NCBI GenBank assembly: GCA_963702845.1
Contig: OY969763.1
Span: 5,216,001-5,280,000, forward strand
DNA: 64,000 bases
Source of the DNA: an uncultured Verrucomicrobiae bacterium
GTDB lineage: Bacteria > Verrucomicrobiota > Verrucomicrobiia > Limisphaerales > Palsa-1400
Direction of reading: 5' to 3'
This document shows positions 1-64,000 of this stretch, piece after piece. The position numbers and the translations under genes are program-made. Under the pieces are notes generated by a model, which saw only the letters and a program-made list of their open reading frames with translations, did no database searches and was not told the origin of the DNA. Positions within the stretch are counted from its first letter, which is position 1, and each line of letters begins with the position of its first letter.

Positions 1-177
1 GAAAAACCGCATTGAACCGTCAGCAGCCGGCGGTTCGCAAGACCGACGGGCCGCTGCGCGTTCCTGGTGTGACTTTGGTGTTTTCATGGGAAACGATTCG
101 CGCGTAACGATTGTGAACGGAGCCGCGCGGGTGAGCAAGCCGCAGTCTTTGGGAGTGCGGACGTCGCACTGCGGAAG

Positions 178-311
178 AAAAGAAAACAAAGTAGAGAGGC
201 CGAAGATGGGATAAGGCGCAGTTCGACGAAAGACCTTGGATTTTATTTCCCCGGCTCCACCTCCAGCGCAGCCGTTCCAAGGATCTTATCCCATTTCAGC
301 CTCTCTACGTG
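178..311 (-). ncRNA. Candidate structured small RNA or leader (long hairpin followed by a U-rich tract)
   Basis: 191-215 (gtagagaggccgaagatgggataag) pairs with 285-308, and inner ccttgga (234-240) pairs with tccaagg (276-282). On the minus strand the hairpin starts about 12 nt after a sigma54 motif and is followed by TTTGTTTTCTTTT. Confidence 0.45.
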
Positions 312-322
312 CTTATTGTTTA

Positions 323-337
323 GCCAAATCCGTGCCA
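323..337 (-). promoter_or_regulatory. Sigma54 -24/-12 promoter
   Basis: Minus strand TGGCACGGATTTGGC has correct GG-N10-GC spacing. Confidence 0.65.
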
Positions 338-500
338 CGTTTGTGTGCCGCCGAAAAACGGCGTAAACCCTTGGAAAATGCGGGTTATGTCACATAGAGA
401 GTGCGGGAAGGTGCGGCTGTTTCACGCATGGTTGAAGAAGTTCACGCATTCAAAGCGGGGACGAGCGAGACAATAGTGGGAACATGGCGTAGCGATTCGG

Positions 501-1565
501 CTACAGCTTCTTCGCCAAAATCGGCGCGTTGTCGTCGCCGGTTTCCCAAACGACGATGACTTCGCTACCCAACGGGGCCATCGCGGGATATTTTCCAGGC
601 ACGACCAGTGAGATGGGGCCTTTGGTGTGAGTTTTTCGGATGACGATTTCGCCTCCGTGTTGCCAAGCCGTAAAAATACAATCCGGTGCTGCGACGCACG
701 GTTGCGATGCTTCCGGTTCGAGTAGCGTTTCCAAGTTTGAGTCTGTGCTCGATGAAAAAACTGCTTTGCCGCGACGCCACACGGCATACACCGAACCATC
801 GTGGCGAATCGCGATCGCGCCGCCGTCCATCGGACACGCGTTCAATGGCAACGTGCCCGACCCGAGTTTCTGCGCCGAGCCGAACGTTTTTCCGGCGACG
901 TCGCTGACGGCGAGATACATATCGCGCGAACCTTTCAGCCAATTCCGCCACATTGCGAACAGTTTTCCGTTTGGACCAAACGCCAGACTTGGGTGACAAC
1001 ATTCGCAAATGTGTCCATCGGGTGAACGATAGATGAGAAAATTCGTCGACCAAGTCACACCACCGTCTTTGGAAATCGCACCGCGCAATTCGGTTTTGGC
1101 CGTGCGCAAATCGAGCCAGGCAGTCGCAACCGTGTTGCTGTGAGCGGCCATGGCGTGAAGGCCTTCACGCGCGGCTTTCGGCACGTCATTTACCCCAGCG
1201 GCTTGGCTCCAGTGCGCGCCGCCGTCGCGTGAAATCCAGCAATACAGATTACCTTCTTCGTGCGAAATCGCGCTGACGGCAATGACATTGTCAGCCGCAA
1301 CGATTCTCGGCCCACGCCGCATGCCGAGCGACAGTTTCGGAATCGTTGCAACCAATTGCGGCGTTTCGAAACTCTTTGCTGAATTTGTCGAGCAAGCGAC
1401 GTAAATCGAATCCCCTTTGCCAAACGTAACGAAGATGGCGTTGTCCCGAGCTACCGCAACTTGCGGCTGCTTCGCGCCGGCAAAAGATTTCGGAACAACC
1501 GGCACTTGCGCGTGAATCGCGACGCTCACGGCGATCAGAACCAGAGCCGGGAGGAGCGTTCTCAC
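501..1565 (-). CDS. Secreted BNR/Asp-box (sialidase-like) beta-propeller protein
   Basis: Asp boxes SRDGGAHW and SKDGGVTW, CECC and CPMDGG motifs, and a signal peptide. The likely GTG start at 1565 overlaps the upstream stop. Confidence 0.7.
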   Translation of the reverse strand: MRTLLPALVLIAVSVAIHAQVPVVPKSFAGAKQPQVAVARDNAIFVTFGKGDSIYVACSTNSAKSFETPQLVATIPKLSLGMRRGPRIVAADNVIAVSAISHEEGNLYCWISRDGGAHWSQAAGVNDVPKAAREGLHAMAAHSNTVATAWLDLRTAKTELRGAISKDGGVTWSTNFLIYRSPDGHICECCHPSLAFGPNGKLFAMWRNWLKGSRDMYLAVSDVAGKTFGSAQKLGSGTLPLNACPMDGGAIAIRHDGSVYAVWRRGKAVFSSSTDSNLETLLEPEASQPCVAAPDCIFTAWQHGGEIVIRKTHTKGPISLVVPGKYPAMAPLGSEVIVVWETGDDNAPILAKKL

Positions 1566-3301
1566 ATCTCGAATTTCTCGAGCCGGTTTAGCCCGAGCTG
1601 CCACGGGATCCAGCCGACGATGAGAGACATCGCGATAAAGGCGACCCAGCTCCCGACGATCCATTCGATGGAAGTTTCACCTTTCCAACCCCACGGCGAA
1701 CCCATCGCGAGGACCGCGACAGAGGCGACGATGTAAAGAAAGCTCAAAACGAGACAGAGCGTTCCGCCGAAACCGCTGACGATTTTCGACGGGTTGTCCT
1801 CGCGAAAATTCGGGTAAAGCGCACCGAGACCCGTCGCCAGCGCAGTCAAGGTGAAGGTCATCGTCGAAATAATCAGCGCCAGGTAAAACGTGCGGTCCAA
1901 CGACAGTTGCAGCATGTAAGACGAAATCGCAATGAGCGCGAGCGTCACGCCGAGGGCCGCGCGGCTGGCCAGCCAATACTTCGCGCGTTGCACCTGAATC
2001 AATCCCAGCGGCGCCATGCCGACGATCCAGAGCCGCTTGCCTTCGAGCGAGAATTGCGGAAACACGAAACGCGTTGTCAGGGTCGCGAGGTTGAGCGCGC
2101 ACGCGCCGAGATTTAAATAGCACACGAGATGCACCCAGAACGGGCTGGCCAGTTGTTGCGAGAAATGTCGCAGGTTGATGATGTAAACGCCGAGCAGCCC
2201 GAACAGCACCAGCGTTTGGCCCCATTGCAACGTGTCGCGCCAAAACATGCGCGAGTCTTTCACGAGAATAGCGAGGACGTCCGATGGCGGGTTATACCAA
2301 TAAGCCAGGGCGCGCTCCGCCCAGCCGCGTGGATAACCGAACTCGACCTTGCGCTCGCCACGGCGTCGGAACCAATCCCACTGTTGAAAAATACTGGCGC
2401 GGCTTTGCACGGTGGCGAAGGATTCGTAGAATTGTTTACCGAGCGACGTAAACGACAGGAACCCGAAGAACAAGACGTTGCTTAACAGCACGAGCAGGAA
2501 GAAAAACGCCGAGCTCAACGCGCCTTCCGCCCAGTTCAGCACGCTGGCCGAGAGCCAATAGCTCGGCAACCACGGCCATTCGGCGAAATGCGTGTGCATC
2601 ATGATTTTGTCGAGCGTCACGAGCACGCGCGCATCGGTCGATTCTTCGGTGAGCGGTTCGGGCCGGAACCAGATCGTCACGAGCGGAATCGCGACGCACA
2701 GCGTAATTACCGCCGCGATTTGAAAGCTGCGTCGATCCAGATAACGCGCGAGATTCAGCGCCACCCACGCGCCAAAAACTCCCGGCAAAATGATAAACAT
2801 CCCGATTGCGGCCAGCGTCATCAGATAAAAATGCCACGGCACCTGACGCGTCAGACCGTAGGCCGCGAGCAACGGCGCGATGAGAAAGATAAACGCCCAC
2901 GAGGCGAGCAACGCCGATTCAAAAAATTTCCAGCGAAAGATGGTTTTCGGCGAGAGCGGCAGCGAGACGAGGAACTGCGTTTCGCGATTACGAAAATAAT
3001 TGCTGTAGCCGATGACGATATTGCTGAAGAGCAACAGCACGAACAGGAACGCGAAGAGGAGGTAGAGCAGCCGTTCAGTCAGCAGCGGGCCGAGCGCGGG
3101 AAAGTTATTGAGGAAGCGCAACCCGAACCGAAAAAGCATGAACGAGAGGACGAAGTAAGCGACAACGAACAAACCAACCGATGACGATAACAGCCGCGAC
3201 TGGCCGCGCACTGATTTGAGACGTCGCCAATGCTGCAGCGCGTTTGTGCGCGCCAGCAGCCAGAGCGGTGTTGATCGGACGAACCCGTTCATTGAAACCA
3301 T
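1562..3301 (-). CDS. ABC-2-type exporter permease-like polytopic membrane protein
   Basis: 579 aa with many transmembrane segments and the motifs LVSLPLSPKTIF, KDSRMFWRD and FSLEGKRLW. Confidence 0.75.
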   Translation of the reverse strand: MVSMNGFVRSTPLWLLARTNALQHWRRLKSVRGQSRLLSSSVGLFVVAYFVLSFMLFRFGLRFLNNFPALGPLLTERLLYLLFAFLFVLLLFSNIVIGYSNYFRNRETQFLVSLPLSPKTIFRWKFFESALLASWAFIFLIAPLLAAYGLTRQVPWHFYLMTLAAIGMFIILPGVFGAWVALNLARYLDRRSFQIAAVITLCVAIPLVTIWFRPEPLTEESTDARVLVTLDKIMMHTHFAEWPWLPSYWLSASVLNWAEGALSSAFFFLLVLLSNVLFFGFLSFTSLGKQFYESFATVQSRASIFQQWDWFRRRGERKVEFGYPRGWAERALAYWYNPPSDVLAILVKDSRMFWRDTLQWGQTLVLFGLLGVYIINLRHFSQQLASPFWVHLVCYLNLGACALNLATLTTRFVFPQFSLEGKRLWIVGMAPLGLIQVQRAKYWLASRAALGVTLALIAISSYMLQLSLDRTFYLALIISTMTFTLTALATGLGALYPNFREDNPSKIVSGFGGTLCLVLSFLYIVASVAVLAMGSPWGWKGETSIEWIVGSWVAFIAMSLIVGWIPWQLGLNRLEKFEM

Positions 3302-3469
3302 TTTAATAGCAACCCCGCGAATAGCACGGGGATTTCTATCGAAGAAAGGAACGTCGTGTGGTTCGGGACGCGCGAAGCAGTCTTGGACTGCGCCCTATTC
3401 AGCTTGTTTGTGCTGCTGCGACCACAACGAAGGCTTGCTGCGTCCAAGGGGTTTCCCTACATTTTGCTC

Positions 3470-4945
3470 ATGGCCAAAGTCCTGCTGCTTGATGACGAAA
3501 TTACGATGTTGCAGATGGTGACGGAGCTGCTTCGCTCCGAGGGCCACGAGGTCTTTCCTTTCAGCAATTTCGACGCCGCGTGCGAAGCCATCGAGGCGCA
3601 ACGACCGGACCTCGTCATCACCGATCTTTACACCGATAAAAACAAAAATCCTTACGGCCTGGAGATGCTCCAAAAAGCGCGCAGCCTCACGCCGCCCGCG
3701 ACCGTGATCATGATCACCGGGTTTGCCACGATCGAGACGGCGGTGGACGCGATGAAGAAGGGCGCGTTCGATTATTTGGCGAAGCCTTTCAAGGTGGACG
3801 ATTTCAAGATCGCGGTGCGCCGAGCGCTTTCTTACAGCGAAGCGGTTTCGGAAAACGTTTACCTGCGCAAACAACTTAAGAAAAAGTATCAGTTCAATCA
3901 ACTCATCGGCACTTCGATCAACATGCAGGACGTGTTCAAGATGATCGAACGCGTCGCCGATACGGACAGCACGGTTTTGATTCTCGGCGAGAGCGGCACA
4001 GGTAAGGAATTGATCGCGCGCGCGCTGCATTACAATAGCCGCCGGCAATTTGCCCCGTTCGTGCCGATCAACTGCAGTGCGTTGCCGGAAAATTTGTTGG
4101 AATCAGAATTGTTCGGCCATCGCAAAGGTTCGTTTACCGGCGCGATCACGGACAAGAAAGGTCTGTTTCAAGAAGCGGACGGCGGGACGATTTTCCTCGA
4201 TGAAATCGGCACGATGCCGGCGGTGTTGCAAAGCCGGTTGTTGCGCGTGTTGCAGGAAAAGGAAGTCCGACGCGTGGGCGACAACGTGCCGATGACCGTG
4301 AACGTGCGCGTTCTGGCCGCAACGAACGAAACGCTCGAGGCGCGCATCAAAGAAGGGACTTTCCGCGAAGATCTTTTTTATCGCCTGAATGTTATCCCCA
4401 TTCACATGCCGGCGTTGCGCGAGCATAGGGAAGATATCCCGTTGCTGGTGGTTCACTTTTTGAAGCAGCGCCTCAATCCGAAGACCGGCAAGCCGTTCCA
4501 GATCACTCGCAAGGCTGTCGATTTACTTTCGGAACATATGTGGCCGGGCAACGTCCGCGAATTGGAAAATTCGATCGAACGCGGCTGCGCTTTGTGCGAC
4601 GACGGCGTGGTGCGCATTGCAGATCTGCCGCCGGTGGTTGCGAAATTGGCGAAGGAGTCGGATGAGAACGACGATATTATCGAAGTGAAGGCGACGCCGC
4701 CGAGCCCGAGCGATACGCAGATTCGCACGTTGAAAGAAGCGGCTGCCGCTGCGGCGACCCATGCCCCGACCGGATTTGCGCAGCCGATTGCGTCGTTGAA
4801 AGATTTCCTGCACGACCAGGAATCGGCTTACCTCAATCGCGCGCTGGCCCAAACCGGCGGCGACAAAGAATCCGCCGCGCAACTGCTCGGCGTCAGCGTG
4901 GCGACGTTGTATCGCAAGCTGGCCGAAGTGGAAACAGCGACGTAA
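3470..4945 (+). CDS. Sigma54-dependent response regulator (NtrC family, receiver-AAA+-Fis HTH)
   Basis: Receiver domain KVLLLDDE, Walker A GESGTGKE, GSFTGA loop, WPGNVRELEN and a C-terminal HTH AAQLLGVSVATLYRKL. Confidence 0.95.
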   Translation: MAKVLLLDDEITMLQMVTELLRSEGHEVFPFSNFDAACEAIEAQRPDLVITDLYTDKNKNPYGLEMLQKARSLTPPATVIMITGFATIETAVDAMKKGAFDYLAKPFKVDDFKIAVRRALSYSEAVSENVYLRKQLKKKYQFNQLIGTSINMQDVFKMIERVADTDSTVLILGESGTGKELIARALHYNSRRQFAPFVPINCSALPENLLESELFGHRKGSFTGAITDKKGLFQEADGGTIFLDEIGTMPAVLQSRLLRVLQEKEVRRVGDNVPMTVNVRVLAATNETLEARIKEGTFREDLFYRLNVIPIHMPALREHREDIPLLVVHFLKQRLNPKTGKPFQITRKAVDLLSEHMWPGNVRELENSIERGCALCDDGVVRIADLPPVVAKLAKESDENDDIIEVKATPPSPSDTQIRTLKEAAAAAATHAPTGFAQPIASLKDFLHDQESAYLNRALAQTGGDKESAAQLLGVSVATLYRKLAEVETAT

Positions 4946-4977
4946 GAGTGTGGCGCGTGGGTAACCTGGCGGGAGAT

Positions 4978-5193
4978 GTGGCGCTAGCCACATTTGTAGG
5001 TAGCCGTGGGTTTCAACCCACGGAAGGCGTCGACCAACGACCAATTGTGTCGCGTAGCGACACGTGAACCCGGGTGTGTATGCAACAGGGAATCGGGTTC
5101 AAGCGTCACTACGCGACGCAATTAATTCTAACCGCACGGTGTTCCGTGGGTTAAAACCCACGGTTACCTTCAAGAATCGCTAACGCGATTCAC
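4978..5193. repeat. REP-like palindromic repeat, family A, copy 1
   Basis: gtagccgtgggtttcaacccacgg ... gtcgcgtagcgac ... ccgtgggttaaaacccacggttacc ... gaatcgctaacgcgattc. Related copies lie at about 8353 and 22971. Confidence 0.85.
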
Positions 5194-5224
5194 TACGCAA
5201 CAGGCCTCGCGAAATTTTCTGTGG

Positions 5225-5959
5225 CTAAGTCGCCGCGTTTCGAGACTTGAACCGTTCCGCTTTGTCGCGAACACGACCTAAAACCTTGCGGACTTTTTCC
5301 TTCGTTTTGCTTTCACCGAGATCGCGGTGCAAGACCCAGCGCGTGTGCGGGATCGCCGTCGCGGAGATGTCTTCAGGCGTGGTGTGTTTGGCGTTGATGC
5401 CGGGTGCGAGATCGAATCCGATTTTGCAATAGAGGTGCTGGACGAACGCGGAACAGAAAAAGGAACGGTCGCGCGCGAGCACATTTTCTTTCGTGCGCAG
5501 CTCGGGCTTTTTGAGCGCGAGCAACGTGCCGAATAGTTCGCGCACGGAATATTTGGTCGCGTCGGACATGAGTTGCAGGCCGTGGCACAAGAGGGAACGC
5601 AGTTGTTCGTCGGACAGGTTGAAGTCGAGAATCGCCAGCGTGCCGTAAAGTTCTTCGTCGTAATATTTGGCCATCCGATTTTCCTGAACGCCGAGCCGGA
5701 TGTGTTTGTGAACGGCGGCGAGGTCGGACTCGATTACCCACTGATGGCCGTCGCAACGGCGTTCACCAAAAATGAATGCATGCGACCACGTACTCCATTT
5801 GCCGTCGGCAATGACGCGCCGTTCGGCGCGGCGAATGACGCGATCAATCAACGTGCTGCCGCCCGCGAGACCGATGCGACCGGGCCGCGCGTGGAGTTCA
5901 AGAAAATCGCGATTGGAAATATCACGGACGGTGATGACCTGGTTCACGCGCGCGAGCAT
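5225..5959 (-). CDS. Permuted papain-like (NlpC/P60, YiiX/YebB-like) amidase
   Basis: His-before-Cys arrangement, WSHAFIF ... FFCSAFV ... TPEDI. Likely start MLARVNQ at 5959. Confidence 0.65.
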   Translation of the reverse strand: MLARVNQVITVRDISNRDFLELHARPGRIGLAGGSTLIDRVIRRAERRVIADGKWSTWSHAFIFGERRCDGHQWVIESDLAAVHKHIRLGVQENRMAKYYDEELYGTLAILDFNLSDEQLRSLLCHGLQLMSDATKYSVRELFGTLLALKKPELRTKENVLARDRSFFCSAFVQHLYCKIGFDLAPGINAKHTTPEDISATAIPHTRWVLHRDLGESKTKEKVRKVLGRVRDKAERFKSRNAAT

Positions 5960-6014
5960 AGCGGGTTTGATGAAGAAGGACACGTGAGAAGTAACGGGAC
6001 TTGCAGCGCACAAT

Positions 6015-6557
6015 TCAGCTGTGTCCCGGAGGGACGTTTGGGCGTTCGCTTGCCGGATAGGTAAAGAATTCACCGGCGTCTTCGGTGACCCTGTCGTTCG
6101 AGACGAATGGATTGAACTGTGGCGTGCGGCCGTGGCGGCGCATGTCGACATAGACCAAGAACATTCGCCATCTCGCCGCAATTCCGTGCAATTGTTTGGC
6201 AGCCAACCCGTGCAATCGCCAGGGCTGCGACGGCACAACCGACCCGCCGGTGCCGACGCCGAAGAAGGATGTCCGTGAATCGTGAGGCGCGAGATAGACC
6301 TGATTCATGCGCCGAGGGTCGGCAATCCATTGGCCGTTGGTTTGCGTCTCTACCATGACGGTCATCCAAAGCACTTCGTCGCTGTGATTGGTCAGCGTGA
6401 ACACATTGCCGCCCACGTGCGCGCCAGTAATGACAATATGCGGTTGCGACGATGAATGGAGGAAGGCGGAGGCGGCGGCCACTGCGAGTGCGACGATTGC
6501 GATAATGAGCCATTTGCGCCGTGAAACCGTCGCGGTCGGTTGTGAGGCCGCTTCCAT
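6015..6557 (-). CDS. Hypothetical membrane-anchored protein
   Basis: N-terminal hydrophobic anchor RRKWLIIAIVALAVAAASAFL. Start chosen at MEAASQ. Confidence 0.5.
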   Translation of the reverse strand: MEAASQPTATVSRRKWLIIAIVALAVAAASAFLHSSSQPHIVITGAHVGGNVFTLTNHSDEVLWMTVMVETQTNGQWIADPRRMNQVYLAPHDSRTSFFGVGTGGSVVPSQPWRLHGLAAKQLHGIAARWRMFLVYVDMRRHGRTPQFNPFVSNDRVTEDAGEFFTYPASERPNVPPGHS

Positions 6558-6742
6558 GTGAGCGGGATTTTGCGGTGAGCTCGGGGATGGCGCAATGGTG
6601 ATTTGCGGAACAACAGCTTTCGAAGTGTGGACGTCCGCGCTCCGCAAAAAAACGATGCCGGAAACCCTACCCGAGGTCCCCGGCATCGCGCACTATGCAA
6701 ACTTGCCACAAACAAATCCCCGTTTGCCTTTTCGTCAACGGA

Positions 6743-6961
6743 TCAATTCACCCTCAACATCCACTTGTGCGGTCGCTTCACAACGCCGTTGCAGAAGGCC
6801 AAAAAGACCTTGGCCGCGTTCATCGGGTTCTCCGGGATGTGGTCCTCGGGAATTTGCGCGGCCATGCGCATCATCAGCGGCAGATCGTTGCTGTCGGTGG
6901 CGTAGTCCTGCGCGAGCGCGCCCACTAAAACAAACGCTAAAAACTGTTCTTTCTTCGTCAT
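6743..6961 (-). CDS. Small hypothetical protein (72 aa)
   Basis: ATG start preceded by an A-rich leader (aaagagaaaatt) and protein-like composition. Confidence 0.55.
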   Translation of the reverse strand: MTKKEQFLAFVLVGALAQDYATDSNDLPLMMRMAAQIPEDHIPENPMNAAKVFLAFCNGVVKRPHKWMLRVN

Positions 6962-7248
6962 AATTTTCTCTTTCGTCTTTCTGTTACTGTTTAGTTTTCT
7001 AACTTCGCATCTCTTCGTCTCGTTTAAGGTCCGACTATCCTGCCAAAGTCACTTGGACAAAGGCTGTCCAAGTGGATTTTTATTTTGGTGCGGGAACAAG
7101 TTTCATGCGCGCGACGTAAAGTAGAGCCCTGCATGGACTTACGCTGTCAAACAGACGCTTGAAGGCTCCGGAAGACGAAATTTTCTTCCAAACGCAGCGA
7201 TGAAATCACGCCGCTTGGACGTGGTAGGAAGGAGTAGAGGGAAGCTCA

Positions 7249-7280
7249 ACCGTAACCCGGCATTAGCGCCGGGCTACGGT
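7249..7280. terminator. Hairpin downstream of the XRE gene (terminator or REP)
   Basis: accgtaacccggc-attagc-gccgggctacggt. A related hairpin lies at about 17378-17404. Confidence 0.45.
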
Positions 7281-7306
7281 CGAAGAATGCTGTCGGCTAG
7301 TAAAGA

Positions 7307-7720
7307 CTAGCGTTTCTTGCCGCGTTTGGCGGCTTTGGCCGGGCGAGATGCTTTCGCAGCTTTGTCCGACTTGACGTTGGCGGCGCGCACGAGGGCGCGG
7401 AAGCCGCGCACGAGCGGTTCACGGACCATCGCCGGGATTTCGCGCAACTCTTCCACCAGATCGCGCTCCCACTGTTCAGGGAACGCCATGCGATGCGTGC
7501 GGCGGGCCTGGACGGAGTCCGGGTTATCGCGCAGCAAGAGCAGCTTGAAGAGACGCAGGGTGACCGCGCTGGGGCGGACGGGGGAGTTTTCGCGAACAAT
7601 CTGGCTGAGCGCGCTGGGCGTCATGCCTAATTGACGGGACGCTTCAGCCTGCGACCAACCGGACGCAGCGAGCAATTCACGGAACTCTTGTTTAGGATCG
7701 ATTTCAGTTTGTTGTGCCAT
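7307..7720 (-). CDS. XRE-family HTH transcriptional regulator (phage repressor-like)
   Basis: FRELLAASGWSQAEASRQLGMTPSALSQIV is a cro/C1-type HTH. It is divergent from a second HTH gene. Confidence 0.85.
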   Translation of the reverse strand: MAQQTEIDPKQEFRELLAASGWSQAEASRQLGMTPSALSQIVRENSPVRPSAVTLRLFKLLLLRDNPDSVQARRTHRMAFPEQWERDLVEELREIPAMVREPLVRGFRALVRAANVKSDKAAKASRPAKAAKRGKKR

Positions 7721-7752
7721 ATGTATTAAATGTTAAATGATTACACTTTCAG

Positions 7753-7781
7753 TTGACTAGTGAAGTAACTTACTGTAATAA
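7753..7781 (+). promoter_or_regulatory. Sigma70-type promoter in the AT-rich divergent switch region
   Basis: TTGACT-17 nt-TAATAA with a TG extension, overlapped by the palindromes agtaacttact and ttactgtaa (operator-like). Confidence 0.55.
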
Positions 7782-7831
7782 CTACAGAGAATAAAAAATA
7801 GGCACAGATTTGCAACACTAAAAGGACTGAT

Positions 7832-8245
7832 ATGAAGTCACATTATGAAATGACCGGCCGGGGAACGACCCGGCAAATGAGCGCAATTCGACCGGCGCGC
7901 TCGGCCACGCACACGATTAAACCAGCCGCTACGAGGGTGAATATGCCGTCCAGCGCAGCTTTGCGGGTGCCGGCGCTGGCGGCTTGCGGCGGGCTGGATG
8001 TTTGGATCACGCCCGCCCAGGCGCGCAAGATTCTTGGGATCGCCCCTTCGGCGATTTATCGGCTGGTGGACCCGACCCGGCCATTGCTCGTTGTGAAGCG
8101 GCCATTGCGCCGGAAGATTTTGATCAGCTTGCGATCGGTGACGGCATTTTCTGAAGCGACGAAAAACCCGGACTTCTGGGAATCGGCACCGTTGCAGGCG
8201 CAGTTTGACGCAAAACTAAAAGCAATCAGCGAACACAAAGGGTGA
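7832..8245 (+). CDS. Excisionase/MerR-like winged-HTH DNA-binding protein
   Basis: WITPAQARKILGIAPSAIYRLV followed by a beta-wing RRKILISLRSV. RBS-like aaagga upstream. Confidence 0.7.
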   Translation: MKSHYEMTGRGTTRQMSAIRPARSATHTIKPAATRVNMPSSAALRVPALAACGGLDVWITPAQARKILGIAPSAIYRLVDPTRPLLVVKRPLRRKILISLRSVTAFSEATKNPDFWESAPLQAQFDAKLKAISEHKG

Positions 8246-8352
8246 AGGCGTCGTAGGTCAGCCTGTTACAGGACGCGATTGACTGGTTGCGTCACGAAGG
8301 GACGGTTGAAAACACCGCACGTCCAGGTCAGCCGCCCCTTCGGGACTCATCA

Positions 8353-8582
8353 CATGGCGTAGCCATGTTTGAAGGTAGCCGTGGGTTTCAACCCACGGAA
8401 TCGCGCCCGAGCAAAACGTGTTGCGTCGCGTAGCGACGCTTCAACCTGTCCATTGGATTGTAATTATCGCGCGACGCATGAAACGCCGGTTCACGTGCCG
8501 CTAACGGCACAATCATCCTTCAGCCCGCCTCACCCGTGGGTTGAAACTCTCGGCTACCTTCAAGAATCGCTAACGCGATTCG
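8353..8582. repeat. REP-like repeat, family A, copy 2
   Basis: Same palindromes as 4978-5193. Confidence 0.85.
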
Positions 8583-8764
8583 CCTCTGGAACGGCGTGAC
8601 CAGATTCATCTTGACCGAAACCGAAGTGAGCGCAGACTCGAACTACTGTCAATTCAAACCACTGGGAGCACAAACCCGGCGAGAAAGGTCACATGGAAAA
8701 CACATCTCGAACACGGTTCTTCAGTAACTCTGCTATTTTTCAACACCACCCTCAAGCAAGTGTC

Positions 8765-9442
8765 ATGAAAACGGCTCTAGTGGCCTTCGTTCTATTTGTT
8801 GCGACGGCGGTGCACTCGTGCGCGCAAGGTTCGTTTCAAAATCTTTTTTTTGAGAATGCCACCATTGTTCCGGACGGATCTTCGCCCCATTTGATAAACG
8901 CTGATGCTGCTTTGCCGGGTTGGTCCGTTTCCTATGGTTCGGGCCCTGGTGGGGTCAACATTATCTATAATGACTTTAATTTGTCGTACGCTGCTGTTGG
9001 GCTTCACGACCCAAGTTCAACTATTACTCACCCATTACAGGGAAACTATTCCGTAATGCTTCAAAGTTCTCAGTATCCGTTTCCCGCCGATTCAGCTTCA
9101 ATTTCGCAGACAGGTCTGGTGCCGCTTGGAACGAAGTCCCTTGTCTTCATGGGGCAGGGTACTCCGGGCAATTTTCAAGTCTCCCTGGGAGGTCAGACAC
9201 TCAGTTTGACGCCTTTAAGCACCACGTCATCCTATACACTATGGGGGGCGGATATTTCATGGGCTGCAGGAACAACAGCGCCATTACAATTTACTGTTAA
9301 TGGGTCGCAATTTTCGACGCTGCTTCTGGACGGCATCCAGTTTTCAACCACGCCGGCACCTGAACCATCGGTCTTCGTCCTGCTTGCAGTCGGCGCAGGG
9401 CTGTTCAGGGTACGGCGTCAGCGGTCGCAATCAGTCCGGTAG
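8765..9442 (+). CDS. PEP-CTERM sorting-domain secreted protein
   Basis: Signal peptide MKTALVAFVLFVA and C-terminal APEPS + hydrophobic helix + RVRRQR. Confidence 0.9.
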   Translation: MKTALVAFVLFVATAVHSCAQGSFQNLFFENATIVPDGSSPHLINADAALPGWSVSYGSGPGGVNIIYNDFNLSYAAVGLHDPSSTITHPLQGNYSVMLQSSQYPFPADSASISQTGLVPLGTKSLVFMGQGTPGNFQVSLGGQTLSLTPLSTTSSYTLWGADISWAAGTTAPLQFTVNGSQFSTLLLDGIQFSTTPAPEPSVFVLLAVGAGLFRVRRQRSQSVR

Positions 9443-9496
9443 TCCGAGTCCGAGTCCGAGTCCGGTATTCTAAAGGAATACCGGACTACCGGACCG
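9433..9496. repeat. AGTCCG hexamer tandem array with an inverted arm (putative iteron/origin)
   Basis: agtccggt-agtccg-agtccg-agtccg-agtccggtattc-taaag-gaataccggact-accggaccgg, directly after the stop of the helicase gene. Confidence 0.6.
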
Positions 9497-9497
9497 G

Positions 9498-10982
9498 CTA
9501 TTCCGGAAATGCATTTTCGGAATTATCGGACTGGTTTTCCGATTCCTCGTAAAACCATTGACCTTCTAAGGTTTGCTTCAGATTTGGATGTTGCCGCGCT
9601 TCTTCCAAAACCGCGTAAAATTGTGTCTTGGAAATGCCTATTTCCGAACTGGCGATCATACACCACGTTTTCGTGCTGAGTTTCTGCCCTTTCAGACATC
9701 CAATGATCTTTTCCACTGTGAACCGCTTTTTCCGTCCGGGTTTTTGTTTCAATCGGCCTGTATTCAAATTCTCATCCCTCCGCATCAACGGATAAATCCA
9801 CCGCACCACAAACGCCTCGATCGGCTTGAAATTCCTCAACGTCGCTTCGACCGTGAACGCGTCCTCCGCTTCGTGGCGGGTGAAGCTCAGGATGCTGTCG
9901 GGGTCGCGCGCGAAGACGCCGCTGCCGCTGATGCGGTCGATCGCTTCTTTGCCGGCCGCGTTGCCTTTGGCGTAATGCGCGCCAAATGCCACCGCCGCTC
10001 CCGTCGACACCGCCAGATGCTCGATCGCGTTCAACAACATCGCCACCTGACCGGCGGAATTTTCGTCGGTGCCACCGTAACATTTGTAAATCGGGTCCAA
10101 GATAATCAGGGCGTAACTGGACGTTTTGATGCGCTCCAGAATCTTCGGGAACAACACGTCATAACTGGCCGCCTGCCCGCGCAGGTTCCACAAATCGACG
10201 TCGCCGGGCTTGAGCGTGATGTTCTTGGACTGGGCAATCGCGCGCATGCGCTTGTGAAATTCGTGCTCAGCCAGCTCGAAGTTGAGGTAAAGCACCTTCC
10301 CTTTGCCGGTCTTAAATGACAACCAGGGCTCGCCGCACGCCACGGACAGCGCGAGGTCGGTCAGCGTCCACGTCTTGAACGTCTTGGAGCCGCCGCCAAG
10401 CACCAGTTTGCTGCCCTGATGCAAAAGGCCATAGACGACCTCGCGCGGCGCGGGCTGTTCGGCTTTGAGAAAAGCGCAGGCGTCCTTGATTTCCGGCAGA
10501 CCTTTGCGGTTGTTGGTTAAGGCAATGGCCTGTTGCAAATCGCTCTGCAACGTGGCGAGCGGTTCGAGGAGATCGTGGGCGCGCGATTCGAGGCAGGCGG
10601 TTTGTTTGAGCAATTCGCGGCGGGCGCGCAACTCGTGCAGCTCCGCGACGTATTGCTCAAACATCAGAGCCGACCCATCCATGCCGATGATGTAACTAAA
10701 ACCGCCGACATCTTCCAGCATGCCCTCGGCCTTGAGCCGCTCGACCAGCGTCAAAGTGTCGGGCGCTTTGCCGTCTTTGACGAGCGCATGGATGGCGTTG
10801 AAAATGCGTTGGTGGCGAAGGTCGTAAAAAGAAAGGCGCGTGATGCCGAGCCGTTCGATCTGCGGGGCGAGGCCGGGCGAGGTGATGAGACACCCCAGCA
10901 CCTGCGCCTCGATCTCCACCGAGTGCGGCGGCAATCTGGGCGATTGCTCAGCCTTTTTTGCAGTAAATTCATTCGTTGTCAT
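9498..10982 (-). CDS. Phage/plasmid-type replicative helicase (DnaB N-terminal domain + AAA_25/RepA-like ATPase)
   Basis: PPHSVEIEAQVLG...FYDLRHQRIF matches DnaB-N. GGSKTFKT is the Walker A, IILDP the Walker B, plus AHYAKG and SGSGVFARDPD. Confidence 0.85.
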   Translation of the reverse strand: MTTNEFTAKKAEQSPRLPPHSVEIEAQVLGCLITSPGLAPQIERLGITRLSFYDLRHQRIFNAIHALVKDGKAPDTLTLVERLKAEGMLEDVGGFSYIIGMDGSALMFEQYVAELHELRARRELLKQTACLESRAHDLLEPLATLQSDLQQAIALTNNRKGLPEIKDACAFLKAEQPAPREVVYGLLHQGSKLVLGGGSKTFKTWTLTDLALSVACGEPWLSFKTGKGKVLYLNFELAEHEFHKRMRAIAQSKNITLKPGDVDLWNLRGQAASYDVLFPKILERIKTSSYALIILDPIYKCYGGTDENSAGQVAMLLNAIEHLAVSTGAAVAFGAHYAKGNAAGKEAIDRISGSGVFARDPDSILSFTRHEAEDAFTVEATLRNFKPIEAFVVRWIYPLMRRDENLNTGRLKQKPGRKKRFTVEKIIGCLKGQKLSTKTWCMIASSEIGISKTQFYAVLEEARQHPNLKQTLEGQWFYEESENQSDNSENAFPE

Positions 10983-11014
10983 ACGCCAGCGTTTTAGCGT
11001 ATGAAGGGATTACT

Positions 11015-11067
11015 CGTCAAAAACTGTAGGAAAAGGAGGGAAACCAGGGAAAGAAACAGCACTTTTT
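11015..11067 (-). promoter_or_regulatory. Shared phage-module promoter element, copy 1 (faces the helicase)
   Basis: Minus strand aaaaagtgctgtttctttccctggtttccctccttttcctacagtttTTGACG. Confidence 0.8.
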
Positions 11068-11570
11068 CCCGACAAAATGGGGTGGTTTTGTGCGGTTGGC
11101 ATGAATTTTGAGGGTGGGTTTTAGCCACAGATTGAACTGGCCGGTGGCGTGAATCACGACCTTGCGTGGGTGAACGCTATCAAGTCCTATCAGGTCATGC
11201 AGGTGGATTTGAGCTAACTCAAGAAGACAAGCGCCTGCAGGAACGGGTTGATGCCTTTCACAGCGCCGCAAATCCTCCCAAAGTTTCTCATTTTTGGTGT
11301 AGCGGTAATGAAAGCGATAGAGTTTCGGAACACCGAAGTTCGCTCTGACCGTCGACGAGATTTCGCTCCATGTCGAACAGGCCATACGACACAAGTGGTA
11401 AGTGTGAGATGCATGTGCGACTTACCCTGATTTTTCTTTACACCACTTTTCTCTATTCCTTCCGTAGCCGGACGTCGGCGTAACCAAAAAAGAAGCAATG
11501 ACCGGGACGTGTGTTCACGTGCCGCGCACCAGGCCTATGGAAGCGCACGCGCATGCCTTGTCGGAATGCC

Positions 11571-12704
11571 ATGAAAATAAATTTTTGCGTACTGGCCCTG
11601 CTCCTTTGCACCGTTGGCTGTAAAGGGAAGCACCGCGTTGCTACGCCGCCTCCGCCAATTGTGGAAGTCGCGCCCGTGACACAAGCCGACGTTCCGGTTT
11701 ATCACGATTGGATCGGCGTTATCGACGGGTTTGTGAATGCACGCATCCGAGCTCAAGTGCCGGGTTATTTGATTTCGCAGAATTATCGTGAAGGTGATCC
11801 AATCAAGAAAGGTGACGTTTTATTTGAAATAGACCGCAGGCCATTTCAAGCAACACTCGACCAAGCCAAGGGGCTTCTCGCGCAAGCCGAAGCAAAACTT
11901 GGCAAAACGGAACTCGACGTCAAACGCTATGCACCATTGCTCAAGGACAAGGCAATCAGCCGGGAGGAATACGATGACGCGGTCCAGGCCAATCTCGAAG
12001 CACAGGCAGCGGTCGCGTCAGCGAAAGCAGCAGTCGAGCAGGCGCAAGTGAATCTGGGGTTTACGCGCATCGAATCTCCAATCGATGGAATTGCGAGTAT
12101 TGCAAATGGACAAATCGGCGATTTGGTCGGGCCCAACACGACTGATTTGACGACGGTCTCAACAGTCGACCCAATCAAAGTCTATTACAACGTTACTGAG
12201 CAGGCTTATATCAATTTCACGAAGCTTTTCACCAGCGAGAGCAATAGATACGAGAGACTGCGAAAACTGGAAATCGAACTTCTTTTGGCCGATGGCTCTG
12301 TTTACCCGTTGAAGGGCAGAATCTATGCGGTTGATCGTCAAGTCAGCCCCACCACCGGAGCGCTTCGAATAGCCGCACTTTTCCCGAATCCTAATTACGC
12401 TTTGCGTCCCGGCCAATTCGGTCGTGTTCGGGTGAAATTCGAGCTTGCGAGCGGCGCACTACTGGTGCCGCAAAAGGCGGTCTCGGAATTGCAAGGCGCT
12501 TTCCAGGTGGCGGTATTGAATTCAAATAACACCGTGCACATCCAGCCGGTCCATCTTGGCGAACGCGTGGGCACACAGTGGATCGTGAAGGACGGAGTGC
12601 ATTTGGGCGATCGCGTCATTGTTGAAGGAACACAGAAAGTGCGTGAAGGCTCGGCCGTTACTGTGACAAACGCGCCGGCTCAGCTTAATTCCGCACCCCA
12701 TTGA
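11571..12704 (+). CDS. RND efflux periplasmic adaptor (MFP) lipoprotein
   Basis: Lipobox TVGC and the motifs IRAQVPGYL, IESPIDG, LRPGQFGRV and LLVPQKAV. Confidence 0.92.
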   Translation: MKINFCVLALLLCTVGCKGKHRVATPPPPIVEVAPVTQADVPVYHDWIGVIDGFVNARIRAQVPGYLISQNYREGDPIKKGDVLFEIDRRPFQATLDQAKGLLAQAEAKLGKTELDVKRYAPLLKDKAISREEYDDAVQANLEAQAAVASAKAAVEQAQVNLGFTRIESPIDGIASIANGQIGDLVGPNTTDLTTVSTVDPIKVYYNVTEQAYINFTKLFTSESNRYERLRKLEIELLLADGSVYPLKGRIYAVDRQVSPTTGALRIAALFPNPNYALRPGQFGRVRVKFELASGALLVPQKAVSELQGAFQVAVLNSNNTVHIQPVHLGERVGTQWIVKDGVHLGDRVIVEGTQKVREGSAVTVTNAPAQLNSAPH

Positions 12705-12709
12705 TCCGA

Positions 12710-15700
12710 ATGTCCAAATTCTTCATCAATCGACCAATCGTTGCCATCGTGATCTCAATCATCATGGTTGTCGTTGGGCTTGTTACTCTTTTCGGATTGC
12801 CAGTGGCGCAGTTCCCGAAGGTTGTTCCGCCGGAAATTTTTATCCAGGCAAACTACGTCGGCGCAGATGCGGAGACTATCGAGCAGTCGGTCGCGACACC
12901 CATCGAGCAGCAGATGAGCGGCGTCGACAACATGAATTACATGTATTCGATCAACGCGAACAACGGGTTGATGCGGATGTTCGTCAATTTTGACCTCAAG
13001 ACAGATCCGAACATTGACCACGTTCTACACAGCTGCGCTACGCCCAGGCCGAATCGCAATTGCCTGCAGACGTGCGCAATTTTGGTGTCACGGTCCAGAA
13101 GTCTCTTTCCGCGCCACTCATGCTGGTTGCGCTTAATTCTCCGAATCAAACACGCGACGCGCAGTTCCTGGCCAACTACGCGTATATCAATCTTTCCGAT
13201 CCTCTAAGCCGTCTGCCTGGCATCTCTCAAGTGCAAATATTCGGTGCGGGCCAATATGCGATGCGTATTTGGGTGAAGCCGGATCAGTTGTCGAAGTTAA
13301 ACATAACCGTTCCGGAAATCATCAGTGCAGTTGGAAGTCAGAACACGGTGAATCCCGCCGGCAAACTTGGTGGACGTCCGTCTCCACCAGGTCAGCAGTT
13401 TACGTATTCCGTGCGCGCGCAAGGCCGCCTCGTTACAGAGGAGGATTTCGGCAACATCGTGGTGCGAGCGACTGCTGACGGGGCAATTGTTCGGGTGAAG
13501 GACGTAGCGCGCATAGAACTTGGAGCCGCAGATTACGATATTTATGGTCGTTATAATAGGAAACCGAGCGCGGTTCTCGCGCTGTATCAATTACCAGGAT
13601 CAAATGCCATCGAGGCGGCCAAAGGCGTCGAGCGGCTGATGGCTGAATTGAAAGAACGATTCCCATCCGATCTCGATTATCAAATCTCGATTGATACGAC
13701 CCAGGAAGTCACAGAAGGCATTCGGGAAATCGGCGTAACTTTTTGGGAAGCGCTCGCACTCGTCATGGTGGTTGTTTTCATTTTTCTGCAAGGCTGGCGC
13801 GCGGCACTTATTCCTCTGGCGGCTGTTCCGGTGTCGTTGATAGGAACGTTTGCGGTTTTTCCGATATTGGGATTCTCGATCAATACCTTGTCTCTGTTCG
13901 GCCTGGTTCTCGCGATCGGATTGGTGGTTGACGACGCGATCGTTGTTGTTGAAGCCGTCGAGCATCACATCGAAGAGGGCATGTCGCCGAAGCAAGCCAC
14001 CTTGAAAGCAATGGAGGAAGTTTCAGGCCCTGTCGTTGCGATTGCTCTTATTCTCTCCGCCGTGTTCCTTCCAACGGTATTCATCCCCGGCATTACGGGG
14101 CGGTTGTATCAGCAGTTTGCGGTTACCACTGCTATATCGGTGCTGATTTCTGCGTTCAATGCATTGTCATTGAGTCCGGCTCTGGCGGCGTTGCTGTTGA
14201 AGCCCAAGCGTGAAAGCAAGGGGCCAATCGGCAAATTCTTCGACCTGTTTAATCGTGGGTATCGTAAGGTTACTGACGGCTACATTGGGCTTTGCCGTGT
14301 CCTCATTCACAAATCTGTCTTCGCTCTTCTGTTTCTCGGAATCATTGCAGCAGCCACGGGTTTGTTTGGCAAAAAGCTGCCTACAGGATTTCTGCCCGAA
14401 GAAGATCACGGATACTTGTATGTTAACGTGCAGCTTCCGTTCGCTGCTTCATTGGACCGCACAGTGGACGTTTGCAATCAGGTTGAAACAATAGTTCTCG
14501 CTATTCCCGGCGTAAAAAGTTGCACGACTGTGGCAGGGTTCAGTCTTTTAAGTTTTTCACGCAATACCTACAGCGCGTCATTGTGGATCGCATTGAAAGA
14601 CTGGAATGAACGAAAGACTGCGGCGGAAAGTTACGAATCTATCAAAGCCACCCTGACCAAAAAATTGTCTCAAGTTCCGGGCGCGATCGCGTTTGCGTTT
14701 CCACCTCCAGCCATTCAAGGCGTTGGCACAGCCGGCGGGTTCACATTTGTTTTGGAAGATCGGTCGGGCAAAGACATTCCGTTTCTTGCCGCTAACGTCT
14801 CAAAGTTCATGGAAGCGGCACGAAAGCGTCCGGAAATCGCGAGCATCACAACCACCTTTCTTCCTGTCGTGCCGCAACTTTACGTGGATGTTGACCGAGA
14901 CAAGACGCTGAAACAAGGCGTCGAACTGACCGAGGTCTATAAGACGCTGCAGACATTTATGGGCGGCTATTTCGTCGATTATTTCAATCGTTTCGGCCGC
15001 CAGTGGCAGGTCTACATCGAGGCCGAAGGTGACTATCGCACACGCGCTGAAAACCTGGGTTTATTTTACGTCCGCAATCACGCTGGTGAAGCTGTTCCTC
15101 TCGCGGCACTCACATCAACCAAGACCATCTCCGGACCAGAATTTACAATGCGCTACAATCTTTATCGAAGTGCACAGATTAATGGTTCCTCTGCGCCGGG
15201 CTACAGCTCCGCGCAGGCAACGAAGGCCCTCGAGGAAGTGTTCGCCCAGACGATGCCACCCGAAATGGGTTTTGATTACCTTGGCATATCGTTCCAGGAG
15301 CAAAAGGCCCAGCAAGGAGTCTCGCCCGTCGCGATCTTCGGTCTCTCATTTTTCTTCGTCTTTCTGATTCTGGCCGCACTTTATGAAAGTTGGAGTTTAC
15401 CGTTCAGCGTCCTGCTGGGCACGCCTATCGCTGTGTTCGGTGCGTTTGCGGCGCTGTGGATTCGTGGAATGGTGAACGACGTCTTTGCGCAGATCGGATT
15501 GGTAATGTTGATCGGCCTGGCTGCCAAGAACGCCATCCTCATCGTCGAATTCGCACGGCTGGAATACGAAAAAGGCCAGCCGCTGATCGATAGCGCACTT
15601 ACTGCGGCGCGAATTCGTTTGCGCCCCATTCTGATGACTTCTTTTGCCTTCATTCTCGGAACTGTTCCCCTTTCGATCGCAACCGGGGCTGGTGGAGTGT

Positions 15701-15888
15701 CGCGGCGTGTTATCGGCACAGTGGTAATCGGAGGCATGTTGGCCGCGACTTTAATCGCCGTCTGTTTGATTCCCGTGACGTTTTATGTAGTGGAAAAATT
15801 TTCGAGTCGTTTCAAACGCACGACCACAAGTGACTCGGAACGACCATCGGACGGAGGAGTAACACCTTCAGTGGGAACTAATGAATGA
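12710..15888 (+). CDS. RND efflux permease (AcrB/HAE1 family), frameshifted near 13027
   Basis: MSKFFINRP start, GLVVDDAIVVVE, AKNAILIVEF and RLRPILMTS. The reading continues DHVL then TQLRYAQAESQLP in another frame, so one base is missing. Confidence 0.9.
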
Positions 15889-17364
15889 TTGACACCAATG
15901 AGCGACGAGAGAAACAAATCGAAATCATCAACGGTCGAAACGTGGGCGATTCGTTGTTTATTGTCGGTTTATCACCCGCTGCCATGTGCCCCAATATTTG
16001 TAATTCTACTTATTCTCTTCGGATGCGCTGTGGGACCCAACTACAAACGTCCGGCAGTCCAGTTTCCGGGCATATTCCGAGGAGATACCAGCCGTACAAA
16101 TGCTTCTTTCGCTAATCTCGATTGGTGGCGTGTATATCAGGACACGAACCTTCAGGCACTCGTGTGTGAGGCATTCACCAACAACTACGATATACGCATC
16201 GCATGGACTCGCATCGAACAGTCGAGGGCGCTCGCGATGCAAGCGCGATCCCAGTTCGTTCCAAGTGTAAATTACAATGGAACCGTAAGTCGGGGGCGGA
16301 ATGTTGAGTTCGGTTCGGTTTTTCCTAACAACGGCAACACTGTAAGTTCCGCTGTTGCGACAATAAATTCCTTCTGGGAAGTGGATCTCTGGGGACGCGT
16401 GCGACGCCTGAATGAAGCCGCTCGCGCAAGATTTCTTGCTTCAGAAGATGCCCGACGGGGAGTGCAGATCATACTTCTCAGCGACGTTGCCGCTAATTAC
16501 TTTCAGCTTCTTGAACTCGACCGGGAACTGGAGATCGCCAACCGTTCGAAAAGCTCATTTGGCGAGAGCCTGCACATTTTTAATCAGCGCGTCGCGGCGG
16601 GCACTGTATCTGCGCTGGCATCATCGCGGGCAGAGGCGGCATTGGCCGATGCAGCGGCTGCCATTCCGACGATACTGCAGCAAATATCAAACACTGAAAA
16701 TGATTTATGCGTGCTTCTTGGACTCCCACCCGGTCCGATCAGGCGTAGCAATGTCACACTGGAAACGTTGCTACCGCCGAACATTCCGCCTGGATTGCCG
16801 TCCGCATTGCTGGAGCGGCGTCCAGATGTGCGAGAGGCGGAACAACAATTGCACGCGGCAAATGCGGAGGTTGGCGAAACTCTGGCCGAATTTTTTCCAA
16901 AGATCGGATTAACTGCGTTGATGGGCAGAGCGAGTCCGGGACTGTCGGCTTTCACCCTTGGCAGCGCTAACACCTGGGGTATTGCGGCCCAAGCGACCGG
17001 ACCTCTCTTTGAAGGTGGAAGGCTTCTCGGACAAAACAAACAGGCTCGAGCGTTTCGGGATGAAACAGCTCTTCGCTACCGGCAGACCATTCTCGGCGCA
17101 CTGCGCGATGTTTCCGATGCTTTGACATCACGAGAGCGATTTGCCGAAGTCCGCGATCAGCGGGCAATACAGGTGAAAGCGCTGCAAACAGCCGTCAAGC
17201 TGTCCTCCGAGCGTTATGTTGTTGGAAAGGCAAGCTATTACGAAGTTCTCGAAGCCCAGCAACAATTGTTTCCGTCAGAATTAAGCCTGGCACGCACCGA
17301 AAGAGATCAACTCCTGGCCGTGGTCGCGCTCTACAAGGCGCTGGGAGGAGGTTGGAAGGAATAG
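15889..17364 (+). CDS. RND outer-membrane factor (NodT/OprM family)
   Basis: GCAVGPNYKRP, WEVDLWGR, LLERRPDV and LYKALGGGW. The start position is uncertain. Confidence 0.92.
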   Translation: MTPMSDERNKSKSSTVETWAIRCLLSVYHPLPCAPIFVILLILFGCAVGPNYKRPAVQFPGIFRGDTSRTNASFANLDWWRVYQDTNLQALVCEAFTNNYDIRIAWTRIEQSRALAMQARSQFVPSVNYNGTVSRGRNVEFGSVFPNNGNTVSSAVATINSFWEVDLWGRVRRLNEAARARFLASEDARRGVQIILLSDVAANYFQLLELDRELEIANRSKSSFGESLHIFNQRVAAGTVSALASSRAEAALADAAAAIPTILQQISNTENDLCVLLGLPPGPIRRSNVTLETLLPPNIPPGLPSALLERRPDVREAEQQLHAANAEVGETLAEFFPKIGLTALMGRASPGLSAFTLGSANTWGIAAQATGPLFEGGRLLGQNKQARAFRDETALRYRQTILGALRDVSDALTSRERFAEVRDQRAIQVKALQTAVKLSSERYVVGKASYYEVLEAQQQLFPSELSLARTERDQLLAVVALYKALGGGWKE

Positions 17365-17456
17365 AATGCGATCTGAACCTAACCCGGCGTTAAAACGCCG
17401 GGTATGAGGATCGGAGTTGAATAAGTCCCTCCGGGACTGCTCGGCTCCTTGCCGAT

Positions 17457-18824
17457 TCACGCCGGCGGCGGACGCAACATCGTCTCCACTGGCACGCCTT
17501 CCGCCAACGTCTTCCCACTCACGTCCCCACCCAGCTTCAACAACTTCTCCCCGCTGGGCCGCACGCGCGTTTCGTAGCTACCCACGGCATCATTGTAGGC
17601 TTTCGAGGCTTGTTCCAACCCACTGCGAATCTTCTCGAAATGCTCGGTGAACTTCACGATGCGCAAAAAAAGTTCCTGCGCATTCTCTGAAATTTCACGC
17701 GCGTTCTCCGTCTGCGCATGTTGCTGCCAACTCATGCTCACGGCCCGCAGTAGCGCAATCAGCGAAGCCGGTGTCGCGAGCATGATTTGCTTTTTTGCCG
17801 CCCACACAATGAGGTCCCGATCCGCTTCGAGCGCTGCGCTGAACAACGATTCCGCCGGCAAAAATAAAACGACGTAATCGAGTGCGTTTTGGAATTGGCG
17901 CGGGTAATCGCGGTCGGCCAGCGCTTTGATCGTCGCCTTCAACTTGGCGGCATGCGCGGACAAGGCCTCGTTGCGTTTCAGTTCGTCGGCCGAATCCATC
18001 GCGCTGAGGAAATCCAGATCGGGCACCTTGGCATCGACAATGATGATGCGATTTCCCGGCAGGCGAATCGTCAGGTCTGGCTTCGAATCACCGGACTGAT
18101 CCTGCTCCGTGAAATCACAGTGCGCACTCATACCTGCGGCCTCGACAACATTGCGCAACGTCTCTTCACCCCAACGACCGCGCGCCTGATTTGAGCTGAG
18201 CACTTTGCGCAACTGCAACGTCTCGCTGGAAAGCGTCTGGCTGTTTTGCGCGAGGCTCTCGAGCTGTTTCTTTACCTCGCCGAGCGTCGAAGCCTGCGTG
18301 GTTTCGCTTTGTTGCAAGCGACGTTGATACGACTCGAGCTGTTCCTTCAACGGCTGCACCAACGAAGCAATGGCCTCCTGTCGTTTGCCCAAATCGCCTT
18401 TGGCCGACTCCTGGAATTTCGCCAACGTCTCATTAGCGAGCGCGAGAAACTGCGGCTGCGTTTGCTTCAAGGCATCGGCGCTCAACGCCTTGAACGCCTC
18501 ACGCAAGTCGACCAGCGCCTTGTCCTGCGCCAACTTGGCTTCGGCCAGAGTCTTGTCGTGCAGTATCTGCGCCTTTTCGAGAAGCAGTTGGGACGCGTCG
18601 CGCTCGGATTCCGCTTTCGCTACCGCCACGCAATATTGCGTCGCTTGCTGACGCGCCTGCGCCAACTCCCCTTCACGTTGGCTGAGCCGTTCCTTCAGAT
18701 CATCCTCGAACCGGCTATCGCCACCGTTCATCGGCGCCGACTTCCGGCCTTTGACAAAGCCGATCGCCCAACCGAGCACCGCGCCGATCACCACCCCAAT
18801 CGCAACATAAGCAATGCTCGGCAT
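17457..18824 (-). CDS. rmuC: DNA recombination protein RmuC
   Basis: N-terminal TM and coiled coil, RGRWGEETL, KPDL..LPG..IIVDAK, VLFLPAES and ATPASLIALLR. Confidence 0.93.
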   Translation of the reverse strand: MPSIAYVAIGVVIGAVLGWAIGFVKGRKSAPMNGGDSRFEDDLKERLSQREGELAQARQQATQYCVAVAKAESERDASQLLLEKAQILHDKTLAEAKLAQDKALVDLREAFKALSADALKQTQPQFLALANETLAKFQESAKGDLGKRQEAIASLVQPLKEQLESYQRRLQQSETTQASTLGEVKKQLESLAQNSQTLSSETLQLRKVLSSNQARGRWGEETLRNVVEAAGMSAHCDFTEQDQSGDSKPDLTIRLPGNRIIIVDAKVPDLDFLSAMDSADELKRNEALSAHAAKLKATIKALADRDYPRQFQNALDYVVLFLPAESLFSAALEADRDLIVWAAKKQIMLATPASLIALLRAVSMSWQQHAQTENAREISENAQELFLRIVKFTEHFEKIRSGLEQASKAYNDAVGSYETRVRPSGEKLLKLGGDVSGKTLAEGVPVETMLRPPPA

Positions 18825-18830
18825 CAGGGA

Positions 18831-19223
18831 TTAATAATGCGCCACGACTTCGATCTCAACAATCGCGGCTTTAGGCAAGGCGGCGACTTGAATCGTCGAA
18901 CGCGCCGGGAAATCGCCCGTGAAATACTTCGCGTAAACTTCGTTCATGCCCGCGAAATCGGCGAGGTTCGTTAGGAACACCGTGCTCTTCACCACGTTGG
19001 TGAAGGAGAGGCCCTGGTCTTCCAAAATAATCTTCACATTTTCCAGCACGCGTTCGGTCTGCACCTTGATATCGCCGCTGACCAGATTGCTCGTGGCCGG
19101 GTCGATCGGAATCTGTCCCGCGCAAAACAGCATGTCGCCGATGCGCACGCCATGATTATAAGGTCCAACCGCCGGAGCGCCCTTGGAAGGTTTGATAATG
19201 GTTTTTTTCATGTCTCCAGACAT
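18831..19223 (-). CDS. ridA: Rid family (RidA/YjgF) enamine deaminase
   Basis: AP.AVGPY, AGQIPIDP, MNEVYAKYF..FPARS and LPK..VEIEVVA. Confidence 0.9.
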   Translation of the reverse strand: MSGDMKKTIIKPSKGAPAVGPYNHGVRIGDMLFCAGQIPIDPATSNLVSGDIKVQTERVLENVKIILEDQGLSFTNVVKSTVFLTNLADFAGMNEVYAKYFTGDFPARSTIQVAALPKAAIVEIEVVAHY

Positions 19224-19306
19224 TCAAGCCGCGTTCTCAAACACGGTCAAGCATGGCCCGCTCCGAGCGACTTTGCGCATGGCACAACCGCTGCTTATAA
19301 ACAGGC

Positions 19307-19921
19307 GTGTCCAAGCGCTTTATCGGGTTCATCATCAGCACCTTGTGGTTGTTGGCGGTGGCTGCGTGCGGCCTGTGGTTAATCGGTTACGAGAACACTG
19401 CGGGGCCGCAAACCCGCGCCCACGACACATTTCCGAACCTTAAAGAGGTCCAGATCGACGCCCATCGTTGCACCCTGCTCTTGTTCGCGCACCCAAAATG
19501 TCCCTGCACACGCGCGAGCATCAACGAACTCAACCGCTTGCTCGCCCATTGCTCACCCAACGTGTCTGCGCACGTCTTTTTTTTGCAGCCCAAAAGTGTC
19601 GAGGCCGATTGGATAAAAACAGATTTGTGGCGAACCGCCGCCAGTATTCCCGGTGTGCAAACGCACGTTGATCCCGACGGCGTCATTGCGACGCAATTCG
19701 GCGCGAACACATCCGGTTACGTTGTTCTTTATAGTTCACAAGGCAAACTGCTCTTTCACGGCGGCATCACATCCGGGCGCGGTCACGAAGGCGACAACCC
19801 CGGTTCCTCTGCGCTGATCGCTTTGGCCACGGGTGCGACCGCCACGTGCCACAACACCCCTGTTTACGGATGCCTTCTTCAGAAAGAATGTCAGGCACCA
19901 ACCCAGGAGACCGCACAATGA
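19307..19921 (+). CDS. Thioredoxin-fold periplasmic protein (RedB-like) coupled to a sensor kinase
   Basis: TM anchor, HPKCPCTRAS, FGANTSG, GGITSGRGHEGDN and PVYGC. Its stop overlaps the kinase start (ATGA). Confidence 0.7.
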   Translation: MSKRFIGFIISTLWLLAVAACGLWLIGYENTAGPQTRAHDTFPNLKEVQIDAHRCTLLLFAHPKCPCTRASINELNRLLAHCSPNVSAHVFFLQPKSVEADWIKTDLWRTAASIPGVQTHVDPDGVIATQFGANTSGYVVLYSSQGKLLFHGGITSGRGHEGDNPGSSALIALATGATATCHNTPVYGCLLQKECQAPTQETAQ

Positions 19922-22215
19922 GCCAAGCCCTTTCCAACAACCCGCGCATTTCAGTGCGCGCTCTTGAACTGTTCAAAGAACAACAGGGCAGCATCGCCAA
20001 ACACACCGACCACATCTTCGCGTGGCTGATGATTTTCCAATGGGTCGCCGGCATCGCCGCGTCATTGGTCATTTCGCCGCGCGCATGGGTTGGCGACTCC
20101 AGCTACGTCCATATTCACGTTTGGGCGGCCATCCTGCTCGGCGCAATCATCACCGCCGTGCCGGTTGCGATGGCCTATTCCTCCCCGGGCCAGACCTTGA
20201 CCCGACACACCATCGGTGTCGGCCAAATGCTCATGTCCGCCCTCCTCATTCATTTGACTGGCGGGCGCATTGAAACGCATTTTCACGTTTTCGGTTCACT
20301 CGCCATCCTCGCCTTTTATCGCGATTGGCGCGTCCTTGTGTCCGCCTCGGCCGTCGTTTTCGTGGACCATTTGCTGCGCGGGTTCTTCTGGCCACAATCC
20401 GTTTACGGCGTCATGAGTGCGCCCATTTGGCGTTCCTTCGAACACGCGGGCTGGGTTGGTTTCGAAGTCACCTTTCTGATTATTTCCATCCGCAAAAGTT
20501 TGAAAGAAATGCAAAACGTCGCCGAGCGGCAGAGCAATCTTGAAGCAGTCAACGAAACGATCGAACGCACCGTCGCCGAGCGCACCGCTGAACTCACGCG
20601 CGAAATCGCCGAGCGCCGACAAATCGAGGAAGATCTCAAACACAGCCAGGCCCAACTCGCCCATGCGCAACAAATCGCCCATATCGGCAGTTGGGAATGG
20701 GACCTCCTCACCGACAAAGTGATTTGGTCCGACGAAACCGCGCGCCTCTACGGTTTTGCGCCGAACGACCTCGGCATGTCGATGGAAGCCTGCCTGCAAC
20801 GCATCCATCCCGAGGACATCGGCAAAGTCCGCCAGGCCCTCGATTACACGCTCCGGACCGGTCAGCCGTTCGATAGCGATCATCGCGTCCTCTTGCCCGA
20901 CAGTTCCGAACGCGTCATGCACGGTCGCGCCGAAGCCCGTCAGGACGATCTTGGCAAAGTCATCCACGTCATCGGCACCGCCCAGGACATCACCCGCGCG
21001 CGTCGCAACGAAGAAGCCCTGCGTCGCAGCGAAGAACAATTGCGGCAATCCCAAAAAATGGAAGCCGTCGGTCGTCTCGCCGGTGGCGTTGCGCACGATT
21101 TCAACAACCTCCTCACCGTCATCAGCGGCTATTGCGCATTGCTCACCCGCAAAGTCAAAGCCGACGACCCGCTTCGTTCCAGCGCCGACCAAATCCAGCG
21201 GGCCGCCGAACGCGCCGCCGGCTTGACGCGACAACTCCTTGCCTTCAGCCGCAAACAAGTCCTGCAACCGCGCATCCTCGACCTGTCGGAAGTTGTTGGC
21301 GGCATGGAAAAGATGCTACATAGAGTCATCGGTGAAGACATCGAATTGCGCACCATTTACGATGCGAACTCCGGCAAAATCGAAGCCGACCCTGGCCAAA
21401 TTGAACAAGTCATCTTGAATATGGCCGTCAACGCTCGCGACGCCATGCCGCAAGGCGGCAAGCTCACCGTGCGCGTGTCCAACGTTGTCTTCGATCAAAA
21501 AACCGTCATCCGCAATCGCGGCCTCGAAGCCGGTCCTTACGTCATGATCGCCATCAACGACACCGGCGTCGGCATGACGCCCGAAGTCAAAGCCCACCTC
21601 TTTGAACCCTTCTTCACCACCAAAGGCGTCGGCAAAGGCACCGGCCTCGGACTGGCCACCTGCTTCGGCATCATCAGCCAAAGCGGCGGCGACATTCGTG
21701 TTTATAGCGAGCCCGGCTCCGGAACGACCTTTAAAATTTATCTGCCGCACGTCGAAAAAAATGTTGTGCCAGTCATCCCCAACGACGACACCGACACCCT
21801 GCCCGGCGGCACCGAACGCCTCTTGATCGTCGAAGACGACGAAGCCGTGCGCAACCTGACCCGCACCGTTTTGAGCGAATGCGGTTACACGATTGAACTG
21901 GCCAACGACGGCGCTGAAGCCCTGGCATTGCTCGAAAAAGATAACCGTTTCGACCTCATCATCACTGACGTGATCATGCCGCGCATGAGTGGACGGCAAC
22001 TTTACGATCACGTCCAAAAATCATTGGCCGATACCAAGGTCCTTTTCATTTCCGGTTACACCGATGACGCCCTGGCCACGCGCGGCGTCCTCGAACAAGG
22101 ATTTAACTTCCTCGAAAAACCATTCTCACCCCACGCCTTGGCGCGCCGGGTTCGCGAAATCCTCGACGGCGCCGAAGACGACACCATGTTCCGCCGCCTC
22201 AAAGCCACCGCCTAA
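19918..22215 (+). CDS. Hybrid sensor histidine kinase (membrane domain-PAS-HisKA-HATPase-receiver)
   Basis: GRIETHFHVF membrane domain, IGSWEWD PAS, AHDFNNLL H-box, GKGTGLGLA and receiver DVIMP. Confidence 0.95.
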   Translation: MSQALSNNPRISVRALELFKEQQGSIAKHTDHIFAWLMIFQWVAGIAASLVISPRAWVGDSSYVHIHVWAAILLGAIITAVPVAMAYSSPGQTLTRHTIGVGQMLMSALLIHLTGGRIETHFHVFGSLAILAFYRDWRVLVSASAVVFVDHLLRGFFWPQSVYGVMSAPIWRSFEHAGWVGFEVTFLIISIRKSLKEMQNVAERQSNLEAVNETIERTVAERTAELTREIAERRQIEEDLKHSQAQLAHAQQIAHIGSWEWDLLTDKVIWSDETARLYGFAPNDLGMSMEACLQRIHPEDIGKVRQALDYTLRTGQPFDSDHRVLLPDSSERVMHGRAEARQDDLGKVIHVIGTAQDITRARRNEEALRRSEEQLRQSQKMEAVGRLAGGVAHDFNNLLTVISGYCALLTRKVKADDPLRSSADQIQRAAERAAGLTRQLLAFSRKQVLQPRILDLSEVVGGMEKMLHRVIGEDIELRTIYDANSGKIEADPGQIEQVILNMAVNARDAMPQGGKLTVRVSNVVFDQKTVIRNRGLEAGPYVMIAINDTGVGMTPEVKAHLFEPFFTTKGVGKGTGLGLATCFGIISQSGGDIRVYSEPGSGTTFKIYLPHVEKNVVPVIPNDDTDTLPGGTERLLIVEDDEAVRNLTRTVLSECGYTIELANDGAEALALLEKDNRFDLIITDVIMPRMSGRQLYDHVQKSLADTKVLFISGYTDDALATRGVLEQGFNFLEKPFSPHALARRVREILDGAEDDTMFRRLKATA

Positions 22216-22229
22216 CAGAGCCGGATGTA

Positions 22230-22379
22230 TAACCACCAAGACACCAAGTTAAGAACAGATTAGCCGCAGCAGTGCGGAAAAAGGTGGATCGCGCCAAGCC
22301 GACGCGGTGTTTCAAAAAATGATTTTCTTCTTCTTTGTCCTCTGGGGTTTTCTTGGTGCCTTGGTGCCTTGGTGGTTAA
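22230..22379. repeat. REP-like inverted repeat
   Basis: aaccaccaagacaccaag ... cttggtgccttggtgccttggtggtt. Confidence 0.6.
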
Positions 22380-22475
22380 AACAATCCGTGTTTGCGAACC
22401 GGACGTTCCGGTCTGTGTTCCATCCGTCGCTAAAATTGGCCTCGATTTCCCACCGTTACCGTCCTACTCTCCGCT

Positions 22476-22943
22476 ATGGACATCGTCTTCAAGTGCCCAA
22501 GTTGTGAACAGGAACTCGAAGTGGATGCCAGCGGGGCCGGCACACAAATCCAATGCCCCTCTTGCAACACGGTCATTACCGTTCCCAATCCTGAACCGGC
22601 CAACATCGTCACCATGCCGGACGTCACCAATGCCGCCCGACTTGAAGAAAAACACTACTCCGTCCCACACGACAAAGCGCCCGAGGCCTTGATTAAAAAG
22701 CCGAAACGCCCCCTTGAAATCGCGGCCAAAGACGGCGACAAAAAAATCCGCGTCAAAACCATTCGCCGTTCGGATTGCCAGGAAGTCGGACGCGACCACT
22801 TCGACGAACGCGTTTCAGAATTTTTGGATCAGGTAGGCCAGTCTAATATCGTGTCCATCAACGCCATCAACTACAGCCATCCCGACGCCGGCGGTCACAA
22901 CATCGTTCAGGACTACGGCGTGATGATCGTGTTCAAAGGCTGA
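22476..22943 (+). CDS. Zinc-ribbon domain protein
   Basis: N-terminal CPSC...CPSC. Confidence 0.75.
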   Translation: MDIVFKCPSCEQELEVDASGAGTQIQCPSCNTVITVPNPEPANIVTMPDVTNAARLEEKHYSVPHDKAPEALIKKPKRPLEIAAKDGDKKIRVKTIRRSDCQEVGRDHFDERVSEFLDQVGQSNIVSINAINYSHPDAGGHNIVQDYGVMIVFKG

Positions 22944-22970
22944 TAACGGCGACGTTTGGAGCCTTGCAGC

Positions 22971-23072
22971 ACATGGCGTAGCCATGTTTGAAGGTAGCCG
23001 TGGGTTTCAACCCATGGGAAGGTGTAAAAACTAACAGTATCTGTGTCGCGTAGCGACACGTCAACCGGCGTT
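22971..23072. repeat. REP-like repeat, family A, copy 3 (partial)
   Basis: acatggcgtagccatgtttgaaggtagccgtgggtttcaaccc ... gtcgcgtagcgacacg. Confidence 0.8.
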
Positions 23073-23116
23073 TGAATGCTTTCTAATTGTCCGACAAAGG
23101 CTCGTGATTTTTGCCT

Positions 23117-23623
23117 TCACGCGGACTCTTGCGGCCGGTCGTCTGACCTCTGCGGACGCCGTTTGATCGTTGGCGGTTGAGCAACCTTCTTCGCAGCCAC
23201 GGCTTTCGCAGGTTTCTCCTCCAACCATTTCGTAAGAAACTCGATCACATCCTGGCATTGGTAAGTCTTACGGAAATACGCCGTCGCTCCCGCCGCCGCC
23301 GCGTGACTGACGTCCACATCCTCGTTCGACGTGGAATAAAGCACCATTGGAAGCTCGCGGAACTTTGGATGGGCCCGCACCCACTGTAGTAATTCAAGGC
23401 CGCTCATGCGAAACATCTTCATGTCGCTCAAAATGATTTGCGGCAATGGATACTGCTCGCGATCGACGTATTGCTCCTCGCCGTTGAGATATTCCACCGC
23501 GAACATCCCGTCCGGGGCGGTTTGCAGATTCAGGGGTAGCCCGGATTTTTTGAGGGCCCGCTCAAAGACAACCGCATCATTCGGATCGTCTTCCACGTAT
23601 AAGATAGTCGGCTTACTACGCAT
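23117..23623 (-). CDS. Single-domain response regulator
   Basis: ILYVEDDPND, ILSDMKM.. SGLELL, STS and YFRK. Confidence 0.9.
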   Translation of the reverse strand: MRSKPTILYVEDDPNDAVVFERALKKSGLPLNLQTAPDGMFAVEYLNGEEQYVDREQYPLPQIILSDMKMFRMSGLELLQWVRAHPKFRELPMVLYSTSNEDVDVSHAAAAGATAYFRKTYQCQDVIEFLTKWLEEKPAKAVAAKKVAQPPTIKRRPQRSDDRPQESA

Positions 23624-23782
23624 GTTTCCCTTTCGTTGTTAAACGGCCTGGACGACCGCACGATAATAGCCAACCGCCCGACGTTGTCAATCGCACCTAT
23701 GGCGTAATCGGGTGTCAGATAATTACCCACAAGCCACGTCAGGTTACGTGCCACACCATCAAAAACCGCACATTTTTGTGGA

Positions 23783-23835
23783 AAAAAGTGCTGTTTCTTT
23801 CCCTCCTCTCCCTCCTTTCCCTACATTTTTTGACG
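23783..23835 (+). promoter_or_regulatory. Shared phage-module promoter element, copy 2 (faces protease-capsid)
   Basis: aaaaagtgctgtttctttccctcctctccctcctttccctacattttTTGACG. Confidence 0.8.
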
Positions 23836-23998
23836 GTGTAGCAATTTAATACAAACTCCCCCACGTGCATGAAGCACCTGTCGCCCCCCGCCGTGAGGAG
23901 GCACTGAATGAAGAAAATTCGAAGCACGAAGCTCGAAATTCGAAACTTGGAAGAAGCCTCCTCACGACGGCGGCACAGAAACCGAAAGAACAAAAGAT

Positions 23999-24733
23999 AT
24001 GAACGAAATTTTAGAACGAGAATTTGGATCGCGCTTAATCAACCTGCGCAACGGCGCGCGCGGCCTGCGCGAAGGCCTCCACGTCCGCACCAGCATCCCC
24101 AAAGACGCCGGCAGCGAACCGGTCGTCGACTTCATCAGCTCCGATGAATCGCTCGATCGCTACAACGAAGTCATCAGCGCCTCCGGCTGGGTGCTCGATC
24201 CCTATTTGAAAAACCCGGTGTTCCAGGACTCGCACGATTACTCCACCATCCTGCGCACCATCGGCAAAGCCAGCGTCACCCAGGTGCGCGATGGAAAACT
24301 CTTTCAACGCATTCACTTCGCCGTCAACGCGAACCCGTTGGCCAAGATCGCCCACGCACTTTACAAAGGCGGTTTTCTCAACGCCGTCTCTGTCGGCTTC
24401 GTGCCCTTGAAATGGCAAAATGGCGATAGCGCCACCGGCTTTTCGCGCCGATACACCAAACAAGTTTTGCTCGAAACCAGCGCCGTCGCCATTCCCGCCA
24501 ATCCCAACGCCTTGCAACTGGCCTACGATTCCGGCGCGGTCGAGAAAAGCGACCTTCGTGAACTCCACCAGCTTCTGAGCGCCGTGGCTTCCGAAGCTCA
24601 TCACACGTCACTCGCCAATAATCACTTTCCGTCGGCAGCTCCACGTTCCAACACCAGCGCTTTGGGAACGTCCAGCGATGAAGCGCAGCAGTTAGTCAAC
24701 CTGATGAAACAAGCCGCGGCACTGTGCCGATAG
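23999..24733 (+). CDS. HK97-family phage prohead protease
   Basis: SDESLDRYNEVI, KNPVFQDSHDY, IGK, GFLNAVSVGF and LLETSAVAIPANPNA. Confidence 0.92.
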   Translation: MNEILEREFGSRLINLRNGARGLREGLHVRTSIPKDAGSEPVVDFISSDESLDRYNEVISASGWVLDPYLKNPVFQDSHDYSTILRTIGKASVTQVRDGKLFQRIHFAVNANPLAKIAHALYKGGFLNAVSVGFVPLKWQNGDSATGFSRRYTKQVLLETSAVAIPANPNALQLAYDSGAVEKSDLRELHQLLSAVASEAHHTSLANNHFPSAAPRSNTSALGTSSDEAQQLVNLMKQAAALCR

Positions 24734-24750
24734 GCCTGAACCATCAACCC

Positions 24751-24888
24751 GTAGCGCAGGTTTCCAAACCTGCTGTATCGCAGGCCTCCGAGCCTGCGGG
24801 GCGTAGGAACTTCGCAACGTTTGCGAACCACCGACGCGCTGCCGATTTGGAAATCGGCGATACAGCAGACTTGGAAGTCTGCGATACG
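24751..24888. repeat. REP-like palindromic repeat between protease and capsid genes
   Basis: gtagcgcaggtttccaaacctgctgtatcgc ... gccgatttggaaatcggcgatacagcagacttggaagtctgcgatac. Confidence 0.8.
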
Positions 24889-24926
24889 AAACAGAACCGA
24901 ACCAAAAACAAAGAAAGAAGAAAAAT

Positions 24927-26174
24927 ATGAACACAGAAATCACAACTCAGCCGCTTGAGGAAATGAAGTCCCTCCTGCAACAAATCCAATGGGCCAATCG
25001 CGAACTGGTTAAAGATTACCAGAGCGCGTCCACCGAAATCAAAACCCTCGGCGCTTCACACCAGAAGCTCTCGACCGATTTCGCCGAAGCCCAGAAACAC
25101 CTCGAACAACTCCGCCGCGGCACACTCGGCGCGACCAGTTCACGCCTCGCGCACCAGGCCGTCAGCGACGATTGCGCGCGTTACATCGCGGCAGCCGTCG
25201 TGTGCGGCGCGGACGCCATCGGTGGCCTCAACCACATCAAAGGCGCGCAACGCGACAGCCTTGTCGGCGAATGCAAAAACGTTCTCGGCCTCGAAACCCG
25301 CTCCGCATTGACCACGAGCGATATTCCGTTGCCGACGATGTATTCGCAGCAAGTCGTCGAACTCGTTTGGAAATACGGCCAGGCGCGCCAATTCGCCACC
25401 GTCTATCCACTCGGCCAGGGCACCACGAAGTTGCCGCAGTTGAAGACCAGCCCGAGCTTTGGCTTCATCTCCCAAAGCGCGAGCATCACGGAAAAATCGC
25501 CGCAGATTCAATTCGTGACCTTCAACCCGCAAAAAGCCGGCGGCCTCGTGCGCATCCCCTCCGAGATCGACGCCGACAGCATCGTCCCGCTCGGCCAATT
25601 CCTGGCGCGTTACATCGCCCGTGAAATGGCGCGCTGGGAAGACAGCGTGTTGTTCCTTGCCGACGGCACTGGCACTTACAACAGCCTCAAAGGCGTTGGC
25701 CAGACCGCCATCGACAACGCGTTCGCCTTGCAATTGGCCACGAGCAAAACCAAACCGACCGACATCACGGTGAACGACGTGCGCAACCTGCGCGCGAAAG
25801 TGAACTCGGCCGCGTTGTTCAGTGGCGCATACTACTTCCATCCCACGATGGAAGCGTTGCTGCGCTCCTTCAACAGCGGTGCCAACCCGCCGTTCGTCGT
25901 GAACGCGAATGGCCAGGCCACGTTCGAAGGCTTCCCCGTCCGCTGGGTCGGCGTGTTGCCCGTCTACGACGGCAACGCCCACGCGTCCCAGGTGCAGGGT
26001 GCTTTCGGTGACCTGAGCTACTGGTACTTCGGCGAACGTTCGTCCGTCTCGATGGACGTTTCCCGCGAAGTCTACTTCGCGACCGACGAACTGGCCGTGC
26101 GCGCCCTTGAGCGTTTCACCGTGCAGCTGATGGCCAACGACGCCGTCGCTGCGTTGCAATTAGCCGCGAGTTAA
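24927..26174 (+). CDS. HK97-family phage major capsid protein
   Basis: N-terminal coiled-coil delta domain, IPLPTMYSQQVVEL, PQKAGGLVRIPSEIDADS, GDLSYW and FATDELAVRALERF. It follows the prohead protease. Confidence 0.9.
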   Translation: MNTEITTQPLEEMKSLLQQIQWANRELVKDYQSASTEIKTLGASHQKLSTDFAEAQKHLEQLRRGTLGATSSRLAHQAVSDDCARYIAAAVVCGADAIGGLNHIKGAQRDSLVGECKNVLGLETRSALTTSDIPLPTMYSQQVVELVWKYGQARQFATVYPLGQGTTKLPQLKTSPSFGFISQSASITEKSPQIQFVTFNPQKAGGLVRIPSEIDADSIVPLGQFLARYIAREMARWEDSVLFLADGTGTYNSLKGVGQTAIDNAFALQLATSKTKPTDITVNDVRNLRAKVNSAALFSGAYYFHPTMEALLRSFNSGANPPFVVNANGQATFEGFPVRWVGVLPVYDGNAHASQVQGAFGDLSYWYFGERSSVSMDVSREVYFATDELAVRALERFTVQLMANDAVAALQLAAS

Positions 26175-26648
26175 ACCAACCGCCACAACCCACCCCCCTC
26201 TCCTCCCAGGGACGACTCGAGATTCTTCTCATGTCGCTGTCGGAGGAGAGGGCAAGTGGGCGGAGGAAAAAAATATGAAAATTGAAATCAATTCACCCGT
26301 AAATCGCCACATCGCCCCGACGTGCAACATTTCGCGAAGCGAGAATGACCTACGCAGCACTGCTCATTCCTCAACCCTGAACTCTCAACCCTCAACAAAT
26401 CTTTACCGCCACCGCGCCGTAGTGCGCGCCCGCCGCCGCCGTCGCGGTTTTGGTGGGCCGCTCCGCTGAGCTCTTTCGGAGTGCGGATCGCCGACGTCCG
26501 CAGCAACGTCGGTCGCAACCATCGCGTCAAAAACAATTCGCGCGCCAACACCACATCTTACGTTGCCGCGCCCGCGACGGGCGCACTCCGATAATTACTA
26601 ATCCCTTGATTCCACATCGCACCAAAGACATGGTCATGCGCGACGTTC

Positions 26649-27563
26649 ATGGATAAGCAACGCCAAAACTTGATCGGTGGTGTGCTGCTCGGCACGGCCA
26701 TCGCGATTTTCCTAGAGGTAGTCGGCTACCTTATCGTTCGTGGGGCTCGCGCAGAGTTCGGCTGGGTGATGTTCATTATTGTGCCGTTTGTTTCAGGCTT
26801 TGCCGTTGCCGCCGTCGTGCGACACCCCAAACGGATCCTCGCGTGCTGTATAACCGGCGGCATCATCACGTTCTCACTCATGCTATTTTTAGGATGGGAG
26901 GGCATCATTTGCTGCGCGATATCGTCGCCCTTGGTTGCCTTCGGCGTCTGCGTCGGCGCATTCATGGGCTATAAGGTGCGCGGACGCTTCATCGACAAAC
27001 TTCCAGACCCGGGAAAGACGACGATTTTGTTACTCCCGCTCTGCCTGCTCTTCATCGCAGCCGCGGACCGCGTTGAGCGTCCATTGCGTTCAATCCAGCA
27101 ACACGAAACTTTCACTACCGAGACTATGATCGCAGCTTCGTCGGAGCGCACATGGGATTTGGTCGCGCAAATGCACAAACTCGATGGCCCGCGACCATTC
27201 TTGTTATGGGCCGGCTTGCCAAATCCAACACGGTGCGAGCTGGATCATCCCGGCGTTGGCGGACATCGGGTTTGTTATTTCGATAGCGGGATCATTACAC
27301 AGGAAGTCACCGACTGGCGGCGGCCTGAATTCATGGGCTTGCGGATTACAGAAAGCACCTTGCCCGGGCGGCACTGGCTCACTTTCATCAACGCCAGTTA
27401 CGAACTATATCCGGAAGGCGCGAACACAAAAGTGGTGCGCCACACCACCATCGGGACACGACTATATCCACGTTGGTACTGGCGACCTTTGGAAAGATGG
27501 GGCGTCACCTCCGAGCACGAGTTCGTCTTCTCTAATCTGCATAGATGGACAGACGCAAAATGA
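26649..27563 (+). CDS. Membrane protein with C-terminal SRPBCC-like domain
   Basis: Several TM helices (WEGIICC) followed by GLPNP...GVGGHRVCYF...VTDW. Confidence 0.65.
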   Translation: MDKQRQNLIGGVLLGTAIAIFLEVVGYLIVRGARAEFGWVMFIIVPFVSGFAVAAVVRHPKRILACCITGGIITFSLMLFLGWEGIICCAISSPLVAFGVCVGAFMGYKVRGRFIDKLPDPGKTTILLLPLCLLFIAAADRVERPLRSIQQHETFTTETMIAASSERTWDLVAQMHKLDGPRPFLLWAGLPNPTRCELDHPGVGGHRVCYFDSGIITQEVTDWRRPEFMGLRITESTLPGRHWLTFINASYELYPEGANTKVVRHTTIGTRLYPRWYWRPLERWGVTSEHEFVFSNLHRWTDAK

Positions 27564-27597
27564 GCGATTGCCCACGTGCCGAACGGCTTCTCAGTTG

Positions 27598-28533
27598 ATG
27601 ATGAAACCGCTCCACCTCCTCCTCGTCGCGTTCACTATCGCCACCGCGGCGCTCCACGCCGCTGACGAGCCGAAGAAACCGCGCATCGTTGGCGATTGGT
27701 GGCAGGTCGCGGGCGATCCTGATCTCGGGAATCTCACCAATCCAAAACAGCAAACGGTCGACTTCGCCGTCTGGCAGGCCGCCGATGGCGCGTGGCAACT
27801 TTGGTCCTGCATTCGCGGGACGAAAGAGCCGGGCAACACACGCCTCTTTTACCGCTGGGAAAACGCCACGCTTACCGAACCCAATTGGAAACCGACGGGC
27901 ATCGCCATGCGCGCCGACCCAAAGACCGCCGAAGCGCAGGGCGGCTTGCAGGCTCCGTTTGTTTTCCGCGACGGCGCGCGCTTCGTCATGTTTTACGGCG
28001 GCTGGAACGACATCTGTTCCGCGACCAGCACCGACGGAAAAACCTTCGCGCGCATTACAAACGCGCAAGGCAAAGTGACCCTCTTCGGCGCGCCCACCGG
28101 CAACACGCGTGACCCGATGGTCATTCGCATCGGCGCACTCTGGCATTGCTACTACACCGCCCATCCCGAAAACAAAGGCGCAGTCTATTGCCGCACCTCA
28201 TCCGACCTGAAGCACTGGAGCGACCCACACCTCGTCGCCCGCGCCGGCCAATCCGGCGACGGCCCATGGTCATCCGAATGTCCATTCGTCGTCGAACTCG
28301 CCCCGGGCCAGTTCTACCTCTTCCGCAATCAAGTTTACGGTAAGGACGCCCGGTGCAGCGTCTACTACTCGCGCGACCCGTTCGATTTTGGCGTGGCCCA
28401 CGACGAAGGCCACTTCATCTGCACCCTGCCTTTGGCCGCACCGGAAATAATCCATCAGGGAAACGAATGGTTCATCGCCTCACTCCTCCCCTCGCTCAAA
28501 GGCATCCGAATCGCCCGGCTCGCGTGGGAATAA
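27598..28533 (+). CDS. Secreted beta-propeller glycoside hydrolase-like protein (GH32/GH43-like fold)
   Basis: Signal peptide, QAPFV, TRDPMV, SSDLKHWS, SECPFV and AAPEII. Confidence 0.65.
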   Translation: MMKPLHLLLVAFTIATAALHAADEPKKPRIVGDWWQVAGDPDLGNLTNPKQQTVDFAVWQAADGAWQLWSCIRGTKEPGNTRLFYRWENATLTEPNWKPTGIAMRADPKTAEAQGGLQAPFVFRDGARFVMFYGGWNDICSATSTDGKTFARITNAQGKVTLFGAPTGNTRDPMVIRIGALWHCYYTAHPENKGAVYCRTSSDLKHWSDPHLVARAGQSGDGPWSSECPFVVELAPGQFYLFRNQVYGKDARCSVYYSRDPFDFGVAHDEGHFICTLPLAAPEIIHQGNEWFIASLLPSLKGIRIARLAWE

Positions 28534-28592
28534 CGGGATCTGATCATGGCTACGTCATGGACCAAAACGTGCGCCACAAACCCTTCCCTTAC

Positions 28593-28943
28593 TTACTGAA
28601 CTTTAAGTTCGCTTCTTTGCCCGTCTTGCGTCGTCACCCATGCCTTGGAGAGATGCCATTCGGACAGCTTGCTGCCTTTGACGAAGTGATAGGTGTAACA
28701 GGACGGATCATCGCCTCTCATCACAAAAATATTCCGCGTGCAGGGATAAGTGATACGGTCGAACATCTGCGAGCCTTCCATGTGAATGTCACCACCTTCA
28801 CCAGGAGGCAACCCCGGCAGTTTACCGGCATCCTCCATCTCCACAAAAACCCGCGCTAAATCTTTTTGGACATTATTTGTGGCACATGAAACAAAGAGCC
28901 AACAGGTCGCTAATACGAATACGGTCTGAATTGTTCTACGCAT
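28593..28943 (-). CDS. Hypothetical lipoprotein
   Basis: Signal peptide ending FVSC. Confidence 0.6.
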   Translation of the reverse strand: MRRTIQTVFVLATCWLFVSCATNNVQKDLARVFVEMEDAGKLPGLPPGEGGDIHMEGSQMFDRITYPCTRNIFVMRGDDPSCYTYHFVKGSKLSEWHLSKAWVTTQDGQRSELKVQ

Positions 28944-29087
28944 AAGAAATCGTTTACCTCGTTTGGACTATCCAACCACCGAGCTTAACACTAGCGATAC
29001 CAACAAACAATCCCTCAGCTGGCTAAAACCTGCCTTTTAGCCACTCAAGAACCATGCCACCCGTCTGAAAACGCCACATTTCGTCAT

Positions 29088-29141
29088 AAAAAGGTGCTGT
29101 TTCTTTCCCTGGCTTCCCTCCTTTCCCTACATTTTTTGACG
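29088..29141 (+). promoter_or_regulatory. Shared phage-module promoter element, copy 3 (faces connector-portal-TerL)
   Basis: aaaaaggtgctgtttctttccctggcttccctcctttccctacattttTTGACG. Confidence 0.8.
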
Positions 29142-29258
29142 GAGTAGTCGCTTCTTGTCAGCATCGCAGCGTGACGGCAAAGAGCCGGCCTGGCGGCTGG
29201 GCTTTGAAAAACACGCCGATTGGCATCCGTCCGCAATTTGAAAACGAAAGAGCTACTT

Positions 29259-29837
29259 ATGCTGACTCAATTATCCACTGTAAAAACCCGCCTCAACGTC
29301 ACCGACACAAGCTTCGACGGCCCCCTGGCCAACGCCATCGCTGGTTTCAGCGAACGGTTTGAGCGCGAGTGCAATCGCAAATTCGCCCGCCAGGTCAATG
29401 CCATCGAAGAATTCTCCGCCGACCAAATCGAGATCTGTCCCGTCTCGTGGCCGATCGAATCGGTCGGGTCGTTCGATTTGAAAACGAAGGAAAGCGACGG
29501 ATGGCAACCGGTCACGCCGACGCCGGATTATTTGATTCGGAGCAATTGCGTGATTTCGCTGGAGACCGCCACCGGCTCGCGCTTCCAACAGGCGCGCGTC
29601 ACTTACACTGGCGGTTACGTGCTTCCGGGAACGACGCCGGGCACGGGGCAAACGCCGTTGCCGAGTGACCTCGAGCAGGCGTGCGTCGAACAAGTCGTTT
29701 ACTGGTATCAAAACCGCACGACCCTGGGCTTTCTCACTGCAACCGTCGGTCCCGGCACGCATCTCGTTCAAGGCGATTTGCTGCCGGGCGTCGCCGCTGT
29801 CCTCCAGAAATACACCCGCATCAGTTTTGACCAATAA
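29259..29837 (+). CDS. Phage head-tail connector / head completion protein (gp6-like)
   Basis: LTQLSTVKTRL...FERECNRKF...VTYTGGY...LPSDLEQACVEQV..WY...VAAVLQKY. Confidence 0.8.
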   Translation: MLTQLSTVKTRLNVTDTSFDGPLANAIAGFSERFERECNRKFARQVNAIEEFSADQIEICPVSWPIESVGSFDLKTKESDGWQPVTPTPDYLIRSNCVISLETATGSRFQQARVTYTGGYVLPGTTPGTGQTPLPSDLEQACVEQVVYWYQNRTTLGFLTATVGPGTHLVQGDLLPGVAAVLQKYTRISFDQ

Positions 29838-29845
29838 ACCAAATC

Positions 29846-29922
29846 GTAGCAGCCGAGGTTACGAGGCTCTGACGTCTGAGCGAATCGACGCGGAAGTTAG
29901 AGCCTCCTCACATCGGCGCTAC
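29846..29922. repeat. REP-like inverted repeat (related copy at about 23883-23975)
   Basis: gtagcagccgaggttacgaggctc ... gagcctcctcacatcggcgctac. Confidence 0.7.
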
Positions 29923-29948
29923 AACAACACAAAGAAAGAAAAAATATT

Positions 29949-31751
29949 ATGAAAATTGAAATTCCCTCACTCACAAAATGGTTGGGCAAAAAGTCCCAAA
30001 CGAAAAAGCGCACCGGCGGCTGGACCATCGAAGAATGGCGGCGCGGGGATGACCTCGATCATCCACAAACACGATTCGTCATGCCTTACGCTCAATCGGC
30101 GTGGGTTTACGTGGCGGTGAGCGTGCTCGCGGAAACCGTCGCGCACATTCCGTTTCGCTTTTCGCGCGGACGGCCCAAAGGCGAGGAACTGGTCGAAACC
30201 GGCCCACTGGTGGAACTGTTTCGTCAACCCGCCAGCGGCATCACCCGCACGTTATTTTGGCAAACGCTGGTTTCCTGGGAAGCGTTGCGCGGCGAGTTTT
30301 TCATCGTGCCGCTGGATACTGCTGGCCGCGTGTTGCGTCCGGGTCGCGGCATGTTGCCGAAGCAATTGATGACGCTCAACCCCGATCACATGCAAGAAAT
30401 CGTGCGCAAGAACGAATTGGTCGGCTGGCGTTGCACCGCGCCGGAAGGCTCGTCGCCGATGGGCGCGCTATTGCTCTTGCCGGAAGAGGTCATTCATTCG
30501 CGCAGTTTCAATCCGTATCTCTATTGGCGTGGCATGTCGCCGTTGTCGGTGGCGATGATGGCGGCGGAATCCGATTTCGCAGCGGCTCAGTTCATGAAGG
30601 CGGTGATGGAAAACAACGGTGAGTCCGGCTTGATTGTCACGAGCAGCACCGACCTGCGCGACGATCAAAAGGCGCAAATCCTCGCGCAACTGAGCGCTCG
30701 CCGACGCAACAACACCGCATTGAACAAACCGCTCTTGCTCAACGGCAATTTCACCGTGCAAAAGCCGATGTTGTCCAGCGCCGACATGCAGTTCCTGGAC
30801 AATCGCCGCATGAACCGCGAGGAGATCGGCGCGATCTACAAAGTGCCGGAATCGATGATGGGTTTTGGCGATGAAAAGAGCGGCTTGAGCGCAGGCACGG
30901 CCATGCAGCAGGACCGCTTGAACTTCATCGAGAACACGATCACCGGTTTGCGCCGCCGATTGGAATCGGCACTGGAACCGATCATCCAAAGTTTCGACCC
31001 CGAGTTGCACGGATGGTTCGACATCGAGTCGTTGCCCATCATGCAAACGGCGCGTCGCGATCGTTTGGTCAGTGCTGAGAAGGCGTTCGGGATGGGCGTT
31101 CCCTTCAACGAAATCAACGAATTGTTCGGTCTCGGTTTTCGGCCGATGCCGTGGGGCGGCAAAGGTTTCGTGAATACGAACCTCGTTGAACTCGGTGATC
31201 TCCCCGGAGTGCGGAGTGCGAGGCCGGCGTCCGGCTCCACGTCCGCAGCAAGGTCGTCTGCAACCAGCGCTCCCGGATTATTGAAGAACCCAGAACTCGC
31301 TGTGGGCCGCATGCTCCAACTCGTGGATCAAACAACTCCGAAGGAGTTGCAGCCTTCAGCCCAGGGTTGTCTCGCGCCAAGCGAGACTACCCTGGGTAAC
31401 AAACCCAAAATGTTCGACAACCCTGAAAGGGTTGCGGCAACGAAAGCCCAACAACCAAAGCTTCGCCGGTTCCTCTTCGAACAACGCAATCGGGCGTTGG
31501 CGCAACTGGAACAGGAATTCGGTTTCCTGCACGTGCGCTTTCAACACGGTGAAGAGATTGATCCATTGCTCAACATCGAACGCGAAAACGAATTCCTCTT
31601 CGAACGCCTCGGCCTGGCCGATGGACTTCTCGTCGAAGCAAACGAAAAGCGTTTGTGTGAACTCAACGACGTCGTCCGCAAAGGCCTTGAGGCCGATGAA
31701 GACTTCGCCGAAGTGGCCAACCGCGTGAAACGGATTTTCACCAACAACTAA
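29949..31751 (+). CDS. Phage portal protein (HK97-like) with C-terminal extension
   Basis: WVYVAVSVLAETVAHIPF, LRGEFF, EVIHSRSFNP...GMSPL, DMQFLDNRR..REEIGAIYKVP and PFNEI. Confidence 0.92.
   Translation: MKIEIPSLTKWLGKKSQTKKRTGGWTIEEWRRGDDLDHPQTRFVMPYAQSAWVYVAVSVLAETVAHIPFRFSRGRPKGEELVETGPLVELFRQPASGITRTLFWQTLVSWEALRGEFFIVPLDTAGRVLRPGRGMLPKQLMTLNPDHMQEIVRKNELVGWRCTAPEGSSPMGALLLLPEEVIHSRSFNPYLYWRGMSPLSVAMMAAESDFAAAQFMKAVMENNGESGLIVTSSTDLRDDQKAQILAQLSARRRNNTALNKPLLLNGNFTVQKPMLSSADMQFLDNRRMNREEIGAIYKVPESMMGFGDEKSGLSAGTAMQQDRLNFIENTITGLRRRLESALEPIIQSFDPELHGWFDIESLPIMQTARRDRLVSAEKAFGMGVPFNEINELFGLGFRPMPWGGKGFVNTNLVELGDLPGVRSARPASGSTSAARSSATSAPGLLKNPELAVGRMLQLVDQTTPKELQPSAQGCLAPSETTLGNKPKMFDNPERVAATKAQQPKLRRFLFEQRNRALAQLEQEFGFLHVRFQHGEEIDPLLNIERENEFLFERLGLADGLLVEANEKRLCELNDVVRKGLEADEDFAEVANRVKRIFTNN
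31333..31435. repeat. REP-like palindromic element inside the portal coding sequence
   Basis: Hairpins caactccgaaggagttg, cccagggttg..ctaccctggg and caaccctgaaagggttg. Confidence 0.7.
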
Positions 31752-31802
31752 CCACGAGGCACGAGACCACGCCTCGCAACAAAAGAAAGAACAAACGAAA
31801 GT

Positions 31803-33251
31803 ATGAACAATAAAAGAGAAACATTCATCGGGCGGGCCAAGATTGTGCCCGCGTGCAGCGATCATTTTTTGCTGCCGTATCAATACAAATGGGCCACCGA
31901 CTACGCGCGCTTAAAGCTCGCCGTCAAGGCACGCCAAATCGGCTGGACCTGGACGGAAGCGTATTCGCTCGTGCGCCGCAAAGCGCAGAACGGCGCAACC
32001 GGCGACGTCTGGATTTCCAGTCGCGACGAAACGCAGGCAAAGCTGGTTGTCGAAGATTGCCGGAATTTTGCCAACGTGCTGGACGTCGGCGCGCGTGCTT
32101 TTAGCGAACTCGTTTTTGACGCAGCTAATTCCAGCGCGTAGACGATCGAGTTCGCCAATAACACGCGCATTCACTCGATGTCATCGAATCCCGACGCGCT
32201 AGCCGGCAAACGCGGCGATCGCGTCCTGGACGAGTTCGCGCTCCACCCGGACCCGCGCAAATTGTATTCCATCGCCTATCCCGGCATCACGTGGGGTGGG
32301 AGCCTGGAAATCTTTTCGACGCATCGCGGCACGGACAATTATTTCAACGTGCTCATCAACGAGATTTTGCACGGCGGAAATCCGAAAGGGTTCAGTTTCC
32401 ACCGTACCACGTTGCAGGACGCGCTCGACCAGGGGTTCTTGCACAAACTGCAAATGAACTTGCCACCGGAGGATCCGCGCCAGCAAATGGACGAAGCCGA
32501 TTACTTCAACTTCATCCGCGCCGGTTGTCCCGACGAGGAGACGTTTCAACAGGAGTATATGTGCGTGCCCGGCGATGATGCCTCGGCGTTCTTGTCGTAT
32601 GACCTGATTGGGTCGTGTGAAGGGCCGGAGCCTGCGCCAATCACGGACAGCTCCGAACTTTACGTGGGAGTCGATATCGGACGTGAGCGCGACCTGACGG
32701 TGATTTGGGTCCTGGAAAAACTCGGGGACGTTTTTTACACGCAATTCGTGCATGTGATGAATTGCGAAACGTTCGATGCCCAGGAAAGCGCGCTCTATGC
32801 GTTGCTCGAAGATCGGCAGGTGAAACGCTGTTGCATCGACCAAACCGGCATCGGCCGCCAATTCGCCGAACGCGCGCAAAAGCGGTTTGGGAAATACCGG
32901 ATCGAAGGGATCAGCTTCACGAGCGCCGTGAAAGAGGAACTCGCGTATCCGGTGCGCTCGGCGTTCGAATCGCGGGCATTACGAATTCCCGTCGACCCGA
33001 AAATCCGCGCCGATTTGCGGGCGATCAAAAAGGAAATCACTGCGAGCGGCAACATCCGCTTCACCGCCGATCGCGGTGAAAACGGTCACTCGGACCGCTT
33101 CTGGGCCTTAACCCTGGCCTTGCACGCCGGCAGCCGCCCACCAAGCAGCGGGCCCATCGGCGCATGTGGCGTAAACAATGTCCTGAAGGGGCGATTGGCA
33201 TCATCAATCACCCCTTCAGGACATCCTCTTTACAAGAGCCGACTTCGGTAG
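31803..33251 (+). CDS. Terminase large subunit (Mu gp28-like), interrupted by an in-frame TAG at 32139-32141
   Basis: LLPYQ, KARQIGWT (Walker A), VLDEFA (Walker B), STHRG, GVDIGR, IDQTGIG and HSDRFWA. The two ORF halves are in the same frame (32178-31803=375). Confidence 0.9.
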
Positions 33252-33268
33252 CAATCTGACGAATATCT

Positions 33269-33652
33269 ATGAGTAACGTTCCGGGTGATTTGAAATTCGC
33301 CAAAAGCCACGAATGGGTCCGCTTGAATGGAGATATCGCGACGGTCGGTATCAGCGACCACGCGCAGCATGAATTGACCGACGTGGTGTTCGCCGAGGTG
33401 CCGCAGGTCGGGCGCAAAGTGAAGGCCGGCGAGGCGACGGCAGTGGTGGAATCGGTGAAGACGGCGAGCGATGTTTATTCGCCGGTCAGCGGAGAGATCG
33501 TGGAAGCGAACGCTGAGTTGACCTCAAATCCGGAACTGGTGAACAAGGAACCTTACGGTAAAGGTTGGTTTTTCAAGGTAAAGCTGTCGAACCCATCGGA
33601 ACTGAATTCGTTGATGGATGCGACAGCTTATACCAAGCAGATTTCAGGCTAA
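33269..33652 (+). CDS. gcvH: Glycine cleavage system H protein
   Basis: [17 protein letters not shown] (lipoyl Lys), SPVSG and PYGKGW. Confidence 0.97.
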
Positions 33653-34045
33653 TCACAGCCTTGCCATTGCGGCTTCGATCTGGCGCAAGGTTTCCGGGGT
33701 GAGGCCTTTCTTGGCTTCGGGTTTTTCCAAAGCTTCCTGGACCTTCTGCTTTTGCGCGGTGACGTTTTCTTTGTACATCGCCAACTCGAGTTCGACCTTG
33801 AGCCGTTTGGTTCGTTCGCTCGTTTGCTCGAGGATTGTGCGGGCAAGCTCGAGGTATTCTTTCTGATTCTGGATATTCGTCTTCAACTTGCTCAAATCGA
33901 ACGATTCGAGCAGGTCGTTGATTTGATGGGCGAGCAACGTTTCGTTTAACGCGTTGGCGTCGATTTTGTGTTTTGTTTCCAGCTCGCGCGCCCAGTCGAG
34001 GGCCGCGCGGCTGCGGTTTTGTTTTGTTTCAGTTTCGGTGTTCAT
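33653..34045 (-). CDS. Helical phage protein resembling Mu gp27/DUF3486 (candidate small terminase subunit)
   Basis: All-helical, with C-terminal KKGLTPETLRQIE. It is the last gene of the lysis-like operon, next to a Mu-type TerL. Confidence 0.5.
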   Translation of the reverse strand: MNTETETKQNRSRAALDWARELETKHKIDANALNETLLAHQINDLLESFDLSKLKTNIQNQKEYLELARTILEQTSERTKRLKVELELAMYKENVTAQKQKVQEALEKPEAKKGLTPETLRQIEAAMARL

Positions 34046-34052
34046 AGTGGTC

Positions 34053-34373
34053 CTATTCGTTTGAGATTTTGCCGCGGATATAGGCGACGTCTTCGGCCAC
34101 GCGATTTATTTTTTCGTATAAATCGGCGAGGCTGCGGGCGCGTTCGATGGTGAATTCGCGGAAGCGTTCGTCCATTTCGCCCCGCAACAGTTCGTGCCGA
34201 CGCTCGCAATCGGCGGAAAGCCGCTTGATGTCGTCGGTGATGATTTGGTTTTTGCCGAAGAGTTTTCGGCAACGTGCAGTAACTTCGAGGGCGAGATAGC
34301 TTACGGCTAGCGCGCCGGTGAGGCCCAGGAGCCAGTTGGCGGTGATGGGCCAAGGGATGTTTTCGGGTGTCAT
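34053..34373 (-). CDS. Small phage-type membrane protein (TM + coiled coil)
   Basis: NWLLGLTGALAVSYLAL then a coiled coil ending KINRVAEDVAYIRGKI. Start at 34373, after a REP. Confidence 0.6.
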   Translation of the reverse strand: MTPENIPWPITANWLLGLTGALAVSYLALEVTARCRKLFGKNQIITDDIKRLSADCERRHELLRGEMDERFREFTIERARSLADLYEKINRVAEDVAYIRGKISNE

Positions 34374-34452
34374 AATTAGTTTTCTAGTGTTCAGATTTTT
34401 CGGAGTGCGGGCGTCTCGCGCTGCGGACGTGGACGTCCGCACTCCGGAAGTT

Positions 34453-34690
34453 TCATTTTTGTAGTTCTTCAATCCGGTCGGCCACGGCTTTGCGATAGCG
34501 TTGGTATTTCGCCATTGGGCATAAACACGCCGTCGGCCGGCACGTGGAGGACCTGGTTTGATTTCACGAATGTTTCAGTTTGGTCGGCGCTGATCACCAC
34601 TACTCGTGGCGCGTTGCAGGCGGTCGAGCTCATCCAGATCGCTGTTGCTGTGCAGAGCAGCAGCGTTGGAATTTTGCGTGGCGATGTCGC
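34453..34690 (-). CDS. Putative o-spanin-like lipoprotein (one extra base near 34511)
   Basis: RKIPTLLLCTATAIWMSSTA-C (Cys at 34618-34616) NAPRVVVISAD..., continuing KYQRYRKAVADRIEELQK* in the adjacent frame. Not in the ORF track. Confidence 0.45.
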
Positions 34691-34818
34691 GGTCGATTTT
34701 GTTCATAACGGTTTTTGTTTTGTATTCGTGGATCGTTGGTTTGCGCGTCGCGCCGTTTCAGGAACCAAAAAATGATTCCCAAAACGAGCGACACGAGGCT
34801 GATGATCGCGGTTGTCAT
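34575..34818 (-). CDS. Putative i-spanin-like protein (one extra A near 34697-34700)
   Basis: N-terminal TM MTTAIISLVSLVLGIIFWFLKRR. The helical tail IDRDIATQN...DLDELDRLQRA continues in the adjacent frame and overlaps the lipoprotein signal. Confidence 0.45.
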
Positions 34819-35132
34819 TCCTTTGGTTCGGGTTTGATGCCGAGGGTCGGCAGTTTGATTGAGCCAATGAAATCAAGGCCGAAGCTCAACCACTTATAGA
34901 CCGGGCCGGTTTCGAAGTGTTGCAGGCGACCGTATTCCTCGGGCGAGCAGTTGGCTTTGATGTAGCTATCGAGCAGCGCCATGACGGGCTTGAAGAGGAC
35001 ACGCAGCGCGCCGATGACGAGCAGCGAAGTCGCAAGCCAGGGATAGTGCTGGGCGAGGTTGATGAAGAAGCCGGCGATGCCTGAGTCGGCGAGCGACGCG
35101 GGGTCGGCGGTGATTTGGGCCAGTAGTTTCAT
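34815..35132 (-). CDS. Holin-like small membrane protein
   Basis: 105 aa with hydrophobic segment PWLATSLLVIGALRVLFKPV and a charged C-terminus. It is the first gene after motif copy 4. Confidence 0.5.
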   Translation of the reverse strand: MKLLAQITADPASLADSGIAGFFINLAQHYPWLATSLLVIGALRVLFKPVMALLDSYIKANCSPEEYGRLQHFETGPVYKWLSFGLDFIGSIKLPTLGIKPEPKE

Positions 35133-35245
35133 ATGTTTTGATCTCCGAAAGACGGCGGCCGTTTTGGCTGGACTGAATCCGACATCCGGTTTTCGTGGGC
35201 CGGAGGTTGCCGTCACGAAATGGTTTTACCGTGTAACCGCTACTT

Positions 35246-35297
35246 GTGCAAAAACTGTAGGGAAAGGAGGGAAACCAGGGAAAGAAACAGCACTTTT
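35246..35297 (-). promoter_or_regulatory. Shared phage-module promoter element, copy 4 (faces the lysis-like operon)
   Basis: Minus strand aaaagtgctgtttctttccctggtttccctcctttccctacagtttTTGCAC. Confidence 0.8.
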
Positions 35298-35357
35298 ATA
35301 TGACAAAAAGCGGTGTTTTTAGGCTGGTGGCATGGTTCTTGAGTGATTGGAAGGCTG

Positions 35358-35433
35358 GTTTTAGCCACGGATGAAACACAGATTTCTCTTGAACATCATC
35401 CGTGTTTCATCTGTGTTTTATCAGTGGCTAAAA
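35358..35433. repeat. REP-like inverted repeat
   Basis: ttttagccacggatgaaacacagat ... atccgtgtttcatctgtgttttatcagtggctaaaa. Confidence 0.65.
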
Positions 35434-36227
35434 TAACTCCTCTTACTGTTCGTCGCGCTTTCCTCCTGTGCGCGGTCGCGTTCACACTCAACCTCCACGC
35501 CGCCGAGACCTTTCGCGTGATGACTTACAATATTCACCACGGCGAAGGGCTCGACCATAAGGTTGATCTTCCGCGGATTGCCGCGCTCATCAAACGTGAA
35601 AAGGCTGACATCGTCGCGCTGCAGGAGGTGGATAAAGGTGTCGCGCGCACGGACCGTCGTGACCTGACTGCCGAGCTCGCCAAGCTCACCGGGATGACAG
35701 GGGTCTTCAGCAATAATCATCCCTATCAAGGCGGCGAATACGGTAACGCCATCCTGTCTCGGTTTCCTGTTCTGACGCGCACGAATCTTCATTATCAGAT
35801 GTTATACACCAACGAACAACGCGGCGCGCTGCAGGTGACGGTCGACGTGGGCGGCAAACAACTCTATTTCTTGGACACCCATGTTGACTTTCGTCCTGGC
35901 GACGCGGAACGGTTGAAAAATGTGGGAGAACTCAAACAATTGGTGGCCGCGCACCACGAGTTGCCGATTATTATCTGTGGCGATTTCAACTCGAAACCTG
36001 ATTCCACCACGTATAAAGCGATGGCGGCGATTTTGGACGATGCGTGGGTTTTGGTTTCCAAAGATCCCGGTTATTCGTTTCCCGCTGACGCGCCTGATCG
36101 GCGTATTGATTACCAGTGGGTGTCGCACGGGTCTGTGATTCCAGTCCGGGCGTGGGTTCCGGAAACCGAAGCGTCGGATCATCGGCCGGTGATGGTTGAA
36201 TACAAACTCAAGTCGCCTACGAATTAG
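35424..36227 (+). CDS. Secreted endonuclease/exonuclease/phosphatase-family protein
   Basis: MTYNIHHG, DIVALQEVD, GNAILSR, CGDFN, RIDY and SDHRPV. The start is approximate. Confidence 0.9.
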   Translation: MAKITPLTVRRAFLLCAVAFTLNLHAAETFRVMTYNIHHGEGLDHKVDLPRIAALIKREKADIVALQEVDKGVARTDRRDLTAELAKLTGMTGVFSNNHPYQGGEYGNAILSRFPVLTRTNLHYQMLYTNEQRGALQVTVDVGGKQLYFLDTHVDFRPGDAERLKNVGELKQLVAAHHELPIIICGDFNSKPDSTTYKAMAAILDDAWVLVSKDPGYSFPADAPDRRIDYQWVSHGSVIPVRAWVPETEASDHRPVMVEYKLKSPTN

Positions 36228-36283
36228 GATGAAATAATCGGGTGTTCATTTACGTCTAATTCTCGTAAGCTGAAATTCTCCTG

Positions 36284-38767
36284 ATGAAAGTTGTCGCCAC
36301 AGTTTTGTCTGCATTGTGTTTGCCAGTCGCTTTGTTCGCAAAGCTCACGCCGGACCAGGTCAAACAACTCCCGCCGCCGGCGACGCATAAGATTGATTTC
36401 AAAAACGAGGTTAAACCGATTTTCGAAGCAAGTTGCGTCCGTTGCCATGGTCGTGGACGCACCAAAGGTGGATTTCAACTGGATACGCGCGAGACCCTGC
36501 TGAAGGGCGGCGACTCGGGTGCGGCGATTGTGTCGGGGAAAAGTGACGAGAGTTATTTGATCGCGCTCGTCGCGGGCGTTGATCCCGACAGCGTCATGCC
36601 CAAGAAAGGGACGAAGTTGACCAGCGCGCAAGTCGGCGTGTTGCGCGCCTGGGTGGATCAAGGTACGGCTTGGGATGCGGATATTACCTTCGGCAAAATT
36701 CCCGCGAAAAATCTGACGCCGCGAATGCCCGAGTTGCCCGTGGGCAAAGCGGCTAATCCGATCGATCGGTTCATGGCTCCTTATTACGCGGCGCACAAAG
36801 TGAAGGCGGCCAAGCCGGTGAGCGATCGCGTTTATGCGCGGCGCGTGTATCTCGACACGATTGGTTTGTTGCCTGCGCCGAAGGAGTTGGAAACGTTCGT
36901 CGCCGACAAACACGCTGATAAACGCGAGCGACTCGTGAAACGGTTGCTCGGCGACGACGAAGAATACGCGCAGAATTGGCTGACGTTTTGGAACGATCTT
37001 CTTCGCAACGACTACAAGGGCGCCGGTTATATCGATGGCGGGCGCAAGCAGATTACGAAGTGGCTCTACACCGCCCTTTTGACGAATAAGCCCTTTGATC
37101 GATTTGTCGGTGAATTGATTCATCCCGATACAGAGTCGGAAGGTTTCACGAAAGGCATCGTTTGGCGCGGCGCGGTCAACGCGAGCCAGATTCCGCCGAT
37201 GCAAGCGGCGCAAAGCATCTCGCAGGTGTTCATGGGCATCAACATGAAGTGCGCGTCGTGCCACGACAGCTTCATCAACGACTGGCAACTGGCCGACGCT
37301 TACGGTCTCGCCAATATATATAGTGACGAGGCGCTGGAAATCGCGCAGTGCGACAAACCGACGGGCAAGAAGGCGGCCACGAAATTTTTGTTCCCTGAAC
37401 TCGGCACGGTGCCGGACACGACGAATCGACAGGTGCGACTGGAGGCTTTGGCAAAAATCCTCACGAGCAAACAGGACGGTCGCCTGACGCGCACGTTTGT
37501 GAATCGGCTTTGGCAAAAATTCATGGGGCGTGGGTTGATTGAGCCTGTCGACGACATGGACCAAATCGCGTGGAACCAGGATTTGCTCGATTGGCTCGCA
37601 GAAGATTTGGTGGCGCACGGTTACGACGTCAAACACACCATCGTTCTGATTCTCACGTCGGACGCGTATCAATTGCCTGCGCAAGATTATGGTGAGACGG
37701 CGAAGGACTACGTCTTTCGCGGGCCATCGGTGCGCCGCATGAGCGCGGAACAATTTCGCGATGCGTTGACGAGTTTGACGGGTGTCGGCTATCCGACACC
37801 GGCGGTTGAAGTGACGCCCAAGGACGCGCTTACCAATAAATTCACCGTGCCGAAGTCGTTGAAATTTATCTGGAGCAAAAAGAACGCGGATAAATCTGCG
37901 CCGGCGGAATATGTCTATTTCCGCAAAAAAGCCACTTTACCCTCGGTGCGCGACCTCGATGCCATGGCCATCGTCGTTTGCGACAACAGCTTTACGTTTT
38001 TCGTAAACGGGAAAAAGATCGGATCCGGCGACCAGTTCAAAGAAGGGTATCGCTACGATTTGCGCCCGTATCTGCATGTGGGCGAGAACACGTTTGCCAT
38101 TGAAGCGGTGAATCATCTCGCCGACAACTCCTTGCCGAAACGTGATCAGGCTGCGCTTGGCGGAGACAATCCGGCCGGGTTGCTGTTTTACGGACGCATT
38201 CGTTACACGGACAAAGGCGCTCAACGTAGCGCCGATGTGGTTTCCGATGGCACCTGGGTGCAAACAAATAAAATTGTACGCGGTTGGGAACAGCCGGAAT
38301 TTGCCGCGAGCCAATGGCCCAAAGCAGCTGACCTTGGCGCGTTCAACATGGAGCCTTGGCGAGTCACTCGCATTTACCTGGCGACAAAAATGTCTGCGGC
38401 TTACAACGGCAAAGTGCGCGCGTCGCTGGTGGCTGCGGATCCGTTGATGGTGGCGCTGGGCCGGCCGAATCGCGAACAGGTCGTGACAGTGCGCGCATCG
38501 GAAGCAACGACATTGCAAGCCTTGGAACTGACGAATGGCGAAACGTTATCACAGATTTTGAAGCGCGGCGCGGCGGAAATGGCCGGCAAAACCAACAATT
38601 CACGCGACTTGATCGCGACAGTTTACGAACAGGCGCTCGGTCGCAATCCGGTGCGCGCGGAGTTGCAACTGGCGCAAGACACCGTCGGCAAGAAGCCGAC
38701 GAAAGAAGGTGTGGAAGATTTGTTGTGGGCTATGGTGATGTCACCGGAGTTTCAGTTGATTTATTAG
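36284..38767 (+). CDS. Planctomycete cytochrome c / DUF1549 / DUF1553 protein
   Basis: CVRCH and CASCH heme motifs, RRVYLDTIGLLP, VNRLWQKFMGRGL and EFQLIY. Confidence 0.9.
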   Translation: MKVVATVLSALCLPVALFAKLTPDQVKQLPPPATHKIDFKNEVKPIFEASCVRCHGRGRTKGGFQLDTRETLLKGGDSGAAIVSGKSDESYLIALVAGVDPDSVMPKKGTKLTSAQVGVLRAWVDQGTAWDADITFGKIPAKNLTPRMPELPVGKAANPIDRFMAPYYAAHKVKAAKPVSDRVYARRVYLDTIGLLPAPKELETFVADKHADKRERLVKRLLGDDEEYAQNWLTFWNDLLRNDYKGAGYIDGGRKQITKWLYTALLTNKPFDRFVGELIHPDTESEGFTKGIVWRGAVNASQIPPMQAAQSISQVFMGINMKCASCHDSFINDWQLADAYGLANIYSDEALEIAQCDKPTGKKAATKFLFPELGTVPDTTNRQVRLEALAKILTSKQDGRLTRTFVNRLWQKFMGRGLIEPVDDMDQIAWNQDLLDWLAEDLVAHGYDVKHTIVLILTSDAYQLPAQDYGETAKDYVFRGPSVRRMSAEQFRDALTSLTGVGYPTPAVEVTPKDALTNKFTVPKSLKFIWSKKNADKSAPAEYVYFRKKATLPSVRDLDAMAIVVCDNSFTFFVNGKKIGSGDQFKEGYRYDLRPYLHVGENTFAIEAVNHLADNSLPKRDQAALGGDNPAGLLFYGRIRYTDKGAQRSADVVSDGTWVQTNKIVRGWEQPEFAASQWPKAADLGAFNMEPWRVTRIYLATKMSAAYNGKVRASLVAADPLMVALGRPNREQVVTVRASEATTLQALELTNGETLSQILKRGAAEMAGKTNNSRDLIATVYEQALGRNPVRAELQLAQDTVGKKPTKEGVEDLLWAMVMSPEFQLIY

Positions 38768-38789
38768 GCATTCGTTCGTTGTCACTCGT

Positions 38790-40202
38790 ATGAAAACTAC
38801 TCGTCGAGATTTTTTGAAAACGGCAAGTGCGGCGACGCTCAGTGCGTTGGCTGCGGGGTATTCGCGGCCAATCTTCGCCGCAGAAACCGAAAAGATTACG
38901 CCGACGGCCGATTGCGTCATCGTGCTGTGGATGGCCGGCGGCATGGCGCACACGGAGACGTTCGACCCGAAACGTTACGCGCCATACGAAAAAGGCATGC
39001 CCACGCAAAAAATGCTGAGCACCTTCCCGCAGATTGATACGAAGGTTGATCACATCAAATTTTCGCAAGGGCTCGAGAACATCGCGAGCGTGATGGATCG
39101 TGGAACGTTGATCCGTTCTTACACCGCAGGCGATCTCGGATTCATTTTGCACTCGCGGCATCAGTATCAATGGCACACCGGTTACGCACCGCCGCAGACC
39201 GTCGCCGCGCCACATATTGGTTCAGTCATCGCGCGCACGCTTGGGCCGAAAAATCCGGCGATGCCGGCCTTCATCGATATCGGACAGAGATTCGACCTCG
39301 GTGAAGCCGAGGAGTTGAAGGCTTTCCACACAGCTGGTTTTCTCGGCAGTGAACATGGGCCGTTTCTGATCGCGAATCCTGAAGAAGCGGTCAAGAGCGT
39401 GCGGCCGCCAGCGGGAATGAGTCCGTCGCGTTTCGAAAATCGCAACACGTTTTACAAGAAGCTCGTTGCGACCAGTCCGATTGCGCAGCACGGCAGTGAT
39501 TTCCAAAAGGACTCGTTGTTGCGCTCGATGGACAATGCGCATCGGTTGCTCAGTTCGACGGCGGCGAAGGCATTCGATCTATCGCTCGAGCCCAAGGAAA
39601 GTTACAACAAATACAACACCGGCCGGTTCGGGCTCGGATGTTTATTGGCACGACGGTTGGTGGAAGAAGGGGCGCGCTTCATCGAAGTCACCACTGAATA
39701 TATTCCCTTTCAATACTTCGACACCCACGAAAACGGTCACACGCGCATGGCGGAATTGAAGAAGACGATCGATGCGCCCATTGCGCAACTCGTGCGCGAC
39801 CTCGATGAACGCGGATTGCTCAATCGCACGCTGATCGTGTTGGCGAGCGAGTTCAGCCGCGACGCGCTCGTCGAAGGCAAACCGGATAAACAGGTGAAGG
39901 GTCAAGTCGCACAACCGGACAATATCGAAGACATGCGTTTTTACGGAATGCACCGGCATTTCACTGACGCCGGTTCGGTATTGATGTTTGGCGGCGGCAT
40001 GAAACGCGGGCACCTGCACGGCCTCACCGCCGACGAGCGTCCATGCAAAACGATCAAGGACCGCGTGATCATCGAAGACCTGCACGCGACGATTTATCGC
40101 GCGATGGGAATTTCGCCGAAGCTCGCCTACGAAATCGAGAAGCGCCCGTTCTATACAACGCGCGACGGCCTGGGTAAGCCGATCATAGACTTGTTCGCGT
40201 AA
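38790..40202 (+). CDS. DUF1501 Tat-exported protein
   Basis: TRRDFLK, WMAGGMAH.ETFDPK, CLLARRLVE.G and DLHATI. It is the usual partner of DUF1549/1553. Confidence 0.9.
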   Translation: MKTTRRDFLKTASAATLSALAAGYSRPIFAAETEKITPTADCVIVLWMAGGMAHTETFDPKRYAPYEKGMPTQKMLSTFPQIDTKVDHIKFSQGLENIASVMDRGTLIRSYTAGDLGFILHSRHQYQWHTGYAPPQTVAAPHIGSVIARTLGPKNPAMPAFIDIGQRFDLGEAEELKAFHTAGFLGSEHGPFLIANPEEAVKSVRPPAGMSPSRFENRNTFYKKLVATSPIAQHGSDFQKDSLLRSMDNAHRLLSSTAAKAFDLSLEPKESYNKYNTGRFGLGCLLARRLVEEGARFIEVTTEYIPFQYFDTHENGHTRMAELKKTIDAPIAQLVRDLDERGLLNRTLIVLASEFSRDALVEGKPDKQVKGQVAQPDNIEDMRFYGMHRHFTDAGSVLMFGGGMKRGHLHGLTADERPCKTIKDRVIIEDLHATIYRAMGISPKLAYEIEKRPFYTTRDGLGKPIIDLFA

Positions 40203-40289
40203 CGCAGCCCGCGTGAATTTACCGACCCACGACAATTGTATTTGGCTGGGGGTTTTACTATAGACATGGCGCTCCTAGCGGAGCTTGGG

Positions 40290-40395
40290 AGCCAAAACCC
40301 GAACGACCCGGCCAGTTGGGGTCACAGCGTGACCTGCACCCAATCCAAATACGCGTTGACCGGCTTGGTGAGCGGGACCAAGCTTCGGGCCAGCG
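40290..40395 (+). pseudogene. Possible remnant of a fibronectin-III-like domain gene
   Basis: Isolated fragment NPNDPASWGHSVTCTQSKYALTGLVSGTK following a REP-like hairpin, with no credible start. Confidence 0.35.
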
Positions 40396-40412
40396 TAATC
40401 GAGCAACAGACT

Positions 40413-40637
40413 ATGAACGACACGACTCAGCAAGCGCCGCCGCTGGTTTCATCCGCCACGCCCGTTGACCCCAATCGCCGCACCCAATTAAAAGTGGTGG
40501 GTTGGATAACGGCCATTTCCATCCTGAGCATCGTTGGCATGCTCAGCAATTCACCGACTTGGCCAGTGGCGTGCGGGGCAGGAATCCTCGCGGTCATGGT
40601 CATTGTTGTCTGTGGCGTGGTGATGCAGAAGCACTGA
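40413..40637 (+). CDS. Small two-TM membrane protein
   Basis: MNDTTQ... followed by two hydrophobic helices. Confidence 0.55.
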   Translation: MNDTTQQAPPLVSSATPVDPNRRTQLKVVGWITAISILSIVGMLSNSPTWPVACGAGILAVMVIVVCGVVMQKH

Positions 40638-40683
40638 ATACACAACCCGCTGTTCGTTGATTAAAAGTTAAGGCGCGAAATCT

Positions 40684-40953
40684 GTGAAGCCGTTTCTCAT
40701 AGTCTTGCTCTTGGTTGAGCTGCTCATCGCGTACTTCCTGCTGGCTCCCGAGTTTGATCGTGAGCAGGAGCGTGTCGCCTTCGCGGTTTGGCTCCAGAAG
40801 AGGACGCCAGAGGCTAGGGCTGAATTTGAGAGGCAGAAACGCATTAGCGACTGGTATCGGGTCGGCGCTTCTACTTTGGCTTTCGGCGTCATGGCTGTCC
40901 CGACGGTGCTCAGTAGCAGAGCAAGGGCGCGTCGCAATCCTGCCGCGCTTTGA
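40684..40953 (+). CDS. Small membrane protein
   Basis: Two hydrophobic segments flanking a charged loop. Confidence 0.45.
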   Translation: MKPFLIVLLLVELLIAYFLLAPEFDREQERVAFAVWLQKRTPEARAEFERQKRISDWYRVGASTLAFGVMAVPTVLSSRARARRNPAAL

Positions 40954-40959
40954 CCTCTC

Positions 40960-41070
40960 ATGCCTCACATCGCACCCATCCCACTGAACGAGGCGAACCT
41001 CCAGCGCCTCGATAAAAAAATAAACATTCCGCGTTACGACCGCCGTGCCCTCGGCCAAAGGATCGTCTCT
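40960..41070 (+). pseudogene. Truncated 5' remnant of a mannitol-dehydrogenase-family gene
   Basis: MPHIAPIPLNEANLQRLDKKINIPRYDRRALGQRIV resembles the family N-terminus and stops just before the expected H.G.G.FHRAH motif. Confidence 0.55.
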
Positions 41071-42172
41071 ATTTTCCTCCCGCGCCGGTTGGAGTAACGG
41101 TCTTCACGGCAGGGACGACTTCCTTTCGCAACCGGTCGATGTATTCCTTCGTCAGCTCCCAATACATGGCCGGATGGAGTTGGCCATCGTGCCCGACCCA
41201 TTTCTCCTGATCGGGCGCGAGGTGGCTCGTGTCGGTCGTCCAGACGGCCGATTCTTCGAGATAGTCATTAAACGCCTGGATCATGACGATCTGCGGTTTC
41301 TTGTTCTGGAGCACCTTCTCCCAGCAGGCCCGGTAGAAGTCGCCACCGTTACGCGGTTCAATCTCATTTGGCCGATGGACATTGAATCCCGGCTGGACCA
41401 ACTCAATCTCAGGATGCAGCAACGTCCCCTGATGCAACGGCAGCGGCCAACCGTATTCGCCGGCCGCCGCGTAGCCGGTAAACGTCCGCAACGTAAACTG
41501 GTCGCCGAAAGTCTTCTCTCCCTTGTAACCCGCCCATTCCTGGATCAATTGCGGCAGGCGCAGACCGTAACAAATCAACAGCGGCTTGCCGTTGAGGTGG
41601 TAGAAATTATCCGGACCGCCGTAGTTCGGATTATTTAGAAACGTCTTGGCCACGTCCTCAGCCACCTTTTCGATCGCCAAGCCCCATGGATCATTGCCGC
41701 GACAATCTTCATGCACGCCGACTCCCAAGGCATATTTGATCTTCCACCGGTGGGTCTTGTTCCAAACGGCAATCCGTTCGCACGTTTTGCGCCCGCAACC
41801 AACCATGTAATTATAGATATCCGTTTTCCGATAGCCGCCCAATCCGCCGGGACTCAACTCGAGAGCCACAAAGTCAATTCGGGCTTCGGCCAGTTTTTGC
41901 AGATGGTAATCAATGACCTTGATGTCATCGCTGGCATAATGGCGAAAGTCATTTGTCTTAGCAAAACAGAGCGGCAAGTAGGTCCCGGCCCTGGTATAGC
42001 CAATGACATTGGTCCAAACAGCTGGATAATACGTGCAATACCAAATTCCCACATCCGACGGGCCAACTCCATTTCCATTCGTTCTCGGTGCGGCCAAGGC
42101 ATTGGCGGTGTGAACCGACAAAACACCCAGCGCAATAATGCCCGCCCACTGCGGCAGCGAAAAAAGTTTCAT
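41069..42172 (-). CDS. Secreted glycoside-hydrolase-like protein (GH99/DUF5010-like)
   Basis: Signal peptide, IDYHLQKLAEARIDF, NGKPLL, PRNGGDFY..W and AFNDYLEES. Confidence 0.6.
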   Translation of the reverse strand: MKLFSLPQWAGIIALGVLSVHTANALAAPRTNGNGVGPSDVGIWYCTYYPAVWTNVIGYTRAGTYLPLCFAKTNDFRHYASDDIKVIDYHLQKLAEARIDFVALELSPGGLGGYRKTDIYNYMVGCGRKTCERIAVWNKTHRWKIKYALGVGVHEDCRGNDPWGLAIEKVAEDVAKTFLNNPNYGGPDNFYHLNGKPLLICYGLRLPQLIQEWAGYKGEKTFGDQFTLRTFTGYAAAGEYGWPLPLHQGTLLHPEIELVQPGFNVHRPNEIEPRNGGDFYRACWEKVLQNKKPQIVMIQAFNDYLEESAVWTTDTSHLAPDQEKWVGHDGQLHPAMYWELTKEYIDRLRKEVVPAVKTVTPTGAGGK

Positions 42173-42301
42173 AAATCTGTCTTTGCGATGGTTGATTTGC
42201 GATTACCGAAATTCAGCCGCTCAATGCTGTCGCAGAACCGCAGAATAAAGCCAACCCTTTGTAGCTGCTCAAAAGCGGGTTTTGATGCCTAATTGAATCG
42301 C

Positions 42302-43504
42302 ATGACCGCTCTTACAACAAACGCTCGTCTGCTTTCCGTAACTGGATTACTTGTCTCGGGTTTTATCTTTTCATTGGCAGGAGTCCGACTCGATGCCGCA
42401 AACGAGTTTGTCACCGTGTCCAACGCGATGCAGCAATGCATCGACCAAAAAGAAGCGGCTGGGGTCGTGACACTGATTGCGACGCCCATCAAAGTGCTGC
42501 ATCTGGAGGCGAACGGCTTTGCGGACATCGCGGCCAACATCCCAATGCGAACCAACACGCTGTGCCGGATCGCGTCGATGACCAAGCTGCTGACGGCAAC
42601 CGCGATCATGATGCTCCAGGACGAGGGAAAGCTTTCGGTCGATGACCCGGTCGCCAAATACATCCCCGAACTCGCGGACATGAAAACGACCGACGGCAAA
42701 CCAGGCAAGCTGACTTTGCGCCATCTGTTAACTCACACCTCAGGCATGCCCGAAGGGACTTTTGCGCAGTATAAGAAAGCCCAGAAACTGGCGGATGCGA
42801 TCCCGTTCTTTATCGGCAAGTCGCTGGCCTTCGAACCCGGAACGAAATGGGATTACTGTCAATCGGGTATCAACACTTTGGGCCGCATTGTCGAGATTGT
42901 CTCGGGAGAATCCTATCCGGATTTTTTGCAGAAGCGTCTGTTGGATCCGCTGGGCATGAAAGATACCACCTTCTATCTCAGCCCGGAGCAATTACCCAGC
43001 ATGGCCAAGTGTTATGAGCGCACGAATGGCACGCTCATTGTAGAAGACACTAGCGTAACCGGCCACGCGCCGACGGATCGCACTCGCTACCCCGCGCCGA
43101 ACAGTGGTTTGTTTTCCACGGCGCCGGATTTCGCGAAGTTCTGTCAGATGATCCTCAACGGAGGAAAACTTCACGGAAAAAGATACTTGAAGGCAAAAAC
43201 CGTCAAACTGATGACCAGTATTCAAACGGGCGATCTCAAGACCGGTTTCACCGAGGGAAACGGTTGGGGCTTGGGCTGGTGTGTGGTGCGCCAGCCGCAA
43301 GGCATCACAGCGATGTTATCACCCGGAACGTTTGGCCACGGCGGCGGCTTCGGCACGCAGGCCTGGATTGATCCGCAGAAAAAAGTTATCTATATCTTGA
43401 TGTATCAGCGCTCAAATTTTCCGACCAATGCCGATGAGTCAATCGTGCGCCGCTCCTTTCAAGTCGCTGCCGCCGAAGCCATGGGCTGGGTGGGAAAACC
43501 GTGA
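42302..43504 (+). CDS. Serine hydrolase (beta-lactamase class C-like)
   Basis: IASMTK (SxxK), LLTHTSG, PGTKWDY, PLGMKDT and FGHGGGFGT. Confidence 0.9.
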   Translation: MTALTTNARLLSVTGLLVSGFIFSLAGVRLDAANEFVTVSNAMQQCIDQKEAAGVVTLIATPIKVLHLEANGFADIAANIPMRTNTLCRIASMTKLLTATAIMMLQDEGKLSVDDPVAKYIPELADMKTTDGKPGKLTLRHLLTHTSGMPEGTFAQYKKAQKLADAIPFFIGKSLAFEPGTKWDYCQSGINTLGRIVEIVSGESYPDFLQKRLLDPLGMKDTTFYLSPEQLPSMAKCYERTNGTLIVEDTSVTGHAPTDRTRYPAPNSGLFSTAPDFAKFCQMILNGGKLHGKRYLKAKTVKLMTSIQTGDLKTGFTEGNGWGLGWCVVRQPQGITAMLSPGTFGHGGGFGTQAWIDPQKKVIYILMYQRSNFPTNADESIVRRSFQVAAAEAMGWVGKP

Positions 43505-43581
43505 TCGACTGCTAAGTTCATAACAGCGAGTTTCCGTTGCAATCGATGCTCTCCCGCAGAGCGCGTCCACAAAAAGCCCGA

Positions 43582-46443
43582 CTATTTCAGCGCGTCAGGA
43601 GAGCCCTTCCAAATGAGGCGCAGAGAATCCAGGCGGATTCGGGATTGCTCGATGACGACCGCCAATTCGATCTGCTGTGATTGTGCGATCTCGATTTCCT
43701 GCGGACGAATGTGATCGTTCACCTTAATCAGCATTTGCAATCGCTGAACTTCGTGGCCAAGCAGGCGGTTCATCTCGGTCAACGCAGACTGGCGCAGACG
43801 GGTCGCCTGTTGCTCCGCCAGTTTGACGGCGGCTTCTAACATTGCGGGAAGTGTCTCCCGGGCGATGTTTGGGTTTTCGATTAACTTGTGACCTGAACCT
43901 TTCTGAAATTTTCGTTCCAGCGTGGCGTCTCGAAAAGATGCGCTGACGTCCTCGAGTTTGTGAGTGACGGCCAGATGAATCGGGGTGGGCGCAAGAAATC
44001 GGTCGGCGTGCAACTTGGGCGAAGCGACCGTTTCGAGAACGAAGATGGTTTCCAACACGATCCTTCGATCGTTCTCGGCCGGCAGCACGGCGAAGGCGCA
44101 GTTTCCGGTTTCCGACCCAAGCAACAACTCCATCGCTCCGGCCACCATCGGATGATCCCAAGTGAGAAACGCGACATCTTCGCGGCTGAGCGCGCGGCGG
44201 CGATCAAAGGTGGCCACGGTTCCTTCAGCGGGAATGGACGGGAACGAATCGGTGATGACGCCGTCGGGATTCAATTGAAAGGTATGAGGCGCCAGCTCCT
44301 CGAGGTGGACTCCGTAATGATCGAAGACATCGAGCATGTAATTCTCGAGAACCTCCTGACGATCTTGTTCCTGGATCGCGCTGACGATTTTGGCAGCGGC
44401 TGCGGGTCGAAAGGAATTGAGTTCCAGCAAACGATCACGACCTTGTTCGAGCAGACGGCGCATCGACTCACGGGCTTGCTTCGTTTTGGTCAAGAGATCG
44501 GCCAGTTCGGCTTCTGCTTCCTTTCGGTCTGCGACCGGATATTCCAGGGCCAAATCGTGAACGGCGCGTCCGAATTTGCGCATGAGTTCATTGCCGCCCT
44601 CGAGATTGCTTTCGAAGGCGTTCAGCCCGTCGTGATACCAGCGGGCCAAAACGAGTTGCGGACTGTGCTCGACATACGGCACGTGGATTTGGATGTCTTC
44701 GGTTTGTCCGATGCGGTCCAAACGGCCAATGCGCTGTTCGAGCAGTTCCGGATTGAGCGGCAGATCAAACAGGACGAGGTGATGGGCAAATTGAAAATTG
44801 CGCCCTTCGCTGCCGATCTCCGAACAGATCAACAGCCGCGCCCCATCAGGTTCGGCGAACCACGCGGCGTTGCGGTCGCGCTGGACCAGCGTCAATCCTT
44901 CGTGAAAAATTCCCGTCTTGATGGTGAGATGACGCCGGAGCGCGGCATCCAGGGCTTCAGCCTTTTCAATACTGCGAGTGATCACCAACACTTTTTCCGG
45001 CGCCAGTTTTTGCAACAGTTCCGTCAGCCATCGAACGCGCGGATCTTTGACCAGATCGGACGATGTCTGCAGATTCGTGTCGCCCGCATCTTCGGCGAAT
45101 TCGGCGGAGAGGCGATCGAGCAACGGCTCCGGGTCGGTGCCCGCGTCGAGTTTCGCCAATAGCGCGGTGCGCTTTGGAAAACCTTTCATGCCGGCGCGAG
45201 TGTTACGGAACAGCACACGTCCGGGCCCATGCAAATCCAGCAGTTCTTCCAACAACGCCGACCGTGCTTCGGCGTTGCCATTCGCCAATTCAGCCAGGCG
45301 TTGTTCCAGATTTGGATCATGTGCGAGCAATCTGCGCAGCAGTGTTTGGTCTTTGGCGGTAATGGCCGTGCCGCTCGATAACTTGCCGGCAACATCTGCC
45401 GTTGCCTTGTAATGTTCCGACTCAGCTTGAAACGTGGCGAGGTCGCGGTAACGCTCCGGGTCGAGCAATCGCAATCTCGCAAAGTGGCTTTCTACGCCGA
45501 GCTGTTCCGGTGTGGCGGTCAGTAACAACAATCCTTCAGATGTGCGGCTGAGTTCTTCGACAACTTGATATTCGCGACTCGGCGCGTCCTGAGACCATTC
45601 GAGGTGATGCGCCTCATCGACCACGAGAATATCCCAGCCCGCCGCGATGGCGTGCGCTGCCTGCCTGGGTTCACGCGCCAGAAAATCGATGCTGGTCAGC
45701 ACAAACTGATCATCTAAAAACGGGTTCGCTCCCGGTTCGCCTGCTTCGATGGCTGCGCAACGTTCCGCGTCAAAAATATTCAGCCAGACATTGAATCGTC
45801 GGAGCATTTCCACGAACCACTGATGCACCAGCGATTCCGGGACAAGCACGAGGATGCGATTGGCGCGTCCGCTCAGAAGCAGGCGATGCAGGATGAGACA
45901 GGCCTCGATTGTTTTTCCAAGTCCGACTTCATCCGAGAGCATCACGCGCGGGGCGTGCCGACTGGTCACTTCCTGCGCGATGTAAAGCTGGTGCGGTATC
46001 AGATCAATGCGACCACTGACAAAACCGCGCACGGGAGATTTACGCGAGCGATGCAGCCCTTCCAACGTGCGGCGACGGAGATCAAACACCGCTGCCGTTT
46101 CAAAATGTCCCTTGAACAAACGCTCCTGCGGGCCCTGCAAACTGATTCGGTCACTAAGCGCTGCTTCGGGCACACGCTGTTTGTTCGCGACATAGATCAG
46201 CAAGCCCCTCTGTTCGATGACTTCCTCGATATGAATTTCTTGATCGTTTTGCGTTTTGACTTTGTCGCCGACATGGAACCGCACACGTTTCAGCGGCGCG
46301 TTCTCGGCAACATACGTGCGGGTTTCGCCAGCGGCGATGAACTCGATCTGCACCCGGCCTCCTGCGGTTTGCACAATCGTGCCCAAACCAAGCTCCGGCT
46401 CCGATTCGCTGATCCATCGCTGACCTATTTGAAATAAAAGCAT
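43582..46443 (-). CDS. rapA: RNA polymerase-associated SNF2-like protein RapA
   Basis: GQRWISESEPELGLG, LIPHQLYIA, DEVGLGKT, DEAHH, SEGRNFQFA and EQRIGRLDRIGQ. Confidence 0.96.
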   Translation of the reverse strand: MLLFQIGQRWISESEPELGLGTIVQTAGGRVQIEFIAAGETRTYVAENAPLKRVRFHVGDKVKTQNDQEIHIEEVIEQRGLLIYVANKQRVPEAALSDRISLQGPQERLFKGHFETAAVFDLRRRTLEGLHRSRKSPVRGFVSGRIDLIPHQLYIAQEVTSRHAPRVMLSDEVGLGKTIEACLILHRLLLSGRANRILVLVPESLVHQWFVEMLRRFNVWLNIFDAERCAAIEAGEPGANPFLDDQFVLTSIDFLAREPRQAAHAIAAGWDILVVDEAHHLEWSQDAPSREYQVVEELSRTSEGLLLLTATPEQLGVESHFARLRLLDPERYRDLATFQAESEHYKATADVAGKLSSGTAITAKDQTLLRRLLAHDPNLEQRLAELANGNAEARSALLEELLDLHGPGRVLFRNTRAGMKGFPKRTALLAKLDAGTDPEPLLDRLSAEFAEDAGDTNLQTSSDLVKDPRVRWLTELLQKLAPEKVLVITRSIEKAEALDAALRRHLTIKTGIFHEGLTLVQRDRNAAWFAEPDGARLLICSEIGSEGRNFQFAHHLVLFDLPLNPELLEQRIGRLDRIGQTEDIQIHVPYVEHSPQLVLARWYHDGLNAFESNLEGGNELMRKFGRAVHDLALEYPVADRKEAEAELADLLTKTKQARESMRRLLEQGRDRLLELNSFRPAAAAKIVSAIQEQDRQEVLENYMLDVFDHYGVHLEELAPHTFQLNPDGVITDSFPSIPAEGTVATFDRRRALSREDVAFLTWDHPMVAGAMELLLGSETGNCAFAVLPAENDRRIVLETIFVLETVASPKLHADRFLAPTPIHLAVTHKLEDVSASFRDATLERKFQKGSGHKLIENPNIARETLPAMLEAAVKLAEQQATRLRQSALTEMNRLLGHEVQRLQMLIKVNDHIRPQEIEIAQSQQIELAVVIEQSRIRLDSLRLIWKGSPDALK

Positions 46444-46454
46444 TAAAAACGAAG

Positions 46455-46542
46455 TGGTGCCGGAGGCGGGACTCGAACCCGCACGACTTTTTAAGGTCCC
46501 AGGATTTTAAGTCCTGTGCGTCTGCCATTTCGCCACTCCGGC
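46455..46542 (-). tRNA. tRNA-Leu(UAA)
   Basis: GCCGGAG...CAGGA-CTTAAAA-TCCTG...GGTTCGAGTCC...CTCCGGCACCA, with a long variable arm and encoded CCA. Confidence 0.97.
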
Positions 46543-46849
46543 TCGTTTTTCTGTTCGAGAGTTACGGCATCCAGCGTTGCAACGTTGCGCAACACAACTC
46601 CAGAACCACAAAAGGTTGCGCAATGACCGCTGCTAAGCCCAGCTTAAAAACTCAACATGCCGTCGCAACAGTAGCCCACGCCACTGAACTTTTCCAACGA
46701 CTCTAGTTGTTAGCCCTAGAATATGCGGACGTGTCTACGGTGCGCCTAAACAGTCTGCGGCGTCAGACGGCAGGTCATTTCACCAAGCCGCCTCACCGGT
46801 GAAATTTCCTCGTCTCCACTGCTCCGTTGGCCAATACTACCAATCACCA

Positions 46850-49420
46850 ATGCAACGGTTGCTAAAAGGCTTGCTCGCGGGGCTTCTGACATTTGCTTTC
46901 ACCTCGCGCGCCTTCGCTCGGGATTTCTCCTTCCGCGAAGGCGGGCTGCACACGTTTCAGGTTGCTGACAAGGATCTCGTCGCAAAATCTCATTCCGTCC
47001 AGGCCAAAGGCGGTAATCGTGTATTTGAAATCACTTCGCGAGTGACACTTCAACTCAATGATCCGTCGGCCCTGAATTCTGTCCTGGCTGGAAGTTCGCT
47101 CAAGATCGCGCGGAAAATCGGTGTGAATATTTTCATCTTGCAGGCACCTGATGCGACCACAGCCGCGCGGGAAGCTCATCGCCTTGCTGCGCTTCACGGC
47201 GTAAAGACCAGCATCCCGGTGATGCGACGTCCTGCCGTGCTTCACGGACCGTATGCCTACAAACCGAACGATCCCTACTCGTTTAATCAATGGCACGTCG
47301 AACATCGCGACCCGCAAACCGGTGCGGTCACCGGGCCAAGCCTGAACGCGCGCGCCGCATGGCCTTTTACTCTTGGGCAAGGAATTACCATAGGTGTCGG
47401 CGATGATGGCATCGAATATACCCATCCCGAGCTGGCCGCGCGCGCTGTTGGTGCGCCGCACTTCAACTTCTATGCGAACACCAATAGCGGCATGCCGGAT
47501 TCGACCAGCGACATGCACGCTACTGCCGTTGCCGGCCTGATTGCGGCGGAGCTCAATAATAATCTCGGGGGTTCAGGCGTGGCCCCGGGCGCGAACCTTG
47601 CCAGCTGGAAAATTTTTAGAGGAGGTTCATTGCTAACAACCGACGAACAATTGATGGATATGTTTCAATACGCATCCAACGTCGTGGCTGTGCAGAATCA
47701 CAGTTGGGGCTACGGCGGCGATTCGCAAATCACGGTGGGATTACTTCCTACAATCGGTGTGTCCAACGCCGTGCATTATGGTCGGGACGGAAAAGGCGCA
47801 GTCATCGTGCGCAGTGGCGGTAATTCCCGAGTCGATGGAGCGGACGCGAATGACGATGCTTACCTCGCTGACCCGCAGATTATTGCTGTTGGCGCAGTCA
47901 GGATCGACGGCCGCGCGGCCGGCTACAGCAATCCCGGCGCGTGTTTGTTAGTGGCAGCGCCCGGCGGAGAATTAGCGACTGGCACATTGTTTACCACAGA
48001 CCGCCAGGGTGCGCTTGGATATAACGCCATCACTAATTACGCCAACGACCCCACCCTTGGAGATTATTGTTTCGATTCAACCGGCTTCTATGGCACGTCG
48101 GCAGCCGCTCCGCAGATCTCCGGTGTCGCGGCGTTAATTTTATCCGCAAACACAAACCTGAGCTATCGCGACGTTCAACAAATTTTAATTTTGTCGGCGA
48201 GACACTTCGATGACAGCGATCCAGATCTGGGCACGAACGCCGCAGGTTTCCGCGTCAGTCACAATCAAGGCTTCGGCATTCCCGACGCTGGCGTGGCGGT
48301 GCAGTTGGCGCGCTCGTGGCCGAATCGCCCACCAGCCGTGACGTTGACTTGGGCCGACACGACAACGAACGCAATTCCCGACGATGGTTTGCACGTTCTC
48401 ATAACTGACCTTGCGCCGATTTCCGCCAGTCCCAGTTTGGGAATCCACCCTGATTTCCCAACGGCTCAACTGTCGCTGGTAGACGTCGGTATGGCGCTCG
48501 GACCGATCGCACAAAACCTGACCAACAAAGGCGCGCTAATCCAGCGCGGGAACAATAGTTTCTCCGACAAAATTGGCTACGCCGCCCAAGCTGGAGCGGC
48601 CTTTGCCATTGTCTACAACAATACAGGCACGAGCGAGCGCGTCGTGATGGGCACCACTGATTTCGTCCCGATTCCTGCCGTGTTCATCGGCAAAACCAAT
48701 GGCGACACGCTTCATGCGCTCTTGCTTCAGTCGAATCTTCAGGCGCAGCTCGCCACCACATCTGCGTCGTATTCGTTCAATGTGACAAACACGTTGTCGT
48801 GCGAACATGTTTCCGTGCATTTGCAGACCGATCATCCGCGTCGCGCCGATCTGCGCATCACTTTGTTGTCACCGCAAGGGACGGTCAGCGTGCTCGATCA
48901 TTTGAATAGCGATCCTGCGGCTGGCCCAGTGGATTGGATTTACAGCTCGACGCACCACTTCTTTGAAAGCAGTTACGGAACCTGGACGATCAAGGTGACG
49001 GACGAAGCCGCCGGTTCAACTGGCTCAGTGCTATTCTGCGCGTTAACTATTGAAGGCGTTCCGCTTACCGACAGCGACCACGATGGCCTCGATGACAATT
49101 GGGAACTCGCCCATTTCGGAACTCTTTCCTACGGCCCGCAGGACGACCCCGATCACGACGGCTACAACAACATGCGCGAACAACTCATGGGCACTGATCC
49201 GATGGTTCCCGCGCCGATCATCGCCGACTTCTCGCGCTGGAACAGCAATTTGGCACGCGTGAGTTGGACCTCAACAGCGGGAACAAATTACAACGTGCTC
49301 GCTGGTGCGGATATCGCCAATTTGGGAGTCGTGACGAATCTCGCCGGCGCATTTCCGGAAACGGAATGGTTTGTGCCATACACGAACGCGATGCGCTTCT
49401 TTGAGGTGCGCAGGCCATGA
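46850..49420 (+). CDS. S8 subtilase (kexin/proprotein-convertase-like) with PA and P domains
   Basis: Catalytic triad motifs DDGIE, HATAVAG and GTSAAAP, a PA domain (LIQRG..FSDK), a P domain (GTWTIKVTD) and DSDHDG repeats. Confidence 0.92.
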   Translation: MQRLLKGLLAGLLTFAFTSRAFARDFSFREGGLHTFQVADKDLVAKSHSVQAKGGNRVFEITSRVTLQLNDPSALNSVLAGSSLKIARKIGVNIFILQAPDATTAAREAHRLAALHGVKTSIPVMRRPAVLHGPYAYKPNDPYSFNQWHVEHRDPQTGAVTGPSLNARAAWPFTLGQGITIGVGDDGIEYTHPELAARAVGAPHFNFYANTNSGMPDSTSDMHATAVAGLIAAELNNNLGGSGVAPGANLASWKIFRGGSLLTTDEQLMDMFQYASNVVAVQNHSWGYGGDSQITVGLLPTIGVSNAVHYGRDGKGAVIVRSGGNSRVDGADANDDAYLADPQIIAVGAVRIDGRAAGYSNPGACLLVAAPGGELATGTLFTTDRQGALGYNAITNYANDPTLGDYCFDSTGFYGTSAAAPQISGVAALILSANTNLSYRDVQQILILSARHFDDSDPDLGTNAAGFRVSHNQGFGIPDAGVAVQLARSWPNRPPAVTLTWADTTTNAIPDDGLHVLITDLAPISASPSLGIHPDFPTAQLSLVDVGMALGPIAQNLTNKGALIQRGNNSFSDKIGYAAQAGAAFAIVYNNTGTSERVVMGTTDFVPIPAVFIGKTNGDTLHALLLQSNLQAQLATTSASYSFNVTNTLSCEHVSVHLQTDHPRRADLRITLLSPQGTVSVLDHLNSDPAAGPVDWIYSSTHHFFESSYGTWTIKVTDEAAGSTGSVLFCALTIEGVPLTDSDHDGLDDNWELAHFGTLSYGPQDDPDHDGYNNMREQLMGTDPMVPAPIIADFSRWNSNLARVSWTSTAGTNYNVLAGADIANLGVVTNLAGAFPETEWFVPYTNAMRFFEVRRP

Positions 49421-50028
49421 GCATCAGTAACACAAAGCGCTTCGATCGCGCCATTGCCCGGTTCGACGAGGAAAACTCGCACGATCCAAACAACGATATC
49501 GTCGATGGCAAACCTCACCCGCGCGAAGTGGTTTACGCAAAGCGCCTGACCAATTGGGTGCGCAAACTCGCTCCGCAGGCGTCGGAAGTTTTACTGCTCG
49601 CGGCGCGTTGCCAGCACATATGCCGTTGGAAAATTCCGCGCAGTTCCTTTCCGCTCGACCGGCCCGGTTATTTGAAATGGCGCGCGGAATTGAAAAACTT
49701 TCACGCTGCCAAAGCGGGCGCGATTTTGCGCGAGGTCGGTTACGACGAAGAAACCGTCCAGAAAGTTCAGGACCTCAACCTGAAAAAGAATTTTCCAGCA
49801 GACCCCGAGTGCCGCGTCCTCGAAGACGCGCTCTGCCTCGTATTTTTGGAACATCAACTCGCCGATCTGGCCGAACGTTTCGACGAAGTGAAAATGATGA
49901 ACGCCGTTCAGAAGTCGTGGATCAAAATGTCGCCGCAAGGCCGTGAAGAGGCGCTGAAAATTCCGATGAACGAACGGGCGTTGCAGTTGGTCGCAAAAGC
50001 GTTGCAAGGCTTGCAACCCAAAACCTAA
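49417..50028 (+). CDS. DUF4202-family protein
   Basis: AARCQHICRW.IPR, GYLKWR and LEDALCLVFL. Confidence 0.85.
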   Translation: MSISNTKRFDRAIARFDEENSHDPNNDIVDGKPHPREVVYAKRLTNWVRKLAPQASEVLLLAARCQHICRWKIPRSSFPLDRPGYLKWRAELKNFHAAKAGAILREVGYDEETVQKVQDLNLKKNFPADPECRVLEDALCLVFLEHQLADLAERFDEVKMMNAVQKSWIKMSPQGREEALKIPMNERALQLVAKALQGLQPKT

Positions 50029-50531
50029 CGGCCGCGAATCTGCTTCCAGAGCGGTTCGAGATCGACGTCTTTCAAAGCGAGAGCGCGCACTTGTTTGGCG
50101 TCACCGCGCGCCATCGCTTTATCGAGCCAATCGCGCGCCTGCTCAAGATTGCCGAGCTGACATTCGTAACACGACAGGTTGTAAGCAATCAGCGCTTCAC
50201 CGGGAAACTTTTGCTCAGCCTTCGTCAAAATCTTTCGCGCCTGATCAATGCCGCCGCCCGGCTTGCGCCGAACAGCATATGCAAGCGAGAGCCAGACACC
50301 AGGCGCGTCACGCATGACATCGACCATTTTGTCAGCAACGTCAGCAGCTTGCCCCCAATCCTTGGAGGCGGCGCTGACATCGTAGGCGGTCAGGAGAACG
50401 GCCGGAGCATTCCGGTTTTGCGGGCTGATTTTTTCCAGCTCCAACCGGGCCTCGCGCCAATTCCCCAGGCCAAGCCAGCCAAGCGCTGCAGAAAGATGAT
50501 GCCGGTCGGGGGGCTCTAATGTCGTTTCCAT
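50025..50531 (-). CDS. TPR-like protein
   Basis: AALGWLGLG and AYNLSCYECQLG...ARDWL...DLEPL. Confidence 0.75.
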   Translation of the reverse strand: METTLEPPDRHHLSAALGWLGLGNWREARLELEKISPQNRNAPAVLLTAYDVSAASKDWGQAADVADKMVDVMRDAPGVWLSLAYAVRRKPGGGIDQARKILTKAEQKFPGEALIAYNLSCYECQLGNLEQARDWLDKAMARGDAKQVRALALKDVDLEPLWKQIRGR

Positions 50532-50626
50532 TGAACGCGTCTAACATAGCAAAAACCCAACTCGACAGCTATGGGTCAAAAGCCGATTGTTGAAATCTAC
50601 CCACCACCACGCGATACTTTGAACCA

Positions 50627-52785
50627 ATGCGATTCCTGGCGACATTCGTCATCGCGCTCCTCTGCTGGACTGCCCAGGCAGCGGAGCAGAAGACGCTGAA
50701 CCTCACTTTCTGTTGTTCGCCTGAGAACGATTTGTATCAGGCGCTGCGCGCGGCTAAATGCCCGCGATACAGCACGCCAGCCGAAGCGATCGCCAATGCG
50801 CCTGAGCGGACCGGCGTTCTCATTCTCGCGGACCAATATCCCGAGCGCGCAACGACGCTGGAGCCAGCCGAATTTGACAAAGCGCAACGTAAACATCTGC
50901 GGGTCTACATCGAATTTCCAGCCTCACTGCCCGGCATGGAAGTGTCGCTACCGCGCGCGGCGACATGGGAGCGCGTCGTGGTCAATTCAGGAAATTTCGG
51001 AGACACCCTGCCGAAGATGCACATTCTCGCCATCAACGATTGTCACTTCGTCGCCGTCCTGCACCCGCCGACTGCCGATCTTGTGCTCGCGCGAGTCGCC
51101 GGGTTCGACACCGCCATTTACGGTCTGCCGCCACGCGCGGCGTATCCGATTCTTTTTTCGCTCCCCGAGAAAAGTATTTTCGTCGCGACGACAAAACTCA
51201 GCAGCTTCATCAGCGGCCGATTCGAGCCGTCGGCAGATTGGCGGCGCGTTTGGCTGAAGGTGTTGTCGTGGCTCGATCCCGAGACGCCTGCGCGTCTTGA
51301 TTACATGCCGGTCGTAACGCCTTCGTTCGGAAACAATGAAAAACTTCCAACGACATTCCAGCACGATGCGTTCAACCGGGCGGCGAATTGGTTCTCGCAT
51401 TCGCATCTGCTGATCGCGCCGGCGGAAGCGTCAAAGTTTGAGCTCGCCTTGAAAGTGGGAGTTGAAACGACCACGCCACCAGCAGCCGATGAACCCGAAG
51501 GCGATGGCTCGCTCGGAATGATGGAGGGCTACAGTTCGGGAATACGCTGGGATGGGCAGCAACCACGGCGATTGCCGATTCGCGCGGATTGCAACGCGGA
51601 AACCGCGATGTTGCTGGCGTTGGACGGAACGCTTAACGGTAACAAGCAATCGACAAAGATCGCCGACAACCTGCTCGATTACGTCTACTTCAATTCTGAC
51701 ATGTGCCAGGGCGTCCGCGCCGACCCGAAACATCCCGCGTTCGGTCTGATTGGCTGGGGTTCGACTGCACCGACCTGGCTCGTCGCCAATTACGGTGATG
51801 ACAACGCGCGCGCCATGCTGAGCACGATGGTGAGTTCATCGTTGATGCATTCAGATCGTTGGGACAAACCGCTCGTGCGCGCGTTGCTGGCGAATTTCGC
51901 ACCACTGGCAAGCTGGGCTTTCGTAGTGATCGCGTCGACGTGCCCGCGCTCGAACAGAGTGGTTGGGAACATTTTCACAATGCGGAAACAGTCAACTACT
52001 CGCCGCATTTCGAAGCATATTTGTGGGCGTGCAATCTGTGGGCCTATCGCGAAACGCATTACGCACCGTTTTTGGAGCGCACGACTAATGCAATCGCGAT
52101 GACGATGAAAGTTTATCCGGAGCAATGGCGTTGGCAGGACAACCTGGAACGAGCGCACATGCTCCTTTGCCTCGCTTGGCTCGTGCAGCTTGATAAGACG
52201 GCGCACATTTCCTCGGCTGCTGATGCAACGTTGCATCGGCAATGGCTCGATAAAATAACGCACGACTTATTGGCCGACCAACAACCGAACGGCGCGATTC
52301 GCGAACGACGCGGCCTGCACGGCGCGCCCGCCCAGGCGCCGCAGTCGAATGAGGAATATGGCACCGGTGAAACGCCGCTCATCCAACAAAATGGCGATCC
52401 TGTGAGCGACCAGCTTTACACAACCGGTTTCGCGCTGCTCGGTTTGCACGAAGCAGTCGGCGCGACGCACGATGCGGACTTTGCAACGCGCGGAAGATAA
52501 ACTGGCGGACGTTTCTTTGCCGCATCCAAACGCGGTCGAGTAAAATCGATTATTGCAACGGTATATGGTTTCGCGCCTTTGACGATCATCTCTGGGATTA
52601 TTGGGCCAGCTCGGCCGATATCGGCTGGGGCGCGTGGTCGATTGAAGCGGGTTGGGGACAGGCGTGGATTCCGACCGATGCTCGGTTTACGCGAGAAGCG
52701 GACGACGGTTTGGGACCTGACGCAACGCACGCACATCGCGAAGGAACTCGATACAACTTTACGCGAGATGCGATTGTCGGAATAA
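50627..52785 (+). CDS. Large secreted hypothetical protein (C-terminal helical toroid-like), broken by several frameshifts
   Basis: Signal peptide. Protein-like sequence switches frame at about 51898, 52480, 52515 and 52678 (ANF/RTTGKLGF; YWASSADIGWGAWSIEAGWG). Confidence 0.6.
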
Positions 52786-52838
52786 CGTTTGTTGTTCCGG
52801 CTTTTGACACACGAAAGTTTCCTGCCACACTACAGGCT

Positions 52839-55464
52839 ATGTACGCCAAATCGGTTTTGTTCGGCCTGTTGCTTGCGGTTTGCGCGCGAGCGGATGATGG
52901 ACAACTTCGTTGTTTCAATTTTCCAGGAAAATCACCGGAGAAATGGTCCGGCACGCGACATTATGCGCGCGACCGTGACGTCGCGGTGAGCCACCTCGCT
53001 TTGGACTTAACGCCCGATTTTAAACAGCGCACGATTTCAGGTTCGGCGGTAATCACGTTCAAACCGATCGCCAAGGAGCTGGAGAGTTGTCTCTCGATGC
53101 GGTCGATTTGACTATTGATGCGGTGGACTCGACTGCGGCGATCGCGAATTTTCAGGTCACTGACGAGAAAATCGTTATCACATTCAAAGACCCAATTCCT
53201 GCCGACAAAGAGACGAGCGTGACGGTCCGTTATCACGCACAGCCCGAGAAAGGCGTCTATTTCCGCACGCCAGAACTGGGTTACAAAGCCGGTGACGAAC
53301 ATATCTTCACCCAGGGCGAGGCGAGCGAATCGCGCTATTGGTTCCCGTCCTATGATTATCCCAACCAGAAAGTTCACGACCGAGGTCACTTGTCATGTGC
53401 CGGAAGGAATGACCGCGTTGTCGAACGGTAAATTCGTTCGGACAAGAAAAAGATGCGCAGGGGCTCAACGCCTTTCACTGGTCGCAAGAGAAGCCGCAGG
53501 CGAACTATCTGATGTCGCTCATCGCCGGTAATTTCAAAAACATCCGGGCCGGATACCATGACCTCCCGGTCGCGTTTTATACGCCTCCGTCACAAATCGC
53601 CGAGGCGCCCGATTCGTTCACAAACACGGTGGACATGCTCGAGTTCTATGAGAAGGAAATCGGCATTCCTTATCCGTGGGCTAAGTATTACCAGGTGGTG
53701 GTCGATGATTTCGGAGCAGGCGGCATGGAAAATACCAGCATCACAACACTGACAGACCGCACGTTGCATCGGCCGCAAGAAACAGAAAACATTCGCACGA
53801 GCGAAGGCCTGGTCAGTCACGAGCTGGCGCATCAATGGTTCGGCGATCTGGTCACGTGCAAGGATTGGAGTCACCTCTGGTTGAACGAAGGGTTTGCGTC
53901 GTTTTACGCGTTGCTCTACGCAGAACACCTGCACGGCCACGACGATTATGTCTACGGCTTCTTCAACACCAGTCACGCCATTCTCGCCCACACCAATGAC
54001 ACCACGCCGATCGTGACGCGGAAGTTCGATAACCCGGATGACTTGTTCAATTACCTGCCCTACGAGAAAGGGTCGTTCGTGCTGCAGATGCTGCGCGCTG
54101 ATTTGGGACCAGAACTTTATCGCAAGTGCATTAACACCTATTTAAAGCGCCATGAATTCGGAAACGTCGTCACTGACGATCTGAACAAAGTAATCGACGA
54201 ACTCTCCGGCCGCTCTTACGACAAGTTCTTCGATCAGTGGGTTTATCACGCGCACGAACCGGAACTGACGGTGGAATATTCATGGGATGAGAAATCGAAA
54301 CTCGCGAAGGTTTCGGTGAAACAAACGCAAAAGCTGAGCGACGACGTGTTGCTGTTCGAGTCACCGCTCAACATTGTTTTCACAGGAACATTCGGGCGTA
54401 TCGAGAAAACAGTGAACTTCAGCAAAGCCGAAGAGGATTTCTTTTTCGCGCTGCCACAGGCCCCGAAACTGGTCTTGCTCAATCCTGAGTTCGACCTGCT
54501 CGCCAAAATTGAGTTTGCCAACCAACCGTCGTCGATGGTGCTGGCACAACTTGAAGACAAGTCCGTTGGCGCGCGGCTGCAGGCGACGGATTTGCTCAAG
54601 GATAAAAAGGATCAGGCGACGATTGACGCACTGAAACGCGCGCTCAACCACGATGAGTTTTACGGTGTGCGCGTGCAGGCGGCCAAGGCGCTGCAATCTA
54701 TTCACACGGACGAAAGCCTCGAGGCTTTGCTGGGTTCGTTAAAACAATCCGATGCCCGGGTGCGCCAGGCTGTCGTCGCGGCCATCGCTGCATTCTACAA
54801 TGGCAAAGCTTTTGACGCGGCGCGTTCGATTCTTACCACCGAAAAGAACACCGACATCATTGGCTCCGATGCGCAGGGACTCGGGCTTTATCATAAACCT
54901 GAAATTCACAACGCCCTGCTGCAACTACTTGGGCGGCCTTCGTTCCGCTTCTCCATATCGGACGCGGCGATTCGCGCCATGCGTGCCCAGGATGATCCCG
55001 CTTACATCACGCCCGTCCGGGCCTTTGTCGAACAACACGTCAAAGACATGCAGACGCGAAGCATCGCCAGTGCTTTGGAAACGATCGGTTATCTTGCGCG
55101 CAACGAGACGAACAGAGATGAGGTTCGGGAGTTTTTGCTCACTTATATCAACGACAAAAAACGCGGCGTCCAACTGGGAGCCATTCGTGCCTTGGGATTG
55201 CTTGAAGATCCCAAAGCGATTGCAGCATTGGAGACCTTTGCGAATTCGTCCAAAGATACGGAGCAACAACCGGTCGCCGAAAAAGCGATTGCTGACATCC
55301 GCGCGGCGCGCAAGCCGACTGATAATCTGAAGGATCTTCGAACCGAAGTACTCGATCTGCAAAAGGAATCGCACGATTTGCGCAAAGAACTCGAGGACAT
55401 GCAGAAGAAATCGGAGACGAAAAAGGCGCCGAAGACACAAAGTTCGCCGAAGCGAAAGAGTTGA
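52839..55464 (+). CDS. M1-family aminopeptidase with HEAT repeats, frameshifted near 53088, 53370 and 53440
   Basis: TQGE..SRYWFP, GGMEN, HELAHQWFG..WLNEG, YEKG, a HEAT-repeat region and a coiled-coil tail. Confidence 0.88.
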
Positions 55465-57168
55465 TTACCACGGGTGTCGGATCCGGTAGTAGATGAAGAA
55501 ACCGTAGATCGAGAGAACGATTCCGACAAAGATCAGCCACCACAAACGCCAATCCTTGAGACCGCGATACCGCTCGCGCTCGTCAGGCGGGAGTTGCAGG
55601 TATGACCGGTTCCAGATGATGCCTTTCGTTTTTGCCTCAGGCGGCGGAGACGTCAGCAGCGAAACAACAATCATCACCGCCATGCACAACAGCCATGCAG
55701 CGAGCGCGCGGTGATTGAAGGTGTTGTAGTCGTCGTTCAAATTGAACGGCCATTTGTGCGCACCCAGCAGTTCGAATTGTTTCAGTGCCCAACTCCAGAC
55801 GAACCCGGCGACAATCGTCGCAACAGCCCCCGCGCCGTTCGCGCGTTTCCATAGAATGCCCATCGTGAAAATCACCGCGAACGGTGGCGCGATAAAGAAA
55901 AACACCGTCTGCATTTTTTCGAACAACGTCGTGTCGGTTTGCTGCGTGAACCCGATCGCGATCCAAACGCTGGCAATCAAAATGAACACCCCACTCCAGC
56001 GTCCGATAAACACCTGATGGCGTTCGGTCGCGTTTTTATTGATGAGCTTTTTGTAGAGGTCGAGCGTGACGATGGTCGAAGCGGAGTTCAACACCGTCGC
56101 GACGTGCCCCATCAAGGCGGCGGCCATACCCGCGAGCAACAAACCTTTGAGGCCGCTTGGAATCAGTTCCTTTACCAGCACGAGATAGGCCTGGTCGGGA
56201 TTGGCCAGCTTTGGAAACATTTTGAATGCAATGATGCCGGGGACGATAAAGAAAAACGGCATGATGATGTGCAGAAATCCGGCGCACACCACGCCGACGC
56301 GCGCGTTCCATTCGTCCTTGGCCGCCAGAACGCGTTGCACCATGTGCTGGCTAGTGCAGCTATACCAAATGCCGACGGAGAGAAATCCGGTGAAGACGCC
56401 GGTGACTGGAAACGGATGGTTCGTCGGCGGTTTGAACACTTGAAAATGTTCGTTGTGGTCGTGGATGAATTGGCCAATGTCGCTGACGTGCCGGAGCGCG
56501 AGAATCGGCACAAGAACGCCCGCCACCAACAAAATAATCATCTGCAACAGGTCGGTCCATGCGGCTGATTTGAGTCCACCATAAATGGTGTAAAGGCCGG
56601 TCGTGCCCGCAAAAAAGATGATATAGATGATCGCCGGCATTCGTTGGACATGCGGAAACCACTGCGTCAAATCTGGCAAGTGCCTGGCGAGATCGTCGCC
56701 AAAGAAACTGTCGAGCATGATCCCGCCCGAGTAAAGCGCCCCGGCGTTTATTGCGGTGATGAAGCCGACGATCGAGGCAACAGCGAAAATGTAGCGACAG
56801 GCTGGATTATAACGGCGCTCCAGAAATTCGGGCATCGTGCAGACGCCCGTGCGCACGTAATAGGGCAGGAACACCAGGATGAGCAGGCTGTAGATAATCC
56901 ACGCGTTCCAATCGCCGGCGGCGAGCACGATGCCGTATTGATAAGCGCCGCCGACGTTCGAAATAAATTGTTCGCTGCTGATGTCGGCGGCAACCATGGA
57001 CGCGCCGACGACAAACCATGGAATTGTTTTATTCCCAAGAAAGTAACTTTGCGTCGTGCTCGAACCTTTTCGTGCAACCCAAAGCCCGAGCGAGACGCTG
57101 CCGACCATGTAAAGAACGAAGACCGCAAGGTCGAGGTAGTTCAATGAGACGTGACTGGGCATGGGCAC
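55465..57168 (-). CDS. Sodium:solute symporter (SSS, sugar-type)
   Basis: YFLGN..IPW, ISSEQF, TMPEFLERRY, GGLKSAAWTD and QRVLAAKD. Confidence 0.93.
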   Translation of the reverse strand: MPMPSHVSLNYLDLAVFVLYMVGSVSLGLWVARKGSSTTQSYFLGNKTIPWFVVGASMVAADISSEQFISNVGGAYQYGIVLAAGDWNAWIIYSLLILVFLPYYVRTGVCTMPEFLERRYNPACRYIFAVASIVGFITAINAGALYSGGIMLDSFFGDDLARHLPDLTQWFPHVQRMPAIIYIIFFAGTTGLYTIYGGLKSAAWTDLLQMIILLVAGVLVPILALRHVSDIGQFIHDHNEHFQVFKPPTNHPFPVTGVFTGFLSVGIWYSCTSQHMVQRVLAAKDEWNARVGVVCAGFLHIIMPFFFIVPGIIAFKMFPKLANPDQAYLVLVKELIPSGLKGLLLAGMAAALMGHVATVLNSASTIVTLDLYKKLINKNATERHQVFIGRWSGVFILIASVWIAIGFTQQTDTTLFEKMQTVFFFIAPPFAVIFTMGILWKRANGAGAVATIVAGFVWSWALKQFELLGAHKWPFNLNDDYNTFNHRALAAWLLCMAVMIVVSLLTSPPPEAKTKGIIWNRSYLQLPPDERERYRGLKDWRLWWLIFVGIVLSIYGFFIYYRIRHPW

Positions 57169-57220
57169 TGGCTGTGACCAATGCTGGCTACGAACGAATT
57201 TTCAGCAAGTAAAAACGCGA

Positions 57221-60200
57221 TTATGGCCCGAGCAAAGCGCGATAGCCGCGCATCAAGTTAGTTGCCGTCGGGTCAACAATTATGACGTCGGAAGCGCTCG
57301 GATTGGTTATGACAAAAGACGTCCAATTCGTCAGCGTGGTCGAATATTGCAACGTGTAGTTCTGGCCGACTGAACCGTTCAAGTGCAATTGAAACTGCGA
57401 CGGATTAAGTCGGAACGGCTGCGCGAGAAGCGGAAGCGGATTGATGATAATCTGCAGCAGCCGGCTCGTTTGCCCGCCATTGTTATCATTCACTTGAGCA
57501 TGGAAGGCGAATGTTCCTGTGACCGAGGACGTGCCGGAAATGAGACCTGAACTACTCAGCGTCAGATTCGCGGGTAGCGGAGCGGAACCCAATTCTATCG
57601 ACCACGAATAGGGTGGCTGGCCGCCGGTCGCCGCGAGATTGTTGCTGTAGTAGGCGGCCTTGTTTCCGTTTGGCAAACTCGCTGTCACGATTTGGAGAAT
57701 CGGCGTGACAACGGTTATTGAAAGAAGCTGTGAGTTAGTGCTGTTGCTGTTGTCGACAACCTGGACGTGGAAATAATTGGTTCCGCCATTAGCCGTGCAG
57801 GTTCCCGACAATACGCCGTTCGTCCCTAATACAATGCCAGTTGGCGGCAGTGCCGATCCATTTTCGATCGACCACCGATAGGGCGGTGTTCCGCCAGATG
57901 CAGTTACAGAACTATTGTAGGCAGCATTCTGCGTGGCGTTTGGCAAACTGAAGGTCGTGATCTGGAGCGGGCTGGCGGCGGCGTTAATTGTAACCGACAC
58001 GTTGGTCGTCGTCGTATTCAGGTTTTGATCCTGTATCTGCACCGTGAAATTGAAGGTGCCGTTAACAGTTGGCGTGCCGGATAATTCACCATTTCCACCC
58101 AAGCTTAAGCCATTCGGGACGGTGCCGCTTTGGTAAAACCAGTTAAATGGCGTATAGCAACCGCTGCCGTCCAGGAACGCATCGTAAAACACTCCACTGG
58201 TTCCACTGGGCAAATTTGTCGTGTTGATTTGAAGGTTGCAGGGTTGGACGAGGTAATTAATAACCGGATTATTGTTGGCGACATTGACGACCGCGCTGTT
58301 GTTAGTCGGACAACTCAGCGACGAAGAGTTCAGGCCGTTGCAATCAGCATTGACCGTCCAGCTTCCGTTGCAGACCGGCAAAACAATTTTCCCTGTCCCA
58401 TCGGTGTACTGACCGCCGGTATAGTAATTCGTTCCGTTGACCGTGCAACCCGCATCAATGTTGATGCCGCCGACGCCAGTGTGAGAACTCGCGTTGGTGA
58501 TCGAAGCAGTCAGCGTCCCCGTAAGCGGGAGACACACGAGATTGAGATTACTGATGTCGACTCCAGCCGTAACGTTGATTTGCAAAATTGGCCCAATCAG
58601 ACCGCGACTCGCAATTCCAGATGAGCTGGTATCGAGTTGAACGTTATAACTACCACCTGAAACGCCCAATGTATAATTGCCACCGGAATCCGTTTGCGCA
58701 CCGTTGCCGCCTCCACCGTTGGCATTTGCGAAGAGGTTGATGTTGCTGACAGGATTGCCGAGATTGTCGGTGACTTTTCCCGACACCACCGTGCTGCGCT
58801 GCACCGTGAAATTCACCGTTTTATTATTGTTCGCAACCGTGGTCTGTTGATCGTTCGGGCATTGATAAATCGAAGGCAAGCCGTTGTCGCATCCGCCATC
58901 ACAACAATTGACGACCACATCCCAGGTCCCGCTGGCGGCGTTGATGCTATAAAATCCGTTCGCATCCGTAGTCGCTTGCGCGTAGTAATTCGTCCCGTTG
59001 ATCGGCGCGCTCGCGTTGATTTGCACTCCCGAAATCGGATTACTGCTGTTGTCACGGAGAAAGCCGCTGATGGTGTTCGTCGCGAGCAGTCCGGTAAATT
59101 TCTGTTTGATCGCAGTCCCGGCACTCAGCGTTAATCCGCTGCCACCATTGTTGTAAGCATAAGGCGGGACGGAAAAAATGTAGTTGGTGTACTGGGGCGG
59201 GCATGAGCCGAGGTCCACTTCAACATCCCAATTTCCCGCCATCAATGCCATGGAGTAATTGCCGTTAGAATCCGTTGTGGCGTCGCCCTGATAAAGTCCG
59301 CCACCGCCATTGCCATTTTGCGTCGAGAGCCGGACGCCAGCCAAAGGATTGTTGTTATTGTCCACAATTCTTCCAAACACCATCGCCTCGGCATGGGGGT
59401 AACTTATATTGAAGTTTGTGACATTATTTGTGACGACGATTTTAACGTTGTCGTTCGGCCTCAAGTAGCCGGCAAAATCCAAGCTGCTGTTGTCGTTTTG
59501 TATCTTCCATTGATTATCCACAAGGACGGGCACACTGTAATTACCATTCGTATCCGTGGAACTGATACCGATGCCGTTTCCTTCCGCGATGGTCAACATT
59601 CCTGGCAAGGGCAGGCTGCTGTTCGTGGAGTCGGTGACTCTTCCCGAAACGAAATTTGTAGTGAACAGCAGGGACAGGTTTGTGACTACAGAGGTGCCAG
59701 TGGTCACCGTCAAAGGCCCCGCTGGAACGCCCATGAAATTGGTCTTGAAAGCGACCACCTGGTAAGTGCCCGGCGGAACGTTGATGGAGTAACTTCCCGC
59801 GCTATTCGCAACTGCTCCGGTAAAGGGATTGAAATCACCTTGTTGTCCTTGGGAATAGCCGAACAAAATAGCTGCATACGGGACAGCCGTCGAGTTGCTG
59901 ACCACCGTTCCAGAGATGGTTTGGCCGTAATTGGCGTTCGTGACGGTGAAGGCGTTGGTCACCGCGGTAAAATGATTGCTCGGGCTGGAAAACACGTAGA
60001 AAAATTTTCCCACAAACGTATGCGATATTCCCGCCGTGATCATGCTCAACGGAATGGATATAGCGCCTTGCGTAGCATTTGTGTCGAAGGGGATGTTGAT
60101 GTTCGTTTGGCCTCCGATCAGGGTTGGCCCAGCTTGATCTGTGACTTGAAACTGCTGCACAAAAAAATCTGAGCTGTCCACGACACCGTTGGTATTCAGA

Positions 60201-60394
60201 TCCAAATATTTGCGAACGACAATTGTCTCATTGGTGAACAATCCGGTGCCGGCAACGGCGATAAAACCCGTGTAGGTGTTGCTGGTCGTGCTTGGCGTGA
60301 CGGTAAACGCCGGCGCGCTCCAGGCGGAGTTAGCCGCGAACAGAATGCCGAGAACCGAGCAGAGTGATAATAGCAATAGAGCAGTACGCTTCAT
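57221..60394 (-). CDS. Large secreted surface protein with carboxypeptidase-regulatory-like and putative Ig repeats
   Basis: Signal peptide, repeated ISG.V.D...P..G / TDSNGNYS units, three ITT.SLP...GG.PPY.W...P.GL.L...G.LSGT repeats and an N/T-rich composition. Confidence 0.8.
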   Translation of the reverse strand: MKRTALLLLSLCSVLGILFAANSAWSAPAFTVTPSTTSNTYTGFIAVAGTGLFTNETIVVRKYLDLNTNGVVDSSDFFVQQFQVTDQAGPTLIGGQTNINIPFDTNATQGAISIPLSMITAGISHTFVGKFFYVFSSPSNHFTAVTNAFTVTNANYGQTISGTVVSNSTAVPYAAILFGYSQGQQGDFNPFTGAVANSAGSYSINVPPGTYQVVAFKTNFMGVPAGPLTVTTGTSVVTNLSLLFTTNFVSGRVTDSTNSSLPLPGMLTIAEGNGIGISSTDTNGNYSVPVLVDNQWKIQNDNSSLDFAGYLRPNDNVKIVVTNNVTNFNISYPHAEAMVFGRIVDNNNNPLAGVRLSTQNGNGGGGLYQGDATTDSNGNYSMALMAGNWDVEVDLGSCPPQYTNYIFSVPPYAYNNGGSGLTLSAGTAIKQKFTGLLATNTISGFLRDNSSNPISGVQINASAPINGTNYYAQATTDANGFYSINAASGTWDVVVNCCDGGCDNGLPSIYQCPNDQQTTVANNNKTVNFTVQRSTVVSGKVTDNLGNPVSNINLFANANGGGGNGAQTDSGGNYTLGVSGGSYNVQLDTSSSGIASRGLIGPILQINVTAGVDISNLNLVCLPLTGTLTASITNASSHTGVGGINIDAGCTVNGTNYYTGGQYTDGTGKIVLPVCNGSWTVNADCNGLNSSSLSCPTNNSAVVNVANNNPVINYLVQPCNLQINTTNLPSGTSGVFYDAFLDGSGCYTPFNWFYQSGTVPNGLSLGGNGELSGTPTVNGTFNFTVQIQDQNLNTTTTNVSVTINAAASPLQITTFSLPNATQNAAYNSSVTASGGTPPYRWSIENGSALPPTGIVLGTNGVLSGTCTANGGTNYFHVQVVDNSNSTNSQLLSITVVTPILQIVTASLPNGNKAAYYSNNLAATGGQPPYSWSIELGSAPLPANLTLSSSGLISGTSSVTGTFAFHAQVNDNNGGQTSRLLQIIINPLPLLAQPFRLNPSQFQLHLNGSVGQNYTLQYSTTLTNWTSFVITNPSASDVIIVDPTATNLMRGYRALLGP

Positions 60395-60586
60395 AACAAA
60401 CGTTCCTTTGGTTGACACTCGTGGACGTATTGAGTGAAACACCTTGGTTACACCCTGTCGATACCTATATATCTGTTGCCTTGCGCGCGACGAGTGCCGC
60501 GTCCGGCGTGCGCTCTAATCCGCCAAAACTTGTTGAATTTTTTCCGGTAATTGACAGAATGTCCCCGTTATCTCCCAACGCCACTT

Positions 60587-61378
60587 ATGAACGAAAACTC
60601 TCATTCTGCAAAAAAACAGGCCACTGGTTCGACCGGCGGCTCGACCTCTAAAAACACGTTGATCTTAGGCGCACTCGGTGTCGTCGGCCTTGTCATCGCC
60701 ATCGCTGTCTTCAACTCCGGTTCACCACCGCGCAATGGCACAAATGGGAACGCGCCGACAACCGGTGCGCAACCATCCGGGCCGTCCGGTTCAGAACCCG
60801 ACGCGCACAAACCACCGTTGCTCGGGGCCATCCATCCAGACGGCCCGGCAGAGATGACTGGAGCGACACCCAAGAAAATTGTCGATGATGTCGTCACCGT
60901 CGCCAGTTTGACTAATGAAGTTACGGCAGCGGATGCCAAGAAGTTTCATGACGGACTTGACGAACTGGTCCGCAAGGGCTCCGCGTCCGTTCCGGCCATT
61001 CAGGACTACCTGGATAAAAATCTCGATTCCAATTACGGTGACGTCAAAGGGGCCGAGGAGCTTGGTTATTCATCCGTCCGGCACGCACTGCTCGATACCC
61101 TGAAACAAATCGGCGGCCCGGAATCGGAAGGTGCGATGGTGCACGTTTTGCAAACAACGGCTGAGCCAAACGAAGTTGGCGAGCTCGCCAAAGACCTCGA
61201 AGCGCAAGCTCCCGGTCAGTATCGCGACCAAATTCTGCAGGCGGCGCGCGAAGCGCTCGACATGGCTTACAACGGTCAATCGGGCTCTAACGTCGAGCGC
61301 GGTCCACTGTTCCGCGTGTTCCAGAATTACAACGCGTCTTACTCTCCGCCCAACGCTCCACAACAGACAACACAGTAA
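60587..61378 (+). CDS. Membrane-anchored hypothetical protein (HEAT-like helical domain)
   Basis: Single TM, Pro/Gly linker and helical domain ALLDTLKQIGGPES. Confidence 0.65.
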   Translation: MNENSHSAKKQATGSTGGSTSKNTLILGALGVVGLVIAIAVFNSGSPPRNGTNGNAPTTGAQPSGPSGSEPDAHKPPLLGAIHPDGPAEMTGATPKKIVDDVVTVASLTNEVTAADAKKFHDGLDELVRKGSASVPAIQDYLDKNLDSNYGDVKGAEELGYSSVRHALLDTLKQIGGPESEGAMVHVLQTTAEPNEVGELAKDLEAQAPGQYRDQILQAAREALDMAYNGQSGSNVERGPLFRVFQNYNASYSPPNAPQQTTQ

Positions 61379-61492
61379 TCAAACGCGTCCAGAGCGCGTG
61401 ACCTCGCTCACGCGGCAGGTGATACAAACCTGATTGCCGAATTGGGTCACGTCTCAAACCTTAACAGTCGCAACGCGCGTATCGCGAATAAC

Positions 61493-63520
61493 ATGCCCGC
61501 CAGCGCCACAACTCAACGCGCCACTCGCGCCAGTGTGCAACCGGCCACGACGAACGAGCGCGCGAAAATTCGGAAGTATGGCCTGATCGTTTCCGCGCTC
61601 CTGCTCATCGGCGTGGCGCTCGTGTTCGCACAAGTGCGTCATTTCGATTTCGTTGTGATCGACGACGGCGAATACGTCACCGACAATCCGCAAATCAAAT
61701 CCGGCCTGAACTGGGCCACCGTTAAGTGGACGTTCACCCACACCGTCGCGGCCAATTGGCATCCGCTCGCGATGATGTCGCACGCGCTCGATTGCCAGGT
61801 TTTCGGCCAGAACGCCGGCGCGCATCACATCGTTAATGTAGCGTTGCACGCCGCGAATACCGTTCTGCTGTTCTGGCTGTTAGCGACGCTTCTGCGGCCA
61901 ACCAACAGCACTGAACGCCATCCCATCCCGCACGTCTGGATGTGCGGGATTGTGGCGGCATTGTTTGGTCTTCACCCTTTGCGCGTCGAATCGGTCGCGT
62001 GGATTTCGGAACGCAAAGACGTCCTCAGCGTCTTCTTCTTCATGCTGACGCTGCTCGCGTATGTGCGCTATGTGCGATTGCGCGCACCTAAGAACAATGC
62101 GACCCCCGCCTACCTGCTGACTCTCGGTCTATTCTCCCTCGGCCTGCTCGCCAAACCGATGCTGGTGACGCTTCCGTTCGTTCTGTTATTGCTGGATTTC
62201 TGGCCACTCAAAAGAGTGTCGAGCGTCCGAGCGGGTGGCGCGTTGGTTCTGGAAAAAGTTCCGATGTTTCTCGTGAGTGCGGCGGCGAGCGCGACCACGT
62301 TTTTTGCACAAAAAGGTTCAGGGTCCGTGGTGGGCTTGGAGAGTTTCCCATTAAGTGAACGACTGCAGAACGTGACTGTTTCTTACGCGCGTTACCTTGG
62401 CAAAACGTTTTGGCCGCAAAATCTTTGCGCCTACTATCCATACGAAGGCTGGACTGCATTGCAGGTCGCAGGGGCTGCGCTGCTCATGCTGGCATTGTCG
62501 GCGCTCGCGATTTGGTCCGTGCGCAAGCGGCCCTTTGTTTTCGTCGGATGGTTCTGGTTCGTCGGCATGCTTGTCCCGGTGATCGGTTTCGCGCAAGTCG
62601 GCGCGCAATCAATGGCGGATCGATACGCCTACTTGCCTCATGTGGGCCTCTTCATCGTATTGGTGTGGGGCTCGTTTGCAATCGCGCGAAAGCCGGCGTT
62701 AATCGTTTTGAGCATCGCGACAGTTGCCGCTGCGGTCGTTGCCACATCGCAAGTGGCGTATTGGCGCGACTCGGAGGTGTTATTTGATCGCACCTTGCGA
62801 CTCACGGAAAACAACGTCAGCGCGAACTATTTCATGGCGCTCGCTCTGGAGACAAAAGGGAAAAAGGCCGAATCAATACCGTACTTTCAGGAAGCGATTC
62901 GCGGTAATCCGGACAATATCAAAGCGCTTACCCACCTCGGTCGCATTTTCGGTGAACAAGGAAAAATCGATGACGCTCGAAAACAATTCGAGGCCGCCTT
63001 ACGCGTCGATTCCGATCTGCCACTCACCCACATCAATCTCGCCGACATGTTGATCCGGCAAGGCAAGCGCGACGAAGCGATTGAGCATTATATCGCCGCC
63101 ATGCAATCGAAGCCCGACATGCCGGAAGCGCACTTTGAATTGTCCAATCTGCTCTCGGCCAAGCACGACTACGAAGGTGCCATCGCGCAACTGAGGACGG
63201 CTGTCGAACAGAAACCAAATTATCCAGATGCTCTCAACAGTCTGGCTTGGATGCTGGCGACTCAGCCCAATCCCAAGTTACGCAATGGCGCGGAAGCTGT
63301 CCGGTTCGCCGAACAAGCGGTCGCGCTGACGAAGAACAGTGACCCCGGACTGTTGGATACGTTAGCCGCTGCCTATGCCGAAGCCGGCAGATTCCCAGAC
63401 GCGATCAAGACCATTGAATCGGCGGTTCAGATCGCCGCGACGTCGGGACAAACAAAGTTGGTTACTGAATTAAAGGAGCGCCTGCAGCTCTACCAAACGG
63501 CAACAGCGTATCGAGAGTAA
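61493..63520 (+). CDS. TMTC-like GT-C membrane protein with TPR repeats (putative protein O-mannosyltransferase)
   Basis: IDDGEYV.DNP, NWHPL, HPLRVESVAWISERKD, MADRYAYLP and C-terminal TPRs. Confidence 0.88.
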   Translation: MPASATTQRATRASVQPATTNERAKIRKYGLIVSALLLIGVALVFAQVRHFDFVVIDDGEYVTDNPQIKSGLNWATVKWTFTHTVAANWHPLAMMSHALDCQVFGQNAGAHHIVNVALHAANTVLLFWLLATLLRPTNSTERHPIPHVWMCGIVAALFGLHPLRVESVAWISERKDVLSVFFFMLTLLAYVRYVRLRAPKNNATPAYLLTLGLFSLGLLAKPMLVTLPFVLLLLDFWPLKRVSSVRAGGALVLEKVPMFLVSAAASATTFFAQKGSGSVVGLESFPLSERLQNVTVSYARYLGKTFWPQNLCAYYPYEGWTALQVAGAALLMLALSALAIWSVRKRPFVFVGWFWFVGMLVPVIGFAQVGAQSMADRYAYLPHVGLFIVLVWGSFAIARKPALIVLSIATVAAAVVATSQVAYWRDSEVLFDRTLRLTENNVSANYFMALALETKGKKAESIPYFQEAIRGNPDNIKALTHLGRIFGEQGKIDDARKQFEAALRVDSDLPLTHINLADMLIRQGKRDEAIEHYIAAMQSKPDMPEAHFELSNLLSAKHDYEGAIAQLRTAVEQKPNYPDALNSLAWMLATQPNPKLRNGAEAVRFAEQAVALTKNSDPGLLDTLAAAYAEAGRFPDAIKTIESAVQIAATSGQTKLVTELKERLQLYQTATAYRE

Positions 63521-63525
63521 CGGCG

Positions 63526-64000
63526 TTACTTTAGTCCCATCGCTTGTATCCACCCCTCGCTTTGAGCGACGATCTGATCCAACCCATGCTTACGCGCGAC
63601 GTCCTGCGCTTTTTGTTCCATCGCCAACGCCCGTGCTTTATCTCCGCGCGATAAATAAATCTGGGCCAGGCCGTGATACGCTTTGAGGTGATAGCGTTCT
63701 ACCGGCAGTTTCACGGTTTCGTTAAATTGCACCATCGCCTCGTCAGCCGCGCCCGCTTTCAATAACGTCTCGCCGAAAAAATAGTGGGCATCGTCGGATT
63801 GTGGGTTCAACCTAAGCGTCTCACGAAATTCGGTCATGGCCGGTTCGATTTGACCGGCGGTTAACAATTCGTCGGCCAGATTTCCGTGCAGGATCCATGA
63901 CGTCGGGTTTTTTTCGACGGCGGCACCATAGAGCGTGACTGCATCGCGATAGGTGGCCGCTTGTTGTGCGGCTTTCAGCGAGAGCGCTGCGATAATGAGT
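63526..64000 (-). CDS. C-terminal part of a TPR protein (begins beyond the window)
   Basis: TPR repeats. The frame extends upstream with ..TYRDAVTLY..., resembling a second TMTC-like protein. Confidence 0.7.
   Translation of the reverse strand, partial: LIIAALSLKAAQQAATYRDAVTLYGAAVEKNPTSWILHGNLADELLTAGQIEPAMTEFRETLRLNPQSDDAHYFFGETLLKAGAADEAMVQFNETVKLPVERYHLKAYHGLAQIYLSRGDKARALAMEQKAQDVARKHGLDQIVAQSEGWIQAMGLK

Follow-up and report, generated by a model that had tools for sequence, protein, structure and literature searches.

Introduction

Gene transfer agents (GTAs) of the RcGTA type, described in Rhodobacter capsulatus and Caulobacter, are built on phage-derived head and packaging genes that are fixed in the chromosome, and GTA genes evolve slowly. 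The GTA of Bartonella (BaGTA) comes with a run-off replication locus. Bobay and colleagues reportedly found defective prophages of enterobacteria that are domesticated, or 'grounded', and under purifying selection. Capsid-forming phage satellites (cf-PICI) have, by the definition given in PMC10085698, a hijacking module of TerS, TerL, portal, protease, capsid and adaptor genes without a tail. As set out in PMC6854486, the proposed GTA-type TerS is one without a specific DNA-binding domain, and gp1 of RcGTA is described likewise as a TerS without the N-terminal region.

We analysed 64,000 nucleotides from an uncultured Verrucomicrobiae bacterium (GCA_963702845.1 OY969763.1:5216001-5280000; this whole stretch is the window, and the genome is G000). 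A preliminary description had proposed a GTA-like system of five dispersed phage modules separated by host genes, four of them under one promoter element. Judged from its genes alone, the head and packaging part appears to be a selection-maintained, tail-less set in a soil-type member of the Verrucomicrobiales, GTA-like in logic.

Results

The head and packaging genes form one block

Pfam or PHROG family matches were obtained for all of the head and packaging genes, and the phage-derived identity of the protease, HK97 capsid, adaptor, portal, TerL and short TerS genes is real. These genes are not widely dispersed: they lie, together with gcvH, in one 11.6-kb block at 23.7-35.4 kb, in which a 2.3-kb insert and gcvH are the only interruptions. 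Only the helicase is set apart from the block by the RND pump, rmuC, ridA and kinase genes. Genes were called with a home-made codon scorer, and the features of the block are as follows.

23749-23841, + strand: upstream element, copy 2, pointing at the protease-capsid operon (repeat families D3/I3/I5; one of 33 genome copies)
23999-24733, + strand: prohead serine protease, S78 (PF04586, E 7.4e-7; phrog_80, 9.6e-18; dN/dS 0.11 against L113)
24927-26174, + strand: HK97-fold major capsid protein (PF05065, 5.1e-26; dN/dS 0.06-0.13; codon score in the 99th percentile)
26649-28533, + strand: 2.3-kb insert with SRPBCC-like and GH32/43-like ORFs (weak Pfam matches; outside the phage set)
28593-28943, - strand: small lipoprotein-like ORF, o28593, conserved with the block (signal-peptide-like N-terminus; 57% identity at the same place in G002; dN/dS 0.19)
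29020-29147, + strand: upstream element, copy 3, pointing at adaptor-portal-TerL (repeats D3/I1/I2)
29220-29837, + strand: head-tail adaptor, gp6-like (PF05135, 3.8e-8; phrog_442, 3e-15; dN/dS 0.16)
29949-31751, + strand: portal protein, 600 aa (PF04860, 5.9e-46; 78% identity over the full length in G002; dN/dS 0.18)
31803-33251, + strand: large terminase, TerL, with an in-frame TAG (Terminase_6C, 1.5e-22; phrog_2 on both pieces; dN/dS 0.12-0.17)
33269-33652, + strand: gcvH, a host housekeeping gene within the block (PF01597, 6e-47; 92% identity at the same position in G002)
33653-34045, - strand: short small-terminase homologue without the N-terminal region, TerS' (alignment with phrog_426/Mu gp27-like TerS; dN/dS 0.24)
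34053-34373, - strand: o34053, candidate lysis or release protein with a coiled coil and a single membrane helix (predicted membrane segment; 91% identity in G002; dN/dS 0.08)
34815-35216, - strand: small single-helix membrane protein, encoded first after element copy 4 (predicted membrane segment)
35240-35367, - strand: upstream element, copy 4, an inverted repeat of copy 3 (I1, 128 nt, 84% complementary to 29020-29147)

The capsid gene is the sole PF05065 gene of the genome (a single own-genome match), and gcvH is likewise single-copy (one tblastn match). No family match was found for o28593. In G002 and G001 no such insert separates capsid from adaptor, and in the metagenome contig L113 HMGL and nuoA take its place. 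Homologues of o34053 lie upstream of TerS in the phages L135 and L153, and 34815-35216 has a weak homologue in the phage-like contig L152. Atlas matches, which were taken as leads only, were also recorded for o34053 and for 34815-35216, the latter to viral hypothetical proteins. A holin/spanin/gp27-like module had been suggested here; gp27-like was right for 33653-34045, the short TerS, while the sole basis for holin or spanin at 34053-34373 and 34815-35216 is one predicted membrane helix each. The REP-like repeats reported between the genes are genuine, with 23 BLAST matches genome-wide.

The block is conserved and under purifying selection

Synteny, tree congruence and dN/dS below 1, which had been proposed as checks, were each assessed in related genomes. 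The order protease-capsid-o28593-element-adaptor-portal-TerL-gcvH-TerS'-o34053 is identical in the same-genus genome G002, with gcvH in place, and the capsid-adaptor-portal order is also found in G001. In L113 the order rmuC-ridA-znrib-RR-element-protease-capsid is as here, and the block is then broken otherwise, HMGL and nuoA following the capsid gene. Against G002, dN/dS was 0.10 for capsid, 0.18 for portal, 0.16 for adaptor, 0.12-0.17 for TerL, 0.24 for TerS' and 0.08 for o34053 at dS of 0.6-1.2, and 0.07 at dS 0.54 for gcvH; against L113 it was 0.06 for capsid and 0.11 for protease, with 0.06 and 0.03 for the host genes rmuC and ridA, respectively. The block values (0.06-0.24 at dS 0.6-1.2) thus resemble those of neighbouring host genes; they are pairwise estimates in which dS above 1 is close to saturation, and dN/dS below 1 is expected of an active mobile element too.

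Codon usage was host-like (score percentiles: capsid 99, TerS' 97, protease 90, adaptor 88). The capsid tree agreed with the genus and family labels: G000, G001, G002 and L113 grouped together (SH-aLRT 99) and, joined by G003 and G007, made up a six-row clade (SH-aLRT 100), the end branches of host-embedded capsids were 0.02-0.16 long against a median of 0.28, and the tree's other half held the tailed-phage relatives. The synteny shared with G002, G001 and L113, dN/dS and this tree indicate a block that is fixed, vertically inherited and under purifying selection, as a GTA would be. The distribution was patchy, with the capsid in 11 of the 41 genomes searched (6 of 24 in the family) and the portal in 13 of 41.

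Defective prophage debris without present function, which would owe its intact look to slow decay or recent acquisition and whose TerL would already be breaking, is an improbable explanation. The patchy distribution, a gene order scrambled relative to phage relatives, the loss of tail, lysis, integration and replication modules, the TAG in TerL, a TAA within the capsid gene of G003 and TGA codons interrupting some TerL and portal copies of G001 and G034 are what such debris would display. Neutral sequence so diverged would, however, be full of stops, and the nine genes compared (dN/dS and dS as above) have a single one, the TAG, and no frameshift in G000, G002 or L113; relaxed selection with accumulating stops was not found. 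Codon usage at or above the host median, the short branches of the host-embedded capsid clade and the conservation of the upstream element at two positions also speak against debris.

The large terminase is interrupted and the small terminase is short

The TAG at 32139-32141 splits TerL, the reading frame being the same on both sides, whereas a GTA is expected to have all of its essential genes intact. In G002 the aligned residue is Tyr and TerL is intact over the assembled parts. Since several housekeeping genes (acrB, lepA, lepB and a kinase) are also split in this assembly, the TAG could be a base-call error. An intact TerL paralogue elsewhere in the genome may substitute, or the system may just have been lost here. 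Five TerL paralogues are 50-67% identical to the block TerL, and the TerS/TerL family of the genome is large (13 TerS-like and 8 TerL loci).

TerS' aligned with the C-terminal ~125 residues of phrog_426/Mu gp27-like TerS proteins, and the conserved N-terminal ~65-85 residues of phage TerS and lone-pair TerS are absent from it. The N-terminal region was found in all five full-length relatives aligned and was missing from TerS' and its G002 and G007 orthologues, so that 33653-34045 is of the GTA type of TerS. A TerS' homologue stands immediately before TerL in G007 and G031.

The upstream element is host-wide

An element of ~95-128 nt occurs at 11015-11112, 23749-23841, 29020-29147 and 35240-35367, each copy aimed at a phage-like gene. 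That much of the suggested common promoter element stood. Its dedication to the phage modules did not: the element has 33 copies genome-wide, of which the four here lie within 24.4 kb, and many stand before host genes. In 30 of the 33 copies the element had the orientation of the gene that it precedes, and a phage-derived gene followed in 8 of the 33; among the ORFs downstream of out-of-window copies, 19 of 29 belonged to ordinary cellular Pfam families (ParB, aconitase, ATP synthase, RF, ThiG, Acs). A counterpart of copy 2 is present at the same place in L113 (81% identity), and a diverged one of copy 3 in G002 (71%). The stretch scanned for consensus sigma-70 sites held three of the four copies, 2-4, and no such site was called at any of them. 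An element that stands before many housekeeping genes fits poorly with tightly repressed, lethal particle production.

Tail genes are found in a related phage

The 67 window ORFs scanned gave no match to an integrase, transposase, tail, tape-measure or endolysin family, as the preliminary description had stated, and no lysis enzyme was found. Its further question, whether tail genes lie elsewhere in the genome, was addressed by Pfam searches and by tblastn of the tail ORFs of relatives, and none was detected. The own-genome Pfam searches gave one capsid and two portals and no sheath, PhageMin_Tail, head-closure, Baseplate_J or Phage_tail_2 match; the control was uninformative for one of the genome-wide tail and head-closure searches. 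The complete particle set of a GTA, with a tail or delivery structure and lysis, was thus not found. Since tail, head-closure protein and lysis enzyme were all searched for without success, no route by which DNA would be delivered or released is known.

In the distant relatives L153 and L135 the genes stand in the canonical order TerS-TerL-portal-protease-capsid-adaptor. Downstream of the adaptor, L153 carries Neck1, tail terminator, tail protein and tape measure genes with PHROG support; the ORFs after the adaptor of L135 had no family match. From three such contigs, 14 of 47 ORFs matched G000 by tblastn, all of them TerS, TerL, portal, protease, capsid, adaptor or o34053-like, and the ORFs downstream of the adaptor gave no match. 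The TerL of L135 is ~65-70% identical to that of the window over tblastn segments. Elsewhere in the genome, at 1.732-1.741 Mb, lies another head-only module (portal, scaffold, capsid, adaptor), unrelated to this one.

These relatives could be the helpers of a capsid-forming phage satellite of the cf-PICI kind, still mobile or recently immobilised, which would make its own heads, package itself and take tails and perhaps lysis from an L135/L153-type siphophage. We consider this unlikely. The block has the six head-only components of the cf-PICI definition (PMC10085698), its size is ~9-12 kb, a selected adaptor is most sensible if tails attach, related tailed phages occur in metagenomes and head-only sets recur in this genome. 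A cf-PICI is also expected to have an integrase and a defined att site and a linked regulator and primase-replicase, and to have no holin. No integrase or excisionase family was found in the window ORFs, the only long flanking repeats are those of the 33-copy element, the helicase lies 13 kb away and is not co-inherited, and the XRE/HTH pair is elsewhere in G002. There is one connector-type gene, a second connector or HNH gene not having been found, and the two small membrane proteins could be holin-like. The block encloses the one gcvH gene of the genome, its sub-operons run on opposite strands, it is broken variously in L113, G007 and G037, the short TerS is without the region expected to recognise its own pac site, and dS is of the same order as that of flanking host genes.

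Selection in the absence of tails, the large TerS/TerL family and an element of a promoter type common to constitutive host genes would also suit a domesticated head and packaging machine with a non-transfer role, for example to capture or break down incoming phage DNA (decoy capsids, terminase) or to export DNA into a matrix. Defence genes or sensors were not seen beside the block, no precedent can be named and the idea is purely inferential, and we regard it as highly unlikely.

Membership of the helicase and the XRE/HTH pair is not supported

Two further loci upstream of the block had been counted as modules.

7307-7720, - strand: XRE gene of a divergent pair (HTH_3, 5.4e-6)
7832-8245, + strand: HTH-like gene of the same pair (HTH_17, 0.003, below cut-off)
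9498-10982, - strand: DnaB_N and AAA_25 helicase, primase-like (AAA_25, 2.4e-31; phrog_2597, 3.2e-57)
11015-11112, - strand: upstream element, copy 1, aimed at the helicase (repeats D2/I2/I3)

Orthologues of the helicase were found only in G001 (63%) and G003 (41%), with neighbours not shared. The HTH-like gene has poor codon usage and a match under the Pfam cut-off, yet it is conserved in G002 (58%), where the pair, with XRE at 86%, adjoins a sigma-54 activator. On present evidence neither the helicase nor the XRE/HTH pair belongs to the system, and the run-off replication analogy with BaGTA is therefore not supported either.

Discussion

What the sequences show is which genes are present, their synteny, the selection on them and a lack of detectable tail homologues. 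The domestication proposed in the preliminary description is supported for the head and packaging block, in view of the shared order in G002, dN/dS, host-like codons, the capsid tree, the missing tail homologues and the TerS type; a dedicated regulator or promoter and the membership of the helicase and the XRE/HTH pair are not supported.

With RcGTA-type GTAs the block shares chromosomally fixed phage-derived head and packaging genes, vertical inheritance, purifying selection, host-like codon usage, the lack of an integrase, a capsid evolving more slowly than its phage relatives and, on the description in PMC6854486, a TerS without the N-terminal DNA-binding region. It differs in that tail, head-closure, tail-fibre and endolysin genes were not detected in the genome, GafA- or CtrA-type dedicated control was not identified, the genes are scrambled over both strands and enclose a host gene, the host belongs to another phylum and TerL is interrupted. 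GTA particles carry random host DNA, too little to encode the system, and transfer it; packaging of random DNA by the block would be a prediction. The cf-PICI as modelled in SatelliteFinder share the tail-less head set and the ~10-kb size, whereas, by the part of that model set out in PMC10085698, the block departs from them in having no integrase, AlpA-type regulator or linked primase-replicase, one connector-type gene, no HNH, a truncated TerS, an essential-looking host gene inside, no defined att site and varied breaks in relatives. Like the 'grounded' enterobacterial prophages, it has lost some modules while others are selected and inherited vertically; unlike them, it keeps a complete head-plus-terminase set, with a GTA-type TerS and expanded lone TerS-TerL pairs. 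BaGTA was likened to it as a multi-locus phage-derived system, but the helicase here is neither co-inherited nor syntenic with the head block.

Our preferred reading, held tentatively and at a little under an even chance, is that the block may be the head-and-packaging half of an old siphophage, fixed and vertically inherited in the genus, with rearranged copies in two sister genera, under purifying selection and with packaging without a tail as the proposed mechanism. Expression, assembly, packaging and any transfer are what we infer from the genes. Three sub-operons (protease-capsid; adaptor-portal-TerL; two small membrane proteins with the short TerS) would each be read from their own copy of the host-wide, orientation-specific element. 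Protease, capsid and portal would build procapsids, TerL and a TerS without the N-terminal DNA-recognition region would load DNA largely irrespective of its sequence, a mode that has been proposed for RcGTA, and the adaptor would cap the portal. Because no tail is encoded, the heads would be released tail-less or finished with the tails of an infecting phage. The host may still make DNA-filled capsids, one key gene, TerL, being interrupted in the present genome. That interruption, the tail and lysis genes that were looked for and not found, the stops in copies of some relatives and the patchy distribution speak against a GTA that works in this host.

A bolder extension, which we think quite unlikely, is that the block might make the capsids used in common by a DNA-packaging system that is distributed over the genome and run by the host. 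One capsid/portal/adaptor set and the non-specific short TerS would work with TerS-TerL pairs that stand alone among housekeeping genes, at least seven of which are intact and full-length. Several of these units stand behind the same species-specific element. Each pair would start headful packaging of its own chromosomal neighbourhood, with tails borrowed or heads tail-less. If true, this would be a multi-origin, lateral-transduction-like gene transfer agent in Verrucomicrobiota.

Results

Gene content of the window

The source genome (G000) is a single contig of 6.03 Mb, of which the window is G000:C1:5216001-5280000. Its relatives in the searched collections are MAGs whose titles read Verrucomicrobiales or Verrucomicrobiota. 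Pfam and PHROG scans took in 67 window ORFs, and gene calls beyond the ORF lists of the tools were made with our own codon-score caller. The features were as follows.

7307-7720 (-), XRE regulator (Pfam/PHROG scan)
7832-8245, HTH_17-like ORF, sub-threshold
9498-10982 (-), DnaB_N and AAA_25 helicase (Pfam/PHROG scan)
Window, PEP-CTERM-like ORF
Window, RND pump, with AcrB in two ORFs
Window, rmuC, ridA, hybrid kinase, zinc-ribbon protein (znrib) and response regulator (RR)
23999-24733, S78 prohead protease
24927-26174, HK97 capsid
Between capsid and adaptor, 2.3-kb stretch with SRPBCC-like and GH32/43-like ORFs
28593-28943 (-), small lipoprotein-like ORF (o28593)
29220-29837, gp6-like adaptor
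29949-31751, portal
31803-33251, TerL
After TerL, gcvH
33653-35216 (-), three small ORFs

In line with the preliminary description, the 67 ORFs gave no match to an integrase, transposase, tail, tape-measure or endolysin family. The only gcvH copy of G000 lies inside the head block, which spans 23.7-35.4 kb. For the two small membrane proteins (34053-34373 and 34815-35216), Atlas look-ups led only to clusters without names, most of them viral, and to a single "Mu-like releasin" lead below threshold. A search of sequencing runs gave none of RNA and just four of DNA, whose shares are small (0.07-0.08).

REP-like palindromic repeats of one family occur at 4973-5191, 8348-8581 and 22967-23079, with 23 BLAST matches genome-wide. 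A tRNA and Acido-Lenti-1 at 8353-8398 were the sole Rfam matches at the gathering threshold, and this REP-like copy barely reaches the score for Acido-Lenti-1 RNA (37.7 vs 37 bits). The protease-capsid spacer (24734-24926) forms very stable nested hairpins of palindromic repeats (-78.7 kcal/mol, z -7.1). Since the hairpin set is missing in the close metagenome contig L113, whose spacer is 110 nt, it is probably an inserted repeat and not a conserved regulator.

The head block across relatives

In the same-genus genome G002, two abutting contigs carry protease, capsid, o28593 (-), the upstream element described below, adaptor, portal, TerL, gcvH, the short small terminase gene TerS' (33653-34045, -, in the window), o34053 (34053-34373, -, in the window) and o34515, which is the window order minus the 2.3-kb insert. 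G001 retains capsid-adaptor-portal. In L113, whose capsid is 93% identical to that of the window, rmuC, ridA, znrib, RR, the element, protease and capsid are followed by HMGL and nuoA. The hybrid histidine kinase gene and its preceding ORF (19307-22215) are missing there between ridA and znrib, and we take this region beside the head block to be a recent insertion or deletion.

Farther away the set is broken up. In G007, of another genus, a kinase and a lipase flank protease-capsid-adaptor, a different contig carries TerS'-TerL, and a portal lies by itself beside hemA and hemC; in G037, of another family, a protease-capsid-X-adaptor group, a portal and a TerL are each found singly among cellular genes. 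The capsid turned up in 11, the portal in 13 and window-type TerL in 24 of the 41 searched genomes, TerL being present in 20 of the 24 genomes of the family; the MAG contigs of these relatives are short and the kinship labels are those of the tool. A search for insertion boundaries in seven relatives, by way of the neighbours znrib and EEP, found none. Dispersal is partly a property of these genomes, because plain host genes such as znrib also lose their synteny outside the genus.

Origin and tail search

Distant relatives with capsids 40-57% identical to that of the window show the canonical order of esterase, o34053-like gene, 86-aa gene, TerS, TerL, portal(-MuF), protease, capsid and adaptor, and in the tailed-phage-like contig L153, Neck1, tail terminator, tail protein and tape measure come next after the adaptor. 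They look like siphophages. For three such contigs, 14 of 47 ORFs had a tblastn match in G000, all of them TerS, TerL, portal, protease, capsid, adaptor or o34053-like, and none of the ORFs past the adaptor matched. A Pfam search of the whole of G000 found one HK97 capsid and two portals, and no sheath, PhageMin_Tail, head-closure, Baseplate_J or Phage_tail_2; these tail-family negatives are without PF06841, for which the control search matched nowhere. The head block could also be a cf-PICI-like satellite, now immobilised and dependent on borrowed tails (cf-PICI as defined in PMC10085698), a reading that we consider unlikely.

dN/dS, codon usage and capsid tree

Pairwise NG86 dN/dS against G002 was 0.10 for capsid, 0.18 for portal, 0.16 for adaptor, 0.12-0.17 for TerL, 0.24 for TerS', 0.08 for o34053, 0.19 for o28593 and 0.07 for gcvH, at dS of 0.54-1.9 over the compared block genes, where pairwise values >1 are near saturation. 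Against L113, the block genes capsid (0.06) and protease (0.11) were compared together with the host neighbours rmuC (0.06), ridA (0.03), znrib (0.07) and RR (0.07). In codon usage, the percentile among 1479 reference ORFs is 99 for capsid, 97 for TerS', 90 for protease and 88 for adaptor.

In a capsid tree of 38 sequences (quick maximum-likelihood search, midpoint rooting), G000, G001, G002 and L113 group together (SH-aLRT 99), nested in a clade with G003 and G007 (100). Their end branches measure 0.02-0.16, compared with a median length of 0.28. Contigs with tail genes fall in the opposite half of the tree, and both G037 with G031 and G034 alone are lineages apart.

TerL is one reading frame broken by a TAG at 32139-32141, aligned to Tyr in G002. 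AcrB, LepA (lepA), signal peptidase (lepB) and a histidine kinase are each in two adjacent ORFs (window 12701-15888; L029:4820-7011; L030:14724-15574), which points to assembly indels or to numerous recent pseudogenes. Because these genes are also split, an assembly error is possible for the TerL stop codon. The interrupted TerL would suit a head block that is inert debris, and the low dN/dS of its genes speaks for maintenance; we regard debris as improbable.

Short small terminase and lone terminase pairs

TerS' and its G002 and G007 orthologues align to the C-terminal ~125 residues of phrog_426/Mu gp27-like TerS, without the conserved N-terminal region present in phage TerS and lone-pair TerS proteins. 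The gene lies directly upstream of TerL in G007 and G031. In this TerS' resembles RcGTA gp1, which is reported to be without the N-terminal DNA-binding domain, a loss proposed as the mark of GTA-type TerS (PMC6854486).

G000 has eight TerL loci. The seven outside the window are intact (472-594 aa), each with a TerS-like gene upstream and one also with a portal:

L009, about 2.18 Mb, lone TerS-TerL pair
L029, about 2.30 Mb, lone TerS-TerL pair
L030, about 2.60 Mb, lone TerS-TerL pair
L031, about 2.76 Mb, lone TerS-TerL pair
L032, about 3.50 Mb, lone TerS-TerL pair
L034/L013, about 4.75 Mb, lone TerS-TerL pair
L035, about 5.84 Mb, lone TerS-TerL pair

The pairs are embedded among purH, hom/thrC, a biotin-synthase-like gene, hsp70, argS, folD and similar genes. 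Their TerL is 50-67% identical to that of the window in five and about 24% in two, and TerS-like sequences occur at 13 loci of G000. G000 also has another head-only module, unrelated to the head block, at G000:C1:1732000-1741300 (L176:10453-19249). It consists of a phrog_145 portal, a scaffold, a phrog_247 major head protein and an Ad1 adaptor, and no tail genes were seen over the following 20 kb.

The 33-copy upstream element

The preliminary description had proposed a promoter element shared by four phage modules. The four window copies, at 11015-11112 (-), 23749-23841 (+), 29020-29147 (+) and 35240-35367 (-), are real and each faces a phage-like gene, but the element is not dedicated to them, as BLAST and a motif scan found 33 copies in G000. 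Among the 29 ORFs downstream of out-of-window copies, 20 have a Pfam family, 19 of these ordinary cellular (ParB, aconitase, ATP synthase, release factor, ThiG, acetyl-CoA synthetase, sulfite/nitrite reductase and others), and four are small-terminase genes; together with the window copies, phage-derived genes thus follow 8 of the 33. Three of the seven lone pairs are preceded by the element. Four copies inside 24.4 kb compare with ~0.13 expected by our arithmetic.

The 29-nt core, with <=3 mismatches, had 26 matches in G000 and none in 24 relatives. With BLAST, nothing beyond diverged copies came up, in L113 and G002, and these keep the same two positions. The element has the orientation of the next called gene in 30 of the 33 copies, and the idea of a randomly inserted MITE was rejected on this ground. 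Its behaviour is that of an orientation-specific, species-homogenised upstream element, and we infer that it is a promoter. Its 3' end can be read as a TTGAC-type -35 box with weak -10 boxes, an assignment kept putative since a consensus promoter scan of 22900-35500 gave no sigma-70 site at copies 2-4 (copy 1, 11015-11112, lies beyond the scanned stretch). The 95-nt element had no Rfam match at the gathering threshold.

The sigma-54 -24/-12 pattern is GGCAC, five bases and TTGC. In one subfamily (for example, the copies near 2.41, 2.98 and 4.39 Mb), the distal end fits this pattern on the opposite strand by our alignment reading, and the element may exert control in both directions. Adaptor-portal-TerL-gcvH-TerS' is flanked by copies 3 and 4 (29020-29147 vs 35240-35367) as inverted repeats of 128 nt that are 84% complementary, and protease-capsid by copies 2 and 3 (23749-23841 vs 29020-29147) as direct repeats. 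Recombination between copies could explain the differing module arrangement in L113 and other relatives.

The helicase and the XRE/HTH pair had been counted as members of the system, a membership that the comparison with relatives does not support. Helicase orthologues occur only in G001 (63%) and G003 (41%), and the window neighbours do not co-occur with them; matches in the other 38 genomes are via the DnaB N-terminal domain only, or are weaker paralogues. The helicase was thus rejected as a replication module. The divergent XRE/HTH pair is conserved in G002, where it adjoins a sigma-54 activator. The sole apparent tie of either to the head block is one copy of the 33-copy element.

Discussion

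Our leading, still tentative reading is that the head block is a chromosomally fixed, selection-maintained, tail-less head-and-packaging set, GTA-like in its logic and no more than a candidate for particle formation, with its own TerL interrupted here. Another domesticated use of the same maintained genes seems to us a distinctly remote prospect. Characterised GTAs are few. Among the titles and abstracts retrieved on GTAs or prophages in Verrucomicrobia, none describes one for this phylum.

If true, phage domestication would reach the PVC group in the form of a head-only, chromosomally fixed and selection-maintained packaging set that carries a GTA-type TerS, and this would raise the question of what use a capsid and terminase have without a tail. 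The head block also connects with an unusual expansion of lone terminase pairs in the family. If it is merely a slowly dying remnant, it would be a clean example of head genes long outliving the rest of a prophage.

Follow-up and report, generated by a model that had tools for sequence, protein, structure and literature searches.

The 64,000-nt window analyzed here, from a soil bacterium with a 6.03-Mb genome, carries four copies of an intergenic repeat, each followed by genes on its own strand, and a divergently transcribed pair of genes, one of which encodes an HTH_3 protein (Table 1). Phage-like genes lie behind copies 1 to 3; the large terminase behind copy 3 is short (357 aa) and consists mostly of a nuclease domain. 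The three small ORFs behind copy 4 gave no family in searches against Pfam and PHROG. Their tie to the head genes is one of cross-genome co-occurrence only, G002, G007, and G003 each having both the 139-aa protein and the capsid gene; two of these ORFs scored 0.85 to 0.89 in the ESM Atlas to unnamed, mostly viral clusters, which we regard as leads only. The capsid gene is single-copy and 75 to 90% identical across three genera, and five other genomes of the family (G001, G002, G007, G003, and G006) hold a conserved capsid gene at ≥52% identity. An earlier note on this DNA had argued from the separate promoters that the phage modules came under selection after their dispersal; conservation of the single-copy capsid gene at this level in three genera supports that proposal on other grounds.

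Table 1. Features of the window discussed in the text
Feature	Position	Strand	Remark
HTH_3 protein	7307-7720	-	divergent partner of 7832 gene
137-aa protein	7832-8245	+	divergent partner of 7307 gene
DnaB-N + AAA_25 primase/helicase-like gene, behind copy 1	9498..10982	-	patchy among relatives
Cassette copy 1 (e24)	10984..11122	-	predicted start ~10984; 38-nt pattern match at 11025-11062(-)
Cassette copy 2 (e25)	23728..23865	+	predicted start ~23865; sister-species ortholog L044; 38-nt pattern match at 23788-23825(+)
Prohead protease, behind copy 2	23999-24733	+
HK97-type major capsid protein, behind copy 2	24927-26174	+	genome's sole Phage_capsid gene
Cassette copy 3 (e26)	29034..29171	+	predicted start ~29171; G002 ortholog L075 with different heptads; 38-nt pattern match at 29094-29131(+)
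Genes behind copy 3	29220..33251	+	adaptor, 95-aa ORF, portal, 112-aa ORF, large terminase
Head-tail adaptor, behind copy 3	29220-29837	+
Portal, behind copy 3	29949-31751	+
ORFs of 133, 139, and 130 aa, behind copy 4	33653..35216	-	no family match
Cassette copy 4 (e27)	35216..35353	-	predicted start ~35216; G002 ortholog L069 with different heptads; 38-nt pattern match at 35256-35293(-)

When up to three mismatches were allowed, a degenerate 38-nt pattern matched the window four times, whereas 100 dinucleotide shuffles yielded 0.00 matches on average and 0 at most. This confirms the four sites that the earlier note had named. Its consensus also holds in our alignment, which shows three heptamers at 9-bp spacing abutting TTGACG (TTGCAC in copy 4). 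A few heptads deviate slightly: in copy 1 the third reads TTTTCCT, and in the middle position copy 2 has TCTCCCT and copy 3 has CTTCCCT. Copy 1 is made up of a U2-type upstream flank, an A-tract with GTGCTG, three 9-mers, TTGACG, an 18-nt spacer, and TAAAAC. Copy 2 has the heptads TTTCCCT/TCTCCCT/TTTCCCT followed by TTGACG and the poor −10 box CAAACT; copy 3 has TTGACG, a 17-nt spacer, and CAGCAT, and its leader opens with CGTGACGGCAA, followed by a hairpin; copy 4 has TTGCAC, a 17-nt spacer, and TAAAAC. The −10 boxes are thus weak in all four copies, as had been noted, and a manual count on the alignment bears out the reported register of a CGT, whose G lies 30 nt past the −35 hexamer in copies 2 to 4 and 31 nt past it in copy 1. 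The repeat is longer than the ~55 bp first proposed: from the −35 box, homology reaches ~100 bp further upstream, giving a unit of ~110 to 125 bp. That the repeats always face a phage module is true of copies 1 to 3 but not established by copy 4, whose ORFs have no Pfam or PHROG family.

A profile search with nhmmer identified 33 cassette copies in the genome, all with E ≤ 3e-9 (the next match after the 33rd has an E of 0.3), and a 41-nt pattern matched 28 times in the genome, its reversed control not at all. Every copy is intergenic, and in 32 of 33 an ORF of ≥130 aa begins on the same strand within 550 nt downstream. Of the upstream neighbors, 17 are codirectional with their copy and 16 are divergent from it, which leaves the forward direction as the only consistent one. 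The copies are closely related: 291 of the 528 possible pairs are ≥80% identical over ≥50 nt. Six copies precede phage families, 23 precede nonphage families (among them aconitase, ATP synthase beta/epsilon, release factor, acetyl-CoA synthetase, ParB, and ThiG), three precede unknowns, and one (copy 4) precedes small unknown ORFs. The downstream proteins belong to many unrelated Pfam families, the exceptions being three small/large terminase pairs, which are also the only phage genes behind copies outside the window. Hence the earlier observation that no copy precedes a nonphage gene is correct within the window but fails genome-wide, and the genome-wide profile scan that was expected to uncover missing tail and lysin loci uncovered none, its additional phage matches being the terminase pairs. 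Packaging and head genes are nevertheless overrepresented, since cassette-headed operons include the sole capsid gene, one of two portals, and three of six Terminase_6C genes; a special link between the cassette and phage-derived genes is therefore possible.

The cassette is not a known insertion sequence, and Rfam, run on all loci and on the window, gave no family matching any leader or cassette. Among 185,579 species genomes, a set from which this genome may have been excluded, the exact 27-nt core had no match, and a looser three-heptad pattern matched a single, unrelated Treponema contig. Our search of the literature on TTTCCCT promoter direct repeats and on intergenic repeats in Verrucomicrobia found nothing on the cassette.

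The cassette, ~110 bp long, has TTGAC(G/A) as its terminal −35 box, which a −10 box follows at constant distance; the fixed register of −35 box, 16- to 18-nt spacer, and −10 box is present in all 33 copies. The boxes of 23 copies conform at this position to a σ70 consensus rule (≥4 of 6 matches in each hexamer and ≥9 of 12 overall, with A2 and T6 and a spacer of 16 to 18 nt), and those of 10 do not; the latter include all four window copies, none of which was called by a generic σ70 scan. TG lies directly upstream of the −10 box in 22 copies, and a C-G step lies 29 to 31 nt past the −35 box (counted by eye in the four window copies, group A, group B, and e03). Most host-gene copies have TGn plus CATAAT, CACAAT, or CATCAT as their −10 region. 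TAAAAC is found in e08, e24, and e27 and also in e07, which does not precede phage-like genes. The weakest −10 boxes are those of copies before phage-like genes, so the head genes may depend most on the upstream module. Two start codons closely follow the −10 box, at 6 nt for the small terminase behind e08 and at 8 nt for the helicase behind copy 1; because the helicase ATG is at 10982, the copy 1 mRNA is likely leaderless.

An architecture pattern matched in all three genomes of the genus (18 matches in G000, 10 in G002, and 1 in G001) and in none of 28 genomes from nine sister genera. The 9-bp repeat array is species-specific, each species having its own array even at orthologous loci: the heptad is TTTCCCT in G000 (exact in 77 of 101 units), TGTCTCT, TCTCTCT, or TGTCTTT in G002, and GTCTCT or GTGTCT in G001. 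We also compared a sister-species set of 18 metagenome loci with 80 to 89% nucleotide identity. Seven of these loci are at sites common with G000, and at least eight precede genes whose G000 orthologs lack the cassette; the thiG locus has a different leader family in each of the two species. Leader family 1 (nine copies) is joined to two upstream flank types, U1 in seven copies and U2 in two, and several leader subfamilies also share the first codons of the gene. Comparison of empty sites with the sister species showed homology ending at gene borders, with no clean insertion boundary or filled/empty site; the single collinear case is a 2.2-kb insertion in which other DNA was carried along. Inspection by eye revealed no ancestral cassette before the head genes of G007, which belongs to another genus.

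The four repeats are thus members of a 33-copy, genus-restricted intergenic family of ~110 bp, and each is likely a ready-made σ70-type promoter for whichever gene stands behind it. Because its copies mostly precede housekeeping and metabolic genes, this is likely a reusable promoter cassette rather than a private phage switch. RNA polymerase would initiate transcription ~30 nt past the −35 box. The conserved upstream half, in which an A-tract with a TGC core is followed by two to four pyrimidine-rich 9-mers that adjoin a T-run and the −35 box, may raise or control promoter activity, acting either via a putative bound factor or via DNA structure. Copies may have spread, and been homogenized, through recombination or gene conversion between copies rather than by transposition. 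The phage-like head genes of the window are probably just some of the genes wired to the cassette.

In the earlier note, the repeats were read as the promoters of a phage regulon, dependent on an activator, the Xis-like protein of the 7832 gene. What survives from this proposal, by inference, is a set of oriented promoters with weak −10 boxes and a common predicted start; the regulon does not survive, and we consider it quite unlikely. Nonphage families stand behind 23 of the 33 copies, a genome-wide distribution of the kind that the note itself had named as refuting its reading, and neither tail nor lysin genes lie behind any copy. A weaker version, in which the 7832 activator is needed only by copies that precede phage genes and have poor −10 boxes, agrees with the weakness of those boxes and with the occurrence of 7832 homologs, together with head genes, in G002 (58% identity), G007 (35%), and G003 (45%), three of the five further genomes of the family with the conserved capsid gene. 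However, G007 and G003 lack the cassette, so the protein cannot be tied to it. The best fold matches of the 7832 model were Xis, RacA, BldC, and MerR-type winged helices, as the proposal would predict, but these were nonsignificant: Foldseek found no match at E ≤ 0.001 with this low-confidence model (pLDDT of 62), and the protein scored 18.2 bits against Pfam HTH_17, below the 27-bit cutoff. The 7832 gene adjoins no cassette copy; the divergent 7307/7832 pair is conserved in G002, and we found no link between the pair and the cassette. The protein is therefore a weak candidate for the natural regulator that it had been taken to be. A reading with a regulator of another kind is likewise unlikely: the 9-mer array may be the operator of a fast-evolving, genus-specific global regulator, the cassette having captured both core metabolism and a dispersed, tail-less set of head genes. 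The array does occur in distinct dialects (TTTCCCT, TGTCCCT, TGTCTCT, and GTCTCT). The four 9-mers of G002 differ from one another, which weakens a model of three identical binding sites.

Two further readings assign the conserved sequence a different primary role. It is very unlikely that the cassette is chiefly a recombination site at module-exchange junctions, where a recombinase or Xis-like factor would use the 9-mers as arm-type sites and promoter function would be secondary. The flanks of sister-species loci L049, L051, L054, L056, L058, and L059 map far apart in G000, and the mosaic pairing of upstream flank types with leader families is also what such a site might leave; however, ordinary homologous recombination across ~110 bp of near-identity suffices for the same mosaic. 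In addition, gene-ward orientation is constant in 32 of 33 copies, the −35/−10 register is maintained despite unrelated downstream sequence, and no recombinase lies beside the copies among the 92 ORFs scanned. We rejected, as highly improbable, a divergent σ54 promoter with the 9-mers as its enhancer. The opposite strand of the upstream flank does contain GGCA(C/T)-N5-TTG(C/A), as GGCACAAAGATTGC in U1 or GGCATGGAAGTTGA in U2, with correct −24/−12 spacing, and the genome encodes σ54 itself and enhancer-binding proteins (for example, at window positions 3356-4945). But GGCAC-N5-TTGC is not enriched genome-wide (73 matches versus 62 in the reversed control), U2 shows TTGA where the conserved GC is expected, the motif of copy 4 overlaps the start codon of its neighbor, and in the 17 copies with a codirectional neighbor such a promoter would read antisense into that gene.

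Several known systems resemble parts of the cassette. Short direct-repeat operators are bound cooperatively by the omega repressor (heptads, pSM19035), by MetJ (met-boxes), and in BldC/Xis-type binding. Like them, the cassette has two to four short head-to-tail repeats directly upstream of or overlapping a promoter; unlike them, it has a 9-bp period with alternating GG/CC spacers, and its G002 units are nonidentical. Correia elements of Neisseria are promoter-carrying, transposon-like repeats that end in terminal inverted repeats and duplicate a TA target. They too are dispersed intergenic repeats of ~100 to 150 bp that can supply a promoter within one genus, but the cassette has a single gene-ward orientation and no inverted termini above shuffled sequence (mean best 12-mer of 8.30 versus 8.10 across the 33 copies); a 17-nt, 88% inverted pair is present in copy 2 only.

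The cassette fits best as a new family among the putative mobile promoters (PMPs), which are likewise near-identical noncoding sequences before unrelated genes of one genome. PMPs were defined by ≥80% identity over ≥50 nt, a position at −150 to −50 before the start codon, and adjacent coding sequences that are not paralogous; their families are mostly pairs, and the mechanism of their spread was stated to be unknown (Nijveen, Matus-Garcia, and van Passel, 2012, PMC3575422). The cassette shows this pair identity, as well as nonparalogous neighbors apart from the three terminase pairs. The distance from its −35 box to the first long ORF runs from ~27 to ~550 nt, some copies falling short of the PMP position window and others exceeding it. 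The cassette differs from PMPs in having 33 copies rather than mostly pairs, in its internal, species-specific array of two to four 9-bp units, which has changed in concert at orthologous loci, and in its several subfamilies with a common leader and first codons. Intergenic repeats carrying promoters are reported for halovirus HF2 (PMC8707807). The HF2 repeats and T4-type PeSL cassettes resemble the cassette as conserved promoter-bearing repeats before separate modules, at module boundaries; they lie within a virus genome, whereas cellular gene families stand behind 23 of 33 cassette copies. The defining stem-loop of PeSL is absent upstream of the four window copies, whose flanks gave no significantly stable DNA fold (z = 0.11, −1.69, 1.00, and −1.37).

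These results remove the tempting reading of a private phage regulon and replace it with natural promoter reuse, in which one cassette serves ~33 unrelated operons. The comparative resolution is unusually good: orthologous copies can be followed through three or four species, arrays differ by species, leaders have been swapped, and copies have been gained and lost. The cassette thus offers a tractable system for learning how promoters spread and stay uniform within a genome, a question left open by the 2012 PMP paper (PMC3575422). The analysis also points to the retention, in this family of Verrucomicrobiota, of a strongly conserved, single-copy phage capsid gene set. If the operator reading were true, sister species would differ by a concerted rewriting of the array dialect at >30 promoters, the captured head-gene set would be vertically inherited, and a host in Verrucomicrobiota would itself be operating, by means of a spreading promoter, a domesticated capsid or gene-transfer-agent-like system.

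A search of the window with a 38-nt degenerate pattern (≤3 mismatches) returned the four repeats described in the earlier note and no further match, compared with none in each of 100 shuffled sequences. Their alignment contains the proposed consensus of three heptamers at 9-bp spacing followed by ACA[G/T]TTT-TTGACG (TTGCAC in copy 4), and a hand count on it places the G of the CGT 30 nt past the hexamer in copies 2 to 4 and 31 nt past it in copy 1. The unit is longer than the ~55 bp first proposed: homology extends ~100 bp upstream of the −35 box, and the cassette is therefore a unit of ~110 to 125 bp, with an upstream flank and an A-tract/TGC core ahead of the heptad array.

Cassette copies and other features, in window coordinates unless a locus is named
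Feature	Position (strand)	Predicted start	−10 box
Copy 1, 38-nt pattern match	11025-11062 (-)	10984	TAAAAC
Copy 2, 38-nt pattern match	23788-23825 (+)	23865	CAAACT
Copy 3, 38-nt pattern match	29094-29131 (+)	29171	CAGCAT
Copy 4, 38-nt pattern match	35256-35293 (-)	35216	TAAAAC
Divergent HTH_3/137-aa gene pair	7307-8245
Acido-Lenti-1 RNA match	8353-8398 (-)
AcrB-type pump gene	12701-15888 (+)
Possible frameshift in pump gene	near 13060-13207
Short-motif sites, flanks of copies	11090-11150; 35330-35380
Short-motif sites, G007 genes	L089 11900-12100
Tail-less head-gene set	23999-26174; 29220-33251; 33653-35216
Large terminase behind copy 3	31803-33251 (+)

The window covers positions 5216001-5280000 of a single contig of 6.03 Mb (54% G+C), in which a profile built from the copies found 33 members (E ≤ 3e-9; next match, E = 0.3); a 41-nt pattern gave 28 genome matches and none with a reversed control. 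ORFs behind each copy, called as longest ORFs rather than by a trained predictor, were compared with Pfam and PHROGs. Recognizable phage genes lie behind six copies, namely, window copies 1 to 3 and e08, e12, and e19, each of the last three heading a small and large terminase pair; the small ORFs behind copy 4 match no family. Non-phage families follow 23 copies and include aconitase, ATP synthase beta and epsilon, a class-1 release factor, an acetyl-CoA synthetase-like enzyme, ParB, ThiG, sulfite/nitrite reductase, UDP-glucose dehydrogenase, a sodium:solute symporter, and DUF1800/DUF1501, while three copies have only unknowns downstream. A family of this size, mostly ahead of non-phage genes, is what the earlier note had named as contradicting its phage-only regulon, and that proposal falls. 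Nor do the extra copies mark missing tail or lysin loci, as had been anticipated: no recognizable gene of either kind lies behind any of the 33 in the Pfam/PHROG scan. The cassettes are a dispersed family ahead of unrelated genes.

Several features argue strongly that the cassette is a promoter. A same-strand ORF of ≥130 aa begins within 550 nt of 32 of the 33 copies (the sole exception, e04, has only short ORFs downstream). Of the 33 upstream neighbors, 17 are codirectional with the copy and 16 divergent, so that only the forward direction consistently faces a gene. At a fixed distance past the repeats, every copy carries TTGAC[G/A/C/T], TTTAC, or TTGCAC, with a −10-like hexamer 16 to 18 nt farther on, immediately preceded by TG in 22 copies; this register is kept although the downstream sequences fall into 18 unrelated leader groups. 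Read by eye, a C-G step lies 29 to 31 nt past the −35 box in the window copies, groups A and B, and copy e03, and the tabulated starts are reasonable predictions. Measured downstream from the −10 box, the helicase ATG behind copy 1 is 8 nt away and that of the small terminase behind e08 is 6 nt away; with the start codon at the predicted start, these two copies have the layout of a leaderless message. The earlier suggestion of weak −10 boxes and activator dependence fits the four window copies, which fail the consensus rule and none of which is called by a generic promoter scan. In the family, 23 of the 33 copies satisfy the scan tool's sigma-70 rule. Taken as a whole, it is quite probable that the cassette is a reusable sigma-70-type promoter, which would serve unrelated genes.

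The exact core was found in none of 40 relatives and in none of 185,579 species (one genome each). It occurs at 18 loci in one metagenome, whose flanking genes are 80 to 89% identical to those of the genome under study (G000); these loci therefore belong to a sister species, represented by the 18 contig pieces only. BLAST with one 131-nt copy as query recovered diverged copies from both other assemblies of the genus (≥12 from G002 and ≥2 from G001). A pattern of the architecture (A-tract, TGC core, 20 to 50 nt, CTACA[G/T]TTTT) matched 18 times in G000, 10 times in G002, and once in G001, but not once in 28 genomes representing nine other genera in the family; the same-genus counts are lower bounds because these two assemblies, which are fragmented, are only 67% and 73% complete.

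All these species keep the A-tract and TGC core of the flank, the GG/CC spacers, and the ACAG-T-run, but each has an array of its own. Among 101 units in G000, 77 are exactly TTTCCCT and 13 are CTTCCCT, with three units in 27 copies, four in 4, and two in 2. In the sister species the unit is TTTCCCT, replaced by TGTCCCT at the second position in 5 of 19 copies; G002 has TGTCTTT, TCTACTT, TCTCTCT, or TGTCTCT, usually in four units; and G001 has GTCTCT or GTGTCT. A mere difference between loci is ruled out by G002 loci L075 and L069, which are orthologous to window copies 3 and 4, with flanks and leaders in common (78.5% over 121 nt; 88% over 77 nt), and nevertheless bear the G002 array. Within each species, the loci have thus undergone concerted evolution of the array.

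Less firmly, the upstream half may act through a bound factor, a possibility to which we give somewhat less than even weight. The alternatives are plain homogenization by conversion and a structural role of the pyrimidine tract; three equal binding sites are argued against by the nonidentical units of G002. As for a regulator, the protein encoded at 7832 had been the favored candidate, but its HTH_17 match is below threshold. Two of the three genomes bearing homologs have no cassette, which leaves the protein without a connection to the element. Its AlphaFold model (four sequences) has a pLDDT of 62 and no fold match at E ≤ 0.001; the best weak matches are phage Xis (E = 0.13; TM, 0.73 on the target), RacA, BldC, and MerR-type domains. 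Of the five other family genomes with the conserved capsid gene, three (G002, G007, and G003) encode a homolog of the 7832 protein, which could therefore be part of the phage-derived set. The second candidate, the HTH_3 protein encoded at 7307, is present in 27 of 30 family genomes, a distribution that is uninformative. The two divergent genes are kept as a pair in G002 (L093), with very unequal divergence from G000 (86% versus 58% identity). Directly downstream of the 7832 gene lies an Rfam Acido-Lenti-1 RNA match (37.7 bits; gathering score, 37). Elsewhere in the window, an AcrB-type pump gene consists of two overlapping ORFs of 168 aa (profile positions 1 to 101) and 942 aa (positions 118 to 1020), which suggests a frameshift or a sequencing error.

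Comparison with the sister species points to turnover. Seven of its 18 loci are at sites also holding a G000 copy, including those of the capsid (L044) and helicase (L049) genes; at least eight precede genes whose G000 orthologs have different upstream DNA. At six of the sister-species loci, the sequences on either side of the cassette lie at distant places in G000. No clean insertion boundary was found in this comparison. The thiG copy has a different leader family in each species, and different families have expanded. Family 1 (~290 nt plus a common start codon) has nine G000 copies, combined with two different upstream flank types; they lie ahead of unrelated genes at L001, L003, L005, L006, L007, L011, L012, and at L017, and L018 (alignment A2). 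Their leader consists mostly of CCA-headed units that recur every 10 nt, and it closes with a common ATG plus ~12 shared codons. In the e18/e32 leader type there are two hairpins, of which one has a GCAATAACGC loop region, as well as a GAAAGG ribosome site and a common start (ATGCGAGACAATGTC...). By approximate count by eye, it accompanies 2 G000 copies versus 9 of 19 in the sister species (L042, L043, the second copy at L047, L050, L055, L057, L058, L059, and, less closely, the first at L047), which suggests lineage-specific bursts; several cross-species groupings were read by eye, with BLAST backing for 4 of 14 loci. Copies may have been copied and exchanged by recombination through the shared core.

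Other readings of the upstream flank were rejected, the first being a divergent sigma-54 promoter. The flank's other strand resembles a sigma-54 −24/−12 element, and sigma-54 is encoded in the genome, but the motif is unenriched (73 versus 62 in the control), half of the flanks carry TTGA instead of TTGC, and a transcript would run antisense into the neighbor in 17 of 33 cases. We found no stable hairpin in the flank and no Rfam match on cassettes or leaders. Terminal inverted repeats score 8.30 versus 8.10 in shuffled controls, arguing against transposon-like ends; the good 17-nt inverted pair of copy 2 is a one-off. Short motifs, e.g., CTTTGCGCCTTTGCGTTGA, TCTGTGCCTCTGTGGT, and CATCCGTGGCTAAAA, recur in intergenic DNA of G000 and other genera of the family, including the flanks of many copies. 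The cassette lacks the defining features tested of Correia/MITE-type repeats and of PeSL-type cassettes. It has the sequence characteristics that define putative mobile promoters (PMC3575422), and we file it as one of that kind, unusual for the size of its family, its internal repeat array that differs by species, and its swapped leaders. Literature searches on the heptamer in promoters and direct repeats and on verrucomicrobial intergenic repeats returned nothing about the element.

Phage packaging and head genes are overrepresented behind cassettes, whose operons hold the genome's only Phage_capsid gene, one of two portals, and three of six Terminase_6C genes. The single-copy capsid protein is conserved across three genera (90% identity in G002, 89% in G001, 75% in G007, and 77% in G003) and is 52% identical in G006; the portal and a 139-aa ORF behind copy 4 are distributed likewise, while the helicase is patchy among relatives. 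In G007 the capsid gene is preceded by a hybrid histidine kinase and a protease, as in the window, and followed by a 110-aa ORF, an adaptor, and then a non-phage gene, with no cassette upstream of these head genes. The head genes predate the cassette. Because the capsid is kept across genera and the G007 set is cassette-free, these are dispersed, intact, vertically kept genes with and without the cassette; selection after dispersal, as the earlier note argued, is reasonable on the grounds of this conservation, but it is not the promoter that shows it. The large terminase behind copy 3 has 357 aa, against 486 to 505 aa in its paralogs, and is mainly nuclease domain; a 112-aa ORF without a family, just upstream, could be a remnant of the ATPase part. 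The tail-less set, comprising a protease, the genome's only HK97-type capsid gene, an adaptor, a portal, the short terminase, and small ORFs, has counterparts at L089 in G007 and L084 in G002; it is single-copy, dispersed among cellular genes, and adjoins the hybrid histidine kinase in both G000 and G007. It looks domesticated, possibly as a gene-transfer agent-like or capsid-forming island.
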